A stretch of 64,000 bases of DNA, from the NCBI GenBank assembly GCA_025361365.1, contig JANYAM010000218.1:1642-65641 (forward strand). Direction: 5' to 3'. Shown here one piece after another: positions 1 to 64,000 of this stretch (positions are counted from its first letter, which is position 1; every line of letters begins with the position of its first letter). The DNA is from Opitutus sp. GTDB lineage: Bacteria; Verrucomicrobiota; Verrucomicrobiia; Opitutales; Opitutaceae. The translations under genes and the position numbers were made by a program. The notes under the pieces are model-generated. The model had not been told where the DNA came from, did not search any database, and was given only the letters and a program-made list of their open reading frames with translations.

Positions 1-74
1 CGCCTAGCGGGGCCGCCGTCCCCGCCGCCCCGGCCGCCCCCGCCCCGCCCAAGGACAAGGACGGCAAGGGCTGA
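1..74 (+). CDS. 3' end of an upstream gene, partial (Pro/Ala-rich tail ...AAPAAPAPPKDKDGKG-stop)
   Basis: Open frame from the window edge to TGA at 72-74. Followed by hairpin CCTTTGCC-N9-GGCAAAGG (83-107). No recognisable family. Confidence 0.25.
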   Translation, partial: PSGAAVPAAPAAPAPPKDKDGKG

Positions 75-152
75 GGTAACCTCCTTTGCCCGCAGGCTTG
101 GCAAAGGGCGCGCGGCCGGGCAATAAGCTCGGCCATCGGTTGGACCGGCACG

Positions 153-413
153 TTGACCCTCCTCAACTTCGACGGGAGCGACAGCTTCAGCGTTGGCACC
201 ACCAGTGGCGGCCTGACCAGCCCGCAGCTCAGCCTGATCGACATCAACGGCTTCATCGCCGTGATCGATGCCGGTGGCTATATTACTCAAAGCAGCACTG
301 TCTTCTCCGCCGTCCCCGAGTCCTCGACCTATGCCGCGCTGGCGAGTCTCGCTGCACTCGGGCTCGCCGCCTATCGCCGCCGCCTAGAAGTCCAGGCCCA
401 GCAGCAGCTTTAA
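153..413 (+). CDS. PEP-CTERM sorting-domain ORF (C-terminal anchor only; possibly a remnant or mis-started)
   Basis: C-terminus VPESSTYAALASLAALGLAAYRRR matches the PEP motif + TM helix + Arg cluster pattern. TTG start, no signal peptide, only 86 aa, so the true N-terminus is doubtful. Confidence 0.5.
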   Translation: MTLLNFDGSDSFSVGTTSGGLTSPQLSLIDINGFIAVIDAGGYITQSSTVFSAVPESSTYAALASLAALGLAAYRRRLEVQAQQQL

Positions 414-425
414 GCGCGTGTAGTC

Positions 426-1441
426 CTACGCCGTGCCGTCGGGGCTGCCGCGACGGAGCTCGTGCCGGATCGCCGTGCTGAACGTCTCCGTAAATTTCTT
501 CGTCAGCTCGACGCGGTTCTCCCAGCCGTCGTTCTGCGAGGCGAACGAGTAGTAATAGACGCCGCGCTCGGTCAACAGCATGCCCCAGGGCAGCCGGCTC
601 TCGGTCTCGACGAACGCCGCCTCGGACGTGCGAGCATTGTGCGACTCCGGGGGCGAGGTGTTCCAGACATCGAACAAGTTCTCGGACACGCCGACGCGCA
701 GTTTGCGGGATGGCGTCGCGAGCAGGCTGATACCGGTGCCGATTTCCTGCTGGAGCAGCACGTAGTCGGCGGGCACGCCGGCTTTGAAGCTCGCCCGGTT
801 CCATTCCAGCGTGGGCCGGTATTGGATGAAGCTGGTCTTATGCTTGAAATCGTGGCGCCACAACCCGTCGGCTTTCAGGGTATCGGTGGTGGTGAGGTCG
901 TTGGTCTGGTTGAAGTCGTAGTGGCCATTGAGCTGCACTTCGTCGGCCGTCCACTTGCGGCCCAGCCGCCCTTCGAGCGAAAGGTTGCTGCGGTCGGCCG
1001 TGTCCGACACCACCTCTGTGGAAAACGCCAGTCGCCCGTGCCAGGGGCCGAAATAGTCCCGTAGTTTGGCCACCAGCTGCGCGGGCGAGAACATCTCCCA
1101 GCGAGAAACCCGCTCGGCGTCGGCGCCCTCGGTCGTCTTTTTTTCCACTGCTCTTCCTGGGACACGGGCGAAGGTGGCGGGGCGGCCATGGACGCGACGG
1201 GCTTCTGTGCCTTGATCACCACGGCGTGATCGGCCGGCACCTGCAGCAACCCGAAGCGGTCAGACTGGAATACCAGGACGTCGCCCTCCTGACGGAGCAT
1301 CTTGCCCTGCACACGGTCGCCATCCTTGTAGACCAGCACGTCGTGCGTGGGCATCCCCGCCTCGGCCGGCTCGGCGGCCCGACTCACAGCGAGGCCCCAG
1401 ACCAGCCAAATGATGAAACTTCCAAGCAATGCGCGACTCAT
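426..1441 (-). pseudogene. DUF481-family outer-membrane protein split by a -1 frame change at an A7 run
   Basis: ORF 875-1441 supplies a signal peptide and a small beta domain (DVLVYKDGDRVQGKMLRQEGDVLVFQSDRFG). ORF 426-1148 supplies the DUF481 barrel. The intact paralog at 4564-5619 has both parts in one frame. The frames meet at T7 (plus strand 1138-1144). Confidence 0.55.
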
Positions 1442-1571
1442 GTCGATCCGAGGTATTCATTTGGCGCTTGTTTCAAAGTTTTTTCGCCCGCCAGTGACAG
1501 ATATTTTCAAGCCGCGACGGTCCCGGAAATGATTTGCCCGGACCTTCAACCCACCCCGTCATGGCAGGGCA

Positions 1572-2789
1572 ATGAATCTTCCACATTTTTTTTGCCCCAT
1601 GCTGGTCACGCTGCTGCTGGGCGCCGTGGCTTCGCCGGCCGCCAACCCCGTTGTGGCCGTCGCCGCGCTGGTCGCCCCGGGGGCCATGGGCTCATCCCTC
1701 ACGCTCGCGCCCAACGGCACGTCGTTCCTGTGCTGGCTCGAGCCGGCCGGCGGCGAAGTCTGGGCCGTGAAATTCAGCCGGTTCGATCCCGCCCGCCGGG
1801 ATTGGGGCACCGCTCAGGTGATCGCGCAAGGCCTGGGTTTCTTCACGAACTGGGCCGATTTTCCCCAATTCGTTATCGCGCGCGACGGCCGGCTGACCGC
1901 CGTATGGTCGGTCAACAACCCGGCCCACCACGCCGCGACGGTCGGCGGCCACCACGGTCCGGGGTATCGCGCGGTTTACGCCAGCTCCGCCGACGGCGGG
2001 GCGACGTGGACCCCCGAACTGCCGGTCAGCGACGAATCCCTCCCGGTCGAGTTTGTCGCGCTGCAGCCGCTGCGCGACGGACGCGTGCTCGCGGCCTGGC
2101 TTGACGGCCGGAACCATGATCGCTCGGCGCTCTACGCCCGCGTGCTCGGAGCGCCCGGACCGGATGTGTTGGTGGATAGCTCGGTTTGTGACTGCTGCCA
2201 GCTTTCCTTCGTGCCGACGACCGATGACGGCGCCCTGCTCGCCTATCGCGGCCGCACCAGGGACGAGATCCGCGACATGCAGCTGGCCCGCTTCGATGGC
2301 CAGGCGTGGCAACGGCCCGTGACCCTGAATGCCGATGGCTGGAAAATCACAGGTTGCCCGGTCAACGGCCCGCAACTGGCCGAGTGCGGCGATCTGATCG
2401 GCGCCGTCTGGTTCACCGCCGCGGATAACCAGCCCCGGGTGCTGGCCCGCGTGTCGGACAATGCCGGCGACAGCTTCGGGCCGGTGGTGCGGGTGGATCT
2501 CGGGCAACCGCAGGGCCGCGTAGACAATGTCATGCTCGCCGACGGCACGCTGGTGATGACCTGGCTGGAGATGGCCGGCAAGGAAACGGGCCGGGAAGGC
2601 GGCATCTACCTGCGCACCCTTTCCCTCGAGGGCCGGCTGTCGGAGCCGCTGCTGGTTGCGCCCAGCAGCACCGAGCGCATGAGCGGTTTTCCCCGGATGG
2701 TCCTGCAGGGTAAGAGACAGGTGCTCCTGACCTGCACCCGGGAGGGCCCGGTTTCGCGCCTCGCCACATTCTTGATCGACGTAAAATAA
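1572..2789 (+). CDS. Secreted BNR/Asp-box repeat (sialidase-like beta-propeller) protein
   Basis: N-terminal signal peptide. Asp-box-like motifs SSADGGATW and SDNAGDSF. Overall resembles the BNR repeat-like domain family. Confidence 0.65.
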   Translation: MNLPHFFCPMLVTLLLGAVASPAANPVVAVAALVAPGAMGSSLTLAPNGTSFLCWLEPAGGEVWAVKFSRFDPARRDWGTAQVIAQGLGFFTNWADFPQFVIARDGRLTAVWSVNNPAHHAATVGGHHGPGYRAVYASSADGGATWTPELPVSDESLPVEFVALQPLRDGRVLAAWLDGRNHDRSALYARVLGAPGPDVLVDSSVCDCCQLSFVPTTDDGALLAYRGRTRDEIRDMQLARFDGQAWQRPVTLNADGWKITGCPVNGPQLAECGDLIGAVWFTAADNQPRVLARVSDNAGDSFGPVVRVDLGQPQGRVDNVMLADGTLVMTWLEMAGKETGREGGIYLRTLSLEGRLSEPLLVAPSSTERMSGFPRMVLQGKRQVLLTCTREGPVSRLATFLIDVK

Positions 2790-2950
2790 TCCGCCGGTTG
2801 CGAAACGGATGGTTCGTCGCGTGGCGGTCTGGGAAAATCCCCAGTCGGACCGTGGGGGTCGCGGCGCGGTGTCGGGAGCGGGGCGGTGCTGACGCACGCA
2901 ACACTTGCCAGCCGCAAGGGGGGCGCTTTGCTCCGCGTGTCACCTCCCTC

Positions 2951-4393
2951 ATGCCGCCTCCGGCCATTTCCCTGCCTCCCACCAGTCTCTTGATCGCCCT
3001 CACGGGCGGCCCCGGCAGCAGCAAGACCCGCGTCATGGCGGAACTGGCCACCGCCCAGCTTGCCCGCGGCCAGCGGGTCGAGGGCGTGCTGTCGATCGCG
3101 GGCAACCGACAAACGCCGCACCAGGGTGCCAGCGAATACTGGCTGCGCTTCATCGGCAGCGACATCGAGGTGCCTTGGGCCATGCGCGACGAGGCGTTGA
3201 CGCCGCCGTATTTTTTCGAGCCCGGCACGGCGAAAAAACTGCACGCTTGGGCGGAGCGTCTCGGCAGCCTGCCGCCGCCCCCGCTGCTGCTGTTGGACGA
3301 ATTCGGCAAGTTCGAGCTCCGCGGCCTGGGCCTGATGCCCGTCTGGCCGCTGCTGGTGGCGGCCGCGCCGGCCGTCGTCGTGCTTACTGTCCGAGATGAC
3401 CTCGTCGGCAACATTGAGGCGCTGCTCGGGCGGAAATTCGACGTGTGCATCCCCGCCCAGGCGCCCGACGCCCTCGACCGGTTGCAGCGGACCTGCGAGG
3501 ATTTCGGCGAATGGACGCGCATCGGCCTGTTCGGCGGCGCGTCCGGCGGCCTGGAGATGACGGTCGGCTCGGCGCTGCATGCCGCCAAGTTCCCGGTGAG
3601 CGGGCTGGTCATGTCGTCGCTGCAGGCGGCGATGATGGTGTTCGCCGGCACCGGGCTGAGCCAGCCCGGCCGCGTGGTCTGGGTGCCATTCATCTCCGGC
3701 GGCCTGAAGGCGCTCTCGCCCGCGGGCAACCGCGTGCGCCCGATGATCGCCATCATCATGCAGGGCCTGCTGTTCGGCGGCACCGTGCAGGCGCTCGGCT
3801 GGAATTTCCTCGCGCTGGGCCTGGGCGGCGCACTGGTCGGCGCGTGGGCGGCGCTGCAGGGCTTCCTGCTGCAATACCTCATGATGGGCAACGAACTCGT
3901 CCGCGCTTACGACACTGTCGTGCTGTGGCTGGCCGACCGCTGGCAGATCACCGCGCCGGGCCTGCCCTGGCTGGTGGGAGCGTGGGCGGTGCTGCACGCC
4001 GCCGTGGCCGCGAGTGCGGCCCTGACGGCCTGGCACCTGCGCCGCCCGCCCGCGGCGCTGCAACGCATCATTGAAAAGGAAACGACGCGGAGCCCCGCGT
4101 CGGCGACCGCCGCGACGGAGCGGCCGGGCTGGGTCCGCCGCCTGCGCGAGTTCGGTCGGTGGCAGTTCTGGCTGCCCCTGCTGGTCGTCGCGGCCATCCT
4201 GCTCGGCAGCGGCCGGCCGTGGGAGAGCGTCGCCTGGCTGGTGCTGCGCTGCTTCGCGGTCGGCAGTGTGCTGATCGCCTTGGTCTCGCTGTTGCGCCCG
4301 GTGCGCTGGGCGGAAGCCCTGCGGCGGCGCGGCTGGTGGGGGCCGGCGCTTGCGCTGTCCGGCGCGCTGGAGCGACGCGACGCGACCAAATAA
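2951..4393 (+). CDS. P-loop NTPase (THEP1/DUF2478-like) fused to a polytopic membrane domain
   Basis: Walker A GGPGSSKT and Walker B-like LLLLDEFGKFEL in the first ~170 aa. Then at least 6 predicted hydrophobic helices (e.g. MIAIIMQGLLFGGTVQALGWNFLALGLGGALVGAWAAL). Start placed at ATG 2951; the ORF track's 2798 start adds an Arg-rich leader. Confidence 0.6.
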   Translation: MPPPAISLPPTSLLIALTGGPGSSKTRVMAELATAQLARGQRVEGVLSIAGNRQTPHQGASEYWLRFIGSDIEVPWAMRDEALTPPYFFEPGTAKKLHAWAERLGSLPPPPLLLLDEFGKFELRGLGLMPVWPLLVAAAPAVVVLTVRDDLVGNIEALLGRKFDVCIPAQAPDALDRLQRTCEDFGEWTRIGLFGGASGGLEMTVGSALHAAKFPVSGLVMSSLQAAMMVFAGTGLSQPGRVVWVPFISGGLKALSPAGNRVRPMIAIIMQGLLFGGTVQALGWNFLALGLGGALVGAWAALQGFLLQYLMMGNELVRAYDTVVLWLADRWQITAPGLPWLVGAWAVLHAAVAASAALTAWHLRRPPAALQRIIEKETTRSPASATAATERPGWVRRLREFGRWQFWLPLLVVAAILLGSGRPWESVAWLVLRCFAVGSVLIALVSLLRPVRWAEALRRRGWWGPALALSGALERRDATK

Positions 4394-4413
4394 CAGGATC
4401 GCCGTCCGTTTGT

Positions 4414-4475
4414 TGTGGGTCGGGCTTTATGCCCGACAATCACGCCTGCATGTCGGGGATAAACCCCGACCTACA
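4414..4475. repeat. REP doublet (two inverted GTGG/GTAG-headed hairpin units)
   Basis: tGTGGGTCGGGCtttatGCCCGACa (4414-4438) and the inverted unit tGTCGGGGataaaCCCCGACCTACa (4451-4475), between convergent genes. Confidence 0.6.
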
Positions 4476-4493
4476 ATAACCCAGGCCAAATAA

Positions 4494-4519
4494 AAGCGGG
4501 GCCGGTGAAGGCCCCGCTT
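4494..4519 (-). terminator. Rho-independent terminator for the DUF481 gene
   Basis: AAGCGGGGCC-ggtgaa-GGCCCCGCTT. On the minus strand it is followed by TTTTATTT. Confidence 0.5.
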
Positions 4520-4563
4520 GGGAGATGAGGCGCTCGCCGCGCCGTCGCTCGGAGAGCGAAGGC

Positions 4564-5619
4564 TTACTTCCAGTTGAGGATCAGGCTGGTGAAGTAGAGC
4601 GTGTCGAGCCGGTCGATGCCGGGCTGCGGCTTGCTGGTGTAATCGTTGCTGATGCCGGTCTTGAGTTTCCACAGGGAGGCCGTGATCGGCAGCTCGTAGG
4701 TGGTCTCGTGGTGCAGGCGGTAGTTGCTGAACTCCTTGAACGCGGGCGTGTAGGTCAGGAGGTTGTTCAGCCGGCCGTTGCCGAAGGTGTAGCCGTGAAT
4801 CAGGGCGAAATCCAGGCCGGGCGAGTCGAACTTGGTGCCGTTGGCGTAGCTCTCGTAGATGTAGCTCACACCCGCGCGGAGCTCGAGGTCCTGCAGCTTC
4901 TTCTTGATGACCTTGTGGCCGACACCGAAGGCCGTGGAGGAGCGGAGGTCGAGGGCCTTGATCGTGTCCTTCTCGATCGAGGTGCGGGCATACCAGACGT
5001 CCTTCGGGGAGAAGAACGCGGAGTAGTCGGCCCCCGCGAACTGCCGGTTCGCGGTCTCGACGCCGTTGTCTTGGGCCTTCTCGGCCTGGAGGACGAAGAT
5101 CAGCTTGTCCTGGGCGCTCTCGAGCGTGGCCTTGAGGCCCACGGCGCCGGCGAACTTCTCGCTGCCGCCGGTCCGGCCGTTGATGGCGACGGAGGCCTCG
5201 TAGGCCCACTTGCGCTCGAGCTTGGCCGCCTGCTCCTTGAGCTGGCGGGTCGCGGGGCTGTCGGCGCCAGCGCGCCAGACGGCGGTCACCTTGTCAGTGT
5301 TGGCGGCGAGCTGGCCGTCCGGGGCCGCGACGGCGATGCCGGCCGGGGTGGCCTGCACGGGACCGAGCACGGTGCTGCCGGAAGCGAGCTGGACGTTCAC
5401 GGCCTCGTCAGTGGTGAAGCTCTTGATCTTGCCCTGTGCGATCTCGATCGTGCCGGCGAAGCTGGTCTCGACCTTGAACTTGCCTTCCTCGGCGGAGAGG
5501 AGCTTGCCGTAGACAACCGAGCCATCGACGAGCTCGACGCGGTCGGCCGCACGGGCGGCGAGGCCCAGCGCCAGGGCCAGCGTGACAGGGAAAAGATTTT
5601 TCAGGAGTGAGTGCTTCAT
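4564..5619 (-). CDS. DUF481-family outer-membrane beta-barrel protein (intact paralog)
   Basis: Start at ATG 5619 (MKHSLLKNLFPVTLALALGLAARA signal peptide), in frame with ORF 4564-6228. C-terminal ...LYFTSLILNWK is typical of a barrel terminus. Confidence 0.75.
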   Translation of the reverse strand: MKHSLLKNLFPVTLALALGLAARAADRVELVDGSVVYGKLLSAEEGKFKVETSFAGTIEIAQGKIKSFTTDEAVNVQLASGSTVLGPVQATPAGIAVAAPDGQLAANTDKVTAVWRAGADSPATRQLKEQAAKLERKWAYEASVAINGRTGGSEKFAGAVGLKATLESAQDKLIFVLQAEKAQDNGVETANRQFAGADYSAFFSPKDVWYARTSIEKDTIKALDLRSSTAFGVGHKVIKKKLQDLELRAGVSYIYESYANGTKFDSPGLDFALIHGYTFGNGRLNNLLTYTPAFKEFSNYRLHHETTYELPITASLWKLKTGISNDYTSKPQPGIDRLDTLYFTSLILNWK

Positions 5620-5733
5620 AGTGAGTCGGTGGTTCAACCAACGGATTCCGGCGGTTTCAACCCCAAAGCGGCCGGGCGGGCCGCCGCCGGCTTCCGGGTT
5701 GCGCTTTCGCCGGGCAGTCAGTTGCTTACCCGC

Positions 5734-6351
5734 ATGCCGACCCGCGCCTGGTTTCCCACCTTGATCTACCACGAGCCGCTGTTGCGCGCCGGGCTGGAGC
5801 GCTTCAACGCCGGACTCGCCGACGAATGCCGCAACCTCCGCGACTACGATGCCGCCGGCCGGCGGTGGTCGGCCAAACATTATCCCGGCGGTTACACCTC
5901 CTACGCGTCGCTCAACCAGCTGCACAAGTTCTCCTCCACCTTTGCCGGGCTGGAGCGGAAGCTCACGGCGCATGTGCGGAAGTTCGCGGCGCAACTCGAC
6001 ATGGATCTGCGCGGCCGGACCATCACCATGACTGATTTCTGGGTGAACATCATGCCCGAGCACACCGCGCACAGCCTGCACCTGCACCCGTTGTCGTTTA
6101 TCAGCGGCACCTATTATGTCGCCACGCCACGCGGTTGCCCGGGACTGAAGTTCGAGGATCCCCGCCTGAGCAAATTCATGGCCGCCCCGCCCAAGAAGGC
6201 CGCCGCCCGGCCGGCCAACCGGCCGCACATCACCTACCCCGCCAAGGCCGGCCAGGTGATCCTATTCGAAAGCTGGCTACGCCACGAGGTGGCCGCCAAC
6301 CGGACGACGGCCGAGCGGATTAGCGTCAGCTTCAATTACAACTGGAGCTGA
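5734..6351 (+). CDS. 2OG-Fe(II) oxygenase family protein (TIGR02466/PF13759-like)
   Basis: HLHPLSFISGTYYV and FESWLRHEV motifs (His-x-His ... His). Start at ATG 5734 (MPTRAWFPTLIYHEPL). Confidence 0.7.
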   Translation: MPTRAWFPTLIYHEPLLRAGLERFNAGLADECRNLRDYDAAGRRWSAKHYPGGYTSYASLNQLHKFSSTFAGLERKLTAHVRKFAAQLDMDLRGRTITMTDFWVNIMPEHTAHSLHLHPLSFISGTYYVATPRGCPGLKFEDPRLSKFMAAPPKKAAARPANRPHITYPAKAGQVILFESWLRHEVAANRTTAERISVSFNYNWS

Positions 6352-6411
6352 GTTAACGCCCCGGCCAATTTCCGGAAACAATCGGCGCGAATGGGCGTCA
6401 GACTCCGCGCG

Positions 6412-7170
6412 ATGACACACTCCTTGCGTTCCTGCATTCGCGGCAGCCTTGGGCCGACCGCCGTTACTTTGACTCTTTTTCTCGCCGGCTGCAGCAGCGA
6501 CTCCGGCCCGGGTGACCGACCGGCGTCCGCGATGCCGCGCAAGCGCCCCACCCCGATGGCGGGACAGGAAACTTTCTTCGACGGCCAGATCCTGGCCGAG
6601 ATCAAGGTCGGCACCGACGGGGTGCCCGAGGCCGCGGCCAGCGAAGGCGGCAAGGACGGCGGAGATGGCCGCTCGTCACGCGGCGGCGGTCACGGCCAGA
6701 TGGGCCTCTCCGGTGGTGCGGGCGGGATGGGTGGCAACATCAGCGGCGGCTTTGGCGGCGGCGGCGGGGGTGGCGGCCGCGGCCGACGCGGTGGTGGCGG
6801 CGGCGGCGGCGGCGAGGGTGAAGGCGGCGAGCGGCCAAGCCCCGGCCCGCGCCCGGGCATGATGGCCCACGGCCGGCCGGTGATGATCCACCTGCGCTTT
6901 ACCAACCAAGGTTCGGCGCCCGTCACGCTGGTCATCGACGACTTTGTCTCGCTGCTCGGCAATTTTGCCGTCCGGCCCGAACAACTGGTCCTCGCGCCGG
7001 GCCAGGCGCTGGAGACCGAGCCGATGACCTCGCAGCTCACCGGCGCCCTGAGCGAGGCCGACGCGACCCTGGTTCTCCGGATCGGCGCCAAGGGCGAGAA
7101 AAAGACCTTTCGCCTGAATGCGCTGAAACCGGCGCCGGAACCGGAAGCGGCGCCAACCACTCAGCCCTGA
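6412..7170 (+). CDS. Lipoprotein with a Gly-rich low-complexity core
   Basis: Lipobox LFLAGC. Central GGFGGGGGGGGRGRRGGGGGGGGEGEGG encoded by GGC/GGT repeats (about 6745-6830). Confidence 0.55.
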   Translation: MTHSLRSCIRGSLGPTAVTLTLFLAGCSSDSGPGDRPASAMPRKRPTPMAGQETFFDGQILAEIKVGTDGVPEAAASEGGKDGGDGRSSRGGGHGQMGLSGGAGGMGGNISGGFGGGGGGGGRGRRGGGGGGGGEGEGGERPSPGPRPGMMAHGRPVMIHLRFTNQGSAPVTLVIDDFVSLLGNFAVRPEQLVLAPGQALETEPMTSQLTGALSEADATLVLRIGAKGEKKTFRLNALKPAPEPEAAPTTQP

Positions 7171-7256
7171 TCGAATTGCAGGCTCGGCGCTGGTCGCCGG
7201 ACCGGGTTTTATTCACCACGCGGTCCGCCGACCAGCGGCGACCCTACATTACCTAT

Positions 7257-7925
7257 TCAGGCGCCGAATCCGCCCAAGTCCTGAATCTCGTCGGAGGGGA
7301 AGACCAGCACCCCTTGCCCCGGCCGGCCGAACGAGCAGCGCAGCATCGCGCGCGCCACGACCCCGGCCTCGATCGCCCGGTATTTTCGCAGGCGGCCGAG
7401 CATGAGCGGCTCCGCCAGCCAGAGCACCGCCGCCATCACCCGCTCGCCGCTTCGCGGCTGGGCGCGCCGCCCGAGCAGCAGGCTGGGTCGGAAAATCGCC
7501 AGGGTCCCGAAGTCGAGGACCTGGAGCGCTTCCTCGGTCTCGCCTTTCACCCGGTTGTAGAAGAAACGCGACTGCGCATCGGCCCCCATCGAGGAAACGA
7601 AAAAGAAACGCTCGGCGCCGGCACGCTGCGCCGCCCAGGCGAAAGCCAACACCGCCGCGTGGTCGACGGCTCGAAACGCCTCGCGCGAGCCGGCCGCCTT
7701 GATGGTGGTGCCAAGGCAACAGAAGGCGTCGGTGCAGCGCAGATCAGCCCTCACCTGGTCCAGCGTCGCGAAGTCCGCGGTCACCGTCTCGAGCTTCGCG
7801 TGGGTCACCGCGGGCGGGCGGCGCCCGAGGGCGACCACGCGGTCATATTCTGCCGCGGCGAGCAGTTGCTCCAGCAGCAACCCGCCTACCAGTCCGCTTG
7901 CGCCCGCAATGAGTGCCGTGCCCAT
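7257..7925 (-). CDS. NAD(P)H-binding atypical SDR (HTATIP2/YraR-like)
   Basis: Start MGTALIAGASGLVGGLLLEQL (Rossmann GxxGxxG) at ATG 7925, in frame with ORF 7257-8141. Confidence 0.7.
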   Translation of the reverse strand: MGTALIAGASGLVGGLLLEQLLAAAEYDRVVALGRRPPAVTHAKLETVTADFATLDQVRADLRCTDAFCCLGTTIKAAGSREAFRAVDHAAVLAFAWAAQRAGAERFFFVSSMGADAQSRFFYNRVKGETEEALQVLDFGTLAIFRPSLLLGRRAQPRSGERVMAAVLWLAEPLMLGRLRKYRAIEAGVVARAMLRCSFGRPGQGVLVFPSDEIQDLGGFGA

Positions 7926-7964
7926 CGCATGAGCTTTCTCAGCCCGGGCGGCGCGGCAATCTTT

Positions 7965-8022
7965 TGTGGGAGCGAGCTTGCTCGCGACTGGGCCGGGTGT
8001 CGCGAGCAAGCTCGCTCCCACA
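7965..8022. repeat. REP doublet
   Basis: tGTGGGAGCGAGCttGCTCGCgac (7965-7988) and its inverted partner gtcGCGAGCaaGCTCGCTCCCACa (7999-8022). Confidence 0.6.
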
Positions 8023-8152
8023 GGGGCAAAAGTACCACGTCCCGGTTTCGGGAAAAAGGGGATGACCGCACACCACGGCATTTTCATCCCGAACTTCGGG
8101 GAGTTCGCCGTTCCGGAGTTGCGGGGCGGCCGCCACCGCATAGCTTGGCCGC

Positions 8153-8662
8153 ATGAAAAAGCTCGTCGAGTTGAACGATGAGACCTACGCGGCCCTGAAG
8201 CGGCTGGCGGTGGCCAAGAACCTGTCCCCCGCCGAGCTCATCGCCGCCCTCGTGAACGACGGCCGGCCGCCCCTCGGCGGCGACCTCCTGCTGTTTTATC
8301 TCACCAGCGGCGAGTTTCCGGCCACCGCCGACCCGGTCGATCGCTACCTCGCCCTGCTGGCGTGGTGCGCGACGAACTACGCCACGGATTTCGCCGACTT
8401 CATCTCGCACCAGGAAAGCGGACTGCACTACCTGATGTTCAACCGCGACGAGATCAACGAGGTGCGCGCCCGCAACCACGCTCGCCAGATCGACGGCACG
8501 CAGTTCTGGGCCGTGATGACGATCGACGACGCCACTCGCCGCCGTTTTGTCTGCCGCTTGCTGGAGTTCATCGGCTGCCACGACGAGACCGTGGTGCACG
8601 CCTGCCGTGCGCTCGGCCTGGGCGAGCCGGGTTCGTCCGGGTTCCGCCTGCTGAGCGCGTAG
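8153..8662 (+). CDS. SeqA-like protein (RHH-type N-terminus plus SeqA C-terminal DNA-binding-like domain)
   Basis: Compared by eye with E. coli SeqA as I recall it. MKKLVELNDETYAALKRL aligns to MKTIEVDDELYSYIASH. RYLALLAWC aligns to RFMLLLSTL. GTQFWAVMTIDDATRRRFVCRLLEFIGCHDETVVHACRAL aligns to GTPYWVITNTNTGRKCSMIEHIMQSMQFPAELIEKVCGTI. Confidence 0.6.
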   Translation: MKKLVELNDETYAALKRLAVAKNLSPAELIAALVNDGRPPLGGDLLLFYLTSGEFPATADPVDRYLALLAWCATNYATDFADFISHQESGLHYLMFNRDEINEVRARNHARQIDGTQFWAVMTIDDATRRRFVCRLLEFIGCHDETVVHACRALGLGEPGSSGFRLLSA

Positions 8663-8792
8663 CTGGTGGTCGCCGATTTCCATATCGGCGACTGGCGCTG
8701 GTGTGGAAACCAGCGCCCACCCCCGGCCCGCCGGGACGCGGGCCCTCCAAATTAGATTTGTCCGCGCGAAGCCCCTGCGTTCAACTGCCGGC

Positions 8793-9230
8793 GTGAGCGA
8801 TCCCATTCCTGCCCCGGAAAGCAAGCAGCGCGACTTCAAGAATTTCTTCCAGTCGGTCGGCTACGCCATCGAGGGCTTCCTGGCGGCGCTGAAACACGAG
8901 CCGTCTTTTCGCGAGGACATGATCTTCATGATCATCCTGACCCCCCTCGCGGTCATGCTGCCCGTCAAGGCCGTGTCCACCGCGGTGATGATCGCCTCCC
9001 TTTTCGTCATCGTCATCGCCGAGCTGCTCAACTCCGCCATCGAATGGACGATCGACGACATCTCGCTCGAGAAGCGGCCGTTCGCCAAGCGCGCGAAGGA
9101 CATGGGCAGCGCCGCGGTCTTTCTCGCCTACATCAATTGCGCGGTGGTCTGGGGGGTCATCCTGTATTCCAACTGGCACCGCATCCAGACGCTGGAATTC
9201 CTGACCTGGCCGCCGCAATTCCTGCAGTAA
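8793..9230 (+). CDS. dgkA: Diacylglycerol kinase
   Basis: Three TM helices and the AELLNSAIE motif typical of DgkA. GTG 8793 preferred over the track's 8703 start. Confidence 0.8.
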   Translation: MSDPIPAPESKQRDFKNFFQSVGYAIEGFLAALKHEPSFREDMIFMIILTPLAVMLPVKAVSTAVMIASLFVIVIAELLNSAIEWTIDDISLEKRPFAKRAKDMGSAAVFLAYINCAVVWGVILYSNWHRIQTLEFLTWPPQFLQ

Positions 9231-9257
9231 ACATCCCCCGGGGCACTCGGATCATTT

Positions 9258-9329
9258 TGTAGGGGCGGCTTTACGCCGCGATCCGAACGTGACGCCACCC
9301 ACGAATCGCGGCATAAAGCCGCTCCTACG
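9258..9329. repeat. REP doublet
   Basis: tGTAGGGGCGGCtttacGCCGCgat (9258-9282) and the inverted unit atcGCGGCataaaGCCGCTCCTACg (9305-9329), between convergent dgkA and lptF/G. Confidence 0.6.
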
Positions 9330-9346
9330 CCAGCCAACGCGAACGC

Positions 9347-10459
9347 TCACCGCATCTGGCCGAAGAAATAGGCCGCGAGGCCGGTCATTGCCAGGTTGGG
9401 CATGATCGCCGCCCACACCGGCTCGAGATAACCGCGGCCCCCGAGCACGACGGCTAGGTTCGACAGGACATAATAGAGGAAGAACAGGCCGATCGACTTC
9501 GACACGCCGACCGCCGGGCTTACCCGCACGCCCGCGGCGGCGAAGGGGATGGCAATGGCCAGGATGATGAGCGGCCCGAGGGTATCGGCCAACAGCCCGT
9601 AGTAGCGCACCTCGTAGGGCACGAGCTTCGGGTTATGCTCGGCGGCGAAATAGTCGACGATGCGCCCCAGTTCGTTGAAGGAGAGCTGGCCGGGCCGGCG
9701 GTCGATCAGCAGCATGAGGCCCGGCTCCTCGGTGAATTGCGGCATGGTCTTGGAGGCGAAGGGCACCGGACGCACCAGCTCGCCCTGCTCGGGGTCGAAG
9801 GTCATCTCGCGTCCGTCGGTGAATGTCCATTCCCGGTGCACGGCGTCGTAAGTCGCCTCGCGAGCGATGATGCGTGATTTCTCCCGGTGCGCCTTGTCCA
9901 GCTCCGACACGCTGACGCCGTAGGCGGTGCCGGAGAAGCGGCTGTAGCGGTTGATGAACCACAGGCGGCCCTCGCGCTGGTTATCGAAGGTCACGCTGGA
10001 GACCACGCCGAGCGTGCCGCCGGGCATCTTGGCCGCCTCGGACCGAAACTCGAAGCTCTCGAGCAGGCTGCGGGAGGCCTCGACCGACCAGGGCACCACG
10101 CGGGCGTTGAGCAGGAGGGACACGCCGCAGAGCACCACGCCGGCCAGCCACAGGGAGCGGGTCGTGGCGAAAATGTTCAGCCCCGCCGCGCGGATCGCCG
10201 TGAGTTCGTTGTTGCGGTGTAGCTTGCTCAACACGAAAAGCAGCGAGAGCAGCATCGAGAGCGGCAGCACGATCGACAGGTTGCTCGGCATCAGCGTGGC
10301 ATAATAGAGCAGCATGTCCCCCGGGCTGGCGTTCACGTCGATCAGCTCGCGGAAATTGTCGTAGAGCGCCCCCAGCAGCAGCAGGCCCATCGTGGCCCCG
10401 AGCAGCAGCCCGAGCATCTTCAGCCATTCGCGGAGGAGGTAGCGGTCGAGGAGATTCAA
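9347..10459 (-). CDS. LptF/LptG-family LPS export permease
   Basis: MNLLDRYLLREWLKMLGLLLG... N-terminus, 6-TM layout and a periplasmic insert typical of the YjgP/YjgQ family. Confidence 0.85.
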   Translation of the reverse strand: MNLLDRYLLREWLKMLGLLLGATMGLLLLGALYDNFRELIDVNASPGDMLLYYATLMPSNLSIVLPLSMLLSLLFVLSKLHRNNELTAIRAAGLNIFATTRSLWLAGVVLCGVSLLLNARVVPWSVEASRSLLESFEFRSEAAKMPGGTLGVVSSVTFDNQREGRLWFINRYSRFSGTAYGVSVSELDKAHREKSRIIAREATYDAVHREWTFTDGREMTFDPEQGELVRPVPFASKTMPQFTEEPGLMLLIDRRPGQLSFNELGRIVDYFAAEHNPKLVPYEVRYYGLLADTLGPLIILAIAIPFAAAGVRVSPAVGVSKSIGLFFLYYVLSNLAVVLGGRGYLEPVWAAIMPNLAMTGLAAYFFGQMR

Positions 10460-10502
10460 GTCGGCGGGCAGTCAAGCAAGGCAGGCCCGGGGCGCAACAT
10501 AT

Positions 10503-10537
10503 TGTAGGGTGGAACCCGGCCTCCGGACGGGTTTTTC
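10503..10537. repeat. Single REP-like unit
   Basis: tGTAGGgtggAACCCGgcctccggaCGGGTTtttc. Confidence 0.4.
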
Positions 10538-10718
10538 AACTCGAGCGCCCTGAAACGCGTCCGGCCCGTCAGCCATAGGCCCGGCGACGGCTGAAGGCCG
10601 CGTTTCACCTTCGTCCAGCCTCGGGAACAAGACCTGCTTCCCGGCCCTCTCATATTGCCGGCAGTTGCGGGTTGAAAGCCCCGGCCGGCTGCTTTTAGGT
10701 CACGTCCTCTCATCCCCT

Positions 10719-11852
10719 ATGTCCGTCCGTCCCCTGTCCCTTTTGTTCCGGCTCGCCCTCGGCGCCGGGGCCCTGGCCGCGAGCCTCGCCGCCCAGGACA
10801 CCATCAAGATCGGCGAATTCGCCTCGCTCACCGGCAAGGAGGCCGTCTTCGGCCAGAACGCCCACAAGGGCACCCTCCTCGCCATCGAGGAGATCAACGC
10901 CGCCGGCGGCGTCCTCGGCCGCAAGCTCGAGCTGCTCACCGAGGACGACCAGTCCAAGCCCGGCGAGTCCGCCACCGTCGTCAAGAAGCTCATCTCCCGC
11001 GACGGCGTCGTCGCCGTCCTCGGCGAGATCACCTCGGGCCGCACGCTGGAGGCCGCGCCGATCTGCCAGAACGCGAAGATCCCGCTGATTTCCCCCGGCG
11101 CGACCAACGTGTCCGTTACGGCCAAGGGCAACTACATCTTCCGCGTCTGCTTCATCGATGATTTCCAAGGCACGGTCATGGCGAAGTTCGCCCACGAAAC
11201 CCTGAAGCTCAACCACGTCGCCATTCTTTCCTCGGTCTCCTCCGCCCAGGCCGTCGGCCTGGCCAAATACTTCCGGGAACGCTTCACCGCCGACGGCGGC
11301 GCCATCGCGGCCGAGCCGAAATATGGCGAGGGCGACAAGGATTTTCGTGCCCAGCTCACCGCCATCAAATCCGCCGGCGCCGACGGCGTCTTCGTGCCGG
11401 GCTACTACGCCGAGGCCGCCCTCATCTGCAAGCAGGCCCGCGAACTCGGCCTGATGGTGCCGCTCTTCGGCATCGACGGCTGGGAGTCGCCCGAGCTCAT
11501 CCAGATAGGCGGCGCGGCCGTCGAAGGCTCCTATTTCTCCACCCACTACTCGCCGGAGAACCAGTCGCCCGCTGTCGTCGCCTTCAACACGCGCTTCAAG
11601 CAGCGCTGGGGCCTCGACACCAACGCACTCTCCGCCCTCGGCTACGATTCCGCCCTGGTCCTGATCGACGCGATCAAGCGCGCCGGCACAACGGACGGCC
11701 CGAAGCTGCGCGACGCCCTCGCCGCGACGAAGGACTTCGCCGGCGCCACCGGCCGCATCACCTTCGACGCCCAGCGCAACCCCACCAAGTCCGCCGTCGT
11801 CCTCACCGTGAAGAACGGCCGTTATGCCTTTGTCCAAGACGTTCACCCCTGA
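10719..11852 (+). CDS. ABC transporter substrate-binding protein, Leu/Ile/Val-binding family (paralog 1)
   Basis: Signal peptide, then DTIKIGEFASLTGKEAVFGQNAHKGTLLAIEEINAAGGVLGRKLEL, typical of the PF13458 family. Start at ATG 10719. Confidence 0.85.
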   Translation: MSVRPLSLLFRLALGAGALAASLAAQDTIKIGEFASLTGKEAVFGQNAHKGTLLAIEEINAAGGVLGRKLELLTEDDQSKPGESATVVKKLISRDGVVAVLGEITSGRTLEAAPICQNAKIPLISPGATNVSVTAKGNYIFRVCFIDDFQGTVMAKFAHETLKLNHVAILSSVSSAQAVGLAKYFRERFTADGGAIAAEPKYGEGDKDFRAQLTAIKSAGADGVFVPGYYAEAALICKQARELGLMVPLFGIDGWESPELIQIGGAAVEGSYFSTHYSPENQSPAVVAFNTRFKQRWGLDTNALSALGYDSALVLIDAIKRAGTTDGPKLRDALAATKDFAGATGRITFDAQRNPTKSAVVLTVKNGRYAFVQDVHP

Positions 11853-11865
11853 TTTTATCCTCTCC

Positions 11866-12981
11866 ATGAAAACTCCCGCCCTGCTCCTTGCCCTTGCCGC
11901 GACTGCGGCGCTCTCCGCCGCCGACCCCATCAAGCTCGGTGAATACGCCTCGCTCACCGGCAAGGAGGCCGGCTTCGGCCAGACCTCGCACCAGGGCGTT
12001 GTCCTGGCCATCGAGGAGATCAACGCCGCCGGCGGCGTCCTCGGCCGCAAGCTCGAGCTCACCACCGAGGACAATCAGACGAAGCCGGGCGAGTCCGCCA
12101 CCGTCGTCAAGAAACTCATCTCCCGCGACAAGGTCGTCGCCCTCATCGGCGAGGTCTCCTCGGGCCGCTCGCTCGAGGCCGCGCCCATCGCCCAGCAGGC
12201 GAAGATCCCGATGGTCGCCCCCGCCGCCACCAACCCGAAGGTCACCCAGACCGGCAACTACATCTTCCGCGTCTGCTTCATCGACCCCTTCCAGGGCACG
12301 GTCATGGCGAAGTTCGCCAAGCAGGACCTGAAGGTGAAGCGCGTCGCCGTCCTCTCCAGCGTCTCCAACGCCTACAGCCTCGGCCTCGCCAAGTTCTTCA
12401 AGGAAACCTTCACCGCCGGTGGCGGCGAGATTGTCACCGAGAAGAATCTCGCCGAGGGCGACAAGGACTTCCGCGCCCAGCTCACCGCCGTGAAGGCCGC
12501 GGGCGTCGACGCCGTTTATGTCCCCTGCTACTACACCGAGGCCGCCCTCATCGTCCGCCAAGCCCGCGACCTCGGCCTGACCATGCCGTTCTTCGGCGGC
12601 GACGGCTGGGAGGACGAGCAGCTCCTCAAGATCGGCGGCGAGGCGATGAACGGCTGCTATTACTCCACTCACTTCTCCGCTGAGAATACCGACCCGGTCG
12701 TCGCGGCCTTCACCGCGAAATACAAGGCGCGCTGGAACAACGAGTCCCCGGGCGCCTTCTCCGCCCTCGGCTACGACGCCGTCTACGTCATCGCCGCCGC
12801 CATCAAGCGCGCCGGCACGACCGACGGCCCGGCGCTGCGCGACGCCCTCGCCGCCACCAAGGACTTCCCGGGCATCAGCGGCACGACCACCATCGACAAG
12901 GACCGCAACGCCTCCAAGTCCGCCACGATCATCGCGCTCAAGGACGGCAAGGCCAAGTTCTTCAAGACCGTTTCCCCGTGA
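11866..12981 (+). CDS. ABC transporter substrate-binding protein (paralog 2)
   Basis: DPIKLGEYASLTGKEAGFGQTSHQGVVLAIEEINAAGGVLGRKLEL; high identity to paralog 1. Start at ATG 11866. Confidence 0.85.
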   Translation: MKTPALLLALAATAALSAADPIKLGEYASLTGKEAGFGQTSHQGVVLAIEEINAAGGVLGRKLELTTEDNQTKPGESATVVKKLISRDKVVALIGEVSSGRSLEAAPIAQQAKIPMVAPAATNPKVTQTGNYIFRVCFIDPFQGTVMAKFAKQDLKVKRVAVLSSVSNAYSLGLAKFFKETFTAGGGEIVTEKNLAEGDKDFRAQLTAVKAAGVDAVYVPCYYTEAALIVRQARDLGLTMPFFGGDGWEDEQLLKIGGEAMNGCYYSTHFSAENTDPVVAAFTAKYKARWNNESPGAFSALGYDAVYVIAAAIKRAGTTDGPALRDALAATKDFPGISGTTTIDKDRNASKSATIIALKDGKAKFFKTVSP

Positions 12982-12983
12982 CG

Positions 12984-13110
12984 CGCAAAATCGCAAAGGC
13001 CAAAGGTCCAAACGCCAAAGAAATCCGAAATGAAGTCGCTCTCTGTTTTTAGTCATTTTGCCCTCCGCGCTCTGTTTGGTGTTTTGGCGTTTGGCGTTTG
13101 GAATTTTGCG
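12984..13110 (+). repeat. Long imperfect hairpin enclosing the start codon and signal-peptide codons of paralog 3
   Basis: Left arm 12984-13020 is (CGCAAAA TCGCAAA GGCCAAA GGTCCAAA CGCCAAA). Right arm 13074-13110 is (TTTGGTGTTTTGGCGTTTGGCGTTTGGAATTTTGCG). About 29/37 positions are complementary by hand alignment. Confidence 0.5.
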
Positions 13111-14178
13111 TCCGCTGAGGACGCCATCAAGGTCGGCGAATACGGCGCGTTCTCCGGCAAGGAGGCCGCGTTCGGGCTCTCCGCACGCAAGGGCGCCATC
13201 CTCGCCTTCGAGGAGGCCAACGCCCATGGCGGCGTCCTCGGCCGCAAGGTCGAGCTGCTCACCGAGGACAACCAGTCCAAGGCCGGCGAGTCCGCCACCA
13301 TCGCCAAGAAGTTCGTCTCCCGGGACAAGGTCGTCGCCGTCCTCGGCGGCAACCCCTCCAGCAATTCGCTCGAGGCCGCGCCCATCCTGCAGAACGCGAA
13401 GATCCCGATGATCGCGATCTCGTCGACCAACCCGCGTGTCACCGAAATCGGCAACTACATCTTCCGCGTCTGCTTCATCGACCCGTTCCAGGGCACCGTG
13501 CTGGCGAAGTTCGCCAAAGATACGCTGCACGCCAAGCGCGCCGCCATCATCACCTCCGTCAACAATGCCTATAGCGTCGGTATCTCGAAGGTGTTCCGGG
13601 AAAAATTCACCGCCGCGGGCGGCGAGGTCGTGATCGAGCAAAAGCACAGCGAGGGTGACAAGGACTTCCGCGCCCAGCTCACCGCCATCAAAGCCGCGGG
13701 TGTCGACTGCATCTTCCACTCGAGCAACTACACCGAGGGCGCGCTCATCTGCATCCAGGCCCGGCAGCTCGGCTTCACCGGCCCTCTCTTCGGCGGCGAT
13801 GCCTGGGAGGCCCCGCAGCTCATCGAGATCGGCGGCGCGGCCGTCGAGGGCACCTACTATTCCACCCACGCCTCGCCCGAGTCCACCGCGCCGGTGATGC
13901 AGAATTTCATCAAGAAATTCCGCGCCCGCTGGGACGGCGAGACTCCCGACAGCATCGCCGCCCTCGGCTACGATGCCGCCGCCCTGCTCTTCGACGCCCT
14001 CCAGCGCGCCGGCACCACCGATAGTGCCAAGCTGCGCGAGGCCATTGCGACGACCAAGGATTTTTCCGGGGTCACCGGCCGCATTACCATCGACCAGGAC
14101 CGCAACGCGACCAAGTCGGCGGTCATCCTGACGGTCAAAAACGGCAAATTCGCCTACGTCGAGACGATCGATCCCTGA
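13030..14178 (+). CDS. ABC transporter substrate-binding protein (paralog 3)
   Basis: DAIKVGEYGAFSGKEAAFGLSARKGAILAFEEANAHGGVLGRKVEL; same family as paralogs 1 and 2. Confidence 0.85.
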   Translation: MKSLSVFSHFALRALFGVLAFGVWNFASAEDAIKVGEYGAFSGKEAAFGLSARKGAILAFEEANAHGGVLGRKVELLTEDNQSKAGESATIAKKFVSRDKVVAVLGGNPSSNSLEAAPILQNAKIPMIAISSTNPRVTEIGNYIFRVCFIDPFQGTVLAKFAKDTLHAKRAAIITSVNNAYSVGISKVFREKFTAAGGEVVIEQKHSEGDKDFRAQLTAIKAAGVDCIFHSSNYTEGALICIQARQLGFTGPLFGGDAWEAPQLIEIGGAAVEGTYYSTHASPESTAPVMQNFIKKFRARWDGETPDSIAALGYDAAALLFDALQRAGTTDSAKLREAIATTKDFSGVTGRITIDQDRNATKSAVILTVKNGKFAYVETIDP

Positions 14179-14208
14179 TTAGCCCGGATGGGCGAGGCCT
14201 TCCGGCTA

Positions 14209-14646
14209 GTTGAGAGTTGAGTGTTGAGAGGTGAGAGACTCGACTGATGGAGGCATGTTCAATTTCGAAAAACTGGAGGTCTGGCACAAAGCCGTAGCTT
14301 TCGCTGGCTTGGTCTACCGCCTGAGCAAAGGCTTCCCGACTGACGAACGTTTCGGCCTGACTAACCAGATCCGCCGGGCTGCCATTTCAATCGCATCCAA
14401 CATCGCTGAAGGTTCGGCGCGCCCTCCGGCTGATTTTGCCAAATTCATCGGCTATGCCACTGGCTCCGTTTACGAGGTCATCACTCAGGCCATCGTGGCC
14501 CGGAACGAGAGATTTCTAGGAGGCCCTGAATACGAGTAACTTTACCGTGACGCAGACGAGATTTCCCGCATGCTCAGTGGCCTGAGAAAATCCCTTGAGT
14601 AGCATCGTTTCTGCTCTCAACTCTCATCCCTCAACTCTCAACTCTC
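14209..14646 (+). mobile_element. IVS-like cassette: 29-33 nt inverted repeats flanking a four-helix-bundle gene, inserted between the binding-protein and livH cistrons
   Basis: Left arm GTTGAGAGTTGAGTGTTGAGAGGTGAGAG (14209-14237). The reverse complement of the right arm (14614-14646) matches it at 26/29 positions. The interior has visibly lower GC than the flanks. Confidence 0.5.
14255..14602 (+). pseudogene. Four-helix-bundle protein (23S rRNA intervening-sequence protein family, TIGR02436-like) with an in-frame TAA
   Basis: MFNFEKLEVWHKAVAF...ASNIAEGSAR is typical of the family. TAA lies at 14537-14539. The same frame continues LYRDADEISRMLSGLRKSLE to TAG 14600-14602, which looks like the family's usual C-terminus. 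Confidence 0.7.
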
Positions 14647-14650
14647 CAGA

Positions 14651-15541
14651 GTGTCCGAATTCCTGCAGCAACTTCTCAACGGCCTGTCCCTCGGGGCCAT
14701 CTATGCGCTCATCGCGCTCGGCTACACGATGGTCTACGGGGTCCTGCGCTTCATTAACTTCGCGCATTCGGACGTGTTCATGGTCGGCGCCTTCATCGGC
14801 TACTACATGGGCAAGCTCGTGCCGGAAAACACGGTCTGGGGCGGCCTGATCGTCCTGGTCGTCGCGATGCTCGGTTGCTCCGTGATCGGCATGGTCATCG
14901 AACGGCTGGCCTACCGGCCACTGCGCGGCGCCGCCACGCTTAACGTTCTCATCACCGCCATCGGCGTCTCGCTGCTCCTGGAATATTCGGGCCAGGTCTT
15001 CTTCGGCGCCACCCCGCGCACCTTTCCGGCGGTGTTCCCTTCGGTCAACTTCACGCTCGGCGGCCTGGTCATCTCTTCCAACCAGGTCGTGGTCATCGTC
15101 GTCACCGCGCTGCTCATGGTCGGCCTGCAGGTGATTGTCTACCGCACCAAGATCGGCACCGCGATGCGCGCCGTCTCGCTCAACCCGAAGGCCGCGCAGC
15201 TGGTCGGCGTCAACAACGACGTCGTCATCTCCTTCACCTTCGGCCTCGGCTCCGCCCTCGCGGCCGCCGGCGGCATCCTCTACGCGCTTAACTATCCCTC
15301 GATCGACCCGCTGATGGGCGTCATGCCCGGCCTCAAGGCCTTTGTCGCCGCCGTGCTCGGCGGCATCGGCAATATCCCCGGCGCCGCCCTCGGCGGCCTG
15401 CTGCTGGGCACGGTCGAGACGTTCGTGAACGGCAGCCAGTGGTCGACCTACAAGGACGCCATCGCGTTCGCGATCCTCATCATCATCCTGCTCTTCCGGC
15501 CGGCCGGCCTGCTGGGCAAAGCCACCATCGAGAAGGTCTGA
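14651..15541 (+). CDS. livH: Branched-chain amino acid ABC transporter permease
   Basis: GTG start. LNGLSLGAIYALIALGYTMVYGVLRFINFAHSD is a LivH hallmark. Confidence 0.9.
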   Translation: MSEFLQQLLNGLSLGAIYALIALGYTMVYGVLRFINFAHSDVFMVGAFIGYYMGKLVPENTVWGGLIVLVVAMLGCSVIGMVIERLAYRPLRGAATLNVLITAIGVSLLLEYSGQVFFGATPRTFPAVFPSVNFTLGGLVISSNQVVVIVVTALLMVGLQVIVYRTKIGTAMRAVSLNPKAAQLVGVNNDVVISFTFGLGSALAAAGGILYALNYPSIDPLMGVMPGLKAFVAAVLGGIGNIPGAALGGLLLGTVETFVNGSQWSTYKDAIAFAILIIILLFRPAGLLGKATIEKV

Positions 15542-15547
15542 TTATTT

Positions 15548-15665
15548 ATGGCCACAAAGAGTCACAAAAAATCATTCCTGCCGGCCGACACCTGCGTCGC
15601 GCCTATAGGCGCGCGGAAGATCGACGCCGAAGCCCAGGATAATTTTTGTGCCTTTTCGTGGCAAA
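15548..15665. mobile_element. 118-bp MITE-like palindromic element, CACAAA family, copy 1
   Basis: Arms ATGGCCACAAAGAGTCACAAAAAAT and ATTTTTGTGCCTTTTCGTGGCAAA. Core GCGTCGCGCCTATAGGCGCGCGGAAGATCGACGC. Confidence 0.6.
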
Positions 15666-15691
15666 CCGGTTTGGGAAACCTTCGCTGAGCC

Positions 15692-16636
15692 ATGCCGCGC
15701 CCGCATCTCTATCTCCTCGTCGCCCTGCTGGCCGCCTTCGGGATCTCTTGGTTCTCCGACCGGATCGATCCCTACTACCTCGACGTCCTGATCGGCATCG
15801 GGATCAACATCATCCTCGCCGTCTCCCTCAACCTGGTGAACGGCTACACCGGCCAGTTCTCGCTCGGCCATGCGGGCTTCATGTCGGTCGGCGCTTATGG
15901 CGCCGCCGCGGTGTCGCTCTTCCTCGGCCCCAAGATGCTCGGCGAGGACGGCGGCACCGCGCTGCAACAGGGCCTGATGTTCCTCGGCGCGCTCACCGCC
16001 GGCGGCCTCGCCGCGTCCCTGGCCGGCCTCGCGGTCGGCATCCCTTCGCTCCGCCTCAAGGGCGACTACCTCGCGCTCGTCACCCTTGGCTTCGGCGAGA
16101 TCATTCGCGTCATCTTTCAGAACGTGGAATTCCTCGGCGGCGCCCTCGGCCTCAACGGCATTCCGGCCTACACCTCCATCTTCTGGGTCCTCGCCTTCGT
16201 CGCGCTGGCCGTTTTCACCGTCACCTGCCTTGTGCATTCGACCTATGGCCGGGGGTTCCTCGCCACTAAGGACGATGAGGTCGCCTCCGAGGCCGTGGGC
16301 CTTAACACCACGCGCTACAAGATCGTGGCCTTCGTCATCGGCGCGTTCTTCGCGGGCGCGGCGGGCGGGCTTTACGGCCACTTCAAGATGACCATCACGC
16401 CGACCGGCTTCGACTTCACGAAGAGCATCGAGATCGTCGTCATGGTCATTCTCGGTGGCATGGGCAACACGATCGGCGTCATCCTCGCCGCCATCCTGCT
16501 CACCCTGCTGCCCGAGGTGCTCCGCCCGATCGCCGAATACCGGATGATCATCTACTCGCTGCTCCTGATTGTGCTGATGATCATGCGGCCGCAGGGGCTC
16601 TTCAATTTCAAGTTCGGCAAGACCACGACGCTCTGA
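15692..16636 (+). CDS. livM: Branched-chain amino acid ABC transporter permease
   Basis: LNLVNGYTGQFSLGHAGFMSVGAYG motif and polytopic membrane profile. Confidence 0.9.
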   Translation: MPRPHLYLLVALLAAFGISWFSDRIDPYYLDVLIGIGINIILAVSLNLVNGYTGQFSLGHAGFMSVGAYGAAAVSLFLGPKMLGEDGGTALQQGLMFLGALTAGGLAASLAGLAVGIPSLRLKGDYLALVTLGFGEIIRVIFQNVEFLGGALGLNGIPAYTSIFWVLAFVALAVFTVTCLVHSTYGRGFLATKDDEVASEAVGLNTTRYKIVAFVIGAFFAGAAGGLYGHFKMTITPTGFDFTKSIEIVVMVILGGMGNTIGVILAAILLTLLPEVLRPIAEYRMIIYSLLLIVLMIMRPQGLFNFKFGKTTTL

Positions 16637-16656
16637 TGCGGTTTTTAAATCATTTT

Positions 16657-16774
16657 ATGGCCACAAAGAGGCGCAAAGAATTGTTCGTGCCGCCTGTCAT
16701 CTGCGTCGCGCCCATAGGCGCACTGAAGATTACCGCCGCAGCCTCGGGTGTTTTTTGTGCCTTTTTGTGGCAAA
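16657..16774. mobile_element. 118-bp MITE-like palindromic element, CACAAA family, copy 2
   Basis: Arms ATGGCCACAAAGAGGCGCAAAGAA and TTTTTTGTGCCTTTTTGTGGCAAA. Core CTGCGTCGCGCCCATAGGCGCACTGAAGAT. Same length as copy 1. Confidence 0.6.
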
Positions 16775-16803
16775 TCAATCTGGAGCCTTCCATCTAGCGT
16801 CCC

Positions 16804-17592
16804 GTGCCCGCCCTTCTCCAACTCAACCAGGCCACGATCAAGTTCGGCGGTCTCACCGCCGTCAACGCGGTCGACTTTACCGTCAACGACGGCGAACTGG
16901 TCGGCCTCATCGGCCCCAACGGCGCGGGCAAGACCACCGTCTTCAACCTGATGACCGGCGTCTACCAGCCCACCTCCGGCTCCATCATGTTCAACGGCCA
17001 GCCGCTGGCCGGCCTGCGCGTCAACGAGATCGTCGAGCGCGGCATCGCCCGCACCTTCCAGAACATCCGCCTCTTCGGCTCGCTCTCGGTCTTCGACAAC
17101 GTCCGCGTCGCCTGCAACCTCCACCGCGGCACTTCCCCGATCCAGTCGCTGATCCGCATGGGCGCTTTCAAGCAAGACGAAGCCGAGGTCACCAAACGCG
17201 CCGAGGAGCTGCTCGAAATCTTCAACCTCCGCCGCTTCCGCGACGCCGAGGCCAAGAGTCTGCCGTATGGCGAACAGCGCCGCCTTGAGATCGTCCGCTG
17301 CCTCGCGACCAAGCCCAAGCTCCTCCTCCTCGACGAACCCGCCGCCGGCATGAACCCGACCGAGAAGGTCGAACTCGTCCGCCTCATCCAGCAGGTGCAG
17401 AAACAATTCGGCCTCTCCGTCCTGCTCGTCGAGCACTCGATGAAGGTCGTCATGGGCGTCTGCCAGCGCATCGCCGTCCTCGACTACGGCGTGAAGATCG
17501 CCGAGGGCAACCCGGCCCAGATCCAGTCCGACCCGAAGGTCATCGAGGCCTATCTCGGCGAGGATCACCAGAAATCCCTTTCCCATCACTAA
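16804..17592 (+). CDS. livG: ABC transporter ATP-binding protein
   Basis: Walker A GPNGAGKTT, signature LPYGEQRRLEI, Walker B LLLLDEPAAG. Confidence 0.9.
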   Translation: MPALLQLNQATIKFGGLTAVNAVDFTVNDGELVGLIGPNGAGKTTVFNLMTGVYQPTSGSIMFNGQPLAGLRVNEIVERGIARTFQNIRLFGSLSVFDNVRVACNLHRGTSPIQSLIRMGAFKQDEAEVTKRAEELLEIFNLRRFRDAEAKSLPYGEQRRLEIVRCLATKPKLLLLDEPAAGMNPTEKVELVRLIQQVQKQFGLSVLLVEHSMKVVMGVCQRIAVLDYGVKIAEGNPAQIQSDPKVIEAYLGEDHQKSLSHH

Positions 17593-17596
17593 TTTT

Positions 17597-17680
17597 AAAA
17601 CCGCTAATTGGCGCTAATCTCCGCTAATCATGACTAGTCCAGTCCCGGATTAGCGTAAATTAGCGAAGATCAGCGGTTAA
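17597..17680 (+). repeat. Intercistronic word-built hairpin (CGCTAAT words)
   Basis: AAAACCGCTAATTGGCGCTAATCTCCGCTAATC, an 18-nt loop, then GATTAGCGTAAATTAGCGAAGATCAGCGGTTAA. About 25/33 positions are complementary. Confidence 0.55.
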
Positions 17681-17689
17681 ATTCTAGGA

Positions 17690-18397
<708 letters not shown>

Positions 18398-18416
18398 GAT
18401 TTCCGATCCCCAAACT

Positions 18417-18497
18417 AATCGCGGAAACGCGGAAGAGCGGAGATACGGACAGCGCCTGGCTGTTTCTGCGCTTCCGCTCTTTCGCGCTTCCGCGATT
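18417..18497 (+). repeat. Operon-distal word-built hairpin (GCGGAA words)
   Basis: AATCGCGGAAACGCGGAAGAGCGGAGATACGGACAGC, loop gcctg, then GCTGTTTCTGCGCTTCCGCTCTTTCGCGCTTCCGCGATT. Confidence 0.6.
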
Positions 18498-18568
18498 TCC
18501 CCCTCTGACTGTCCGTTAACTGTTCCGTTGCCGCGCCGCACCCGGCCCGCAAGCTGGCCGGACCCCTT

Positions 18569-21181
18569 ATGAAGACCCCGCGTGCTTTTGTTGCCCTGCT
18601 GAGCTGTATCATTTTTTCCAGCGCGTTGCGCGCGGCCGAGGCCACCGACCTCGCGTGGCCCAGGCTCACCCGCGAGAACAAACCCTGGGCCCGCTGGTGG
18701 TGGCTCGGCTCCGCGGTGGACAAACCCAACCTGACCCGCGAGCTCGAGGCGATCGCCGGCGCCGGCTTCGGTGGCGTCGAGATCACGCCCATCTACGGCG
18801 CCAAGGGCTACGAGGAGCGCTTCATCCCGTTTCTCTCCCCGAAATATCTGGAGATGCTCGCACACACCGGCGCCGAGGCCAAGCGCTTGGGGCTGGGCGT
18901 GGACATGGCCACCGGCACCGGCTGGCCGTTCGGCGGTGCCCAAGTCACCGACGAAGACGCGGAGTTGAAGCTCGCCTTCGGCCCGGACGGAAAAATCGCG
19001 CCCGTCCCGACCAAGTTCAAGGTGAAGCGCTCCGCCCCGGGCGGCGAAGGCTGGGTGCTCAATCCCTACTCGGCCACGGCGCTCTCCCATTACCTCGCGC
19101 CTTTCACCACGGCGCTTTCTACCCTCCCGAAGGGCACGCTCAACGGCCAGTTCCACGACTCCTTCGAATATCAGGCGACGTGGGCGCGAGAGGTGCCGGA
19201 GAAATTCAAAGCCCTCCATGGTTATGATATTCTGGAACACGCCGCCGAGCTGAATGGCCAGGGTGATCCCGACACGGTCGCGCGCATCAAGGCCGACTAC
19301 CGCACCACGCTCGGCGCACTGCATCTCGACTACGTCAACGCCTGGGTCGCGTGGTCCCACTCGCTCGGACAGACCGCGCGCAACCAGGCCCACGGCTCGC
19401 CGGGCAACCTGCTCGATCTCTACGCGGCCGCCGACATTCCCGAGACGGAAATCTTCGGCTCGATCCCTTTCACCATTCCCGGCTTCCGTCGGGAGGCCGC
19501 TGAGATCGGCCGGCCGGGCCACCCGCCCATCATCCACCACTTCGCCTCGTCCGCCGCGCACGTCATGGGCAAGCCCTACGCGTCGTCCGAGACCTTCACC
19601 TGGTTGCGCGAGCATTTTCACGAGTCGCCGTCCGAGATGAAGCCCGAGCTCGACGCGCTCTTCCTCGCCGGCATCAATCACGTCTTCTACCACGGCGATG
19701 CCTACTCGCCCGAGGACGCCCCGTGGCCGGGCTGGCTGTTCTATGCCTCGTCGCAGATCAACACCCGCAACCCGCTCTGGCGCGACCTCGGCGACAGCCT
19801 CAACGCCTACATCGGCCGCGCCCAGTCGCTGCTGCAGGCCGGCAAGCCCGACAACGACCTGCTCGTCTACTGGCCGGCTGACGACCTCTGGCACAACCCC
19901 GAGGGCCAGATGATCCAGCTCACGGTCCACGCCAGCTGGCTCGAGGCTTCGGCTACCGGCAAATTGATGAACGATCTGACGGCAGCGGGATATTCTTACG
20001 ATCTCATCTCGGATGCACAGCTTCAACTGATCCATTTTGAGGATCACGCACTAAAAACTCCGGGCGGTTCATACGGAGCGATTGTTGTCCCAAAAACCGA
20101 ACACATGTCGCTAGAAACCCTGCAACGATTGCTCGCTTTGGCCAATGACGGTGCAGCGGTAATGTTTATCGATTTACTACCGGCCGATGTTCCGGGCTTT
20201 GGCGCACTGGAGTCACGGCGTGCCACGTTCCAAGCGGAATTAGCCCGCCTGAAGTGGAAAACCGTTAATCAAGGTTCGATCAAGCGCGTGGCCGACGTCG
20301 GGCGGGACGGCGTGGTCTTGATCGAGAATGCGGGGACTTACTTCAAAACCGGCACGGCCAAGCAACGTGAAACGATGACTGATTCCGGCCTCAGCTTCAT
20401 CCGCCGGCGCAACGACGATGGCTACACTTATTTCATCGCCAATCAATCGGCTCAACCCTTCGAAGGCTGGGTGCCGCTGAGCCGTCCCGCGCAAGCCGCC
20501 GTGCAAATGAATCCCCGTCGAGGCGGGGCGGGCGTGGCCGCCGTGCGCCAGCGCAACGGCGTGGCCGAGGTGTTCATCCAGCAGGCTCCGGGCGAATCCT
20601 TCTTCATCAAAACCCTGACCGCCCGCGCGGCCATCGGCAACGCTTCACGCTACACGCATCCTGCCGGAGAAGCCGTCGTGTTCGACGGTGACTGGAAAGT
20701 CACAGCGACCAAGGGCGGGCCTGAGCTTCCGCCAGCGTTCACGCAACACGGTTTTGGTTCCTGGACCGCGCAGGGCGGCGAGTGGGAACGCTTCGGCGGC
20801 ACGGCGCGCTACGAAATCGAGTTTACCCTGCCTGCCGGGGCGAAAGCCGACGACTGGCTGCTCGACCTCGGTGATGTGCGTGAGACGGCCCGCGTCTTCG
20901 TCAACGGCACGGAGACTGACCTCGTCTGGTCGCTCCCGATGCGGACGAAGATCGGCTCCTTCCTCAAGCCCGGCAAAAACACCCTCGCCCTCGAGGTGAC
21001 CAACCTTGCCGCCAACCGCATCCGCGACCTCGACCGGCGCAAGGTCGAGTGGAAGAAATTCCACGAGATCAACTTCGTGAACGTCTTCTACCAGCGCTTC
21101 GACGCATCCAACTGGCCCCTGCAGCCCTCCGGCCTCCTCGGCCCAGTAAAGCTAGTGCCGCTGCAGGGGTTCACGCCTTAG
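18569..21181 (+). CDS. Secreted glycoside hydrolase, GH106 (alpha-L-rhamnosidase)-like, with a C-terminal GH2-type sugar-binding-like domain
   Basis: Signal peptide. NKPWARWWWLGSAVD...GFGGVEITPIYG N-terminal pattern and C-terminal LDLGDVRETARVFVNGTE...GKNTLALEVTNLAANRIRDL, as I recall for this family. Family assignment not verified. Confidence 0.55.
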   Translation: MKTPRAFVALLSCIIFSSALRAAEATDLAWPRLTRENKPWARWWWLGSAVDKPNLTRELEAIAGAGFGGVEITPIYGAKGYEERFIPFLSPKYLEMLAHTGAEAKRLGLGVDMATGTGWPFGGAQVTDEDAELKLAFGPDGKIAPVPTKFKVKRSAPGGEGWVLNPYSATALSHYLAPFTTALSTLPKGTLNGQFHDSFEYQATWAREVPEKFKALHGYDILEHAAELNGQGDPDTVARIKADYRTTLGALHLDYVNAWVAWSHSLGQTARNQAHGSPGNLLDLYAAADIPETEIFGSIPFTIPGFRREAAEIGRPGHPPIIHHFASSAAHVMGKPYASSETFTWLREHFHESPSEMKPELDALFLAGINHVFYHGDAYSPEDAPWPGWLFYASSQINTRNPLWRDLGDSLNAYIGRAQSLLQAGKPDNDLLVYWPADDLWHNPEGQMIQLTVHASWLEASATGKLMNDLTAAGYSYDLISDAQLQLIHFEDHALKTPGGSYGAIVVPKTEHMSLETLQRLLALANDGAAVMFIDLLPADVPGFGALESRRATFQAELARLKWKTVNQGSIKRVADVGRDGVVLIENAGTYFKTGTAKQRETMTDSGLSFIRRRNDDGYTYFIANQSAQPFEGWVPLSRPAQAAVQMNPRRGGAGVAAVRQRNGVAEVFIQQAPGESFFIKTLTARAAIGNASRYTHPAGEAVVFDGDWKVTATKGGPELPPAFTQHGFGSWTAQGGEWERFGGTARYEIEFTLPAGAKADDWLLDLGDVRETARVFVNGTETDLVWSLPMRTKIGSFLKPGKNTLALEVTNLAANRIRDLDRRKVEWKKFHEINFVNVFYQRFDASNWPLQPSGLLGPVKLVPLQGFTP

Positions 21182-21186
21182 TTTTT

Positions 21187-21238
21187 TGGAGGGCCGGTCT
21201 CCTGACCGGCCGCGATCGGCCGGGAGGCCGACCCTCCA
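21187..21238. repeat. REP-like doublet, TGGAGGG-headed class
   Basis: TGGAGGGCCGGTCTCCTGACCGGCC...GGCCGGGAGGCCGACCCTCCA, immediately after the hydrolase stop codon. Confidence 0.45.
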
Positions 21239-21281
21239 TTCCGGCCCTTGCGAAACGCGGCCGGCCGGCTAAGGTGCCGTC

Positions 21282-21998
21282 ATGATCCGCCGCATTATTC
21301 TCCCCCTCGCCGGGTTGCTCGCCGTGTCAGCCGCGGCGGTGACCGTCGACGTCAATCTCCCCTACAAGGAGCTGCGCCTGAAGGACGGCATGGTTTTCAC
21401 CGATGTCTCGGTCCGCAGCGTGAACACTTCCGCCGGCACCGTCATGCTGGCGGTCAACAAGGACCTCGTCAGCGTGCGCACCTCGATGCTGCCGGATGAG
21501 GTCGTCGCCCGCCTGAAGGGCATGACCCCGGCGCAAACCAGCGAGGAGCAGGAGGCCGAGAAGCAGCAGGAGGCCGCTGACCGCAAGAAGGCCGTGGAAA
21601 ACGCCGAGCGCCGGCAACGGCTGGCTGAGGAAGACGCCCAGGCCGCCCGCGCCGCCAACCGCACCCTCAACGTGAAGGCCGCCGCCGACAGCGCGGCCAA
21701 GACCGAGGCGATTCCCTCGGAGGTGGCCAAGTTCGCCGAGGATCGCGCCCGGGCCTACTTCCGTTACCAGAGCGACCCGCACTCGAACATCGGCGCGGTG
21801 GTCAGCTCGGACGTCTATCTCGACAACCCCGAGCCCGTGCCCGGCTGGGGCGGACGTTTCCGGGTCGAGGGCGTCGCCTACCGCCAGTTCATCAACAACC
21901 AGTCGAGCGGCTTCGGCCGTTCCGGCCAGGAGTTCGAGATGCTGATCCAGACCCACGAGACCAAGAAGCCCGAGATCATCGAAATCCGGATCAAATAA
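21282..21998 (+). CDS. Secreted hypothetical protein with a central charged coiled-coil
   Basis: Signal peptide MIRRIILPLAGLLAVSAAA. EEQEAEKQQEAADRKKAVENAERRQRLAEEDAQAA segment. No family recognised. Confidence 0.5.
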   Translation: MIRRIILPLAGLLAVSAAAVTVDVNLPYKELRLKDGMVFTDVSVRSVNTSAGTVMLAVNKDLVSVRTSMLPDEVVARLKGMTPAQTSEEQEAEKQQEAADRKKAVENAERRQRLAEEDAQAARAANRTLNVKAAADSAAKTEAIPSEVAKFAEDRARAYFRYQSDPHSNIGAVVSSDVYLDNPEPVPGWGGRFRVEGVAYRQFINNQSSGFGRSGQEFEMLIQTHETKKPEIIEIRIK

Positions 21999-22023
21999 CC
22001 CGCGCCACCCCTTGATTTTTTAC

Positions 22024-22051
22024 GGGCGGCCACTAAGTTGGCCGCCCTTTT
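22024..22051 (+). terminator. Rho-independent terminator
   Basis: GGGCGGCC-actaagtt-GGCCGCCC followed by TTTT. Confidence 0.6.
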
Positions 22052-22114
22052 CATTCTTGCCGCGCCGTAGCTCACCAGAGCGCAGGCGGGTCCCTCTCAC
22101 TCTCCACTTCCCTC

Positions 22115-23953
<1,839 letters not shown>

Positions 23954-23959
23954 TATCAG

Positions 23960-24011
23960 TGGAGGGCCGGCCTCCCGGCCGGCCGCGGCCCAGCTGGAGC
24001 TGGGCCCTCCA
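23960..24011. repeat. REP-like doublet, TGGAGGG-headed class
   Basis: TGGAGGGCCGGCCTCCCGGCCGGCC...GGCCCAGCTGGAGCTGGGCCCTCCA, between convergent htpG and the M3 peptidase gene. Confidence 0.45.
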
Positions 24012-24019
24012 GCGGTTGC

Positions 24020-26137
24020 TTACTTCTTGATGCCGACGTATTCGAGGTAGGGCTCCTGCGAGCGCGGGCGGCCGAGGAACTTCTCGACCGACTCGCCCAC
24101 ATCGCGGGTGTGGCCCACGCTGTAGACCTCGTCACGCAGCCGGCGGCCAACCTTCTCGTCGAGAAAGCCGCCCGGGGCCTTCTTGAACTCGCTGGCCATG
24201 TCGATCGCCATGACCTTGGCCCAGAGATAACCGTAATAGCCGGCGTCATAGCCGCCCGCGAGGTGGCCGAAATAGGCCACAAAGGCGGTGTCCTTCGGCG
24301 GGGCGACCGCCACGCGCGCGAGCACGGCGTTGGTGACGGTGACCACGTCCATCTTGGTCACCTCATCCGCTGGCACGGCATGCAGGGCGAGGTCAATCAG
24401 GCCGAGCGAGAGCTGGCGGCGGGTGGCATAACCCTCGGTCGCCTGGCGGGCGGCCACGAGGGCGGCGATGGTCTCGGCGGGAATCTTCCTGGCCGGGTCA
24501 CGGTAGTCGGCGGCGAAGGTGTCGAGCACGGCCTTGTCCCACACCCAGTTCTCCAGCATCTGGGAGGGCGCCTCCACGAAGTCCTGCGGCACGGCGAAGC
24601 CGGTCTGCGCCACGAAGCGCGAGCGGCTCATCATCCCGTGCATCACGTGGCCGAACTCGTGGAAGAGCGTGACGACGTCGGCCTGCTTGAGCAATGAGGG
24701 TTTGTCAGCGGAGGGCGCCGGGAAATTGCAGAGCAGCGCGGCGACCGGCAGGTCGTAGCGGCCGTCCGACAGCACGCCGCCCACCTTCTGCGGGAAGCAG
24801 GCGAAGTGGTTGAACTTCCCCTCGCGCGGGAACATGTCGAGGTAGAACGCCCCCATGGGCACGCCCGTGGCGGAGTCCTGCACGACGTAGAGCTGCACGC
24901 CGGGCGCCCAGACGTAGGGCGGCTGGACTGCGGTGAACTTCAAGCCGAAGATTTTCTGATAGATGGCGAACATGCCCTCGAGGGTCGCCTGGTAGGGGAA
25001 ATAGACGCGCAGTGCCTCGGTATCGACGGCATACTTCTCCTTGAGGAGCTGGTTGGTGTAGTAGGCGATGTCCCAGGGATCGAGTTGGGCGGCGGCCGCG
25101 CCGGTGCGCTTCGCCTTCAGCGCGCGAAGCGTCTCGAGCTCGGCGGCGAACTTCGGCTGCAGACCCAGGGTCAGCTCCTCCTCGAACTTGACCGCGGTCG
25201 CGCCAGTCTTGGCCATCTTGACCTCAGTCTGGTAGTCGGCCCAGGTCGCGTAACCCAGGCGGCGGCCGATGTCGCCGCGCAGCGCGGCGAGCTTGGCGAG
25301 GACGGGGACGTTGGTCTCGCGGGCCAGCGAGTTGCGGGCGACGTTCACCGCGCGGCGCGTCGCCGGGATTTCCGCGTTCTCGGCGATGGCGACGGCGTGC
25401 CAGGTGACGTTGGGCAGCACACGGTATTTCCCATCGGGCTGCTTCACGCCGGGGCTCTCGAGGAAGCTCGCCGGCACGCCGGCGAGCTCCGCCGCCGTGA
25501 AGTCGAGCGGGGCGCGGGCCTCGTTGATGTTGACGGCAAACTTGGTCTCGAGTGCGGCCAGGTCCTTGCGGCGCTGCTCCACCTCGGTGCGGGCGGCGAC
25601 CGGCAGCGCCAGGCCGGCGCGGCGGTAGGTGCGCATCTGCTCGTCGACGAGGCGCTGCTCCTGGGCATCGAGCTTCGGCTTGGTGTCGGCATAGGCCTTG
25701 AGCGGGCGGTAGAGGTCGGCTCGGTAGTCGAGCCCGACGCTCCATTCCTGCAGCTTGACCTTCACCTCGTTCGCCATGTCGCGCATGGGCTGGTCCAACG
25801 CCGACTCGGCCACGGTGCTAACCACTGCGAAGACGTTGCCTACCTGGGCGGTGATGGCGTCGTAGCTGGCGAAGGTGTTCGCGAAGGTGAGCTTGGCGGG
25901 GTCCTGGGCCGCGAGCTCCGCCAGGGCGGCATCGGCGGTCTTGATGGCGTCGTCCGCCTGGGCCTTCAGCTCGGCCGGGGTGGTGGGATAGATCGGCAGC
26001 AGGAGTTGGAGATGCTGGGCGGCCGCCTGGGCTTGGAAGTCGGCAAGGTCGGCGGGCTTGGCCCAGCCGTTGGTCAATAGAACGGCGGGCCACACCAGAC
26101 ACAGGGCGGGACGGAGGAGACGGGAGGGGAATGACAT
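24020..26137 (-). CDS. M3-family zinc metallopeptidase (Dcp/oligopeptidase A-like), secreted
   Basis: HEFGH zinc motif (TLFHEFGHVMHGM) and an N-terminal signal peptide. Confidence 0.85.
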   Translation of the reverse strand: MSFPSRLLRPALCLVWPAVLLTNGWAKPADLADFQAQAAAQHLQLLLPIYPTTPAELKAQADDAIKTADAALAELAAQDPAKLTFANTFASYDAITAQVGNVFAVVSTVAESALDQPMRDMANEVKVKLQEWSVGLDYRADLYRPLKAYADTKPKLDAQEQRLVDEQMRTYRRAGLALPVAARTEVEQRRKDLAALETKFAVNINEARAPLDFTAAELAGVPASFLESPGVKQPDGKYRVLPNVTWHAVAIAENAEIPATRRAVNVARNSLARETNVPVLAKLAALRGDIGRRLGYATWADYQTEVKMAKTGATAVKFEEELTLGLQPKFAAELETLRALKAKRTGAAAAQLDPWDIAYYTNQLLKEKYAVDTEALRVYFPYQATLEGMFAIYQKIFGLKFTAVQPPYVWAPGVQLYVVQDSATGVPMGAFYLDMFPREGKFNHFACFPQKVGGVLSDGRYDLPVAALLCNFPAPSADKPSLLKQADVVTLFHEFGHVMHGMMSRSRFVAQTGFAVPQDFVEAPSQMLENWVWDKAVLDTFAADYRDPARKIPAETIAALVAARQATEGYATRRQLSLGLIDLALHAVPADEVTKMDVVTVTNAVLARVAVAPPKDTAFVAYFGHLAGGYDAGYYGYLWAKVMAIDMASEFKKAPGGFLDEKVGRRLRDEVYSVGHTRDVGESVEKFLGRPRSQEPYLEYVGIKK

Positions 26138-26221
26138 AGGGGGAATGATTACCCTCAGGCTACGTTCCGCCCCACCGACGGCTCAACCCCTAAACGGCCG
26201 GCCGCACCTGCCCGCGACAAG

Positions 26222-26560
26222 CTACATCGGCGGCCGGCTGCCGTGCTCCTCAATCTCCGTCTCGAAAATCCGCTGCAACCGGTGCGTGGAAACGCGCAGC
26301 CGCAGCACGCTGCGCAGCAGCCCGCGGTTGTGGGGATGATAGTGAAACTCCGCCGCCTCGTTGCGAAAATCGCGCCGGTTCCGCAGCTCGCCCACGCCGC
26401 GCACAAATTCAAAGTCCGGCGACGTGTAGTCCCGGTTCAAGCCCAGCAGCCAATAGAACGGCTTCGCATGTCGGTGCAGGCTGCGATCCACCACATCCCG
26501 CTCGAACGCATCCAAGGGGATGCGATGCTGCGTGCAGTAGAGTTCGCGAAAGTTCTTCAA
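26222..26560 (-). CDS. Hypothetical protein
   Basis: 112-aa ORF with normal local codon bias. No motif recognised. Confidence 0.4.
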   Translation of the reverse strand: MKNFRELYCTQHRIPLDAFERDVVDRSLHRHAKPFYWLLGLNRDYTSPDFEFVRGVGELRNRRDFRNEAAEFHYHPHNRGLLRSVLRLRVSTHRLQRIFETEIEEHGSRPPM

Positions 26561-26716
26561 GATCCGTGGTAGTTAAAGCAGGAAAAGTGGCGCGAGAAAC
26601 GCGACCGGCAACGCAGGAAAGTCCCTATTAAGCATCGGGGGGTGTTACATTAATGCCAGTTGCTGGCGGCAGGTTGATTCCGCCCCGGAATACCGGGCGC
26701 TCGCCCAGAGGGCCGC

Positions 26717-26965
26717 ATGCCCCACTACGCCAAGGCTACATGGGGCACCCTTCGCACGGTGTTCGTCCTGCCGGCAAATGGGCCCCGCAGACGGACAGTG
26801 GCCGTGCCACCCGAAGCTCCACAGGAGCGAAGGGTGGCGGAGAGGGAGGGATTCGAGCTGGCCACCTACCTAGCCTTCTCCTCAAAACGTCAGGCTCTCG
26901 CATTCGAAAGCTACTTAAAGACCGGATCCGGCTACGCTTTTTCGCGCAAACGCCCTTGGCCCTAG
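26717..26965 (+). pseudogene. Degenerate GIY-YIG-like ORF
   Basis: C-terminal half ELATYLAFSSKRQALAFESYLKTGSGYAFSRKR matches the small GIY-YIG nuclease family pattern (...FE.YLKSGSG.AF..K). In the N-terminal half, TVFVL and RRRTVAV replace the expected YVYIL and YxG, and a segment seems deleted. Confidence 0.4.
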
Positions 26966-27024
26966 CGAGGTCTCCCGTATTGCCTTGGGAATAAGCCCCC
27001 GCAGACTGGTCTCGCACCCACCCC

Positions 27025-29082
27025 ATGCCTCCCAAACGCATTGTCATCATCGGCGGAGGCTTTGGCGGGGTGAAGTGCGCCCAGACCCTCCGCAGCCAGC
27101 TCCGCCCGGGCGACGCCGAGCTCATTCTCTTCAACAAGGAGAATCACCTGGTCTTCAGCCCGCTGCTGGCCGATGCCGTCGGCTCGTCACTGAGCCTCGA
27201 CGATGTCATCGTGCCCCTCCGCCAGCTCCTGCCGGGCGTCCAGTGCCGCACCGAGGAAGTCCGCAACGTGGATCTCGCCGGCAGCCGGATCGAATACGAG
27301 AGCCACGACGGCCAGCCGCGCCACCTCGACTACGACCACGTCATCCTCGCCTGCGGCAACATCTCCAACCTCAACGTCGTCCCGGGCATGGCCGACCACG
27401 CCTTCCCGCTGAAGACCGTCGGTGACGCCGCCGTCCTGCGCACCCATGTCCTTTCCTCGATGGAAAAGGCCGAGGTCTGCGACAACCCGGAGAAACGCCG
27501 CTGGTATCTCTCGTTCGTTGTCGTCGGCGGCGGCTATAGCGGCGTCGAGACCGCCGGCGAGATCAACGACCTCGTCCGCTCCAGCCTGCGCTTCTATTCC
27601 AACATCCGCGACGACGACGTCACCGTGACGCTCATCCACTCGCGCGACCAGCTGCTGCCCGAGATCAGCCCGCAGCTGCGCGAGTTTGCCCGGACGAAGA
27701 TGGAAAAGGCCGGCGTCACCATGAAGCTCAACGCCCGCGTCATGCTCGCCACCGGCGAGGGCGTGGGCCTGAAGGACGACTTCGTCCGCGGCGGCACCAT
27801 CGTGTGCACGATCGGCAGCACCATCGCGCCGGTCGTCGACCGGCTCGACACGCCGAAGGAGAAGGGCCGCATCCTGACCGACCCCGACATGCGCCTGCGC
27901 GGCCGGACCAACGCCTGGGCCATCGGCGACTGTGCGAGCATTCTCAACGCCCATGACAACCAGCCCTCGCCGCCCACCGGTCAGTTCGCCGAGCGCCAGG
28001 GCCGGCAGGTCGCGAACAACATCATCCGCACCCTCGCGGGCGAACCAACGCGCCCGTTCTCCTTCAAGGTGCTCGGCCAGCTTTGCTCCATCGGCGGCCA
28101 CAGCGCCGTGGCGGAGATGTTCGGCTTTAAACTCTCGGGCTTCCTCGCGTGGTTCACCTGGCGCGGGGTCTACCTCTTCAAGCTCCCGTCGCTCTCCCGC
28201 CGCATGCAGGTCGGCTTCGACTGGGCGTGGTTGCTGATCTTCCCGCGCGACCTGAGCTGTATCAAGACCGACGTCACCGAGCGCATCTCGCACGCGCACT
28301 ACGAGCCGGGCGACTACATCATCAAGCAGGGCGAGCCGCCGTCCGGCTTCTACGTCATCGAGCAGGGCGAGGTGGAGATCGTGCGCGCCCTCCCCGAGAA
28401 ACCCGCGGGCGAAGTCATCGCCACGCTCGGCACGGGCAACTTCTTCGGCGAGCAGGCGCTGATCAACAACAAGCCGCGCGGCGCCTCCGTCCGGGCCCGC
28501 ACCCCGGTCGAGGTCGTGGTCATGGGCCGCAACGTCTTCACCACCATCTCCAAGTCCCTCGCGCCGCTGCGCAGCGCGCTCACCGCCGCCATCACCCGCC
28601 GCTCCTCCGCGGCCTGGCAGGAGCGCCCGGCCGTGCTCGCCGCGTTGCGCGAGTTCAAGCTGGCCGACTTCATCGAGCCGGCCCCCGCCCCGCTGCTCAA
28701 GCCCACCGACTCGCTCTACGAGGTCACGCACCAGTTCGCGCGGCATCCGTCCGATTTCTTTTTCGTCTCCCCCGACGGCGCCACGCTCGTGGGCATGATC
28801 ACACTGACCGACCTGCTGCGCGCCCAGAGCAACGGCGTGAAGCCCGAGACCCCGCTCGCCGACTTCATGAAGAAGGACCCGACCATGCTCGCCGCCACGG
28901 ACAGCGCGCTGATCGCGGCGTCGGCCTTCCGCGAGCACGGGTTCAAGACCATCCCCGTCGTGGCCGACAAGACCGGCCGCCGCATCGTCGGCGTCGTCCG
29001 CGTCCGCAAGCTCATTGCCCGCGTCCTCGAGGTCGTGCCACCGCCGACCGGAATGACCGCGCCACCGCAACCGGGCACTTAG
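27025..29082 (+). CDS. NDH-2-type FAD/NAD(P)H oxidoreductase fused to a cyclic-nucleotide-binding domain and a CBS pair
   Basis: IVIIGGGFGGVKCA and VVVGGGYSGVETAGE dinucleotide folds, and WAIGDCA. Then the cNMP motif FFGEQALINNKPRGASVRA. Then two CBS-like repeats (VGMITLTDLLRA; VGVVRVRKLIARVL). Confidence 0.75.
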   Translation: MPPKRIVIIGGGFGGVKCAQTLRSQLRPGDAELILFNKENHLVFSPLLADAVGSSLSLDDVIVPLRQLLPGVQCRTEEVRNVDLAGSRIEYESHDGQPRHLDYDHVILACGNISNLNVVPGMADHAFPLKTVGDAAVLRTHVLSSMEKAEVCDNPEKRRWYLSFVVVGGGYSGVETAGEINDLVRSSLRFYSNIRDDDVTVTLIHSRDQLLPEISPQLREFARTKMEKAGVTMKLNARVMLATGEGVGLKDDFVRGGTIVCTIGSTIAPVVDRLDTPKEKGRILTDPDMRLRGRTNAWAIGDCASILNAHDNQPSPPTGQFAERQGRQVANNIIRTLAGEPTRPFSFKVLGQLCSIGGHSAVAEMFGFKLSGFLAWFTWRGVYLFKLPSLSRRMQVGFDWAWLLIFPRDLSCIKTDVTERISHAHYEPGDYIIKQGEPPSGFYVIEQGEVEIVRALPEKPAGEVIATLGTGNFFGEQALINNKPRGASVRARTPVEVVVMGRNVFTTISKSLAPLRSALTAAITRRSSAAWQERPAVLAALREFKLADFIEPAPAPLLKPTDSLYEVTHQFARHPSDFFFVSPDGATLVGMITLTDLLRAQSNGVKPETPLADFMKKDPTMLAATDSALIAASAFREHGFKTIPVVADKTGRRIVGVVRVRKLIARVLEVVPPPTGMTAPPQPGT

Positions 29083-29136
29083 GTAGGGCGGTGACTCCGC
29101 TCACCGCCGTGGCGCGGAACGGAGTCCGCGCCCTAC
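29083..29136. repeat. REP doublet
   Basis: GTAGGGCGGTGActccgcTCACCGCC followed by GGCGCGGAacggagTCCGCGCCCTAC, starting at the nucleotide after the NDH-2 fusion stop. Confidence 0.55.
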
Positions 29137-29205
29137 CTTATGTCCCGAAACTCTGTTTGCCAAACCGCCGCCCTGAAGTAGCTTCAACGCTTCACTTTCC
29201 GGCCG

Positions 29206-29661
29206 ATGCAAGACCTCACCGATCTCTACCAGTCCGTCATCCTGGACCATAACCGCCGCCCACGGAACCGCGGCAAGCTGCCCACGGCCAACCGCGTCGC
29301 CCACGGCGACAATCCCAGCTGCGGCGACCAGTGCACCGTCTACCTCCGGCTCGACGGCGACCGCATCGGCGACATTTCCTTCGAGGGTTCCGGCTGCGCG
29401 ATTTCGCAGGCCAGCTCCTCGCTCATGACCCTCAACCTCAAAGGCAAGACCGTCCCCGAGGCCGAGGCTATCTACGCCGACGTCCACAAGCTCGTCACCA
29501 CCGGCAAGGTGGATGAAAACAACCTGTCCGACCTAGCGGCGCTCGCGGGCGTCCATCAGTTTCCCGCCCGCATCAAGTGCGCCACGCTCGGCTGGCACGC
29601 CGCCCTCAACGCCGCCAAGGGCGATCCCATCACGGCCACCACCGAGACCCACAAGGACTGA
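29206..29661 (+). CDS. sufU: Fe-S cluster scaffold/sulfur acceptor, SufU type
   Basis: GDNPSCGD, GSGCAIS and ARIKCATLGW cysteine motifs. Confidence 0.85.
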   Translation: MQDLTDLYQSVILDHNRRPRNRGKLPTANRVAHGDNPSCGDQCTVYLRLDGDRIGDISFEGSGCAISQASSSLMTLNLKGKTVPEAEAIYADVHKLVTTGKVDENNLSDLAALAGVHQFPARIKCATLGWHAALNAAKGDPITATTETHKD

Positions 29662-29674
29662 AACATGCCTTGAA

Positions 29675-29748
29675 TGTGGGAGGAACTTTACGTCCCGACA
29701 CGAAAGCGCTACGAACACTTAACGTCGGGGCATAAAGCCCCTCCCACA
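29675..29748. repeat. REP doublet
   Basis: tGTGGGAGGAACtttacGTCCCGACa (29675-29700) and the inverted unit cGTCGGGGCataaaGCCCCTCCCACa (29723-29748), between sufU and sufS. Confidence 0.6.
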
Positions 29749-29778
29749 CTCTCCCTCTCACTTTCCCTCTCAATCGTA

Positions 29779-31014
29779 ATGCCCGACTGGTCCAACGTCC
29801 GCGCCGACTTCCCCATCCTGCACCAGCAGGTGAACGGCCATCCCCTGGTCTACCTCGACAACGGCGCCACCTCGCAGAAGCCGCGCAGCGTGATCGACGC
29901 CCTTGTCCGCTACTACGAGCGCGACAACAGCAACGTCCACCGCGGCCTGCACGCGCTCTCGACGCGCGCCACCGACGCCTACGAAGGCGCCCGGACCCGC
30001 ATCGCCAAGTTCATCAACGCCGCCGACCCGGCAGAGGTCCTCTTCACGCGCGGCACCACGGAAAGCATCAATATCGTCGCGCGCAGCTGGGGCCACGCCC
30101 ACCTGAAGCCCGGCGACGTCGTGCTCACCACCGAGTTCGAGCACCACTCCAACCTCGTGCCCTGGCAGCAGGCCGCCAAGGCCGCCGGCGCCACGCTCAA
30201 ATATGTGCCGCTGCTCGGCGCCGATGGCGAAGGCGGACTCGACCTGGCCGCGCTGGACAAATTGCTCACGCCGCAGGTGAAGCTCTTCGCGTTCACGCAC
30301 ATCTCGAACACCCTCGGCACGATCAATCCGGTCGCGGAGCTTTGCCGCAAGGCCCGCGCCGTCGGCGCCGTCACGGTGATCGACGCCGCCCAGTCCATCG
30401 GCCACCGGCCGCTCGATGTGCAGCAGATCGGCTGCGACTTCCTCGCCTTCTCCGGCCACAAGATGTGCGGTCCCACCGGCATCGGCGTCCTCTACGGCCG
30501 CCGCGCCCTGCTCGACAAGCTTGCCCCCGACGAGACCGGCGGCGGCATGGTCGCCCAGGTCACCTACGAAGGCGCCACGTGGAAACCCGCCCCTGAGCGC
30601 TTCGAGGCCGGCACGCCCAACGTCGCCGACGCCATCGCCCTCGGCGCCGCCTGCGATTACCTTGATGCTCTTGGGCGGGACAAGATCGCCGCGCACGACA
30701 CTGCTCTGGTCACGATCGCGATGGAGAAACTCTCCGCCCTGCCCGGCATCCGGATCATTGGCCCGAAGCAAGGCGCCGAGCGCAGCAGCATGGTCAGCTT
30801 CGCCTTCGAGGGCGTCCATGCGCACGACGTCGTGACCTTCGCGGACGAGGATGGCATCGCCCTTCGCGGCGGCCACCACTGCAACCAGCCTCTCATGCGC
30901 AAGCTCGGCCTGACGAGCACGACCCGCGCGAGCTTCTACCTTTATAATACCGAAGAGGAAATCGACCGGCTCGTGAAGTCGCTGCAAAGAATTCAAAAAT
31001 TCTTCGCCGGTTGA
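29779..31014 (+). CDS. sufS: Cysteine desulfurase, SufS subfamily
   Basis: PLP lysine context FSGHKMCGPTGIG and active-site RGGHHCNQPL. Start at ATG 29779. Confidence 0.9.
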   Translation: MPDWSNVRADFPILHQQVNGHPLVYLDNGATSQKPRSVIDALVRYYERDNSNVHRGLHALSTRATDAYEGARTRIAKFINAADPAEVLFTRGTTESINIVARSWGHAHLKPGDVVLTTEFEHHSNLVPWQQAAKAAGATLKYVPLLGADGEGGLDLAALDKLLTPQVKLFAFTHISNTLGTINPVAELCRKARAVGAVTVIDAAQSIGHRPLDVQQIGCDFLAFSGHKMCGPTGIGVLYGRRALLDKLAPDETGGGMVAQVTYEGATWKPAPERFEAGTPNVADAIALGAACDYLDALGRDKIAAHDTALVTIAMEKLSALPGIRIIGPKQGAERSSMVSFAFEGVHAHDVVTFADEDGIALRGGHHCNQPLMRKLGLTSTTRASFYLYNTEEEIDRLVKSLQRIQKFFAG

Positions 31015-31478
31015 TGCCTTGAGGTGGAGCGCATAGCCCCGCTCCACCAATGAGGCCAGTCCTCTTCCCCGGCGCAGAGCAGCTTCGCCGTTGGAATGAG
31101 CCGGATGGAATGCCATTTCTCATTCGCCTCGTGTTGATCGCGAAGCCGGTGATCAAAGGAATTATTCTGCCAATGCACCGCCTGAAACCGTGCCGTGCCC
31201 CGTTTCCAATTACCAACCACTGCAGTCATCCCCTCATCTTCCGGAAAACGAAGCAAAGCATGCAAGTGATCCGGCATGAGCAGAAACAACTCACACCACC
31301 AATACCCCAGATCGTGATAGCATTTGGCCGCTTTGATCAGCTCCGCCGACAGGTTGGATTCCGTCAGTGCGCAGCGTTGCGTGGCCTCCACCCGGATTTG
31401 GGTATGAAACAGTGCGCCGTTTCTCACCCAACCCGGTGTGGCGTGATGCAAATGCAGTGGATACTCGATCACCCCCAC
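30993..31478 (-). CDS. REP-associated tyrosine transposase (RAYT / IS200-like Y1 family), probably degenerate
   Basis: HUH motif LLMPDHLHALL. C-terminal EEDWPHWW resembles the family end. The expected Y-x-x-x-N-P segment reads WHSIRLIPTAK (no Tyr). About 50% GC versus about 68% for neighbours. The 3' end overlaps sufS by 22 nt. Confidence 0.65.
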   Translation of the reverse strand: MGVIEYPLHLHHATPGWVRNGALFHTQIRVEATQRCALTESNLSAELIKAAKCYHDLGYWWCELFLLMPDHLHALLRFPEDEGMTAVVGNWKRGTARFQAVHWQNNSFDHRLRDQHEANEKWHSIRLIPTAKLLCAGEEDWPHWWSGAMRSTSRHQPAKNF

Positions 31479-31537
31479 ACTCTAAAGATGGAGCGAGCTG
31501 ACCTCACGGCGCCTCTTCACCTAAACGCAGGCGCCAA

Positions 31538-31559
31538 AACGCGCTGGGATCAGCGCGTT
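31538..31559 (-). terminator. Terminator after the M20 hydrolase gene
   Basis: Minus strand reads AACGCGCTG-atcc-CAGCGCGTT followed by TTGG. Short T-run, so weak. Confidence 0.4.
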
Positions 31560-31569
31560 CCACCTCAGG

Positions 31570-32808
31570 TCATTTCCGAGTCACCCACGCCAGCGCCTTG
31601 GTGGCGAGCTTGTCGAACGCCGTCACGCACAGCTCGAGGTGTTCCTCCTTGGTGTCCTCGATCTTGTTGTGACTGATGCCGTGCAGGCTTTGCACGAACA
31701 TCATCACCGTCGGCACACCCGCGCCGCAGGTCTCGGCCGCGTCGTGCAGCGGGCCCGACGGCAGACGGTGCGACTTCGACACCGTCTCCTTGATCGCCGC
31801 GTCGCACAGCTCGATCAACTCGGGATGAAACGGCCGCGGCTCGATTTGCCAGAGACGCGCCCACGCGACCTTCACGTTGCCCTCCTTGGCGAAGCGCTCG
31901 CTGGCTTCCTTCGCCTCGCACAACATCGTCGCCAGCGCCTTCGCGTCGAGGTGGCGCTGGTCGAGCGTGATCCGGCATTCCTCGACGACGCTCGTCACGA
32001 TGCCGGGCTTGGTCGTGCACGAGCCGATGGTGCACACGCCGCCGTTGCGGTCGGTGATGCGGTAGATTTCCTGGCCCATCTTGCCGGCGGCGAGAAAAGC
32101 ATCCTTGCGCCGGTTCATCGGCGTGCTGCCGGAGTGCGCAGCCTGGCCATGGAATGTGATCGCGTGCCGCTCCACGCCGAACGTCCCGAGCACCGCGCCG
32201 AGCGGCAGATCCAAGTCGAGCAGCACCGGCCCCTGCTCGATGTGCAGCTCGAGGTAGGCCGCGGCGTTCTTCAACTCGACGCCGCTGTCCTTCACCTTCT
32301 CGAAATCCACGCCGACGGCCTTGAGCGCGTCGGGCAGTGTCAGGCCCTGCTTGTCCTTGAGGCCGCGCGCCTCCTTCATGTCGAGCGCGCCGGAGCACGC
32401 GGACGAGCCGAACAGGCTCTTGCCAAAGCGCGCGCCCTCCTCGTCCGCCCAGTCCACGACGCGCACCGTCACCGGCGGCTTCCCTTGATATTGCTCGTTG
32501 ATGCGACGCAGCACCTCGACGCCGGCCATGACGTTCAGGCAGCCGTCGAGCCAGCCGCCGTTCGGCACGGAGTCCATATGGCCGCCCATGAGCAGCGCTT
32601 TGTCCGACTCGCCGCGCAACGTCGCCCAGAAATTTCCCGCGGCATCGATGTGCATTTCCACCGGCAGGCCGGCGAACCGCTCCTTCAACCAGGCCCGTGT
32701 CGTCACCCACATCGGGGTGAAGGCCACGCGTTGCGCGCCGTTGTCATCGCCAGTCAGTGCCCGTAGTTCCTTCAGTTCGGAAACGGTGCGTTTCGGGTTC
32801 AGCGGCAT
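31570..32808 (-). CDS. M20-family Zn amidohydrolase (N-carbamoyl-beta-alanine / allantoate amidohydrolase type)
   Basis: LLMGGHMDSVPNGGWLDG metal-binding motif. ~410 aa, typical for the family. Context suggests beta-ureidopropionase. Confidence 0.75.
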   Translation of the reverse strand: MPLNPKRTVSELKELRALTGDDNGAQRVAFTPMWVTTRAWLKERFAGLPVEMHIDAAGNFWATLRGESDKALLMGGHMDSVPNGGWLDGCLNVMAGVEVLRRINEQYQGKPPVTVRVVDWADEEGARFGKSLFGSSACSGALDMKEARGLKDKQGLTLPDALKAVGVDFEKVKDSGVELKNAAAYLELHIEQGPVLLDLDLPLGAVLGTFGVERHAITFHGQAAHSGSTPMNRRKDAFLAAGKMGQEIYRITDRNGGVCTIGSCTTKPGIVTSVVEECRITLDQRHLDAKALATMLCEAKEASERFAKEGNVKVAWARLWQIEPRPFHPELIELCDAAIKETVSKSHRLPSGPLHDAAETCGAGVPTVMMFVQSLHGISHNKIEDTKEEHLELCVTAFDKLATKALAWVTRK

Positions 32809-32997
32809 GGGAATACGGGTTGGGGGCGGTCTGATTTCTGCTTGGAAACTACCGGCTTCTCCGCTGTATTCAATCCACCAATAACCTAACCATCATTCCT
32901 GCAGGCGCCCGCGTTGGCCCTGGGAATAGCCGGCCAAGTTGACTGACTTCCCTCGTGCTGAGCCCCTTTGCGCTCTGTCGGAGGTCCCTGCGTCCCC

Positions 32998-34449
32998 ATG
33001 CCTCTCTCCCCGCTGCTCCCCGCCGACGCCCTCGCCGCCAACTTCACCGACCTCAAGCCGCCGCTCCGGCCACAGGAAGCCTTCGTCGAGGCCAGCCGCT
33101 GCCTCTACTGCTTCGACGCGCCGTGCATCATGGCCTGCCCGACGGGCATCGATATCCCGGCCTTCATCAAGAAAATCGCCTTCGGCAACCCGGCCGGCGC
33201 CGCCAAGACCATCCTCACCGCCAACATCCTCGGCGCCTCCTGTGCCCGCGTCTGCCCGACCGAGGTGCTCTGCGAGGGCGCCTGCGTCCTCGACGACCGC
33301 GACGAGCAGCCGATCATGATCGGCCGCCTGCAGCGCTACGCCACCGACTACGTCACCGAGCGCGGGCTCAATGTCCTGCCCCAGCCCCCGGCCAAAAAGT
33401 CCGGCCAGAAGATCGCCGTCATCGGCGCCGGTCCCGCCGGCCTCGGCTGCGCCGCCGAATTGGCGCAGCTCGGCCACAGTGTCACGATTCTCGAGCGGCA
33501 GAAGCAGGCCGGTGGCCTCAACACCTACGGCATCGCCTACTACAAGATGAAGCCGCAGGTCAGCCTCGCCGAGGTAAAGCTCGTCCAGTCGCTCGGCGTC
33601 GAGCTGCGCACGGGCGTCGCCGTCGGCCAGCATGTCACCATCGCCGAGTTGGAGAAAGAATACGACGCGCTCTTCGTCGGCGTCGGCCTCGGCGCCGCCA
33701 CGCGGTTGCACATCCCGGGCGAGGAGCTGCCCGAGGTGGTCGACGCCCTTGAGTTCATCTCCCGAATCCACACCGACCCGCTCCACACGGTGCCGGTCGG
33801 CCACCGCGTCGCCGTCATCGGCGCCGGCAACACCGCGATCGACGCCGTCACGCAGTCGAAGCGCCTCGGCGCCGAGCGGGCCTTCATCGTCTACCGCCGC
33901 GCCGAGGGCGACATGTCCGCCTACGATTTCGAATACGAGCACGCCAAGCACGACGGCGCGCAGTTCGTCTTCCACGCCATGCCAGTCGAGGTCGTCGCGA
34001 CCAACGGCCATGTCTCCGGCCTCAAGCTGGTGCGCACCCAGCTCGTCAAAGGGAAGCTCTCCCCCGTCCCCGGCACCGAGTGGATCGAGCCCTGCGATCT
34101 CGTGCTCAAGGCCGTCGGCCAGGAAAAACAGGTCAAGCTGCTGCGCGGGCTTTTCCCCGAGCTGGTGGTCGACGAGCGCGGCGTCATCGCCCACGACCCA
34201 CTCACCGGCCAGACCAACCTGCCGCACGTCTTTGTCGGCGGCGACTGCGGCAACGGCGGCCGCGAGGTCGTCAACGCCGTCGGCGAGGGCAAGAAGGCCG
34301 CGCACGGCATCCACGCTTTCCTCACGTCGCAGACGGCCGAACCTCCCGTCCAGCCCTCGCGCCTCGGCGCCAAGCAAGGCGCCACCGGCTCCGGCCTGCT
34401 CCACCCCATCCGCGCGCAAGAGCTCGAGGCCGCGCTCAAAGCCAAATGA
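32998..34449 (+). CDS. preT: NAD-dependent dihydropyrimidine dehydrogenase subunit PreT (GltD-like)
   Basis: Fe-S Cys motifs (CLYCFDAPC, CARVCP) and two dinucleotide folds (IAVIGAGPAG, VAVIGAGNTA). Start at ATG 32998. Confidence 0.8.
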   Translation: MPLSPLLPADALAANFTDLKPPLRPQEAFVEASRCLYCFDAPCIMACPTGIDIPAFIKKIAFGNPAGAAKTILTANILGASCARVCPTEVLCEGACVLDDRDEQPIMIGRLQRYATDYVTERGLNVLPQPPAKKSGQKIAVIGAGPAGLGCAAELAQLGHSVTILERQKQAGGLNTYGIAYYKMKPQVSLAEVKLVQSLGVELRTGVAVGQHVTIAELEKEYDALFVGVGLGAATRLHIPGEELPEVVDALEFISRIHTDPLHTVPVGHRVAVIGAGNTAIDAVTQSKRLGAERAFIVYRRAEGDMSAYDFEYEHAKHDGAQFVFHAMPVEVVATNGHVSGLKLVRTQLVKGKLSPVPGTEWIEPCDLVLKAVGQEKQVKLLRGLFPELVVDERGVIAHDPLTGQTNLPHVFVGGDCGNGGREVVNAVGEGKKAAHGIHAFLTSQTAEPPVQPSRLGAKQGATGSGLLHPIRAQELEAALKAK

Positions 34450-34452
34450 TTT

Positions 34453-34566
34453 TAGCCACAAAAAGTCACAAAGGGATTTGTCCAGCAGCCGTGAAGCTTC
34501 CGCGCGCCTATAGGCGCCTTGAGGCTTTAACCGGCTCCCATTTTTTTGTGTCTCTTCGTGGCCAAC
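34453..34566. mobile_element. MITE-like palindromic element, CACAAA family, copy 3 (core inverted relative to copies 1 and 2)
   Basis: Arms TAGCCACAAAAAGTCACAAAGGG and TTTTTTTGTGTCTCTTCGTGGCCAA. Core GAAGCTTCCGCGCGCCTATAGGCGCC is the reverse complement of the copy-1 core. Confidence 0.6.
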
Positions 34567-34628
34567 ACCTCTGCTGCCTTTGTTCTGTCCTCCGTCCTCC
34601 GTCCTCCGTCCTTTGACCTCTGTTTCCC

Positions 34629-35945
34629 ATGGCTGACCTCTCCTGCAATCTCGCCGGCATCAAGTCCCCCAATCCATTCTGGATCGGCTCCGGCCCGCCG
34701 GCCAACACCGGCTATCAGGCCCACCGCGCCTTCGAGGCCGGCTGGGGCGGCGTCGTGTGGAAGACCATCGGCACGCCCATCGTCAACGTCTCCTCGCGTT
34801 ACTCCGCGCTCAACCACGGTAAGGACCGGATGATCGGCCTCAACAACATCGAGCTCATCTCCGACCGTGCGCCCGAGACCAACTTCCGCGAGATTGCCGA
34901 GGTCAAGAAGCGCTGGCCGCACCACGCCGTCATCGCCTCGCTCATGGTCGAGACCCGTGAACAGTGGCACGAGTTCGTCCAACGCGCCGCCGATGCCGGC
35001 GCCGACGGCATCGAGCTCAACTACGGCTGCCCGCACGGCATGTGCGAGCGCGGCATGGGCTCGGCCGTCGGCCAGCAGCCGGCCGTCGCCGAGAAGATCA
35101 CGAGCTGGGTCATGGAGAAAGCCACCATCCCGGTGATCGTGAAGCTCACACCGAATATCACCGACATCACCATGGCCGCCCGCGCCGCGAAGCGCGCCGG
35201 AGCCAACGCCATCTCGCTGATCAACACGATCAACTCGATCACCAACGTGAACCTCGACACGTTCGTGCCCGAGCCCACCGTCCGCGGCCTCAGCTCGCAC
35301 GGCGGCTATTGCGGGCCGGCCGTCAAGCCCATCGCGCTGAACATGCTGCAGGCCTGCGCCGCCGACCCCGACGTCAACCTGCCCATCTCCGGCATCGGCG
35401 GCATCACCACCTGGCGCGACGCCGCCGAGTTCATCGCCCTCGGCGCCACCTCGCTGCAGGTCTGCACCGCCGTCATGCACTACGGTTTCCGCATCGTCGA
35501 GGACATGAACGAGGGCCTGAACGCCTACCTGGATTCGAAGGGCATGAAGTCCCTCGCCGACCTCCGCGGCAAATCCGTCCAGAAGCTGCAGAAGTGGGAG
35601 AACCTCGACCTGAGCTTCCAGCGTGTGGCCCGCATCGACTACGACAAGTGCATCGGCTGCAACCTCTGCTACATCGCCTGCGAGGACGGCGCCCACCAGT
35701 GCATCGACCTCAAGTCGCCCGACGAACTCAAGGTCGGCCTCGGCCCGGGCCGCGTGCCACACAAGCCCGTCCCCAAAGTCCGCGAGGAGGACTGTGTCGG
35801 CTGCAATCTCTGCTCGCTCGTCTGTCCCGTGGACGAGTGCATCACGATGGTCGAAATCCCCAACGGCCGGGCGCCAATGACTTGGAGCAACTACCAGGAC
35901 CGCCTCGCCCAAGGCGAAATGAAAGCCATCCCGCCCCACCCATGA
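34629..35945 (+). CDS. preA: Dihydropyrimidine dehydrogenase subunit PreA (DHOD-like TIM barrel plus 2x[4Fe-4S])
   Basis: DHOD-like N-terminus and C-terminal ferredoxin motifs CIGCNLCYIACED and CVGCNLCSLVCP. Confidence 0.85.
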   Translation: MADLSCNLAGIKSPNPFWIGSGPPANTGYQAHRAFEAGWGGVVWKTIGTPIVNVSSRYSALNHGKDRMIGLNNIELISDRAPETNFREIAEVKKRWPHHAVIASLMVETREQWHEFVQRAADAGADGIELNYGCPHGMCERGMGSAVGQQPAVAEKITSWVMEKATIPVIVKLTPNITDITMAARAAKRAGANAISLINTINSITNVNLDTFVPEPTVRGLSSHGGYCGPAVKPIALNMLQACAADPDVNLPISGIGGITTWRDAAEFIALGATSLQVCTAVMHYGFRIVEDMNEGLNAYLDSKGMKSLADLRGKSVQKLQKWENLDLSFQRVARIDYDKCIGCNLCYIACEDGAHQCIDLKSPDELKVGLGPGRVPHKPVPKVREEDCVGCNLCSLVCPVDECITMVEIPNGRAPMTWSNYQDRLAQGEMKAIPPHP

Positions 35946-36340
35946 AAACCAAACTCTTCTGCCTGTTTCTCGTCCTCGCCGCCACGCGCCTGGCTGCCGC
36001 CGACGCTCCCGCGAAAGCCGCGGATACCGACTCTTCCCGCGTCGTGTTCGAGAACGACAAGGTCCGTTGCATTCTCTATCACAACGCGACCGGCAAGAAC
36101 GCCTGTGGATTCGGCATGCATTCGCACCCGGCGCACCTCTATATTCAGATCCAACCGGGAAAATTCCGCGTAACCACCCCGGACGGCAAGACGGAGGTCG
36201 TCGATGGCCCGGCCGGCGACGTCGGCTGGGAGCCCGCGGTCACGCACCGCGTCGAGGGCGTGTCACCCGGCGGCGTCGACACCTATCTCATCGAGGTAAA
36301 GGACAAGGATTGGAAGCCCTCGAACGGCCTGCATCTCTAA
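35942..36340 (+). CDS. Small secreted cupin-like protein
   Basis: ATG overlaps the preA stop (ATGA). Signal peptide MKTKLFCLFLVLAATRLAAA. GMHSHPAHLYI His-rich strand suggests a cupin. Confidence 0.5.
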   Translation: MKTKLFCLFLVLAATRLAAADAPAKAADTDSSRVVFENDKVRCILYHNATGKNACGFGMHSHPAHLYIQIQPGKFRVTTPDGKTEVVDGPAGDVGWEPAVTHRVEGVSPGGVDTYLIEVKDKDWKPSNGLHL

Positions 36341-36352
36341 CCGACTTTCCCC

Positions 36353-37840
36353 ATGTCCAACCTCACCCCCTGTCCCCTGCTTATCAACGGCGAATGGTTG
36401 CAGCCGAAGATTGGCGCCACGCCTGTCTATAATCCGTCCACCGGCGACGTCATCGCCGAGTGCCCCGCGGGCGGCCCGGCCGAGGTCAACGCCGCCGTCG
36501 AGGCCGCGGCGGCCGCCTTCCCCGGCTGGCGCGACACGCCGCCGATCGAGCGCGCACGCGTCTTCTTCAAATACCGCCAGCTCGTCGAGGCCAACTTCGA
36601 CCAGCTCTGCCAGACCGTCTCGCGCGAGCACGGCAAGACCCACGCCGAGGCCCGCGGCTCCATCTTCCGCGGCATCGAGAACATCGAATACGCCTGCGGC
36701 ATCCCCACCCTGCTCTTCGGCGACTCGCTGCGGAACATCGCGCGCGGCGTGGATTGCGACACCATCAACATGCCGCTCGGCGTCTGCGTCGGCATCACGC
36801 CGTTCAACTTTCCCGCGATGGTGCCGCTGTGGATGTATCCCACGGCCATCGCCTGCGGCAACACCTTCGTCCTGAAACCGAGCGAGAAGGTCCCGCTCAG
36901 CGCCGTGCTGCTTGGCCAGCTGCTCGAGCAGGCCGGCTGCCCCAAGGGCGTGTTCAACATTGTCCACGGCGGCCGCGCCTCCGTCGACGCCCTGCTCACC
37001 CACCCGAAGGTGAAGGCGATCTCCTTCGTTGGCTCCACGCCGATCGCGAAATACATCTACGAGACCGGCATCAAGCACGGCAAACGTGTCCAGGCCAACG
37101 GCGGCGCCAAGAACTACATCGTGGTCATGCCCGACGCCGACGTCGGCAAGACCGTCGAAAACCTCACCACCGCCGCCTTCGGCTGCGCGGGCGAACGCTG
37201 CATGGCGGGCTCCACCGCCATCGCCGTCGGCGCGGCGGCCGACCGCGTGCTGCCCGAGCTGGTGAAAGCCGCCAACGCCATCAAGGTCGGCCCTACCGAC
37301 CGCGCCGCGCAGCCCGACATGGGCCCCGTCATCACCGGCGCCCACCGCGACCGTGTGCTCAGCCTCCTCGCCACGGGCGAGAAGGAGGGCGCCAAGATTA
37401 TCGCCGACGGTCGCGGCGTGAAGGTCGCCGATGCGCCGAAGGGCTTCTATGTCGGAGCGACCGTCGTGGACGGCGTGCAGAACAACATGACCCTCGCGAA
37501 GGAGGAGGTCTTCGGCCCCGTGTTGAACGTCATGCGCATGGACGACCTCGACGCTGCCATCGAGCAGGCGAACAAGTCCGCCTTCGGCAACGGCGCCGCG
37601 ATCTTCACCAACAACGGTCGCGCCGCCCGCGAGTTCACGATGCGCGTCAAGGCCGGCATGGTCGGCGTCAACGTCGGCGTCCCCGCCACGATGGCGATGT
37701 TCCCCTTCACCGGCTGGGACGAGTCCTTCTACGGCGACCTCCACATCCAGGGGAAGGAGAGCATCCAGTTCTACACCCAGCAGAAGGTCGTCTCGTCCCG
37801 CTGGTTCGGCGGCGACGTCGGCGACGTGTGGAAGAAATAA
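36353..37840 (+). CDS. mmsA: CoA-acylating (methyl)malonate-semialdehyde dehydrogenase
   Basis: ITPFNFPAMVPLWMYPTAIACGNTFVLKPSEK and GERCMA catalytic-Cys context. Confidence 0.85.
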   Translation: MSNLTPCPLLINGEWLQPKIGATPVYNPSTGDVIAECPAGGPAEVNAAVEAAAAAFPGWRDTPPIERARVFFKYRQLVEANFDQLCQTVSREHGKTHAEARGSIFRGIENIEYACGIPTLLFGDSLRNIARGVDCDTINMPLGVCVGITPFNFPAMVPLWMYPTAIACGNTFVLKPSEKVPLSAVLLGQLLEQAGCPKGVFNIVHGGRASVDALLTHPKVKAISFVGSTPIAKYIYETGIKHGKRVQANGGAKNYIVVMPDADVGKTVENLTTAAFGCAGERCMAGSTAIAVGAAADRVLPELVKAANAIKVGPTDRAAQPDMGPVITGAHRDRVLSLLATGEKEGAKIIADGRGVKVADAPKGFYVGATVVDGVQNNMTLAKEEVFGPVLNVMRMDDLDAAIEQANKSAFGNGAAIFTNNGRAAREFTMRVKAGMVGVNVGVPATMAMFPFTGWDESFYGDLHIQGKESIQFYTQQKVVSSRWFGGDVGDVWKK

Positions 37841-37852
37841 ACCTGATTCTTA

Positions 37853-37923
37853 ACCACGAAATACACGAACCACACGAAAGGATCCGAACCCTAACCTTTC
37901 GTGTATTTGGTGTATTTCGTGGT
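37853..37923 (+). repeat. Intercistronic word-built hairpin (CACGAA words)
   Basis: ACCACGAAATACACGAACCACACGAAAGG, a 13-nt loop, then CCTTTCGTGTATTTGGTGTATTTCGTGGT. Confidence 0.6.
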
Positions 37924-37947
37924 GACCTTGCCTTGAACTGAATTCCC

Positions 37948-39330
37948 ATGAGCTTACTGATCAAAAATGGAGAGATCGTTACCGCGGACTCGCGCTATAT
38001 CGCGGACATCTATTGCGAAGGCGAAACGATCACCAAGATCGACCGGAACATCACCGCGCCGGCCGGCACCGAGATCATCGATGCCAAGGGCAAATACGTT
38101 TTCCCGGGTTTCATTGACCCGCACGTGCACATCTACCTGCCGTTCATGGGCACGTTCTCCAAGGACACCTATGAGACCGGCTCGAAGGCCGCGCTGGTCG
38201 GCGGCACGACGACATTGATCGAGATGTGCTGCCCGGCCCGCGCCGATGACGCACTCAAGAGCTTCGAACTCTGGATGAGCCAGGCGGTGGGCAAGTCGGC
38301 GTGCGATTTCACGTTCCACATGGGCGTGACGAAATTCGACGGCGGCACCGAGGCCCAGCTGCGCGAAATCGTGAAACGCGGCATCGCTTCCTTCAAAATT
38401 TTCCTGGCCTACAAGGGCGCGTTCGGCGTCGACGACACGGAGCTCTACCGGACGCTCAAGCTCGCCAAGGAGCTCGGCGTCATCGTCACCGCCCACTGCG
38501 AGAACGAGACGCTCGTCGCGGAGCGCTGCAAGGAGCTACTCGCCGCCGGCAAGACCGACCCCGGCCAGCACCACGAGAGCCGCCCGCCGGCGGTCGAGGC
38601 CGAGGGCGTGCACCACCTGATGACCTTCGCCGAGCTGACCGGCGCCGCGACCTACATTGTCCACCTGAGCTGCAAGGAGGCGCTCGACCAGGCGATCGCC
38701 GCCCGCCAGCGCGGCGTGCGCGTCGGCGTGGAGACGCTCATCCAATACCTCACCCTCGACAAAACCTACGCCGAGAAGCCCAATTTCGAGGGCGCCAAGT
38801 TCGTCATGTCCCCTCCGCTGCGCGATGCCCGCAACCAAAGCGTCCTTTGGAACGGCCTGCGCGACGGCCTCATCCAGACCGTGGCGACCGACCACGCGCC
38901 GTTCGACTTCGAGAAACAAAAACCGATGGGCAAGGCCGACTTCACGAAGATCCCCAACGGCATCCCCTCACTCGAGGAACGCGTGAACCTGCTCTACACC
39001 TACGGCGTGAAGACCGGGAAGATCGACCTGCACACCTTCGTCAACGTCGCGAGCACGCAGGTCGCCAAGCTTTTCAACCTGTTCCCGCGCAAGGGTGCCA
39101 TCCAGCCGGGCGCCGACGCCGACCTCGTTGTCTTCGACCCGGACTACCGCGGCACGATTTCTGCAAAGACCCAGACCATGAACGTCGATTACAGCGCCTT
39201 CGAGGGCTGGAAGCTCGAGGGTCGGGCCAGCGTGGTCACCGTGCGCGGCCAGATCGCCGCCCAGAACGGCAAGTTCACCGGCACGCTCGGCCGCGGCCAG
39301 TTCCTGAAAAGAACTCCCAGCCATTTTTAG
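37948..39330 (+). CDS. Dihydropyrimidinase / D-hydantoinase
   Basis: FPGFIDPHVHIYLPFMG metal-binding HxH motif, carboxylated-Lys context SFKIFLAYKG, and VATDHAPF. Confidence 0.85.
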   Translation: MSLLIKNGEIVTADSRYIADIYCEGETITKIDRNITAPAGTEIIDAKGKYVFPGFIDPHVHIYLPFMGTFSKDTYETGSKAALVGGTTTLIEMCCPARADDALKSFELWMSQAVGKSACDFTFHMGVTKFDGGTEAQLREIVKRGIASFKIFLAYKGAFGVDDTELYRTLKLAKELGVIVTAHCENETLVAERCKELLAAGKTDPGQHHESRPPAVEAEGVHHLMTFAELTGAATYIVHLSCKEALDQAIAARQRGVRVGVETLIQYLTLDKTYAEKPNFEGAKFVMSPPLRDARNQSVLWNGLRDGLIQTVATDHAPFDFEKQKPMGKADFTKIPNGIPSLEERVNLLYTYGVKTGKIDLHTFVNVASTQVAKLFNLFPRKGAIQPGADADLVVFDPDYRGTISAKTQTMNVDYSAFEGWKLEGRASVVTVRGQIAAQNGKFTGTLGRGQFLKRTPSHF

Positions 39331-39411
39331 CCACGAAAAGGCGCAAGAATGCACAAAGAGAATACCAGGCAGCGGATCGTTTTTGTGTCTTTTTGCGCCT
39401 CTTTGTGGCTA
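39328..39411. mobile_element. Short variant of the CACAAA-family palindrome (no CCTATAGG core)
   Basis: TAGCCACGAAAAGGCGCAAGAATGCACAAAGAG...CTTTTTGTGTCTTTTTGCGCCTCTTTGTGGCTA. The left arm starts on the dihydropyrimidinase TAG stop. Confidence 0.5.
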
Positions 39412-39464
39412 TCCATGCCTTGTAGTATTTTCCAACTCCCATCCCTCAGCCACTGATTTCAACC

Positions 39465-40961
39465 ATGGCCACGCCCTCGCTCACCGCCAACGCGCCGGAC
39501 GTCCAGGTCGATATCCAGACGAGCTACCTCTACAACGAGGACCTCGCGCCGGTGCCGCCGTCGCGGCGCAAGTGGGGCGTGCTGAGCTTCGCGGCGCTGT
39601 GGATCTCGATGTCGGCGTGCATCCCGACCTATATGCTCGCCTCATCGCTCATTGGCGGCGGCATGAACTGGTGGCAGGCGGTGCTGACGATCTTCCTCGG
39701 CAACCTGATCGTGCTCGTGCCGATGGTGCTGAACGCGCACGCCGGCACCAAATACGGCATCCCCTTCCCCGTGCTTTGCCGCGCCTCCTTCGGCACGCGC
39801 GGCGCGAATGTCCCCGCGTTGCTCCGCGCCTTCGTCGCCTGCGGCTGGTTCGGCATCCAGACGTGGATCGGCGGCGAGGCCATCCACAAGATCCTCGCCA
39901 TCTTCATCCCGTCGCTCGCGGGCGGCACGCCGCTGCCCCTGCTCGGCATCACCGGCGTCCAGTTCGCCAGTTTCCTGTTTTTCTGGGCCATCAACATGGC
40001 GGTCGTCTACAGGGGCATCGATTCGATCCGGCTGCTCCTGAACATCAAGGCGCCCCTGCTCATCGCTCTGGGCCTGCTCCTGCTCGGGTGGGCCTACCAG
40101 AATGCCGGCGGCTTCGGACCCATCCTCTCGCAACCGTCTGCCTTCGACGCCGGCCAGGCCAAGGCGGGGCAGTTCTGGGGCTTCTTCTTCCCGGCGCTTA
40201 CCGGCATGATCGGCTTCTGGGCCACACTCTCGCTCAACATCCCGGATTTCTCGCGCTACGCCCACACCCAGCGCGACCAGGTCGTCGGCCAGGCGCTGGG
40301 GCTGCCGCTGACGATGGCGCTCTACTCCTTCATCGGCGTCGCCGTGACCTCCGCCACGACGATCATCTACGGCACGACCATCTGGGACCCGGTGGACGTG
40401 CTCACGCGCTTCAAGAACCCCGCCGTGCTCCTGCTTGCGATGGTTGCGCTGTGCATCGCCACGCTCGCGACCAACATCGCCGCCAACGTCGTGTCGCCCG
40501 CCAATGACTTCGCCCATCTCGCGCCACGCAAAATCTCGTTCCGCCTCGGTGGCTTTATTACCGGGATCGTCGGCATCCTGATGATGCCCTGGAAGCTCGT
40601 CGCCGATCCGAGCGGCTACATCTTCACCTGGCTTATCGGTTACAGCGCGCTGCTGGGGCCCATCGGCGGCATCATGATCGCCGACTACTTCGTCATCCGC
40701 CACCAGCAGCTCGACCTCAAGGCACTTTATGATCCGCACGGCCAGCACAGTTACACCAATGGTTTCAGCACGGTGGCGCTCATTGCACTCATCGTCGCGG
40801 TGCTTCCGGCGCTGCCGGGCTTCCTCGCCCAGGTGCACCTGATCGACGGCACGGGCCTGTCGCCCTTCCTGCTCGGCCTCTACAATTACGCGTGGTTCGT
40901 CGGCTTCGGCCTCGCCTTCACCGTCTATCTGGCCCTCCGGAAGCTTGCGCCCAATTCCTGA
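39465..40961 (+). CDS. NCS1-family nucleobase/hydantoin:cation symporter
   Basis: 12-TM profile. N-terminal NEDLAPVPPSRRKWG and later NIPDFSRY motifs typical of NCS1. Confidence 0.85.
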   Translation: MATPSLTANAPDVQVDIQTSYLYNEDLAPVPPSRRKWGVLSFAALWISMSACIPTYMLASSLIGGGMNWWQAVLTIFLGNLIVLVPMVLNAHAGTKYGIPFPVLCRASFGTRGANVPALLRAFVACGWFGIQTWIGGEAIHKILAIFIPSLAGGTPLPLLGITGVQFASFLFFWAINMAVVYRGIDSIRLLLNIKAPLLIALGLLLLGWAYQNAGGFGPILSQPSAFDAGQAKAGQFWGFFFPALTGMIGFWATLSLNIPDFSRYAHTQRDQVVGQALGLPLTMALYSFIGVAVTSATTIIYGTTIWDPVDVLTRFKNPAVLLLAMVALCIATLATNIAANVVSPANDFAHLAPRKISFRLGGFITGIVGILMMPWKLVADPSGYIFTWLIGYSALLGPIGGIMIADYFVIRHQQLDLKALYDPHGQHSYTNGFSTVALIALIVAVLPALPGFLAQVHLIDGTGLSPFLLGLYNYAWFVGFGLAFTVYLALRKLAPNS

Positions 40962-40970
40962 AAATACCCT

Positions 40971-41051
40971 GACAGAATGAACAAAATGAACAGAATTGAG
41001 GGTTGTTGCTTCAGGAACGAAACCCATTCTGTAAATTCTGTTCATTCTGTC
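40971..41051 (+). repeat. Intercistronic word-built hairpin (GAATGAACA words)
   Basis: GACAGAATGAACAAAATGAACAGAAT, a 29-nt loop, then ATTCTGTAAATTCTGTTCATTCTGTC. Confidence 0.6.
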
Positions 41052-41066
41052 TAAGCTCCCCCTCTT

Positions 41067-42413
41067 ATGAAGACCATCCCCCTTCCGCCCACCAGCCATA
41101 CGCCCGCGGCCTACGCCGGCCCTTCGCTCGACCAGGTGCTCGCCCAGCGCAAGCAGTTCCTCAACCCGGGCCTCTTCCTCTACTACAAGCAGCCCATCAT
41201 GATCGTCGAGGGCAGCATGCAGTATGTGTGGGACTCCACCGGCAAGCGCTACCTCGACGGCCTCGGCGGCATCGTGACGATCAGTGTCGGTCACTGTCAC
41301 CCGCACGTCGTGGCGGCGGCCAACCGCCAGAACGAAACGCTGCAGCACTCGACGACGATCTACGCCAACCCCAACATCGGCGCGTTTGCCGAGAAGCTGG
41401 CGGCCAAGATGCCCGGCGACCTCAAGGTCTGCTATTTTGTGAATTCCGGCTCGGAGGCCAACGACCTCGCCGTGCTCATGGCGCGGCTCTACACGAACAA
41501 CTACGACGTCATCGCGCTGCGCAACGCCTACCACGGCGGCAGCCCGTCGTCGATGGGCCTGACGGCGCACAGCACTTGGAAATTCAACCTGCCGCACAGC
41601 TTCGGCGTGCACCACGCCGTCACGCCCTACCCGTATCGCGGGAATTTCGGCTACGATGATCCCGACGCCGGCCGCAAGTATGCCGACGACGTCAAGAGCG
41701 TCATCGACTACACTACGCCGGGGAAGATCGCCGCGTTCATCGCCGAACCCATCCAGGGCGTCGGCGGGTTTGTCGTGCTCCCGGACGGCTACCTCAAGCA
41801 CACCTACGAGCACGTGCGCGCCGCCGGCGGCCTCTGCATCTCCGACGAGGTGCAGACGGGCTTCGGCCGGACCGGCACGCACTTCTGGGGCTTCGAGACG
41901 CACGGCGTCATCCCCGACATCGTCACCATGGCGAAAGGCATCGGCAATGGCGCGCCGCTCGCCGCCGTCGTCACCACGGCGAAAATCGCGGCCGTCATGT
42001 CGCAGAAAGTTCACTTCAACACCTTCGGCGGCAACCCCGTGGTTTCCGCGATGGGCACCGCCGTCCTCGAAGTCATTGAAAAAGAAAAGACCCAGGCCAA
42101 CTGCCTTGCGCTCGGCAACCACATCCTCGCCGGCCTCAACAAGCTGAAGGAAAAGCACAAGGTGATCGGCGATGTGCGCGGCAAGGGCCTGATGCTCGGC
42201 ATCGAGTTCGTGAAGGACCGCGCCACCAAGGAGCCGAACAAGGAAGCCTGCGCACAGGCGGTCGAGAACGCGCGCGAACTCGGCCTGCTGCTCGGCAAGG
42301 GCGGCCTCTGGGGCCAGACGATCCGCTTCGCCCCGCCGATGAACATCACGAAGGCCGACGCTGATTTCCTGCTCGCCGTGCTGGACGAGTCAATCGGCGC
42401 CGTGCCGGCCTGA
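41067..42413 (+). CDS. Class-III PLP aminotransferase (beta-alanine:pyruvate / AGXT2-like)
   Basis: [25 protein letters not shown] and TMAKGIGNG (PLP Lys) motifs. Confidence 0.85.
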
Positions 42414-43568
42414 TTGCCGCGCATGGATCCCAAGCAAGTGTCGCCGGCCAGCGCCGCCGCCCAAGCCCTCGGCTGGGTGGACGAAAAAACGCGCGCCGTC
42501 TCGCCCGCCATCCACACGTCGACGACTTACCTGCGCGACGAGGACAACCAGTATCGCTCCGGCCGCGGCTACATCCGCGCCGACAATCCCTCCTTTGACC
42601 AGGCCGAGGCCCTGTTGAACCACTTGGAGCAAGGCGCCGGAGCCATGCTGTTCAGCTCGGGCATGGCCGCGGCCACGGCGGTTTTCATGTCACTCCGGCC
42701 CGGCGACCATGTCGTCGCGCCGAAGGTGATGTATTGGGGCCTGCGCAGCTGGCTACAGGGTTTCGCGAAAGACTGGGGCCTCGATGTCGAGCTAGTCGAC
42801 ACCACCGACCAGGCCGCTCTCGCCCGGGCGATATGCCCGGGAAAAACCAAGCTGGTCTGGATCGAGACGCCGGCCAATCCCACGTGGGTCATCACCGACA
42901 TCGCGGCCACGGCCAAGCTCGCCCATCAGGCCGGCGCCCGGCTCGCCGTTGACTCGACTGTTGCCACGCCGGTGCTCACTCGGCCGCTCACGCTTGGCGC
43001 CGATATCGTGATGCATGCCGCGACCAAATACCTGAACGGCCACTCCGATGTCATCGCCGGTGCCCTGGTGACGGCGAAGGATGACGAAGGATGGAAACGC
43101 CTGAAGGCCATCCGGCACGACATGGGTGCGGTGCTGGGGTCATTCGAGGCCTGGCTGCTGCTGCGCGGCATGCGGACCCTGTTCGTGCGCGTGCCGGCCG
43201 CGTGCCGCGGTGCGCAGCGGATCGCGGAACATTTTTCCAAGCACCCGAAGATCCTCGCCGTGCTCTACCCCGGCCTGCCGTCGGCCCAGGGCCATGCCGT
43301 GGCCGCGCGGGAAATGTCCGGCGGTTTCGGCGGCATGCTCTCACTTCGCGTGAAGGCCGGCGAGGCCGCGGCCGTCGCCGTCGCGGCACGCGTGCAATTG
43401 TGGAAGCGCGCGACCTCCCTCGGCGGCGTCGAGAGCCTCATCGAGCACCGCGCCAGCGTGGAAGGCCCGACCAGCCCCGTGCCGCCGGATTTGCTGCGTC
43501 TCTCGGTGGGCATTGAGGATGCCGGCGACTTGATCGCCGACCTCGAGCAGGCGCTGGCGGCGAGCTGA
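42414..43568 (+). CDS. Cys/Met-metabolism PLP enzyme (cystathionine gamma-synthase/beta-lyase family)
   Basis: HAATKYLNGHSDV PLP-lysine motif. The TTG start abuts the aminotransferase stop (ATG 42423 is the alternative). Confidence 0.8.
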   Translation: MPRMDPKQVSPASAAAQALGWVDEKTRAVSPAIHTSTTYLRDEDNQYRSGRGYIRADNPSFDQAEALLNHLEQGAGAMLFSSGMAAATAVFMSLRPGDHVVAPKVMYWGLRSWLQGFAKDWGLDVELVDTTDQAALARAICPGKTKLVWIETPANPTWVITDIAATAKLAHQAGARLAVDSTVATPVLTRPLTLGADIVMHAATKYLNGHSDVIAGALVTAKDDEGWKRLKAIRHDMGAVLGSFEAWLLLRGMRTLFVRVPAACRGAQRIAEHFSKHPKILAVLYPGLPSAQGHAVAAREMSGGFGGMLSLRVKAGEAAAVAVAARVQLWKRATSLGGVESLIEHRASVEGPTSPVPPDLLRLSVGIEDAGDLIADLEQALAAS

Positions 43569-43574
43569 GCTCCC

Positions 43575-44465
43575 TCAGGGAATCTTCAGCACCGTCCCGA
43601 TCTTCAAGTCGGTCTCGCTGCTCATGACCGCGCGATTGGCGGTGAAGATGTCACGCACCCGGCTGCGGTTGCCGTAGTATTGCTGCGAAATCTTCGAGAG
43701 TGTGTCGCCCTTCTGCACGGTGTGCGTGCGCCCCGTGGCCGCGGGTTTCGCCGTGGTCGGCGCCGGCGTTGCCGGCTTCGCAGTGGCATTGCGCGCCGGC
43801 GCCTGGGTGACGGTTCGCGCGGGGGCCGGTGCGGGCGGCGCGACCGGCCGCGTGCGGACCGTGGGAATGGTTTCCACGTTGAAGCTCAAACCCGGCGGGG
43901 CCGCGGGGCCGGCCTTCGCCGGCGCGGTCGGGCTGTCGAACCCGGGCGCGGCCACGGCGTTGCGGCCGGCCTTCACATCGGCCAGCTCCTGCTTGAGCGC
44001 CTCGTTTTCCTGCTTGAGCTTGTCGAGCGTGGCCACGAGGTCGACCCGCTGCAGCTGGTTCTCGAGTGGCTGCGCCGGCAGGGTGCGGGCAAACTCGCGG
44101 GTGGCGGCGTCGATGCGCTGGCGGACCAGCGGGGCCTGCGGGCTGTTGGGCCGGAGCGCGAGGTATTTCCGGAAATGGTAGATGGCGGAGAGCGGGTCGT
44201 TGATGTGCTGCGCGTAGAGCAGGCCGATCTCGAGGTGCGACTCCGGCGCGTCATCCCCGCGCAAATCGACGACCTTCAGGAACGCCGACAGCGCCTCCTG
44301 CCGACGGCCGGTCTTGAGCAGTGCCTGTCCCTCGCGGTAGCCGGGCTCGTCGATCTCCGCGGCGGTCTTCACCCGGTCACTGTCGGAACAACCGGCCAGC
44401 CACAGCGCGGCGACGCCCAGCAAGGGGCGCAGCAGGCGGGCAAGACGGTGGAAGGGGCGCGGCAC
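43575..44465 (-). CDS. Lipoprotein with TPR-like region, coiled-coil, Pro/Ala-rich linker and C-terminal LysM domain
   Basis: Lipobox WLAGC. C-terminal HTVQKGDTLSKISQQYYGN...LKIGTVLKIP is LysM. GTG start at 44465 was chosen; the track ORF 43575-46079 is an over-extension. Confidence 0.6.
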   Translation of the reverse strand: MPRPFHRLARLLRPLLGVAALWLAGCSDSDRVKTAAEIDEPGYREGQALLKTGRRQEALSAFLKVVDLRGDDAPESHLEIGLLYAQHINDPLSAIYHFRKYLALRPNSPQAPLVRQRIDAATREFARTLPAQPLENQLQRVDLVATLDKLKQENEALKQELADVKAGRNAVAAPGFDSPTAPAKAGPAAPPGLSFNVETIPTVRTRPVAPPAPAPARTVTQAPARNATAKPATPAPTTAKPAATGRTHTVQKGDTLSKISQQYYGNRSRVRDIFTANRAVMSSETDLKIGTVLKIP

Positions 44466-44534
44466 GGGTGGAAATGAATTGAACGAGGATACGCGACCGC
44501 TAGGTTTGCGGGAGCGTTCCGCCAACACAAGTTT

Positions 44535-45530
44535 TTGATGCCCCTCTCCGACCAGACCGTCCTCGCCCAGGCCCGCCAATGTCTCGCCATCGAGCGGGAA
44601 GCCCTGGAGGCCACGGCCAAGATCCTCGACCGGGAGTTCGTCGCCGCGGTGCGCGCGGTGGAGGCGACTGTCGCCGCGGGCCACAAGGTGATCTTCTCCG
44701 GCGTCGGCAAGAATGCCCACATCGCGGAAAAACTCACCGGCACGCTCAACAGCATCGGCGTCCCCTCCTGCTTTCTCGATCCGACCCAGGCGCTGCACGG
44801 CGACCTCGGGCTCTGCGCCGCGGGCGACCTCGCCATCCTGCTCAGCAACAGCGGCGCCACCGGCGAGATGCTGAGGCTGCTGCCGCTGTTCGAGAAATTC
44901 GGCCTCAAGACCGTTGCTCTGACCGGCGCCCCCGGCAGCGAGCTGGCGCGCGGGGCGGACTACCGGCTGCTCTACTCGGCGCCGCGCGAGGCCTGTCCCC
45001 TCGCCCTCGCCCCGACCGCCAGCACCACGGCCGCGCTCGCGCTCGGCGACGCCTTGGCAATGGTGCTGCTGGAAGGCCGCGGCCTGACCCGCGAGGACTT
45101 TGCCAAATACCACCCCGCCGGCACGCTCGGCATGACGCTCCTGCTCCGCGTGAAGGATATCATGCGCACCGGCGACGCCTGCCCGGTGCTCAAGGAGGCG
45201 AAAAGCACGGTGCAAGCCGCCATCTTTGCCATGACCAAGGCCAAGGCCGGCGCCGTGGCGCTGGTGGACGCCAAGGGCAAGCTGACCGGTATCTTCACCG
45301 ACGGCGACCTGCGCCGCAGCGCGTTGAACGGTGGCGCGGACTTTCTCAAGAAGCCCGTCGGCGGCTTCATGACCCGCGGCGGCAAAACCGTGCCGGCGGA
45401 CGCGCTGGCTGTCGAAGCCCTGAAGCTTTTCCAGCAGTTCAAGATCTCCGACCTGTTCGCCCTCGATGCCAAGGGCCGGCCCGCTGGCTACATCGATGTG
45501 CAGGACCTGCCGAAGCTGAAGATCCTGTAG
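44535..45530 (+). CDS. kdsD: Arabinose-5-phosphate isomerase (SIS domain plus CBS pair)
   Basis: [19 protein letters not shown] motif and C-terminal CBS repeats. Confidence 0.8.
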
Positions 45531-45627
45531 GCCGGGTGATGCCGCCCTGGGCGGGCCGTTATACCTCCCGCCGGGCGCCTGTTCCGTGTTGCAGCCGGGC
45601 ACCGGCTGCCCTGTCCTTCCTCTTGCC

Positions 45628-47028
45628 ATGAACTTTCGCATCGAAACGGACACAATGGGCGAGGTGCAGGTGCCCGCCGACAAGTATTGGGGCGCCCAGA
45701 CCGAGCGCTCCCGCAACAATTTCCGCATCGGCCCGGAGGCCAGCATGCCCCGCGAGATCATCCACGCCTTCGCCGTGCTCAAGAAGGCCGCCGCCCTGGC
45801 CAACCACGAGCTCGGTGTGCTCCCCGCGGAGAAGCGCGACCTCATCGCCCGCGTCTGCGACGAGATTTCGGCCGGCAAACTCGACGACCAGTTCCCGCTC
45901 GTGATCTGGCAGACCGGCTCCGGCACGCAGAGCAACATGAACGCCAACGAGGTCATCGCCAACCGCGCCCACGTCCTGACCGGCGGCAAGCTGACCGACG
46001 CGAAGAAGGTGCTGAATCCGAACGACGACGTGAACAAGTCCCAGTCGTCGAACGACACCTTCCCCACCGCGATGCACATCGCGGCCTATGAGGTCACCGT
46101 CGCCGTCACCCTGCCCGGCCTCCAGCGCCTGCGCGACAGCCTGGCCGCCCGGTCCGCCGCCTTCGCCAAGATCGTCAAGACCGGCCGCACCCATTTCATG
46201 GACGCCACGCCGCTCACGCTTGGCCAGGAATTCAGCGGCTACGTGCAGCAACTCGACAACGGCATGCGTGCCATCCGCAACGCCCTCGAGATGATCCGCG
46301 AGCTCGCGCTCGGCGGCACCGCCGTCGGCACCGGCCTCAACACGCCCGCCGGCTACGATGTGCTCGTGGCAAAGAAAATCGCCGACCTCACCGGCCGGCC
46401 CTTCATCACCGCCCCGAACAAGTTCGAGGCACTGGCCGCTCACGACGCGATGGTCGAGCTCTCCGGCGCCCTCAAGCGCGCCGCCGTGTCGCTGATGAAA
46501 ATCGCCAACGACATCCGCATGCTCAGCTCCGGCCCGCGTTCCGGCATCGGCGAGATCGTCATCCCCGACAACGAACCCGGCTCCTCCATCATGCCCGGCA
46601 AGGTCAACCCGACCCAGCCCGAGGCCATGACGATGGTCTGCGCCCAGATCATGGGCAACGACGTGGCCGTGGGCATCGGCGGCGCCACCGGCCATTTTGA
46701 GCTCAACGTCTTCAAGCCGATCATCGCCGCCAACGTGTTGCAGAGCGCGCGGCTGCTCGGCGACGCCTGCGTGTCCTTCGCCGAGAAGTGCGCCGACGGC
46801 ATCACTGCCAACGAACCCATCATCAAGCGCCACCTCGAGAATTCGCTCATGCTCGTGACCGCCCTCAACCCGCACATCGGCTACGCGAAGGCGGCCGAGA
46901 TCGCCAAGAAGGCGCACAAGGAAAACACAACGTTGAAGGCCGCCGCGATCAAGCTCGGCTATGTCACCGCCGAACAGTTCGACGCCTGGGTGCGGCCCGA
47001 GGATATGACCGGTTCACTGAAGGCATAA
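45628..47028 (+). CDS. fumC: Class II fumarate hydratase
   Basis: [16 protein letters not shown] signature. Start at ATG 45628 ([16 protein letters not shown]). Confidence 0.95.
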
Positions 47029-47031
47029 AAA

Positions 47032-47051
47032 AGCCCGCCGTCAGGCGGGCT
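47032..47051. terminator. Hairpin terminator shared by convergent fumC and the anti-sigma gene
   Basis: AGCCCGCC-gtca-GGCGGGCT, flanked by AAAAAA on the plus strand (a T-run on the minus strand). Confidence 0.55.
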
Positions 47052-47073
47052 GGGAGGACGAGTGCGGGCCCGG

Positions 47074-47904
47074 TCAGAACCGGAGCGCCACGATTTGCGG
47101 CATGGTCCGCACAAAGGCATCCGCGTCCCGGGTCAGGCGATTGCTCCGGTCGCTGGTTTCCGGTTCACCGAGGCGGCGGGCCAGGCGCTCACGCACGACG
47201 GCGGGCGGAAGCGGCTCCGGGTTGAGCTGCCGGCCGCCATACGAGGCGAGGAGCTGGTTGCGGCGCGTGGCGTTGGTCGGAACGGAGGCAAGTTCATCGC
47301 TGGTGGCGACGGTTTCCACGCGAGCCGGCGTGCTCAGGCGATTACCCAGGGCCGCCCCGGAAAAATCAGCATCGGATTGCTCGAGCGTGGCGGAGTTGTT
47401 GGCGAGAAGACGGGCCGAGGGTTTCTCGGTCTCGCGCGGGGCGATCAAGAGAGGCATCAGCTCGACGACCTCGGCGGGACCCGTCGTCGGTGCGGCCGCC
47501 GCAGCCACCACGGTGACTTCATCCCGGGCCGACGTGATCGATTCACTGCGATTGACCAAGGAGGAACTGACCGGGCTGGACGACAACGCCATCCCGTGAT
47601 CCACGGCCGCGGAAGGATTGGCCGCCGGGACCGGGACCTGCGCCAGCTGGGCCGGCACGTAGAATTTCACCGAGACCAACGTAAACGCGAGAATGGCGGT
47701 GGCTCCCACCGGCAGATAGGCCCGCCGGGCCAGGATCTGCGGCAGTTCCTGCCACCACGGGCGCTTCTCCAGCAGGGCGGTGAGCTGCTTCTGGCGCAGC
47801 TCGCGCTCGAAATTGGTCCAGAACTCCGCCGCGGGACGCTCGGCGCGCTTGAGGCGCAGGAGGTCCTCGATGGTCACTTTGGGGCGTTGATCGAGTTCGG
47901 GCAT
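47074..47904 (-). CDS. Membrane protein co-transcribed with the ECF sigma factor (putative anti-sigma factor)
   Basis: 4-nt gap to the sigma gene. One TM helix (YLPVGATAILAFTLVSVKFY). Function inferred from position only. Confidence 0.4.
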   Translation of the reverse strand: MPELDQRPKVTIEDLLRLKRAERPAAEFWTNFERELRQKQLTALLEKRPWWQELPQILARRAYLPVGATAILAFTLVSVKFYVPAQLAQVPVPAANPSAAVDHGMALSSSPVSSSLVNRSESITSARDEVTVVAAAAAPTTGPAEVVELMPLLIAPRETEKPSARLLANNSATLEQSDADFSGAALGNRLSTPARVETVATSDELASVPTNATRRNQLLASYGGRQLNPEPLPPAVVRERLARRLGEPETSDRSNRLTRDADAFVRTMPQIVALRF

Positions 47905-47908
47905 GGGT

Positions 47909-48541
47909 TCAGGAGCGGAGATACTTGCCGAGTTCGCCTTGCAGAAACTGCTTGGCGTAGTGAAGACGTGAGCGGACGGTGCCTTCGGAGCAGCCCATTA
48001 CTTCGGCAATTTCGGAGTGGCTGAGGCCGTCGATCTCAAAAAGAGTAATCACAGTTCGGTGTGGGATAGACAATTTTTGGAGCGCTTCGTTCAATTTTTC
48101 CTTAAGCTCCTGTAGGTAGGTGTCCCTATCAGCTCCTTTTTTATCAGTCAGCTGTTCAAGGATTTGCGCATTAGTGCCATCCTCGTGCAGCTTCTCCAGG
48201 CTGAAAAAGCTGCGCAAACGGTTCTTCCGCAGGTGGCTCAGGGTGGTGTTGACCGCGATCTTGTAGAGCCACGTAAAGAAGGCGCAATGGCCCTGAAACC
48301 GGTTGATGGACTGAAAGGCCTTGATGAACGCGTCCTGAGTCAGGTCCGCAGCGTCCTCCCGGTTGGCCGTGAGATTGTAAACCACCCCGAAGACCCGCTC
48401 CCGGTATTTCAGGATCAGGCGGTCGAAAGCGGCGACATCGCCCGCCTGCACCTGTTTCACCACCGCAAAATCCGCGTCGGCCTCCTGCTGGCGCTCGGGG
48501 GAGCTTATGATGGCCTTGGTGAAAACCTTGGACAGATTCAT
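47909..48541 (-). CDS. ECF-type RNA polymerase sigma-70 family factor
   Basis: Region 2 (DLTQDAFIKAF...FFTWLYKIAVN) and region 4 HTH (LSHSEIAEVMGCSEGTVRSRLHYA). Confidence 0.85.
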   Translation of the reverse strand: MNLSKVFTKAIISSPERQQEADADFAVVKQVQAGDVAAFDRLILKYRERVFGVVYNLTANREDAADLTQDAFIKAFQSINRFQGHCAFFTWLYKIAVNTTLSHLRKNRLRSFFSLEKLHEDGTNAQILEQLTDKKGADRDTYLQELKEKLNEALQKLSIPHRTVITLFEIDGLSHSEIAEVMGCSEGTVRSRLHYAKQFLQGELGKYLRS

Positions 48542-48589
48542 CGCGCGGAGTGACAGGCTAGAGCAACGTTGGAGCCAGGCAAATGCAAA

Positions 48590-49633
48590 TTACGGCGAAA
48601 CGGTTGTGGCCGACAGCGCCCCCACCTGTTTCTGCAGCATTTCACCCAGCTGGAGCATCAACGGCACCGGCGTCAGCCGCGTAAAAGGCGCCAGCGCCTC
48701 GCGCGCCACCGCCAATTCCTCGTCGATGGCCCGCACCACGCCTCCCGCGATACCCAGTTCCTGCATGCGTTGCTTGCTGGCGGACAGGCCCAGGGGGTGC
48801 CCACCCCGCAAGGCCGCCACCATGACCGCGCGCTCGTCGGCCGATACGCGCTCAAGCAACAGCATCAGCGGGAGCGTGAGCTTGCCGGTGGCCAAGTCGG
48901 TCCCGAGCGTCTTGCCGATGCGTTTTTCTTCGCCGACGAAGTCCACCAAATCGTCATAGATCTGGTAGGCGATGCCCAGGTGGTGGCCGAAGCGGTCGGC
49001 CGCCTGGGCGAACGCCGGGTCATGGCCGGACAGGCGGGCGCCGAGAAAGCACGATACGCGGAAAAGCTCGGCCGTCTTCAGGTCGATCATGCGCCGGTAT
49101 TCCGCGAGCGAGATGTTGATGTCGCGCCGGCGCAGGGTCTGCATGATCTCGCCCGAGCAGACCTTGCGGGTGGATTCCGACACGAGCCGGCAGACCTCGG
49201 TCGTCGGGAACTGCGAGGCAATGTGCAGGGCTTGGGAAAAAAGCGCGTCGCCCAGCAGCACGGCCGCATCGGGCCCGAATTCCCGCGCCGCGGTGCGGCG
49301 GCTGCGGCGGATCTCGGCGCGGTCCATGATGTCGTCATGCACCAGCGTGGCGAGGTGCACCATCTCGACCACCCCGGCGGCCCGCACCAGGTCATCCGAC
49401 ACGACGCCTTCGCCCTGCCAGCCGCTCACGAACACCATCGTCGGGCGCAAGCGCTTGCCGGAAGTGTCGAGGCAATAGGCGGCCATGTCGCGGATCTCGG
49501 GCTCAAAGTGCTCCACCTCGCGGCGCATGAAGCCGTCGAGCGCCGCCATGTGCGGTCCCACGCGCTCAAAAAGCTCGGAGAAATCCCGCGGCGGCGGGAG
49601 CGGCATGCTGGGGGGCGTCACAACGCGGGCCAT
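48590..49633 (-). CDS. Polyprenyl diphosphate synthase (IspB-like)
   Basis: Asp-rich motifs LVHDDIMD and IYDDLVDF. Start uncertain (49633 or 49681). Confidence 0.8.
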   Translation of the reverse strand: MARVVTPPSMPLPPPRDFSELFERVGPHMAALDGFMRREVEHFEPEIRDMAAYCLDTSGKRLRPTMVFVSGWQGEGVVSDDLVRAAGVVEMVHLATLVHDDIMDRAEIRRSRRTAAREFGPDAAVLLGDALFSQALHIASQFPTTEVCRLVSESTRKVCSGEIMQTLRRRDINISLAEYRRMIDLKTAELFRVSCFLGARLSGHDPAFAQAADRFGHHLGIAYQIYDDLVDFVGEEKRIGKTLGTDLATGKLTLPLMLLLERVSADERAVMVAALRGGHPLGLSASKQRMQELGIAGGVVRAIDEELAVAREALAPFTRLTPVPLMLQLGEMLQKQVGALSATTVSP

Positions 49634-49725
49634 CAGGCCGAAGCTAGGCGGGTCGTCCGAAATGGCTAACAAATACTGCACGGCAGTCTTGCCATGAATG
49701 GGGGCGCTAACCTTTGGTTAAGGCC

Positions 49726-50340
49726 ATGGGACAGGACAACCCCTGGTTGCTCGCCGGCATGATCCTCGCCGGGGGCGCGGTCGCCAAGTGGTGGGCCGAC
49801 GATTACCGCTCCGCCCGGACGGGCCGGATTCGGCCGGGCGTTTTTCCCGGGGCGACGCCGGCCACCGGCCGCATGCTCCTCCTTGCGGCCAGCGGGGCCT
49901 TGGTGCTGCTGGCGGGCGAAACTGCGGGAGAACACGCGCTGGGGCTGACGGCGCAACAAAGCCGGATGACCGTCCTGTTCGGGCTCTATACGGTGACCGC
50001 GGCCTTCCTGGAAGAGCTGGTTTTCCGCGGCTACCTCGTCGTGGAGCAGCGCGGCCGCGGCCCGCTGATCGCAGGCGTGATCGGGGCCTCCTTGGGTTTC
50101 GCCCTGCTGCATCCGTTTTTCTGGGAATGGCGCGACGGGACCCTCCGGTGGCAAGGCGGGGCCAAGGCGTGGTTCAGCACCACCGCGATTTTCGCCGGCT
50201 CCCTGTGGTTTTACGCGGTGCGCTTCGTGCCGGGCAACCCGACGCGCTCGCTGCTGCCGTGCGTGGCGGCGCATCTGGCCAAAAACCTGGGCGTCTTCGC
50301 CATCAAATACGCCGAGGGGTTCGTGAGCGACTGGTGGTAG
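49726..50340 (+). CDS. CPBP-family intramembrane glutamic endopeptidase
   Basis: EELVFRGYL, FALLHPFF and AAHLAKNL motifs. Confidence 0.7.
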   Translation: MGQDNPWLLAGMILAGGAVAKWWADDYRSARTGRIRPGVFPGATPATGRMLLLAASGALVLLAGETAGEHALGLTAQQSRMTVLFGLYTVTAAFLEELVFRGYLVVEQRGRGPLIAGVIGASLGFALLHPFFWEWRDGTLRWQGGAKAWFSTTAIFAGSLWFYAVRFVPGNPTRSLLPCVAAHLAKNLGVFAIKYAEGFVSDWW

Positions 50341-50357
50341 CCGCCAGCCCAAGAAAA

Positions 50358-50381
50358 GGCCGGCGGATTTCTCCGCCGGCC
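50358..50381 (-). terminator. Rho-independent terminator after pilQ
   Basis: GGCCGGCGGA-gaaa-TCCGCCGGCC followed by TTTTCTT on the minus strand. Confidence 0.55.
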
Positions 50382-50406
50382 GGGAAGGGAACGAAGCGTT
50401 GACCGC

Positions 50407-52368
50407 TTACTTCTTGGCCGGGGCCACCGGGGCGGGCGCATAGACATCCGTGCCCTTGGGGGCGCGGTAGCCGGGCAGCTCGTCGCGGGTCATGCCGGTC
50501 GCGGTGATGGCGCGCGGATCGAAGACATCCTCCGGGGAGGCGCCGTCGGACGTGACCGTTTTGGCGGTGATGAAGATCAGCAGGTTGGTCGAGACGTCAT
50601 TGACGTTCTTCGAAGAGAAGAGGCGGCCGAGGAGCGGGATGTCGCCCAGGATCGGAACCTTGTTGCCGCCGTGGTCGCGGGATTCGGTGATCAGGCCGCC
50701 GATGCCCATGGTGAAGCCGTCCTTGAGCGAGACTTGGGTCTTCACCTTGCGGGTGGCGATGATCGGGATCTGCGCGCCGCCGGCGCCGCCGAAGGTGGTG
50801 GACCCGTTCTGCTGGCTGACCTCGGGCTCGAGGTTGAGCTTGATGACGCCGCGAGCGTTCACCTGCGGGGTGACTTTGAGGATGATGCCGATCGGCTTGT
50901 AGGCGAAGCCGGACACCTCGAAGGTGCCGCGCTCGCTGTTGTAGTTGTAGCTCGGCACCGGGAATTCCTGGCCGATGTTAAGCACGGCCTCGGTGTTGTT
51001 GAGGGTCACGACCGTGGGGTTCGACATCACCTTGACGTTGGATTGCGTCTTGAGCGCCGAGACGATGACGCTGAAGTCCGACGCGGAGAAGACCGCCGTC
51101 GCCACGCGGCTGGTGGTGCCGCCGTTTACCAGCGAGGCCAGCGAGTTGATTGCACTGGTAATCGAATTGCTGTTGTTACCCGCAGTATTGTTCGAGCCGT
51201 TAAACGTATTGGGGGCGGTAAACGTGGCCTGCGTGCCTGGCGTGCCTGGCGTGGCCGCGACGGCGGGAATTCCCGGGACGAGAATGCTACCGACGACCGT
51301 CCCAAGAGTGGCCGGTGTGGCCGCTGTCCCAGGGGTGCCGGCCGTGGAAGGCGTAAAGCCAACCACGCTGGTCTGCGCCGGAAGCGCCGAGGGCAGGCCC
51401 GTGACCGCGCCGGTCTGCGGGTTGAATGTGGAGGTGCTGAACACGCCGCTCTGGCCACCCGCGGGCAGAATCGGCGCGGTCACAAAAGTGGTGCTATTGC
51501 CGGCCGAATTGCTGCCGTTCGTGCTGTTGGCCGCGTTGTTTGTCCCCGAGGTATCGCTGCTGTTGGTGTTACCCTGGTTGCTGGTGCGGTTGAACGTCTT
51601 GTTGATACTCCCCACCCCGAACTTCATGCCTTGGAGCGAGGCCCAGTTCACGCCGATGTTGCGGATGTCGCTGTCCGTCACCTCGACGAACTTCGACTCG
51701 ATCATCACCTGGTCGGTGGCCTTGTCGAGCTGGTCGATGACGGTGCGGATGCGGCTCATGCGGGACGGCTTCTCGGTAATGACGAGGGCGTTGCTGCGCG
51801 CATCGATCACGATCTTGCCACCGCCGGCCGCGTCGACGAGGCCGTCGATGGTGGGCTTGATGTCCGCCGCCTTGGCGTTGTTGAGGATGAAGACCTCGGT
51901 CGAGCCGGGCTCCTGCGACAGGAGTTCGTTGCTGACGATCTTGATGATGTTACCTTCGCGGACGTAGGTGTAGCCGACCGGGGAGAGCACGACGGTGAAG
52001 ATCTGCTCCCAGGTGACATCGCGCAGCTTGATGGAGGTCTTGCCGGTCAGCGTGTCGGGCACCACGAGGTTGAGCTCGAAAAGGTCGGCCACGTTGCGGA
52101 GGATGGTCTTGATGTCCTCATCGGGGAAATCGACCGAGAGCGTGTCCTTGTCGCGGCTGGCGGGGGCCGCGACGGGCACGGAGCCCTCGACGGTGGCGGC
52201 GGCCGTCACCACGGGAGCGGCGGGCTTGGCCTCAGCCGGCTTGGCCTCGGCCGGAGCGGCGGCGGCGGCCGGGGCCGGAGCCGCGGGCGCGAGTTCGGGG
52301 GATTGAGCGAAAGCCGGCAGGGTCAGTGCCGTGGCGAAGAGCGCGGTGAGGATGGTGCGTGTGCTCAT
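50407..52368 (-). CDS. pilQ: Type IV pilus secretin
   Basis: C-terminal secretin domain (NVKVMSNPTVVTLNNTEA...VPILGDIPLLGRLFSS). Operon position after pilMNO(P). Confidence 0.85.
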   Translation of the reverse strand: MSTRTILTALFATALTLPAFAQSPELAPAAPAPAAAAAPAEAKPAEAKPAAPVVTAAATVEGSVPVAAPASRDKDTLSVDFPDEDIKTILRNVADLFELNLVVPDTLTGKTSIKLRDVTWEQIFTVVLSPVGYTYVREGNIIKIVSNELLSQEPGSTEVFILNNAKAADIKPTIDGLVDAAGGGKIVIDARSNALVITEKPSRMSRIRTVIDQLDKATDQVMIESKFVEVTDSDIRNIGVNWASLQGMKFGVGSINKTFNRTSNQGNTNSSDTSGTNNAANSTNGSNSAGNSTTFVTAPILPAGGQSGVFSTSTFNPQTGAVTGLPSALPAQTSVVGFTPSTAGTPGTAATPATLGTVVGSILVPGIPAVAATPGTPGTQATFTAPNTFNGSNNTAGNNSNSITSAINSLASLVNGGTTSRVATAVFSASDFSVIVSALKTQSNVKVMSNPTVVTLNNTEAVLNIGQEFPVPSYNYNSERGTFEVSGFAYKPIGIILKVTPQVNARGVIKLNLEPEVSQQNGSTTFGGAGGAQIPIIATRKVKTQVSLKDGFTMGIGGLITESRDHGGNKVPILGDIPLLGRLFSSKNVNDVSTNLLIFITAKTVTSDGASPEDVFDPRAITATGMTRDELPGYRAPKGTDVYAPAPVAPAKK

Positions 52369-52378
52369 AGTTCGTTCC

Positions 52379-52879
52379 TTATTTGAGGGTCCGGGTAAAT
52401 TCCTCGCGGTTCAGGCGAAGGGTAAAATTGGTGCGGTCGATGCTGACGATCTCTAGAGTGTATTGGTTGCCTTCAAAGGTAATTGTCAAAATGCCGCCGG
52501 CTTTAACCCGCTTTTGACCGAAAGAAACCGACGGCTGGCCGCCGAGCACGATGTAGCCGCTGGGCTTCAGGCTGGCGGCGATGGCCCGCAACAGATCGCG
52601 GTCGTTGCGCGGGCCTGTCGGGGCGGTGGTCGTTGTGCTGGTGGTCTCCGTGCCGGTGGACGCCCGGCCCATGGCCGCGACGGCCTCGGCGAACGCCGCC
52701 GGATAAAAGGGGTTCGCCGTCGCCGGGACGATTTCCCGGGTCGCGACCAGCGTCTTGCCCCGGTCCAGCGCCTGCTGGCGCTTGGCGGGACTCAGGACCG
52801 CCTCGCCCGCCGCAAAGACCGAGCCGCCCGCGAGCAGCAGACTGGCACCGAGAATGAATCGCGTGAGATTGATTTTCAT
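52379..52879 (-). CDS. Pilus assembly protein in the PilP position
   Basis: Signal peptide and C-terminal beta-rich domain. Call is by synteny only. Confidence 0.35.
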   Translation of the reverse strand: MKINLTRFILGASLLLAGGSVFAAGEAVLSPAKRQQALDRGKTLVATREIVPATANPFYPAAFAEAVAAMGRASTGTETTSTTTTAPTGPRNDRDLLRAIAASLKPSGYIVLGGQPSVSFGQKRVKAGGILTITFEGNQYTLEIVSIDRTNFTLRLNREEFTRTLK

Positions 52880-53421
52880 GGCTGGCCGAGCAGTTCGAGG
52901 CTGAGCGAGAGGGTGACGACGGCATCACCGCCGGCTAGTTTAGTGAAGTTGGCGGTGTTGATCCGGCAGAAATGCCGGCCCTTCTCCAGACGCTGCAGGA
53001 ATGCCATGACGTTCTTGTAGGGGCCCTGGACGTTCACGTTGTAAGGAATGCCCACATAGGAGACCTTGGCCGACCGGGGCCGCGGGTTCTGCCGCACATC
53101 CACGAGCTTCACCTCATTCTCGGCCTCCAGCTTGTAGAAATACTGCAGGTTCACCGCCAGCTGGCCCTCGCGGACCAGCCGCCCGTCGAGCTCCTTGGTG
53201 GCGGCCTGCAACTCGGTGACTTGCTCCCGCAGGTTTTTGGCGAGGCCCACATTGGAGCTGAAATTAGCCGCCTCGGCGGACTTGGCCTCGGAGGCCGCCT
53301 GCTGCACGTCGAGTTCGCCGCTGCGATAATAGAGCCAGCCGCCGCCCAGCAGACAGATCAGCAAACAGGCAAAGCCGATGGGCTGCTTTTTGATGCGCGC
53401 AATGATATCAGCCGCGGTCAT
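52876..53421 (-). CDS. pilO: Type IV pilus assembly protein PilO-like
   Basis: Single N-terminal TM helix, a coiled-coil, and C-terminal IPYNVNVQGPYKNVMAFLQRLE resembling PilO. Confidence 0.6.
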   Translation of the reverse strand: MTAADIIARIKKQPIGFACLLICLLGGGWLYYRSGELDVQQAASEAKSAEAANFSSNVGLAKNLREQVTELQAATKELDGRLVREGQLAVNLQYFYKLEAENEVKLVDVRQNPRPRSAKVSYVGIPYNVNVQGPYKNVMAFLQRLEKGRHFCRINTANFTKLAGGDAVVTLSLSLELLGQP

Positions 53422-54050
53422 TTCTTGGCCTCCGTTTTGATTTTCAACGAAATCTCAAAGGCCATGAAACTCGTGGCGCCATCGGGGGCGAGCTTCTCCA
53501 GGGTGATGGGCTCGAAGACCGAGCCGAGCCGCGGGTGGGCGCGGAGGACATCGACATAACTGGAGGCCGTGCCGGCCGCCTGATCCCGGGTGCCGGCGAC
53601 CACGCCCTTGAGCACGTAGACCGAGTTTTTCGAGTCGGCCGTCAACCGGATGTCGGCCATATCAACGGAAATCTCCTTGGGCAGGGTCCGTCCGATCAAC
53701 TCGATGTATTCGGAAACCGGGACGGGCACCTTCACGAAGGTCTCGACCTCGGTCAGTTTCTTTTCCTCGTCGGTGAAAATCCTGGTCTGGCGGAGCGCCT
53801 CGGTGTTTTGCTTGGCGTTCGCGTCGATCTCGCGCTGGGCCGCGGCGATCTGCTCCCCGAGGTTGTGCAAACGGTATTCCCCGTAGCCCAGCCACATCAG
53901 CAGCGCGATGGTCACGGCGCCCGCCCCCGTGTTCACGAAGAAGGTCGTGCGCACGACCTTCGTGTCCGGCAACCGTTCAAAGTTGCGGAAATTCGTGTGC
54001 CAGAGTGGGACGACTACCGGCTCGTCACTTTTTTTCGTCAGGGACAGCAT
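53418..54050 (-). CDS. pilN: Type IV pilus assembly protein PilN-like
   Basis: Short cytoplasmic N-terminus, one TM helix, a coiled-coil. Overlaps pilM and pilO. Confidence 0.55.
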   Translation of the reverse strand: MLSLTKKSDEPVVVPLWHTNFRNFERLPDTKVVRTTFFVNTGAGAVTIALLMWLGYGEYRLHNLGEQIAAAQREIDANAKQNTEALRQTRIFTDEEKKLTEVETFVKVPVPVSEYIELIGRTLPKEISVDMADIRLTADSKNSVYVLKGVVAGTRDQAAGTASSYVDVLRAHPRLGSVFEPITLEKLAPDGATSFMAFEISLKIKTEAKK

Positions 54051-55065
54051 TTTGGTGTGAAGCGATCAGGGAAAACAAGCCTGCCCAGCGTTCCTCGGGC
54101 TGGCTCAGGGTTACGCCCTCGGCGAGCTTGATATTGAGAGATTCGAGCCACGGCAGCATGTCCAGTTTCATCACCGGGACGCCGAGGGAGCCGGCCATCG
54201 TGGTGCCGAGCCAGGTCAGGCTGGCCGGGAGTTGGGTGCAGAGCACGCTGCCGATGGACTGGCCGGTCTGGACCTCGTAGAAGCCGATGGAAGACTGCAG
54301 TTCCTTCAGCAGCTTCTTGACGAGCGCGCCGCCCATGCTGGTAAAATCAAAGGTGTTGGAATAGAAGAGTTTTTTCGCCGACTCCTCGTCCTTCAAGCCG
54401 AGTTCCTTCTGCACCACGGGGATCATGGCCGCAATGCCGCTGAAGATCGGCCGGGAAATATCCACGCCGTCGGCGCTCACGATGAAGCTTTGAGTCGATT
54501 CCTCGCCAATCTCAAGCAGGAGGACGGGGGACTTGCTCTGCTTGAATTTCAGGTAGTTCACCACGCCGCCCAGCGTCGCCAAAGTGCCGAGCTCCAACCG
54601 CTCCGGATAAACGCCCTGCTCAAGCAGCTTGTCCTGGAGCGTGATGATATCCTCCGAAGGCAGGCCGCAGAACAGCACTTCCTTCTGCGCCGCCTTGACC
54701 ATGTCGTAGTCGCTGCCATCGCCGGGGTTCAGAGCCTTGATCGTGTATTTCTCGGGCTCGACGCGAAACTGCTGCGTATAGATCTCGCTGAAATAAGCGG
54801 GCTCCTTGACCTTCTTGGGGTCCAGAGTGTGCCGCCGGATGATCCGCTTGGTCGGATAAATTCCACAAGTCGCGTGCGCGTAACCGGTCGAACCCTTGCC
54901 TTCGGTGGTTTTGACCCAATCCGTGATCGCCGCCGTGTCCGTCGCAGGAAACTCCTTCAGCTCCTCGACAATATACGGCGCATCCGGCGACGACAAGCGC
55001 GCCAGAAGAGTCGAATATTCGCCAATTTCGACGCAAAAGCCTTTGGATTTTTTCGCGAGAAACAT
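54025..55065 (-). CDS. pilM: Type IV pilus assembly protein PilM (actin-like ATPase fold)
   Basis: ~346 aa, CVEIGEYSTLLARL first-phosphate-like strand, first gene of the operon. Confidence 0.7.
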   Translation of the reverse strand: MFLAKKSKGFCVEIGEYSTLLARLSSPDAPYIVEELKEFPATDTAAITDWVKTTEGKGSTGYAHATCGIYPTKRIIRRHTLDPKKVKEPAYFSEIYTQQFRVEPEKYTIKALNPGDGSDYDMVKAAQKEVLFCGLPSEDIITLQDKLLEQGVYPERLELGTLATLGGVVNYLKFKQSKSPVLLLEIGEESTQSFIVSADGVDISRPIFSGIAAMIPVVQKELGLKDEESAKKLFYSNTFDFTSMGGALVKKLLKELQSSIGFYEVQTGQSIGSVLCTQLPASLTWLGTTMAGSLGVPVMKLDMLPWLESLNIKLAEGVTLSQPEERWAGLFSLIASHQNAVPDEKK

Positions 55066-55283
55066 GCTCAGTGCCAGAGAGAAGGTGGGAGTGTGTGCTT
55101 ACGGTTTCTACGGGCTTTTGCGGGGTTAGGTGAACCGCACAAACGCTCGGCCAAACTCATTTGCAGGACATGCTGGATATGGGGCACTTACCCACCTGAC
55201 AAGACGAAAACCATTACTAGGGCATCAGGTGGCAATAGTTTCCCTAATGTTTTACCTTCAGGCATTTTAGACTGAAAAGCAAA

Positions 55284-55306
55284 AAACCCGCCAAATCGGC
55301 GGGTTT
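55284..55306 (-). terminator. Rho-independent terminator after the bS22-like gene
   Basis: Minus strand reads AAACCCGCC-gattt-GGCGGGTTT followed by TTTGCTTTT. Confidence 0.6.
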
Positions 55307-55342
55307 GTGAAGAATAAGACCTTTTACGAGCCGGCCCCAGGC

Positions 55343-55444
55343 TTATTTCTGCCAGGTGCGCTTCTTATGGCGGTTCGCTTTGAGGCGTTTCCGGCGTTTG
55401 TGTTTCGACATCTTTAGACGTCGTTTCTTTTTCAGATTACCCAT
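55343..55444 (-). CDS. 33-aa highly basic protein, bS22-like (AURKAIP1/COX24-type small ribosomal protein)
   Basis: My own translation: [33 protein letters not shown]. It resembles mycobacterial/Bacteroidetes bS22 ([21 protein letters not shown]...). Has its own terminator. Below the ORF-track length cutoff. Confidence 0.6.
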
Positions 55445-55532
55445 AGTTGTAGAGTGGTTTGGCTGGAAACCGTGCGGTCTACTTTCTGCCCTGTAAAGCC
55501 TTTTCCCTCGGGGTGCGCCCGGCTATCCCCCG

Positions 55533-58500
55533 CTAAAAATTCCGCCAGTCGCCCGCTCCGGTGGCGTAGACCCCAAGCTTGATTTCAGCCTGGGGGAAAA
55601 ACTGCCCCAGGCAGGTGCCATACGCTTCCAACTGTGGCCGGTATTCGGCCACCAAGCGCTCCAGCAAGGCATGGTTTTCTTCCTGGGGACGCCGGTGGTT
55701 GGTTTTCCAATCGATCACGCGCACCTCACCCGCGACTGCATCGTGCGCCACGAAATCGATGATACCATCCACCCAACCGGCCTGGCCCAGCGGTGCCACG
55801 ACGCTGAGTTCCGCAAAACTCTGCCAGCGCGGCGAGCGCAACTCCCGCCACAAACCGCTCGCGCGCAATAACCCAAGCTCGCCTTCCCCGCGCCGGGCAA
55901 AGCCCCGTTTCTCGGCCACCGTGAGCGCGGCCCGCAGGTAGGCGTTCACCTTTGCTTCATCCCCGCGCCAGGGCAGGAACTCCATGGTCTCGTGCCACCA
56001 CAAGCCATACTCAATGGGATCCTCCCGCCCAGCTGGCGCCGGTTCGTCTTCGCCCGATTCGTGCCGTGCTCGCCGCACCACATCCGGTTGGTGCGCCAAT
56101 TGGTGCGGCAACAGGCGGCGCGGATAATCCACCCACCCCGGCTTCACTACCTCGGCCAATGTCGGTGCGATCTCGATCGGCTCCGGTGCCGCCGCTGGCA
56201 GCATAAATTCGGCGTTCTCCACCGTCGGCAGCCCGCCCAAGTCCGCTCCCCATAAATCCAGGAAACTGCCCTCGGCCGCCGGTTCGCCCACCGGCAGCAC
56301 CAGCGCGCGCCGCGCGCGGGTCAGGGTTACATAAAGCAGCCGGACCAACTCCCGCCGGCGCTCACGCTCGCGCGACTCCTTCGTGTTTTCCGGCAGGCTG
56401 GCGGTGTCGAAGAACACGCGCGAGGTGCCCGACTCGTCCGGCAGCAACCGCAGGCCGGTTGCCTCGCGCTTGCCGATCAGGCGCCAGAGTCCCACCGGGA
56501 TGACGACCGGCCATTCCAGGCCCTTGGCCGAATGCGACGTCAGCAGATTGATCGCATCCTCACTCGGCTTGCCGGCGGGCCGGCCGCTTTCGAGCCCGGC
56601 CAGCAGTTCGCCCAGCCACGCCCGCGGGCCCGCACCCTCGAGGCCGCGTTCCGCCGCCTGCGCGAGCAGCCGCTCCAGTTCGTCGTTCAACGCCCCGCTC
56701 GGATCCACCCGGCGGGCCTTTTCCCCGAGCCCCGCCGCGTGGGCCAGGTCATGGGCGAAACGCTCCAGCGGCTCGCCCTCCGCCTCCACCCGCCCGACGA
56801 ACGGTTTCAATATCTCCAACGCCGCGCCCAGTGGCGCCGCATAACCCTCGGGCGATTCCCAGCGAAACTTCCGCTCCGCTCCGAGCTCGGCCGCGATCAG
56901 CGCGTCGCTCACGACGAAGACTTCCCGCAGCACGCCCACCCACTCGAAAGTATTCTCCGGGTCGCACACCGCCGCCAGCAATCCCGTCATCCACGCGTAG
57001 GCGGGGTTGTCGCCGTTGCGGTTCTTGCGCATCTGCAGCGCCGTCTTCAGGCCGGCGGCCTCGAGTTCTTTGCGCGCCGTCACCAGCCACTCGTTGCGTG
57101 GCGCGAGGAGGCACACCTCGCCCCAATGCCGCGCCCCGACCCCGGCGGGGCCGCGCGCCTGCAGCCAGGCCGCCACCTGCCGCACCTCGGCCGCCAGTTT
57201 TTGCTCCACGCCGGTTTTGCCCGCCGTCGGCTGCACCGACAGCACGGCCACGGCCCCGCGCTCGTTCTTGGGCCCGGCTTCGAGTTTCTCGTAATCCACC
57301 TGCAGCCGCGGCCGCGGTGCACCGGCGGCCGGCGCCAGCCCGACATTGTGCTCCCGGCCCGGCCCGAAGGCGGCGGGCAGGGTCGCGTTCAACAGGGCAA
57401 TCGCGGCGTGCGGCGCCCGAAAGGTCACATCGAACTTCAACCGCTCCCCGCCGTCGCCGCGCCCGAAGGCCTCGAGGTGCCGCTGGAAATTACGCACATC
57501 CGCGCGCGAACTGTAGATCGACTGCTGGCCGTCGCCGACCAGACAGAAGTGTCCCGGCCGCGGCCCCACCCCGCGCCCCGCCGGCCACGTGCCGAGCGCC
57601 GCGCCCGGCGGCCGCGCGATTTCAACCAGCACGGCGAATTGCTGCGGATCGGTGTCCTGCGCCTCGTCGAGAATGATGCGCCAGCCCTCCGCGCGGATGC
57701 GCTCCAGGGTCGCCGCATCGTGCAACACCGCCAGCGCCGCCTCGACCTGGTCCGCATACGTCTGCACCCCGCGGTCAAAGCGCCACGCGCGGTAACGCAG
57801 CGCCAGTTCGCCGGCCATCGCCGCCCCGGCCTCGGCCAGCCACGCCTTCACCGGCGCGAGAAAATCCGCATACAGGTCCTCGATGCCGGCCGCCGTGCCC
57901 GTCGGTTTCGGCAGCGGCAGGAAGCTGCGCTCGTCGCGGAAACGCCGGCGCCATTCCTGCGCCAGCTCCTGGTTGTGCTGCAGCGACTCGATCCCCTTGC
58001 CCTTGCTCTTCGCCGCGAGGATCATCGACAGCGCTGCCGCGGACGGTTCGGGCGGCGCGGCCGCGATCCGCACCGCCGACAACCGTTCCGCCGTGCCGCG
58101 ATCGAGTTCGCGCGCGAGCTCGAAGATCGAGTCCAGCGGCGCGTGCCGCAAAAATGCCTCGATCTGCCCCGGCGCCAGCCGCGTGAACTGCATCACGTCT
58201 TGCTCGAGGAATTCCTCCCACAGCGCTTCCTCCATGTCCGCGCCTTCGATCACTGCGGGGTTGAGATTCAACCCGAGGGCCTGGCCGTAGCGCTGGGCGA
58301 GCAGCAGGCAGAAGCTGTGGATGGTGCCGAAGAACGCGCGCTCGAGGTCGTCGAGCGGGGCGAGATCCGTCCGGCCTGTCTCAGCCCGCCGCCGCACCAG
58401 CACGGCGCGCGCGCGCTGGCCGATCTGCGCCGCGGCCTTCTTCGTGAACGTGACGACCGCCGTCTTGCGCAGCTGCTCCGCCCCACCCTCGCGCAGCGCC

Positions 58501-58628
58501 AGCGCCGCCAGCCGCTCGGAGATGGCCGTGGTCTTGCCGGAGCCGGCGTTCGCGCTGACGGCAAAATTCCGGTTCCACTCATCCCGGAAGCGCTCGCGCG
58601 CCAGTTGGTCGGTCAGCGCCTCACTCAT
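55533..58628 (-). CDS. addA: UvrD-family helicase with C-terminal PD-(D/E)XK nuclease (AddA/RecB-like)
   Basis: Walker A SANAGSGKTT, DEAQDT motif II, C-terminal RVIDWKTN...QLEAY nuclease motif. Start at ATG 58628. Confidence 0.8.
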   Translation of the reverse strand: MSEALTDQLARERFRDEWNRNFAVSANAGSGKTTAISERLAALALREGGAEQLRKTAVVTFTKKAAAQIGQRARAVLVRRRAETGRTDLAPLDDLERAFFGTIHSFCLLLAQRYGQALGLNLNPAVIEGADMEEALWEEFLEQDVMQFTRLAPGQIEAFLRHAPLDSIFELARELDRGTAERLSAVRIAAAPPEPSAAALSMILAAKSKGKGIESLQHNQELAQEWRRRFRDERSFLPLPKPTGTAAGIEDLYADFLAPVKAWLAEAGAAMAGELALRYRAWRFDRGVQTYADQVEAALAVLHDAATLERIRAEGWRIILDEAQDTDPQQFAVLVEIARPPGAALGTWPAGRGVGPRPGHFCLVGDGQQSIYSSRADVRNFQRHLEAFGRGDGGERLKFDVTFRAPHAAIALLNATLPAAFGPGREHNVGLAPAAGAPRPRLQVDYEKLEAGPKNERGAVAVLSVQPTAGKTGVEQKLAAEVRQVAAWLQARGPAGVGARHWGEVCLLAPRNEWLVTARKELEAAGLKTALQMRKNRNGDNPAYAWMTGLLAAVCDPENTFEWVGVLREVFVVSDALIAAELGAERKFRWESPEGYAAPLGAALEILKPFVGRVEAEGEPLERFAHDLAHAAGLGEKARRVDPSGALNDELERLLAQAAERGLEGAGPRAWLGELLAGLESGRPAGKPSEDAINLLTSHSAKGLEWPVVIPVGLWRLIGKREATGLRLLPDESGTSRVFFDTASLPENTKESRERERRRELVRLLYVTLTRARRALVLPVGEPAAEGSFLDLWGADLGGLPTVENAEFMLPAAAPEPIEIAPTLAEVVKPGWVDYPRRLLPHQLAHQPDVVRRARHESGEDEPAPAGREDPIEYGLWWHETMEFLPWRGDEAKVNAYLRAALTVAEKRGFARRGEGELGLLRASGLWRELRSPRWQSFAELSVVAPLGQAGWVDGIIDFVAHDAVAGEVRVIDWKTNHRRPQEENHALLERLVAEYRPQLEAYGTCLGQFFPQAEIKLGVYATGAGDWRNF

Positions 58629-61488
58629 CGGCGGCTTCCTCCGTCCCGGGCGCCACGTCCCCGAAAGTAGCGGCAAATTTCTTTTCCAACACCGCCCGCC
58701 GGATCGGCGTGCACGCCAGCGGCCATTCGTAACCGCGCGAAAATCCCGTGCGATCCGCCGTCCGCGCGCCGTATTTTCCCGTGGCCAGGTGCCGGCCCAG
58801 CTGCGTCAGCGCGGCCAGAGCCTCCGCCAGCTCGGTCAAGCCGAGGCTCGAGGGCTTGGGCGCATCCGGCTTCAACATCCACACCCGGGCGCCGGCCACC
58901 CCGAGCGTCTCCACGGCGGCGAGATAGACCCCGAGCTGCAGCGACGCGCCGCGCGCCATCGCGCGGGCCGACAATCGCGCGTCGGCGCCGGTTTTGAAAT
59001 CCACGACCTCGACCTGCGCCCCGGCCCACTCCGGCCGGTCGCTGAGCGCCAGGTCCATCCGCCCGGCAATCGCCATCCGCCCGCCTTCATCGCCGAGGCG
59101 GATGGCCGTGCCCGCCGGCAGCTTGGCCTCGACCGCCACGAAGCGGCCCGCCCGCAAACGGTAGACCTGGCCGAGCAACCCGGCCGCCATCTCGCCGAGT
59201 TCGGCATGGAAGGAATCCCAATAGCGGTCGTGCGGCCAGAGCCCGCGCAGCCGGGCCAGCTCCCGCGACAATTTCGCCCGCGCCTCTGGCTCCGCCGGCA
59301 GCTCCTTGAAAATCCCCTCCACTGGCGCGCCGCGCAAGGCCGCCGCCAACACCCGGTGCACCAGCGAGCCGAGCGACTTTTTTCGCGCCCGCACCAGTGG
59401 CTGCCAGTCGACCCGCTGCAGGCGGAGCACGCCCTCGAACCACAGCTCCGCCGGATCCTGCACCGCCCGCTCGATCAGCCGCGGCGCCAGTTCCGCCGGC
59501 CGCGTCACTTGCGGATCACCACAGAGGAAATAATCATCGAAGGCCGCCGCGGGATCGCGCCGCCGCTGCCAGATATCAAACCAACCCGCGGTCGACGGGC
59601 CGCTCGCGTCGGCCGCCACCGCCGTCTTCCGCGCCAGCCGGGAAAAACATTCCTCGAGACCCGCGGCCCCGGCGCTGCCCGCCAGCAGGACGCGTTCGAG
59701 CCACGCGTTGGGCGCCAGTTTCAGCTCCGGCTCCTCTTCATCAAACAAGGCCGCGGAGAAAATCACGGCGCCCGCCGCGTTGGCCGCGATGTCCGCGCCG
59801 CCCTGCTTCTCCACCCACGCGCGGCTGTCGCTCGTGAACAGCCCGAGGCCGGGACGGGCGCGCCGGTTCAATTCCTCGCGCTGCTCGTCGGTCAGCCAGC
59901 AACTCGACTCCGCGCGGAGCGGCCAGACCCCGGCGTTGCTCTGGACGAAAATGACATCCGACCACGCCAGCGCCGACGCGCGGCGCCACGTTGTGAGCGT
60001 GACCGGGGCGAACAGTCCCCGGCCCGGCGCGCCGGTCGCCGCGCTTTTTCCCGGAAGAAATGACCCGAGCGTCGCGAGCACGGCCGGCGCCGGCAGTGCG
60101 CGCCGGTCCTGCTGGGCGTAGACCGCCAGCGCCGGCCAGGCCTCGGTCCCGGGCAGGCCGAAGCGCGCACCGACCTGCGCGAAACGTTCCAAGGCCTCCG
60201 CCAGCGTCAGCCGGTCCGGCCACGCCGGCAGGAGCAGCCCGGCCACGCGCGCCACCTCGCGCCACTCCGGCCGCTCGCGCGCCGCGAGATCCGGCAGCAC
60301 GGTGGCCAGCGAATGGGTCTGCCGGGCATCGAAAACGCGTTCGCCCACATCGCGCGCCAATCCCGGCGCCAGGGGCGTGTGCCCGATGGCATGCAGCAGC
60401 GGCCACAGGGCCAGCAATTCCTCCAGCCGGGCGCCCCGCTCATAGAAGGCCAGCAAGGCGCGCTGCAGCTGCGTGTCGACCGCCACCGGGCCGGCGGCTT
60501 GGAGCAGGTCGTTGAACGGCAGCCCGCGCTCCGTCAGCAGGCGGGATAGACGCAAATGCGCGGCGCCGGCGCACGGGAAAACCACGGCCAGGTTGTCCGC
60601 GCCCGCCGCCAGCCGGCGCACCACTTCATCGGCCACGAGCGCCATCTCATCCACCCGCGCGTGGCCGACGAGCACGGTGGCGTGAGCGCCGTCGCCTGCC
60701 CCGCCGGTCCACAGGCGCGCGACCGCCGCCCCGGGCAGCTCCGGCGACGGGGCCAGCAGTTCCGCTTCAACCCCGAGGGTTTCCTCCCACAGTTTCACCC
60801 AGCGCTCGTCGTGGTCCTTCCGGCCGAACTCCGGCTCGGGCAGCAGCACCGTGATCTCGGCGGCCTGGCGCGCGAGCGCGATGACAGAGAAAAACTCGCA
60901 GGCGTGCTCCGCCGCAAAACCGTGGATCAGCAGCCGCCCGCCGAGGCGCGGTTTCGCCGGCGTGAGCGCGGCGGCGGCGATGTTCTGGCGCGCGGAGAAA
61001 TCGTAACCAACCTGCGCCACGCGACACTCCAGCTCCCCGAAGATTTCCCGCAGCGGGGCCAGCGGGAAGTCGCGGGCGCCGAAGCCCGCTTGCAACAGCT
61101 CATCGAAATCGTCGAGCGCCCCCTCGGGGTCGCTCTGCAGGCTTTTCCACAGGCCCCACGCGGTGTCCTCCGGGGCGAGCGGCGCCAGCCGCTCCTCGAT
61201 GAGGACGCGGAGATTGAGCAGCAGCAGTTCGCGGCCGAGGGCGGGGCGCGCCGGCGCCGCCAGCGCCACCCACTTCTGCCGCGCCAGGCCGGGCGTGAGG
61301 AACTCCACGCCGAGCAGCGGCAGGCCCTCGCGCACGCAACGCAGCTTGAGCGCATGGGCCTGGCCGCGCGTGGGCACGAGCACGAAGTCCCGCCGCAACG
61401 TCGCGGGCGCGGCCAGCCACGGGCGCACGATTTCGCGCCAGGCGGCATCCCAGTCGCGGGCGAGATGGAGTTCGCACTTCGGTTGCAC
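58621..61488 (-). CDS. addB: AddB-like helicase-nuclease subunit (PD-(D/E)XK nuclease family, no Cys cluster)
   Basis: 8-nt overlap with addA. C-terminal VEVVDFKTG...LQLGVY nuclease motif. No Fe-S-type cysteines seen. Confidence 0.7.
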   Translation of the reverse strand: MQPKCELHLARDWDAAWREIVRPWLAAPATLRRDFVLVPTRGQAHALKLRCVREGLPLLGVEFLTPGLARQKWVALAAPARPALGRELLLLNLRVLIEERLAPLAPEDTAWGLWKSLQSDPEGALDDFDELLQAGFGARDFPLAPLREIFGELECRVAQVGYDFSARQNIAAAALTPAKPRLGGRLLIHGFAAEHACEFFSVIALARQAAEITVLLPEPEFGRKDHDERWVKLWEETLGVEAELLAPSPELPGAAVARLWTGGAGDGAHATVLVGHARVDEMALVADEVVRRLAAGADNLAVVFPCAGAAHLRLSRLLTERGLPFNDLLQAAGPVAVDTQLQRALLAFYERGARLEELLALWPLLHAIGHTPLAPGLARDVGERVFDARQTHSLATVLPDLAARERPEWREVARVAGLLLPAWPDRLTLAEALERFAQVGARFGLPGTEAWPALAVYAQQDRRALPAPAVLATLGSFLPGKSAATGAPGRGLFAPVTLTTWRRASALAWSDVIFVQSNAGVWPLRAESSCWLTDEQREELNRRARPGLGLFTSDSRAWVEKQGGADIAANAAGAVIFSAALFDEEEPELKLAPNAWLERVLLAGSAGAAGLEECFSRLARKTAVAADASGPSTAGWFDIWQRRRDPAAAFDDYFLCGDPQVTRPAELAPRLIERAVQDPAELWFEGVLRLQRVDWQPLVRARKKSLGSLVHRVLAAALRGAPVEGIFKELPAEPEARAKLSRELARLRGLWPHDRYWDSFHAELGEMAAGLLGQVYRLRAGRFVAVEAKLPAGTAIRLGDEGGRMAIAGRMDLALSDRPEWAGAQVEVVDFKTGADARLSARAMARGASLQLGVYLAAVETLGVAGARVWMLKPDAPKPSSLGLTELAEALAALTQLGRHLATGKYGARTADRTGFSRGYEWPLACTPIRRAVLEKKFAATFGDVAPGTEEAADE

Positions 61489-61582
61489 GGCGGTCCATGA
61501 ACGCGGATTGGCCGCGCGAATTCAACCCCGCAGAACCGCCCCGCCCAACCCTCCTGACATCTTTTCGGCCGACCACAAAAAA

Positions 61583-61607
61583 CCCCGCGGCGGTGAGGCG
61601 CGCGGGG
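61583..61607 (-). terminator. Rho-independent terminator after rpsT
   Basis: Minus strand reads CCCCGCG-N11-CGCGGGG followed by TTTTTTG. Confidence 0.6.
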
Positions 61608-61631
61608 CGGGAAAATTAGACGGGAGCCCGG

Positions 61632-61898
61632 TTACTTCTTCGCGGCGAAAATATACTTGGCGACCTGCGCCTTGTGATTCGAGGCCGAGTTGCGGTGGAT
61701 GACGTGGCTCTTGACGGCCTTGTCGAGAGCGGAGCTGAAGGCGATGGCGGCGGCGCGGGACTTCTCGGCGTCGGCGCCCTTGGCAGCAGCGGCGACGGCC
61801 TTGGCCAGGGACTTCAGGCGGGTCTTGACGGCCTGGTTGCGGGAGGCGTTGCGGAGCGACTTGCGGGCGGCTTTGATAGCGGACTTGGTATTGGCCAT
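61632..61898 (-). CDS. rpsT: 30S ribosomal protein S20
   Basis: MANTKSAIKAARKSLRNASRNQAVKTRLKS... Start at ATG 61898, in frame with ORF 61632-62165. Confidence 0.9.
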   Translation of the reverse strand: MANTKSAIKAARKSLRNASRNQAVKTRLKSLAKAVAAAAKGADAEKSRAAAIAFSSALDKAVKSHVIHRNSASNHKAQVAKYIFAAKK

Positions 61899-62051
61899 GG
61901 TGGTTGGAAAATTTGGAAGGGCGAAAGACCCAAAATCCCCCGGGTGAGTCAAGCGCTTTCCTCGGTGGAGCCCGCGCTCCGCGCGGGCTGATTCAAGCTC
62001 CCCAAGCGCGCCCGGAGGGCCCGCTCCACCCCAGAGGCCTGTAAAAATGGA

Positions 62052-62084
62052 GCGGGGCGCGCCGTGGTTAACAGCGCGCCCCGC
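62052..62084 (-). terminator. Terminator downstream of rnpB
   Basis: GCGGGGCGCGC-N11-GCGCGCCCCGC followed by TCCATTTTT on the minus strand. Confidence 0.55.
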
Positions 62085-62091
62085 GTATGGT

Positions 62092-62503
62092 CTAGTTCCG
62101 CAGCCGATAAGCCGGATTTTGTTGGGCACCGCGAACGGCGCCGTGATCTTCATTTCTCTAGGCACGCCCGAAAGCGCACCTCTCCAGGCTGCCGGCTTGC
62201 GCCGGCGTCTGAAGTGCGACTAACCCGGGACTGTCCGACGGGCCGCCGAGTCCCCTATTTAGTCTTGCACCGGATTGGGTTTTTCATGCCGCCGTCGTTG
62301 CCTTCAGCGCGGTGGGCTCTTACCCCACCTTTTCACCCTTACCTCGCGGTTGCCCGCGGGGCGGTATATTTTCTGTGACACTATCCGTCAGGTCGCCTTG
62401 AAGCGCCCTGCCCCCGTTTTCACGGGGAATCCCGCCCTATGGTGTCCGGACTTTCCTCTCCTGGTTCAAAGAACGCGGAGCGAAGATCTGGCTCCGAAAC
62501 TAG
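62092..62503 (-). ncRNA. rnpB: RNase P RNA, bacterial type A
   Basis: Minus strand contains GAGAGGAAAGUCCGGACACC (P4 5' strand), GGUAAGGGUGAAAAGGUGGGGUAAGAGCCCACCGCG, and ACAAAAUCCGGCUUAUCGG (P4 3' strand). P1 forms between CUAGUUUCGGAGCC (5') and GGCUGCGGAACUAG (3'). Confidence 0.85.
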
Positions 62504-63207
62504 GACGCCCAATAGACCACCCGACCGCACTGGTCGCAAGTGGCAATTTCCGAGCCGGTCCGGGCCATCACCTCGATGTGGGTGGGCAGCTTCAGGTGGC
62601 AACCGCCGCAGCGTCCGCCGTTTACCGTCACGCAGACGGGGTGACCGGGCTTGATCGCGACGCGGTCGTAAATTTTCAACTGCGGGGCCGGCACCGCCGA
62701 GCGGGCCGCCGCCACCACGGCCAGGGCCTCCTTCAACTCGGCCTGCAGCTGGGTCTCGCGCTCGCGCAGCGTGCGGATCCGCCCCTCGTGACCGGAAATG
62801 TTCTGCTTCAGCTCGGTCTCGGCCGCGGCAAAGCGCTTCTTCGCCTCGTCGATCACATACATCACCTTCAGCTCCTCTTCTTCAAAGCCGCTGATGGCCG
62901 CCTCGGTCGTCTCGATCTCGTGGGTGAGCGCCTTATATTCGTCGTTCTTGCGCACCTCCAGCTGCTGCGTGCGGTATTTGCCGGCCTTGTCCTCGGCACT
63001 CTTGATCTCCACCTCGAGCAGCTTCTTCTTCGATTCGAGGGCGTGCCACTCGGCCTTGGCGGCCTCGATGGCGGCCTTTTCGGCCGCGATGCGGGCCTCG
63101 ACCCCCGCGATTTCGCGGGGAGCCGCCTGCAGCTGCTGCTCCAACGCCAGGCGCTTCGAATCGGATTCCTGCAACGCCAGCAACTTGGACAAATCGAGAG
63201 CAGCCAT
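62500..63207 (-). CDS. Coiled-coil plus C4 zinc-ribbon protein (COG1579/DUF164-like)
   Basis: Long heptad-rich N-terminus and C-terminal CGGCHLKLP...CDQCGRVVY zinc ribbon. Confidence 0.7.
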   Translation of the reverse strand: MAALDLSKLLALQESDSKRLALEQQLQAAPREIAGVEARIAAEKAAIEAAKAEWHALESKKKLLEVEIKSAEDKAGKYRTQQLEVRKNDEYKALTHEIETTEAAISGFEEEELKVMYVIDEAKKRFAAAETELKQNISGHEGRIRTLRERETQLQAELKEALAVVAAARSAVPAPQLKIYDRVAIKPGHPVCVTVNGGRCGGCHLKLPTHIEVMARTGSEIATCDQCGRVVYWAS

Positions 63208-63484
63208 GGCGGCGACATTGCGGGGCGGGTCGCCCTGCGGTCAAACGAAACTTTCCACCGCGCTCGTAGTCCGTTTTCCGAGTCGTTTTTTCGCCAAAAA
63301 CCCGGCCGAAAATCGAACCCGCCCGGGGCTTATTTTTTGAACGAAAACGAGCGATTTTTAATCGTTGGTGAAGAACAAATTAACCACTTGTTTTTTACGC
63401 TGAAAATAACTCAGAAAATCGCGAGAAAACCCTTGTCGGAGCGCGTATTTTGCATGACCTTTTTTTAACCCATTTTCGCCCTAA

Positions 63485-64000
63485 ATGTCCGCCTCCGAAG
63501 AAGCCTCCACTCTCGCCAAATCCAACGCCGCCGCCGCCGACTACGACGCCAATAAACTGGGCCAGCTGAAGGGCCTCGAGGCGGTCCGCAAGAAGCCCGG
63601 CATGTATATCGGCGGCACCGACGAGCGCGCGTTGCACCACTGCGTTTCCGAGGTGCTGGACAACTCCGTCGACGAACATCTCGCCGGCCACTGCTCGAAG
63701 ATCGAGGTCGCCATCCACGTCGACGGCTCGATCAGCATCCGCGACAACGGCCGCGGCATTCCGGTCGACATCAACAAGGATTCGGGCCTGCCGGGCGTCG
63801 AGCTCGTGCTCACCACGCTGCACTCCGGCGGCAAATACGGCCAGGGCGGCTACAAGTTTTCCGGCGGCACGCACGGCGTCGGCGCCAAGTGCGTCAACGC
63901 CGTCTCGGAGTGGTTCGAGGTCGAGGTGTCGCGCGGCGGCCAGGTCCACCACATGAAGTTCGAGCGCGGCGTGACGATGAAAAAGCTCGAGGTCATCGGC
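63485..64000 (+). CDS. gyrB: DNA gyrase subunit B, N-terminal part (runs off the window)
   Basis: My own translation: ...LEAVRKKPGMYIGGTDERALHHCVSEVLDNSVDEH...IRDNGRGIPVD...LHSGGKY...GGTHGVGAKCVNA (GHKL ATPase motifs). Confidence 0.95.
   Translation, partial: MSASEEASTLAKSNAAAADYDANKLGQLKGLEAVRKKPGMYIGGTDERALHHCVSEVLDNSVDEHLAGHCSKIEVAIHVDGSISIRDNGRGIPVDINKDSGLPGVELVLTTLHSGGKYGQGGYKFSGGTHGVGAKCVNAVSEWFEVEVSRGGQVHHMKFERGVTMKKLEVIG

Follow-up and report, generated by a model that had tools for sequence, protein, structure and literature searches.

Palindromes with tandem-word arms at operon junctions of an Opitutus sp. and their likeness to 23S rRNA intervening sequences

Ten junctions in two plus-strand operons of Opitutus sp. 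are each occupied by one long imperfect palindrome whose arms consist of tandem words of 7–10 nt, which raises the question of what these structures are and how they came to lie between the genes. The window (the whole 64-kb stretch of DNA analysed) holds a liv-type ABC operon with three Peripla_BP_6, two BPD_transp_2 and two ABC_tran genes, and a pyrimidine-catabolic (pyd) operon with PydA-like genes, an Aldedh gene, a dihydropyrimidinase-like (DHP) gene, an NCS1 permease gene and an aminotransferase gene. All ten inverted repeats listed in a sequence-only reading of this DNA were recovered (Table 1), and its view that they exceed chance was borne out by folding: the nine short hairpins have energies between -34.7 and -54.5 kcal/mol, their shuffles averaging -13 to -37 (z -4.2 to -9.2), with none of 200 shuffles equally stable in any case. 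Independently of that reading, Tandem Repeats Finder calls arrays within the arms, with period 7 at 12994-13020/13074-13101 and 14208-14237/14614-14646, period 9 at 37855/37897 and 40972/41026, period 10 at 17601 and 39380, and period 16 around 18459-18499, where autocorrelation gives period 8 for the 18417 arm. Within the window, tandem-word hairpins are restricted to these two operons, the remaining gaps being empty or holding GC-rich, GTAG/GTGGG-headed REP-like palindromes (4405-4480, 7965-8022, 9259-9328, 29072-29147 and 29672-29751). The explanation that we hold to be moderately probable is that all ten features are selfish palindromic elements, comprising an intervening-sequence (IVS) type and ORF-less hairpins, that were inserted exactly between a stop codon and the next start codon.

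Table 1. Tandem-word features of the two operons (positions within the window).
Position	Strand	Feature	Location	Measurement or support
12984..13110	+	ORF-less hairpin, period-7 words CAAAGGC / GTTTGGC		36-nt arms; z -4.2; Tandem Repeats Finder
14201..14237	+	S23p cassette, left arm, GTTGAGA-type heptamers x4		37-nt arms, 84% complementary; period 7, 4.3 copies
14255..14539	+	PF05635 (S23p / four-helix-bundle) ORF, 94 codons		E 2.8e-27; PDB 2gsc_A, E 1e-18
14614..14650	+	S23p cassette, right arm, TCTCAAC-type heptamers x4-5	ends 1 nt before LivH start codon
15548..15665	+	CACAAA-family hairpin, period-10 words, conserved GCGCCTATAGGCGC core in loop	LivH-LivM	z -4.7
16657..16774	+	CACAAA-family hairpin	LivM-LivG	z -4.9
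17597..17680	+	CGCTAAT-word hairpin, period 10, AACCGC...GCGGTT termini	LivG-LivF	z -6.7; Tandem Repeats Finder
18417..18497	+	CGCGGAA-word hairpin	after LivF (last ABC gene), before GH106 gene	z -8.1; 25-nt arms, 92%
34453..34566	+	CACAAA-family hairpin	between two PydA-like genes	z -4.9
34587..34612	+	solo pyrimidine-rich heptamer array, GTCCTCC x3.7	just 5' of 34629 gene	Tandem Repeats Finder, 100% matches
37853..37923	+	CACGAAA-word hairpin, period 9	Aldedh-DHP	z -9.2
39328..39411	+	CAC/GCGC-AAAG-word hairpin, period 10	DHP-NCS1	z -8.2
40971..41051	+	ACAGAATGA-word hairpin, period 9	NCS1-aminotransferase	z -7.2

The key to this explanation is the feature at 14201-14650, which had been described as a plain hairpin (14209/14646) but consists of four GTTGAGA heptamers, an ORF of PF05635 (the 23S rRNA intervening-sequence protein, S23p) and four TCTCAAC heptamers: its arms bracket a gene. 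These arms hold 4.3–4.7 heptamer copies according to Tandem Repeats Finder, and the long-range stem is present in the MFE fold of 14195-14655 (z -2.7). The ORF ends early at an in-frame TAA (14537-14539), the relatives' proteins being 115–117 aa long, and beyond this codon the frame stays open to 14602 with the conserved C-terminus LYRDADEISRMLSGLRKSLE; the other nine features are ORF-less. The construction had been thought undescribed, yet a tandem-heptamer stem around an S23p ORF is published for the 23S rRNA IVS of Coxiella, which is 428–444 nt long with a decaying ORF, a 28-bp terminal stem of three to four tandem heptamers (GACAGAT) whose copy number varies between strains, and RNase III cleavage at the first repeat; the same paper states that, over 25 years after IVSs were discovered, their origin is not yet clear (PMC4990558). 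The likeness extends to the IVSs of Leptospira, Coxiella burnetii and Brucella, as well as Azospirillum, re-examined here: all are ~430–450 nt long, hold a PF05635 ORF in the loop that is often decaying, like that of the cassette, possess terminal inverted repeats forming a ~28–37 bp stem of three to five tandem heptamers in variable number, and are embedded in a highly conserved transcript. The Azospirillum lipoferum IVS (L164) is genuine, lying inside LSU rRNA (Rfam, 2540 bits) with its S23p ORF closed by a ~33 bp stem of GGACrGA heptamers (z -8.7). The window differs from these cases in that the cassette lies between cistrons of a protein-coding operon (a Peripla_BP_6 and a BPD_transp_2 gene) and not within an rRNA gene at helix 9, 25 or 45, in that nine of the ten features lack an ORF, and in that eight use words of 8–10 nt, not heptamers. 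Judged by its sequence, 14201-14650 is a complete cassette of the 23S rRNA IVS type with an apparently decaying S23p gene and a predicted heptamer stem of ~30–37 bp; the known build thus seems to recur here at operon junctions, which suggests that the S23p/IVS element type also colonises ordinary operons.

S23p cassettes are found in other operons too. One occupies the BP3-LivH junction in 29 Opitutaceae orthologues, a second subfamily with (A/G)GTGACn arms lies at the Aldedh-DHP junction of L170, L171 and L173 (the site of window hairpin 37853), and further intercistronic cassettes separate sdhA-like from sdhB-like genes, two PilT-like ATPase genes, nrdB from nrdA, cas6 from cas4 and parA-like genes from parB. 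Inverted period-7 arms accompany ~66 of the 73 evaluable metagenomic S23p genes (~90%) and, with the different words TAGGGAG, AAGGGAA and TCAGAAk, several cyanobacterial plasmid copies. The heptamer word is lineage-specific and co-varies in both arms, variants such as GTTGAGA, GTTGAAA and GCTGAGA being changed in all copies on both sides. The 54 distinct stems hold 69 changes made on both sides, where shuffling yields 20.7 +/- 5.5 (none of 500 shuffles as high), and their covariation score is 0.262 against 0.111, while the 92.7% of cells that are paired is an inflated figure because rows were picked as best inverted repeats. Alignment of these stems shows the arms remaining complementary while the word changes, although the stem is not always maintained, since many lineages retain the right arm alone.

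Two further features are best seen as putative ORF-less or one-armed relatives of this heptamer class. In the hairpin at 12984-13110, the third binding-protein gene begins within the loop (ATG at 13030), and the 3' arm supplies the hydrophobic core of the encoded signal peptide; the same-strand intercistronic placement claimed for all ten holds apart from this arm, which is inside coding sequence. The arrangement is orthologous in L020 and L067, and the signal peptide differs where the junction is empty. The heptamer array at 34587-34612 is solo in all relatives, and the Azospirillum 23S IVS builds its stem from the reverse complement of this word (GGAGGAC/GGACGGA); the array can be read as the remnant of an S23p-type cassette of which the right arm persists.

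As for the words themselves, the sequence-only reading had proposed that, outside the CACAAA family, the arms share no sequence and that architecture alone is conserved. The former is only partly true and the latter is not: among relatives, every word type forms a sequence family of its own, conserved and present in several genomes, sometimes at unrelated sites, and AACC[AG]C...G[CT]GGTT termini are common to many hairpins. Four copies of the CACAAA family lie in the 64-kb window and share a conserved loop (15548-15665 is 80.5% identical to 16657-16774 and 84% to L037), the CGCTAAT-word family recurs at LivG-LivF in L012, L018, L031, L059 and L068, and the CACGAAA family appears at unrelated sites in L013, L036, L038, L061 and L067. 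The A-tract proposed as a rule for the 5' arm does not hold throughout, as TTTTCGA words form a common 5'-arm family in relatives.

Comparison of 86 orthologous Opitutaceae operons reveals that the same junctions are either tight (stop and start 0–7 nt apart) or filled by, among others, hairpins of at least 13 word families, S23p cassettes or small toxin-antitoxin-like genes. Both operons also occur in the Opitutaceae isolate Oleiharenicola lentus. Each of the three liv junctions has a two-peaked distribution of gap lengths, with empty sites reading CACTGA(GCC)ATGCTC, GTCTGAGCCATGCC and CTGATGCC; LivG-LivF shows no intermediates of 20–70 nt, holds at least 13 word families by itself, and is filled differently even in close relatives (93–95% LivM identity). 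The pyd operon displays the same insertion polymorphism: the DHP-NCS1 junction is tight (1 nt) in L170 and L174, and at the NCS1-aminotransferase junction L175 carries the same ACAGAATGA-word family with a REP nested in the loop. At LivH-LivM, 12 genomes have ORF-less hairpins made of the cassette's own words (GAGCTGAGAGC / AGAGTTGAGAG), and in L009 one arm of such a hairpin is 97% complementary, over 33 nt, to the left arm of that genome's own S23p cassette. The fast turnover anticipated from the window is hence visible between related genomes: on these alignments the pattern is one of insertion and turnover into junctions that the comparison shows to have been ancestrally tight and that were presumably translationally coupled. 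No target-site duplication is evident between filled and empty sites (the TTAA by AACCAC/GTGGTT ends is itself palindromic), and neither a transposase nor an excision product was seen at the operon loci examined.

The same comparison bears on local generation, which the sequence-only reading had offered as one origin. Worked out as a mechanism, slippage would produce the words, the sequence of one arm would be transferred to its partner by register-shifted hairpin fill-in or by intrastrand template switching (quasi-palindrome correction), and selection for an intercistronic RNA stem would keep the hairpins. Words that change together in both arms, heptamer numbers that vary (Coxiella strains included), long direct heptamer arrays flanking S23p on both sides in Pseudanabaena and three window hairpins for which 1.5 Mb of related sequence contains no relative would all suit such a process. 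Reuse of the same families across junctions and genomes speaks against it, as do the absence of a wobble excess on the mRNA strand (see below) and the tight-or-filled dichotomy, which insertion fits better than gradual growth; we give this origin little credence, whilst retaining its copying steps as a possible way for arms to grow.

A stronger challenge to insertion of a single kind concerns the eight hairpins with words of 8–10 nt. We read them, from their organisation, as probable ORF-less members of the same architectural class as the S23p type or of a sister class, because they are interchangeable with S23p cassettes at the same junctions in relatives; a search of 1.6 Mb of sequence turned up no S23p gene with such words on its flanks, so that what ties them to the IVS class is architecture and the sharing of junctions. 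This same negative, together with the difference in word period (7 versus 8–10), the terminal motifs common to different word families, the recurrence of families such as CACGAAA at unrelated sites across genomes and the four CACAAA copies with their conserved loop, would agree with two unrelated classes, in which only the heptamers are S23p/IVS elements and the longer-word hairpins are ordinary non-autonomous MITE/PATE-like elements, moved in trans by a transposase and convergent with IVS stems. Bacterial MITEs (Correia/NEMIS, RUP, ERIC, Nezha) are indeed similar in being non-autonomous, 70–130 nt long, bounded by terminal inverted repeats, polymorphic for presence, co-transcribed with genes and able to fold into long RNA hairpins, which RNase III cuts in the Correia elements, and the CACAAA and CACGAAA families combine terminal inverted repeats with multiple dispersed copies as MITEs do. 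The window's elements differ in that their arms are internally repetitive and one architecture spans many word families, with neither a target-site duplication nor a parent IS found here. For the two-class explanation this lack of a parent IS, transposase or duplication is a difficulty, and so are the features common to both groups, namely the unusual tandem-word arms, a 5' arm rich mostly in purines/A and placement exactly between stop and start, along with the alternation of longer-word hairpins and S23p cassettes at Aldedh-DHP among relatives. We consider two classes a rather unlikely, though tenable, account.

Do the hairpins act in the RNA? In 81 ORF-less hairpins, sense-strand A.C mismatches outnumber G.T (125 against 76) and in 61 the more stable fold is that of the antisense strand; 75 S23p stems have 38 G.T and 36 A.C; neither set carries an RNA-specific (wobble) signature, so complementarity could be maintained at the DNA level and not by selection on mRNA folding. 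No hairpin has a sense-strand terminator-like call or a T-tail, such counts equal shuffle expectation, and promoter-like sites are not in excess; the single terminator-like call touching one is a weak minus-strand stem of five pairs (39354-39341). An intrinsic terminator or attenuator was rejected as an identity for the hairpins, the GC-rich stem with T-run being absent at all of them. None of the hairpins matches Rfam 15 at gathering score (the window's sole match is RNaseP_bact_a, 62092-62499), and none is of the GTAG type of REP.

REP/BIME elements (RAYT-associated, as in E. coli malE-malF) are likewise palindromic, intergenic, often placed between transporter cistrons and prone to nesting, and REPs can stabilise upstream mRNA segments. 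This identity was rejected too: REPs are 20–40 nt long and GC-rich with a GTAG/CGTC head (PMC3733652), whereas the present hairpins are longer, AT-richer (GC 0.31–0.60) and headless, with tandem-word arms that start AACCGC, ACCACG, GCCACA, GACAGA or AATCGC.

That the structures are dedicated regulatory RNAs of both nitrogen-compound operons (attenuators, terminators or protein-binding leaders) seems to us barely credible. Their confinement in the window to two transport/catabolic operons would fit, as would the 39 tandem-word hairpins that a strict detector finds inside liv operons of relatives against 10 outside, three of the latter being the window's own pyd-operon hairpins. Besides the missing T-tails, site excesses and Rfam matches, however, the orthologous junctions are in many cases empty or hold unrelated sequence or small genes, so that no junction requires a conserved regulatory element.

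If the elements are insertions, as we prefer, they may still affect their hosts. By analogy with rRNA IVS stems, stems of 25–40 bp in a polycistronic mRNA are probably RNase III substrates; we infer that cuts would fall between the cistrons of the operon transcript and free neighbouring genes from translational coupling, which would amount to the part in mRNA processing that had been suspected. The elements would then be mainly selfish or neutral passengers of which some parts may have been co-opted, as a signal peptide and possibly as leaders upstream of start codons.

A broader proposal, which we regard as unlikely, is that S23p proteins recognise their own lineage-specific tandem-word arrays, protein and arrays together forming the propagating or maintenance unit of all IVSs. 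The rRNA IVSs would then be only the most familiar landing place of a much wider class directed at the stop/start junctions of conserved operons, ORF-less hairpins would be non-autonomous derivatives served in trans, and cyanobacterial STRR arrays would be debris; if true, such a self-recognising module would explain the origin of IVSs and give PF05635 a function. STRR and the TAACTGA arrays of Beggiatoaceae are intergenic tandem heptamers in direct repeat, with neither partner arm nor ORF (PMC4679880), and resemble the present arrays in their lineage-dependent word; STRR-like arrays directly flank S23p in cyanobacterial plasmids, a link made in this analysis at the seven plasmid loci. A further point of comparison is Avd, the accessory protein of diversity-generating retroelements (related to PF05635/PF22296), which is pentameric, binds nucleic acid and shares the four-helix-bundle fold family of S23p, although the cassettes examined have no reverse transcriptase, template repeat or variable repeat nearby. 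The nearest solved structure to the window's S23p ORF is the likewise pentameric XCC0516 (PDB 2gsc), and the S23p proteins of the pyd junctions also match PF22296 (bAvd).

The ten inverted repeats that the sequence-only reading had listed in the liv-type ABC operon and the pyrimidine-catabolic (pyd) operon are all present in the window (10/10), and its description of them as long hairpins with arms made of tandem words holds: folding z-scores of the nine short hairpins lie between -4.2 and -9.2, with 0/200 dinucleotide shuffles equalling any of them, and the arrays in the arms were called independently by Tandem Repeats Finder. Word periods were assigned by our own autocorrelation and are listed in the table. 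The two operons are the only places in the window (GC ~66%) with tandem-word hairpins; elsewhere, a gap is either empty or contains terminator-like stems or REP-like palindromes that are GC-rich and headed by GTAG/GTGGG. Scanned in full against Rfam at gathering scores, the window yielded RNase P RNA only, with no known RNA family at the hairpins, and terminator and promoter scans at the hairpins did not rise above shuffle expectation, terminator tails being absent.

Features of the window and their coordinates
Feature	Position	Strand	Detail
liv-type ABC operon	10665-18397		3 Peripla_BP_6, 2 BPD_transp_2 and 2 ABC_tran genes
Left arm of S23p cassette	14201-14237		GTTGAGA x4
S23p ORF in cassette	14255-14539		PF05635 '23S rRNA intervening sequence protein', E 2.8e-27
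Right arm of S23p cassette	14614-14650		TCTCAAC x4-5
Inverted repeats with period-7 words	12984, 14208		autocorrelation
Hairpin with period-8 words	18417		autocorrelation
Hairpins with period-9 words	37853, 40971		autocorrelation
Hairpins with period-10 words	CACAAA family, 17597, 39328		autocorrelation
Reductive pyrimidine-catabolism cluster	32968-43568		
Solo pyrimidine-rich heptamer array	34587-34612		GTCCTCC; upstream of second PydA-like gene
REP-like palindromes, GC-rich, GTAG/GTGGG-headed	4405-4480, 7177-7248, 7965-8022, 9259-9328, 21187-21245, 29072-29147, 29672-29751		some inverted doublets
Bacterial class A RNase P RNA	62092-62499	-	Rfam RF00010, 233 bits

One of the ten repeats, at 14201-14650, is a cassette that encloses an ORF for S23p, the protein encoded in the loop of 23S rRNA intervening sequences (IVSs), with XCC0516, a pentameric four-helix bundle (PDB ID: 2gsc), as the closest solved structure. 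Its anatomy is the same as that of the Coxiella burnetii 23S rRNA IVS, which is 428-444 nt long, carries an S23p ORF in its loop, has a 28-bp terminal inverted repeat as stem, exhibits three to four tandem GACAGAT heptamers (the number varying by strain) and is cut by RNase III at the first repeat (PMC4990558). A genuine IVS is also found among the compared loci: the match on an Azospirillum lipoferum plasmid (L164) lies within LSU rRNA (Rfam, 2540 bits), and here a GGACrGA-heptamer stem of ~33 bp (z -8.7) closes the S23p ORF. The window cassette has every structural feature of an S23p-type IVS but the location: it lies outside rRNA and is therefore not filed as an rRNA IVS. Its ORF is shortened by an in-frame premature TAA at 14537-14539 (the proteins of relatives have 115-117 aa), past which the same frame keeps the conserved C-terminal 20 residues up to 14602, and S23p is frameshifted or truncated in five orthologous liv loci (L017, L050, L052, L053 and L057). 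This decay resembles that described for the Coxiella IVS, the S23p ORF of which is undergoing reductive evolution (PMC4990558).

The nearest relatives of the window are MAGs of Lacunisphaera, Oleiharenicola and Opitutus (Opitutaceae, Verrucomicrobiota). Of 80 orthologous loci in Opitutaceae, 29 carry an S23p cassette at the same junction as the window, that between the third binding-protein gene (BP3) and LivH. The cassette words at this junction are GTTGAGA, GTTGAAA/GTTGAAG or GCTGAGA/CAGAGC, with the word shifting jointly in every copy and in both arms. Whilst the first S23p protein search gave close relatives only, with no distant subfamilies among the matches listed, the latter came from plasmid tblastn and pyd-operon look-ups: plasmid copies with 34-41% identity have other words (TAGGGAG in Nostoc, AAGGGAA in Geminocystis, TCAGAAk in Trichormus, GGAGAkG in Leptolyngbya), and a second S23p subfamily with (A/G)GTGACn arms occurs in the pyd operon of relatives. 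Among the metagenomic S23p loci that could be evaluated, ~66 of 73 have inverted arms of period 7; arms of heptamers whose word depends on the lineage are a general feature of S23p genes. In a set of 54 distinct two-heptamer stems, pairing reaches 92.7% of cells, a value inflated by the picking of stem rows as best inverted repeats; the excess of compensatory changes is unaffected by this picking, as double-sided changes number 69 where shuffles give 20.7 +/- 5.5 (0 of 500), and in slid registers pairing falls to 30-45%. Complementarity is retained while the words change.

Judged by their flanking genes, S23p cassettes usually occupy intercistronic positions. The flanking pairs include sdhA-like with sdhB-like genes, two PilT-like ATPases, and a parA-like AAA ATPase gene with parB; in two further cases, nrdB with nrdA and a leukotoxin-secretion-like gene with an ABC transporter gene for toxin secretion, the S23p gene runs antisense to its neighbours. 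The cassettes occur in Verrucomicrobiota and Cyanobacteria as well as on unassigned metagenome contigs from soil and freshwater. These findings indicate that the combination of S23p ORF and heptamer-built stem, with a lineage-dependent word, occupies the intercistronic gaps of ordinary operons. On a Pseudanabaena galeata plasmid (L165, NZ_CP112875.1 46268-46627), cas6 and cas4 have an S23p gene between them that is flanked by long direct heptamer arrays (AAAGCTA x16 upstream, AAAGCCA x10 downstream), with inverted TTAGCTT arrays nearby. Cyanobacterial STRR heptamer repeats have long been known, and this locus suggests a connection between them and S23p genes.

The comparison of 80 orthologous liv operons revealed bimodal junction lengths at all three liv junctions: LivH-LivM is tight in 36/78 (1-10 nt) and otherwise filled with 38-328 nt, LivM-LivG is tight in 41/79 (-4 to 14 nt) and otherwise filled with 29-197 nt or ~500 nt and more, and LivG-LivF is tight in 23/76 (-1 to 17 nt) and otherwise filled with 78-264 nt. 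At empty sites the sequence is CACTGA(GCC)ATGCTC, GTCTGAGCCATGCC and CTGATGCC. Nearly all filled LivG-LivF junctions hold one long tandem-word hairpin each, the words belonging to no fewer than 13 families (CGCTAAT, CACTAAT, CACGGATGAA, TTTTCGA, CGAATGA, TGCGGAAT, TTACGAAT, TAAGC, CACAGAGG, CACGAAA, CCGGAAAC, CGCGAAG and CGCGAAT), and close relatives with 93-95% LivM identity are empty here or exhibit other hairpin families. The window's own liv operon is identical to that of JAYSMV010000039.1 (assembly GCA_043724365.1; comparison over the liv operon), and the near-identical assembly L168, with 100% identity across the operon, was uninformative on hairpin micro-evolution. The same tight/filled pattern is seen in six orthologous pyd operons (L170-L175). 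At the junction of the aldehyde dehydrogenase and dihydropyrimidinase-like (DHP) genes, L170, L171 and L173 carry an S23p cassette, L172 a hairpin of the window's own family, L174 a CACAGAG hairpin and L175 a PDDEXK_3 gene; DHP-NCS1 measures 1 nt in L170 and L174 and is filled in the others; and NCS1-aminotransferase in L175 holds the window's ACAGAATGA family with a REP nested in its loop. A strict detector found 39 tandem-word hairpins inside liv operons and 10 outside, 3 of the latter belonging to the pyd operon of the window itself; REP-like palindromes made up most of what was detected in flanking regions. The hairpins are thus insertions at tight, presumably translationally coupled junctions, with rapid turnover, and the intercistronic junctions of the liv and pyd operons are general landing sites.

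LivM-LivG gaps of 490-582 nt had been suspected of holding further S23p genes, a candidate that was rejected: their contents resemble other small genes, with gaps of ~500 nt and more containing, as judged by sequence, a ~162-aa membrane-protein-like ORF or a toxin-antitoxin-like pair (72-74 aa and 101-105 aa ORFs). Such pairs occur in the liv loci L006, L011, L012, L014, L022, L030, L031 and L049, the membrane-protein-like ORF in other liv loci. In the pyd locus L173, a gene pair at 3489-4022 has precomputed Pfam matches to Unstab_antitox and, weakly, ParE_toxin.

For the heptamer class, the tie between ORF-less hairpins and S23p cassettes is direct: in 12 genomes the LivH-LivM junction carries ORF-less hairpins built from the cassette's own words, in the liv locus L009 the arm of such a hairpin shows 97% complementarity over 33 nt to the left arm of the S23p cassette in the same genome, and at four S23p loci (L085, L107, L135, L165) ORF-less heptamer hairpins adjoin cassettes. 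The S23p ORF is often frameshifted or lost, and frequently the right arm alone remains just upstream of LivH, as a pyrimidine-rich heptamer array (L008, L011, L012, L031, L032, L039, L045, L051, L056, L068, L071, L074 and L077). A solo heptamer array likewise lies upstream of the second PydA-like gene, or in the equivalent first intercistronic gap, in 6/6 pyd relatives. Solo right arms by start codons could reflect either deletion bias or use of the right arm as a leader of the downstream gene.

For the hairpins with words of 8-10 nt (8/10 in the window), the tie is indirect: they are linked to S23p cassettes by their tandem-word arms with a mostly purine/A-rich 5' arm, by the same stop/start niche and by alternation with cassettes at one junction. 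Since palindrome arms are the same on both strands, the purine/A-rich 5' arm is a real property of the elements, and for this reason of logic it was rejected as a sign of orientation relative to transcription. A serious rival is that these hairpins form a separate MITE-like class, as many of them share AACC[AG]C...G[CT]GGTT termini and neither HMM nor long-loop hairpin scans found an S23p gene with flanking words of 8-10 nt: a search of every ORF in 161 sequences (1.57 Mb) with an HMM from A1 recovered the known cassettes and two extra copies only, and the hairpin scan found ORFs inside heptamer stems only. With MITEs, the window hairpins share inverted ends, copies and polymorphism, but neither target-site duplication nor parent IS was seen; they fail the REP definition. 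The data indicate that ORF-less hairpins of the S23p-cassette build saturate operon junctions in Opitutaceae.

Selection at the level of the mRNA strand was considered and dropped. In the ORF-less hairpins of L001-L080 and the window, the sense strand shows 125 A.C versus 76 G.T mismatches, a skew opposite to expectation, and the antisense strand folds better in 61/81; S23p stems are at parity (G.T 38, A.C 36). The A.C excess on the sense strand and the parity in S23p stems therefore reveal no detectable upkeep of complementarity for the mRNA strand, and the skew, rather than being functional, probably mirrors a coding strand with more C than G. RNase III requires about two helical turns, which stems of 25-40 bp would exceed. 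Given this length and the cutting of rRNA IVS stems by RNase III (PMC4990558), transcribed tandem-word elements are, by analogy, probably cleaved by this enzyme, an event that would divide the operon mRNA at the intercistronic gaps. In our view, the elements are for the most part selfish or neutral and are occasionally co-opted. One such case appears to be the palindromic element at 12984-13110, co-opted as coding sequence: the BP3 gene starts inside its loop (window 13030-13120), and its T-rich 3' arm TTTGGTGTTTTGGCGTTTGGCGTTTGG codes for the hydrophobic core of the BP3 signal peptide (LFGVLAFGVWNF). The arrangement is the same in the liv loci L020 and L067, whereas the empty-junction relatives L026 and L044 exhibit a GTGATG stop/start overlap and a signal peptide unrelated to that of the window.

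To our knowledge, intervening sequences have so far been regarded as peculiar to rRNA genes, and in the literature searched, with incomplete coverage, neither these Opitutaceae hairpins nor mRNA operons with IVS-type cassettes were described. We rate as new the wider habitat and the unifying build for IVS-like elements, the IVS itself being known. The far larger and more tractable set could serve to study movement and the role of S23p. The elements may also offer tight, translationally coupled operons a general way of being split into segments that are processed separately. Annotation calls for caution, as hairpin arms may be read as coding sequence (one here is a signal peptide); furthermore, the elements break metagenome assemblies and inflate intergenic length.

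The GTAG/GTGGG-headed REP-like palindromes constitute a second repeat class, separate from the tandem-word hairpins; the palindrome at 7965-8022 has perfect 24-bp arms, and such palindromes sit nested in tandem-word hairpin loops of the relatives L065, L077 and L175. Tandem-word hairpins are absent from the other low-GC patches of the window (0.48-0.53; 19980-20260, 47980-48260, 54980-55480 and 63180-63480), the first of which lies within the GH106 gene downstream of the liv-type operon. A 131-aa ORF (35944-36340) that has a signal-peptide-like N-terminus and no Pfam match separates the aldehyde dehydrogenase gene from the second PydA-like gene, and the pyd loci L173 and L171 exhibit unannotated ORFs of 130 and 159 aa, respectively, at the equal position.

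Follow-up and report, generated by a model that had tools for sequence, protein, structure and literature searches.

The 64-kb stretch of Opitutus sp. DNA analysed here (the window) carries a liv-type operon in which a small gene cassette sits precisely in the gap from the livK3 stop codon to the livH start codon (Table 1). The livK3 product matches NF011933 (branched-chain amino acid binding protein) with 145.6 bits and the livH product matches NF008011 (LivH) with 220.6 bits, scores that are under the respective cut-offs of 477 and 379. The Pfam domains recorded for the identical locus L001 are Peripla_BP_5/6 in the binding protein and BPD_transp_2 in LivH. As proposed in the initial annotation, the insert is lower in GC content (53-58%) than the adjoining genes (62-69%). 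Promoter and terminator scans give no match within the cassette, and an intrinsic terminator at its stem was rejected because no T-run lies 3' of the stem. The Rfam models return one microRNA match far under threshold for the cassette and otherwise nothing meaningful. The Rfam scan of the whole window finds no rRNA, its single RNA match being RNase P RNA at 62092-62499, and tblastn across the same 64 kb finds no second four-helix-bundle (4HB) copy. An equivalent of the small hairpin that follows livK3 is present in many orthologous loci, where the palindromes in L004-L039 were spotted by eye only.

Table 1. Features of the livK3-livH junction (coordinates are those of the window)
Feature	Coordinates	Strand	Remarks
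livK3, third tandem livK-type substrate-binding protein gene, upstream host cistron	13030..14178	+	ORF; stop 29 nt 5' of heptamer array
Small GC-rich hairpin immediately 3' of livK3 stop	14179..14209	+	Separate helix in minimum-free-energy and centroid RNA folds
Left (5') arm	14201..14237	+	Core 14208-14237 is AGTTGAG AGTTGAG TGTTGAG AGGTGAG, then AG
Truncated four-helix-bundle (TIGR02436 / PF05635) ORF	14255..14539	+	ATG at 14255; 94 codons and premature TAA
Premature stop TAA, codon 95	14537..14539	+	Q (CAA) in relatives
In-frame remainder LYRDADEISRMLSGLRKSLE and TAG 14600-14602	14540..14602	+	Residues 96-115, helix 4 of intact relatives
Right (3') arm, about five CTCAACT-type heptamers	14614..14650	+	Abuts livH start codon directly
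livH (permease), downstream host cistron	14651..15541	+	ORF; GTG start, without purine-rich Shine-Dalgarno upstream

The insert is bracketed by an inverted repeat that was originally described as 29 nt long. A repeat search places this core within arms of 37 nt that are 84% complementary and 376 nt apart, and this pair is the longest inverted repeat in the window with arms no more than 700 nt from each other. Each arm consists of four to five tandem heptamers, (AGTTGAG)n on the left and its complement on the right. Allowing up to two mismatches, the word GTTGAGAGTTGAG occurs seven times in the window versus 0.83 expected, and all seven occurrences fall within the two arms. Local alignment of the two flanks yields a score of 45, compared to 14.3 +/- 2.1 (maximum 22) for mononucleotide-shuffled flanks of liv-type loci. 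Minimum-free-energy and centroid RNA folds both pair the arms around the ORF (-175.4 kcal/mol, z = -2.7), so that complementary termini are predicted to form a long stem enclosing a gene, as in the intervening sequences (IVS) of 23S rRNA. The arms also have the arrangement of an inverted heptamer pair, with at least three units on each side that converge between the co-oriented ORFs livK3 and livH.

The gene in the loop belongs by descent to the family that it was first assigned to, with both TIGR02436 and PF05635 matching above their cut-offs. This is the family of the 'S23p' proteins (PF05635) encoded by ORF-containing 23S rRNA IVS of Leptospira, Coxiella burnetii, Brucella and Haemophilus. 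The truncated product scores 86.8 bits against TIGR02436 and covers profile positions 1-81 of 109. Reading through the TAA raises this score by 21 bits to 108.1 (cut-off 24) and completes the profile (1-109 of 109), and the PF05635 match (cut-off 33.8) rises from 95.5 bits (1-87) to 112.3 bits (1-106 of 106). The expectation that the family C-terminus would align past the stop codon is thereby borne out. Among more than 5000 homologues, the closest are proteins of 115 amino acids that are 75-83% identical and carry Q at position 95. All 115-aa homologues begin with MFNFEKLEVW, and the remainder LYRDADEISRMLSGLRKSLE is the same as the C-termini of P0001, P0008, P0013 and P0021. The closest solved structures are 2GSC (XCC0516; deposited as five chains), which matches at E = 1e-19, and 2RLD (BT homologue), which matches at 3e-4.

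A single C-to-T transition separates the premature stop from the CAA of relatives. Relative L124 reads GAA CAA CTT TAC where the window reads GAG TAA CTT TAC. In an AlphaFold2 model of P0001, which is collinear with the window protein and 83% identical to it, helices span residues 4-24, 35-54, 58-84 and 90-114 (pLDDT 95.1). According to this model helix 4 loses 20 of its 25 residues to the TAA, and three helices rather than a four-helix bundle would be possible as encoded. Because of the stop at codon 95, the window locus is best described as a family member by descent with a truncated product. The same 94-aa product and identical DNA are found in two more assemblies, GCA_043724365.1 and a Logan contig of SRR22198310, and loci L001 and L002 both have the TAA. 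Since it is reproduced in three assemblies, the TAA is not an artefact of one of them, and all three could stem from one population.

The cassette is found at the same livK-livH junction in approximately 62 Opitutaceae-type loci. The liv-type set (about 40 genome loci, 22 intact and two disrupted metagenome loci) lies without exception between the last livK and livH, and the right arm ends 0-15 nt upstream of the livH start in these relatives, whose LivH proteins are 59-97% identical. One locus of this set, L005, belongs to the cultured Opitutaceae member Oleiharenicola sp. Vm1. About two thirds of the LivH-anchored relatives have no cassette, including L083, L084 and L085 with a LivH that is 97% identical, so the cassette is dispensable for the operon. 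One of these, L084, has kept a solo right arm. A conserved cgATTGACcc motif in cassette-less relatives resembles a -35 box, and the promoter scan calls none there. Strict vertical inheritance, which was first considered as every genome locus sits at livK-livH, is weakened by the cassette-less LivH-anchored loci and by 4HB distances that agree poorly with those of LivH.

Where the cassette persists, it is frequently in decay. Independent stops, frameshifts, partial deletions and solo right arms are seen in L119, L039, L042, L044, L124, L155, L106, L109/L113, L084, L126 and L135. The gene nevertheless has a median dN of 0.25 versus a dS of 1.56, and the protein is generally under purifying selection, yet often lost.

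Several comparisons indicate that arms and gene evolve as one unit. Left arms fit their own right arms better than the right arms of other loci (scores of 41 versus 31, with shuffled sequences at 14.3). Arm type, TTGAG or GAGC, clusters on a UPGMA tree of the 4HB proteins and is scattered on a clustering of LivH (permutation p = 0.0005 versus 0.77). Across phyla, the heptamer word goes with the protein clade and not with the host operon. The mismatches between arms provide no corresponding mark of selection on RNA. Sense-strand G-U wobble was considered as such a mark and rejected, being not enriched (35 G-U versus 58 A-C/C-A). For this reason, pairing might be upheld by a process that acts on DNA, such as arm-to-arm conversion, rather than by RNA selection. 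Two variable positions per heptamer are often unpaired in GAGC-type arms, and a periodic motif, not a continuous helix, may be what is conserved in them.

Operons with the same repeat-gene-repeat layout are found in at least four bacterial phyla, and probably in more. The best tandem period is seven in 70 of 76 upstream and 61 of 76 downstream flanks, as opposed to 22 of 152 shuffled flanks (14%) and 12 of 141 control segments. It had been anticipated that other copies of the gene would be flanked by word-built inverted repeats. Such repeats flank nearly all of the approximately 62 liv-type loci and about 26 of 41 other loci from several phyla; the remaining 15 or so lack a clear inverted partner within 120 nt, and these were counted against the main reading. 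Operon-partner contexts with Pfam support are cysD-cysN, agmatine deiminase-CN-hydrolase, glcD-glcF-type, gspC-gspD and ABC ATPase-MlaD. In Xanthomonas and Stenotrophomonas, the orthologues of XCC0516 sit between accB and accC, where (GGGAATC)x4 precedes and (ATTCCC-type)x4 follows the gene, directly before the accC ATG. Between nrdA and nrdB of Nostoc the arms are (AGTAGGG)x8 and (CCCTACT)x5, and 4HB copies of Calothrix are likewise flanked by word-built inverted repeats. Plasmid-borne copies in Nostoc and Calothrix are oriented antisense to the host operon, which means that the gene cannot depend on transcription from the host in every case. In Planctomycetes, one cassette type lies 3' of at least six different tRNA or tmRNA genes. 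Rfam places none of 40 non-liv loci in rRNA. A full-text literature search of incomplete coverage turned up no report of flanking heptamer arrays for PF05635 genes that lie outside rRNA.

The initial annotation also proposed that short gene-less hairpins are emptied or non-autonomous relatives of such cassettes. This holds in part. The livH-livM gap contains a gene-less hairpin in four relatives, L016, L104/L105, L127 and L138. In the first three, the hairpin is built from the same words as the cassette arms of that genome, and in L138 the words are related but distinct. Similarly, the published gene-less GGGAATC inverted pairs of Xanthomonas have the same heptamer as the cassette arms there. 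The hairpin and cassette of L016 share a few bases at their inner ends, too few to count as a remnant. The gene-less hairpins of the window itself are built from unrelated words with periods of 8-11, not seven, and tblastn finds no trace of the gene in them. What remains of decaying cassettes in relatives are solo right arms and pieces of the gene rather than neat hairpins.

The reading that we prefer, with a probability of roughly 0.6, is that the locus is an IVS-type cassette in an mRNA operon, consisting of a promoter-less 4HB gene between two inverted arrays of about four heptamers, which acts through the stem that these arrays would form. In the polycistronic transcript, pairing of the arms would give an imperfect stem of some 30 bp, closing off the insert of 376 nt and placing the livK3 stop next to the livH start again. 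Such a stem may let the operon tolerate the insertion, either by keeping livH translation coupled to that of livK3 or by keeping the livH start accessible. By analogy to the 23S rRNA IVS, it would also be a double-stranded target for RNase III, and a cut there would free the insert and split the message into a binding-protein part and a permease/ATPase part. The right arm, which is rich in pyrimidines, may double as the livH leader, a role that would explain why solo right arms survive the loss of the rest of the cassette. On the other hand, a stable stem that abuts the livH start could inhibit initiation rather than help it.

The main alternative is a DNA-level mobile element, in which the arrays are terminal inverted repeats or protein-binding sites and the RNA stem is a by-product. 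The pentameric 4HB protein would then bind its cognate array and spread or maintain both cassettes and non-autonomous hairpins, in the manner of transposons and MITEs. Much of the comparative evidence can be read this way, including the joint evolution of arms and gene, with words that track the protein clade and neither the host operon nor the phylum, and the Planctomycetes cassettes behind so many tRNA and tmRNA genes. In addition, 4HB distances correlate only weakly with LivH distances (Mantel r = 0.17), the dS of the 4HB gene is about 2.7 times that of livH, and relatives with 92-93% DNA identity differ in whether the cassette is present, absent or replaced. Gene-less hairpins with cassette words in the neighboring gap of L016, L104 and L127 would be the non-autonomous copies, as would members of the 186 GGGAATC arrays in Xanthomonas, 70 of them inverted pairs, which share the word of the XCC0516 cassette. 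The match between arrays of typically four to five units and a pentameric protein fits as well. Presence/absence polymorphism, together with multi-site spread in other lineages, appears to show some form of mobility. However, no target-site duplication is visible at 14200/14651, and the cassette product lacks nuclease, transposase and recombinase domains. The copy number and sequence of the arm units drift like those of simple-sequence repeats. The cassette stays at a single junction even where LivH identity has fallen to about 60%, occurs once in the 64-kb window, and has neighboring hairpins that differ from it in words and periods. We regard a DNA-level element as a less likely account of the locus.

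Alternatively, the stem-loop could belong to the host and set the ratio of binding protein to membrane components through mRNA stability, processing or translational coupling, with the 4HB gene as an incidental passenger. REP elements in malEFG are a precedent for regulation of this kind. In the window, a word-built hairpin is present in every liv gap (12992-13110, 15548-15670, 16650-16775, 17592-17690 and 18417-18497), and L094/L095 have an unrelated CACGAAA hairpin at the same livK-livH junction. The retention of right arms after gene loss is also in keeping with a host function, and a role in translational regulation has been suggested for heptamer arrays of Beggiatoaceae that terminate at start codons (PMC4679880). 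This explanation is nonetheless improbable. The arm words vary with the 4HB clade and not with the operon, which argues that the arms came with the gene. Furthermore, purifying selection acts on the gene in most lineages, and many relatives have a gap of only 20-30 nt at the junction, with no hairpin.

Least credible is the idea that the TAA is decoded or harmless, with the gene functioning via read-through or as a 94-aa three-helix product: the 20 codons beyond the stop are preserved and match those of intact relatives exactly, and the TAA recurs in three assemblies, but a recent mutation likewise predicts an intact tail, most of helix 4 is lost, there is no evident recoding signal, UAA leaks least of the stop codons in E. 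coli, and unrelated stops and frameshifts disrupt the same gene in other lineages. Between the two options first offered for this gene, fresh inactivation is accordingly favored by the single transition, the lost helix and the independent disruptions elsewhere, and read-through is disfavored. A recent pseudogene is the likeliest reading of the window gene, and its product is most likely a dead passenger while the stem persists.

If the preferred reading, an IVS-type cassette in an mRNA operon, is placed beside the other loci, it touches on three things that have so far been described apart. These are the ORF-bearing IVS of 23S rRNA, the orphan proteins annotated as 'four helix bundle' or 'S23 ribosomal', a large family with one crystallised member and with Avd of diversity-generating retroelements as a relative, and the over-represented intergenic heptamers of Xanthomonas, cyanobacteria (STRR) and other bacteria. 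The shared layout suggests that the three are one phenomenon, a gene cassette within inverted heptamer arrays that resides between cistrons or behind stable-RNA genes. If this is true, 4HB proteins gain a testable nucleic-acid partner in their own heptamer array, an origin is offered for heptamer hairpins, and a way is provided for operons to accommodate 400 nt of inserted sequence between genes that are essential and co-translated, as accB and accC are. To our knowledge, the origin of gene-less heptamer hairpins (STRR, GGGAATC and the like) has been without explanation since 1990.

A more speculative extension, which we would hold only tentatively and consider unlikely in its full form, is that 4HB 'IVS proteins' and heptamer arrays are the halves of one widespread system. 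The pentamer would recognize its cognate array, and autonomous cassettes would settle in loops of processed or structured transcripts (rRNA helices, tRNA and tmRNA trailers, and operon junctions) and give rise to gene-less heptamer hairpins such as STRR and GGGAATC. The livK-livH cassette would then represent an autonomous copy in decay. Xanthomonas can be cultured, is tractable and has a solved structure for its protein, so these questions are directly testable there. The window locus is ordinary in one respect, which is that its copy of the gene is probably dead.

Among known systems, the cassette was compared with transposons or MITEs that have terminal inverted repeats. No direct repeat flanks the arms at 14200/14651, a transposase domain is absent from the sole ORF, and cassettes of other lineages show some form of mobility. 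For diversity-generating retroelements (DGRs), the comparison is with their accessory protein Avd, which has a homologous pentameric four-helix-bundle fold. Membership in this group was rejected on the basis of context and of scores of 17.5 bits against PF22296 (cut-off 40) and 16.2 bits against NF033474 (cut-off 80). The neighbors of the window gene are liv genes, and no reverse transcriptase and no template or variable repeats are found nearby.

REP/BIME hairpins and RNase III sites, such as those between malE and malF or in T7 early mRNA, include intercistronic stems between a strongly expressed binding-protein gene and genes for membrane components. The window stem has the same position relative to a binding-protein gene and membrane-component genes. 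Unlike it, the hairpins of those systems are short, have no gene in the loop and do not have arms made of tandem heptamers.

XCC0516 (2GSC) is a homopentameric toroid (PMC4990558). Its orthologues in Xanthomonas and Stenotrophomonas are encoded in the same kind of cassette, at accB-accC. XCC0516 is only about 40% identical to the window protein, and its host operon and heptamer word are others. Intergenic heptamers have their own literature. GGGAATC is known from Xanthomonas and GGGGA(C/T)T (STRR-type) from Nostoc and Calothrix (Rehm et al. 2015, PMC4692102), and TAACTGA is known from Beggiatoaceae (PMC4679880). These repeats resemble the window arms in having about four tandem units, in lying mostly between co-oriented ORFs, often as convergent pairs, and in their proximity to start or stop codons. 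Comparison with the locus identifies repeat #15 of Rehm (PMC4692102) as the left arm of the XCC0516 cassette. In both papers, however, the repeats are treated as G-quadruplex-forming or regulatory (PMC4692102, PMC4679880), and a term search of the two finds no mention of a four-helix-bundle or S23 gene. The window arrays are instead two arms around a gene, and their word is not G-rich.

The closest parallel remains the 23S rRNA IVS, whose stem-plus-gene layout was already recognized here from the outset. The likeness extends to the heptamers. In Coxiella, the IVS has a 28-bp terminal stem with three copies of GACAGAT, and RNase III cuts at the first repeat (PMC4990558). The 5' side of this stem consists of tandem heptamers of variable copy number, and the ORF is prone to decay (PMC4990558). 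The differences lie in the host. By the strict definition, an IVS is inserted in a helix of 23S rRNA, and the neighbors of the window cassette are livK3 and livH; its site is the livK-livH junction and not helix 25 or 45. Excision would therefore split an mRNA rather than fragment a ribosome. Cleavage by RNase III has been demonstrated for the rRNA elements and is putative for the window stem. In both settings a gene of the same protein family lies between complementary termini that form, or are predicted to form, a stem of about 28-30 bp, and the window cassette, with no promoter match of its own, would likewise ride on the transcript of its host.

The junction between livK3 and livH in the window holds a four-helix-bundle (4HB) gene bracketed by two inverted heptamer arrays, an arrangement termed here a cassette. 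The two 37-nt arms are 84% complementary and 376 nt apart, and they form the longest inverted repeat in the 64-kb window among repeats with arms no more than 700 nt apart. The enclosed insert has 53-58% GC in surroundings of 62-69%, confirming the bracketed, lower-GC insert described in the initial annotation. Tandem heptamers make up the left arm (AGTTGAG AGTTGAG TGTTGAG AGGTGAG AG), and about five complementary units make up the right. When up to two mismatches are allowed, GTTGAGAGTTGAG has seven matches in the window, all of them in the two arms, where 0.83 are expected. Local alignment of the flanks scores 45, compared with 14.3 +/- 2.1 (maximum 22) for shuffled flanks of liv-type loci. 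Both liv genes scanned, livK3 and livH, fall below curated NCBIfam cut-offs and are named from best matches and Pfam domains. The livK paralogue that occupies the last place, adjoining the cassette, varies among relatives.

Positions of the cassette, hairpins and other features in the window
Feature	Position	Remarks
Palindromic hairpin	7965-8022	perfect, 24 nt; TGTGGGAGCGAGCTTGCTCGCGAC and its complement
livK-type genes	10665-14178	three, tandem and diverged, 5' of livHMGF
Gene-less hairpin	12992-13110	CCAAAG; between co-oriented genes; right arm inside livK3 signal-peptide coding region
livK3		third livK-type binding-protein gene; 5' neighbour of cassette
Left arm	14201-14237	
4HB ORF	14255 (ATG) to 14537-14539 (TAA)	94 codons
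In-frame remainder of 4HB gene	after TAA to 14600-14602 (TAG)	20 codons
Right arm	14614-14650	
livH		3' neighbour of cassette; then livM, livG, livF
Gene-less hairpin	15548-15670	livH-livM gap; CACAAAG-type words
Gene-less hairpin	16650-16775	livM-livG gap; CACAAAG-type words
Gene-less hairpin	17592-17690	CGCTAAT; between co-oriented genes
Gene-less hairpin	18417-18497	GCGGAA; after livF; between co-oriented genes
Imperfect hairpin	29072-29147	37 nt
Gene-less hairpin	34449-34565	third CACAAAG-type copy
Gene-less hairpin	37853-37923	CACGAA; between co-oriented genes
Gene-less hairpin	40971-41051	GAACAGAAT; between co-oriented genes
RNase P RNA	62092-62499 (- strand)	bacterial class A, 233 bits

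The proposed membership of the encoded protein in TIGR02436 is borne out, as is the idea that the reading frame continues past the TAA into the family's last helix. The truncated product scores 86.8 bits over profile positions 1-81 of 109, and the read-through product scores 108.1 bits over all 109; on PF05635 the two products score 95.5 and 112.3 bits, respectively. Among more than 5000 homologues, the nearest are collinear proteins of 115-116 amino acids with 75-83% identity, all attributed to Opitutaceae, and most have Q at residue 95. The window has GAG TAA CTT TAC at a point where DNA from a close relative has GAA CAA CTT TAC, and the stop therefore reflects one C-to-T transition. In an AlphaFold2 model (pLDDT 95.1) of P0001, a full-length homologue with 83% identity, helices lie at residues 4-24, 35-54, 58-84 and 90-114, so that the stop takes away 20 of helix 4's 25 residues. 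Beyond the TAA, the tail has the same sequence as the C-termini of several intact relatives, as expected after a recent mutation.

The 94-amino-acid product, with 100% identical DNA, is also present in GCA_043724365.1 and in the Logan assembly of SRR22198310. The stop is not an artefact of a single assembly; one population may underlie all three. Decay of 4HB genes is found at other loci as well, including an independent stop at codon 78 (L119), frameshifts (L039, L042, L044), ORFs split into two tblastn pieces each (L124, L155) and 5' deletions that leave the C-terminus alone (L106, L109/L113). The initial annotation had left a choice between fresh inactivation and read-through. The transition, the loss of helix 4 and the intact tail favor the former, and we conclude that the window gene became a pseudogene recently, read-through being very improbable.

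A subfamily profile scan with one genome per species gave 80 loci, and in all of the approximately 40 from Opitutaceae/Opitutales the 4HB gene is in the same place with the same layout. The last livK is followed, often after a small GC hairpin, by about four heptamers, a 5-20 nt spacer, the 4HB gene from ATG to stop, a 10-25 nt spacer, about four complementary heptamers, and a spacer of 0-15 nt before livH, which starts with GTG or TTG. Their arms use two dialects, AGTTGAG and AGC-N-N-AG. The main idea of the initial annotation, an IVS-type cassette (after the intervening sequences of 23S rRNA) within an mRNA operon, holds; its stem-plus-gene anatomy is confirmed and recurs in relatives.

A second scan, with LivH and not the cassette as its anchor, shows that the cassette is not universal at this junction. 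Roughly 70 loci could be assessed, their LivH being 78-97% identical to that of the window; they include 22 intact cassettes and 2 disrupted ones, about 16 bare gaps of at most 35 nt, and about 12 segments of 60-100 nt that often contain cgATTGACcc. A right arm, in some cases accompanied by a piece of the 4HB gene, is all that is kept in L084, L106, L109/L113, L126 and L135, and a CACGAAA-word hairpin unrelated to the cassette takes the site in L094 and L095. Even among three relatives with 97% identical LivH, two lack any cassette (L083, L085) and one has the right arm alone (L084); homology between the window and L083 stops at 14191 and restarts at 14652. The cassette has therefore long been present at this junction, yet is often gained, replaced or lost. 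The motif cgATTGACcc and a pyrimidine-rich livH leader are common to ten cassette-less loci (L083, L085, L086, L089, L097, L108, L112, L115, L123, L142). This motif resembles a -35 box, and a promoter scan of L083 gave no call.

Sequence comparisons show that the arms evolve together with the gene, as a unit. Left arms fit their own right arms better than those of other loci (mean score 41 versus 31), with own-partner ranks strongly skewed towards the best. Arm dialects group on a UPGMA tree of 4HB proteins and are scattered on LivH clustering; in a permutation test of between- versus within-dialect distances, p is 0.0005 for 4HB and 0.77 for LivH. Distances for the two proteins correlate weakly (Mantel r = 0.17, p = 0.046). 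The protein is constrained: a rough Nei-Gojobori calculation, in which dS approaches saturation, gives medians of 0.25 for dN and 1.56 for dS in the 4HB gene. This dS is about 2.7 times that of livH, a ratio that may stem from exchange of cassettes or from a weaker codon bias.

At least four phyla have 4HB genes enclosed by inverted heptamer arrays, placed at operon junctions or after stable-RNA genes. This pattern is of more interest than the window locus itself, and the full-text literature searched holds no description linking PF05635 genes outside rRNA to flanking heptamer arrays. Word-built inverted repeats flank other copies of the gene, both in liv-type loci and in about 26 of 41 non-liv loci, where the repeat exceeds every shuffled control. 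When 110-nt flanks of all loci are compared for tandem period, 7 is best in 70 of 76 upstream and 61 of 76 downstream flanks, as against 22 of 152 shuffled flanks and 12 of 141 segments 700 nt away. Across phyla the arm word tracks the protein clade: GAGTGGC occurs in Brevundimonas and several Planctomycetes, AGGGATG-type words in Nitrospirota and Gemmatales, AGTAACC in one Nitrospirota and one Pseudomonadota MAG, AGTCCAA in a MAG labelled Actinomycetota, and the hexamer AGTGTG in two deltaproteobacterial-type MAGs. Neighbours that Pfam confirms as operon partners are cysD and cysN, agmatine deiminase and carbon-nitrogen hydrolase, GlcD-type and GlcF-type genes, GspC and GspD, and ABC ATPase and MlaD.

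In Planctomycetes (L061, L064, L066, L068, L070-L072, L075-L082), closely related 4HB genes lie 150-250 nt downstream of genes for tRNA-Ala(GGC/CGC), tRNA-Pro(TGG/CGG/GGG) or tmRNA, on the same strand. The loci inspected have a complete (AGTAGAG)n/(CTCTACT)n hairpin between the RNA gene and the 4HB ORF. Arrays on both sides of the gene are direct in L041 and L080, which may be tandem cassettes. In L040 (3435-5313), some 600 nt separate the gene from a CRISPR array with 29 repeats (RF01315), an echo of the published co-occurrence of PF05635 with cas loci (PMC3936711). In that survey, cmr3 and cmr2 flank a PF05635 gene taken as Cas-associated, which may be another such insertion.

Among solved structures the nearest is XCC0516 of Xanthomonas campestris (2GSC, five chains in the deposit; E = 1e-19), whose orthologues in Xanthomonas and Stenotrophomonas (L163-L166) sit between accB and accC. 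The accB stop is followed by 5 nt, GGGAATC GGGAGTG GAGAATC GGGAATC, 14 nt and the 4HB ATG; the 4HB stop is followed by 15 nt, ATTCCCC ATTCCCG ACTCCCT ATTCCC and directly the accC ATG. X. campestris carries 186 intergenic GGGAATC arrays, paired and convergent in 70 cases, which together with GGGGA(C/T)T arrays of Nostoc were interpreted as G-quadruplex formers (Rehm et al., PMC4692102). Repeat #15 of that study, between bccP/XCC0517 and XCC0516, is the left arm of the XCC0516 cassette; the paper does not make this link, and in a term search of it neither S23 nor four-helix proteins turned up. Two cyanobacterial plasmids have cassettes with STRR-like heptamers and a 4HB gene antisense to the host operon. 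One lies between nrdA and nrdB on Nostoc edaphicum pNe_5 (L167), where (AGTAGGG/AGTGGGG)x8 and (CCCTACT)x5 abut the nrdB start and nrdA stop, and the other between ABC ATPase and HlyD-type genes in Calothrix PCC 7716 (L168).

Every intercistronic gap of the window liv operon holds a word-built hairpin, and the initial annotation proposed that such short hairpins are emptied or non-autonomous relatives of the cassette. In the window the two are linked by design only: none of the hairpin words is related to GTTGAGA, the periods are 8-11 and not 7, and the hairpins hold no trace of 4HB gene remnants. Those listed between co-oriented genes each have their own word. The three CACAAAG-type copies (approximately 115-125 nt, conserved core GCGCGCCTATAGGCGC, 83% identity between the two in the liv operon) look like a dispersed, MITE-like repeat family, and the hairpins at 7965-8022 and 29072-29147 look REP-like, without tandem words. 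Some relatives show a closer link. Gene-less livH-livM hairpins share the heptamers of their own genome's cassette arms in L016, L104/L105 and L127, with right arms nearly identical to those of the cassette in L016 and L104, and have related but distinct heptamers in L138. Together with the Xanthomonas case, these support kinship between the arms of cassettes and some of the gene-less hairpins, as distinct from a direction of origin. Observed cassette decay leaves solo right arms, not hairpins.

What we infer about the working mode of the cassette concerns the transcript, where minimum-free-energy and centroid folds pair the two window arms. Such pairing would close off the insert and place the livK3 stop beside the livH start again, by the same logic that accommodates an IVS at the end of an rRNA helix. 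Translational coupling could survive with the stem in place, since a ribosome finishing livK3 would open its base beside the livH start. RNase III could also cut the predicted stem and split the livK message from the livHMGF message. Before both livH and accC, the pyrimidine-rich right arm stands in place of any Shine-Dalgarno sequence, and its survival after cassette loss suggests that it serves as a leader of the downstream gene.

The main rival is a DNA-level element composed of a repeat and its putative binding protein. The link between arm word and protein clade fits it, as does the fact that one cassette type has spread in Planctomycetes to sites behind genes for tRNA-Ala, tRNA-Pro and tmRNA. 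A purely RNA-based view is also weakened by arm mismatches with no excess of sense-strand G-U pairs, by the GAGC dialect, in which no more than 5 of the 7 positions in each unit pair, and by a recurrent central mismatch (position 15 of 30, among twelve arms) in the AGTTGAG dialect. We nonetheless consider the DNA-level explanation unlikely, and prefer the stem acting in the transcript.

Known systems contain parts of this layout. Arrays of TAACTGA in Beggiatoaceae often end 1 nt before start codons (MacGregor, PMC4679880). The Coxiella IVS has a 28-bp terminal stem with three tandem GACAGAT heptamers on its 5' side, whose copy number differs among strains; RNase III cleavage falls at the first heptamer, and its S23p ORF is decaying (PMC4990558). 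The window cassette is likewise of the IVS type, but its host is an mRNA operon.
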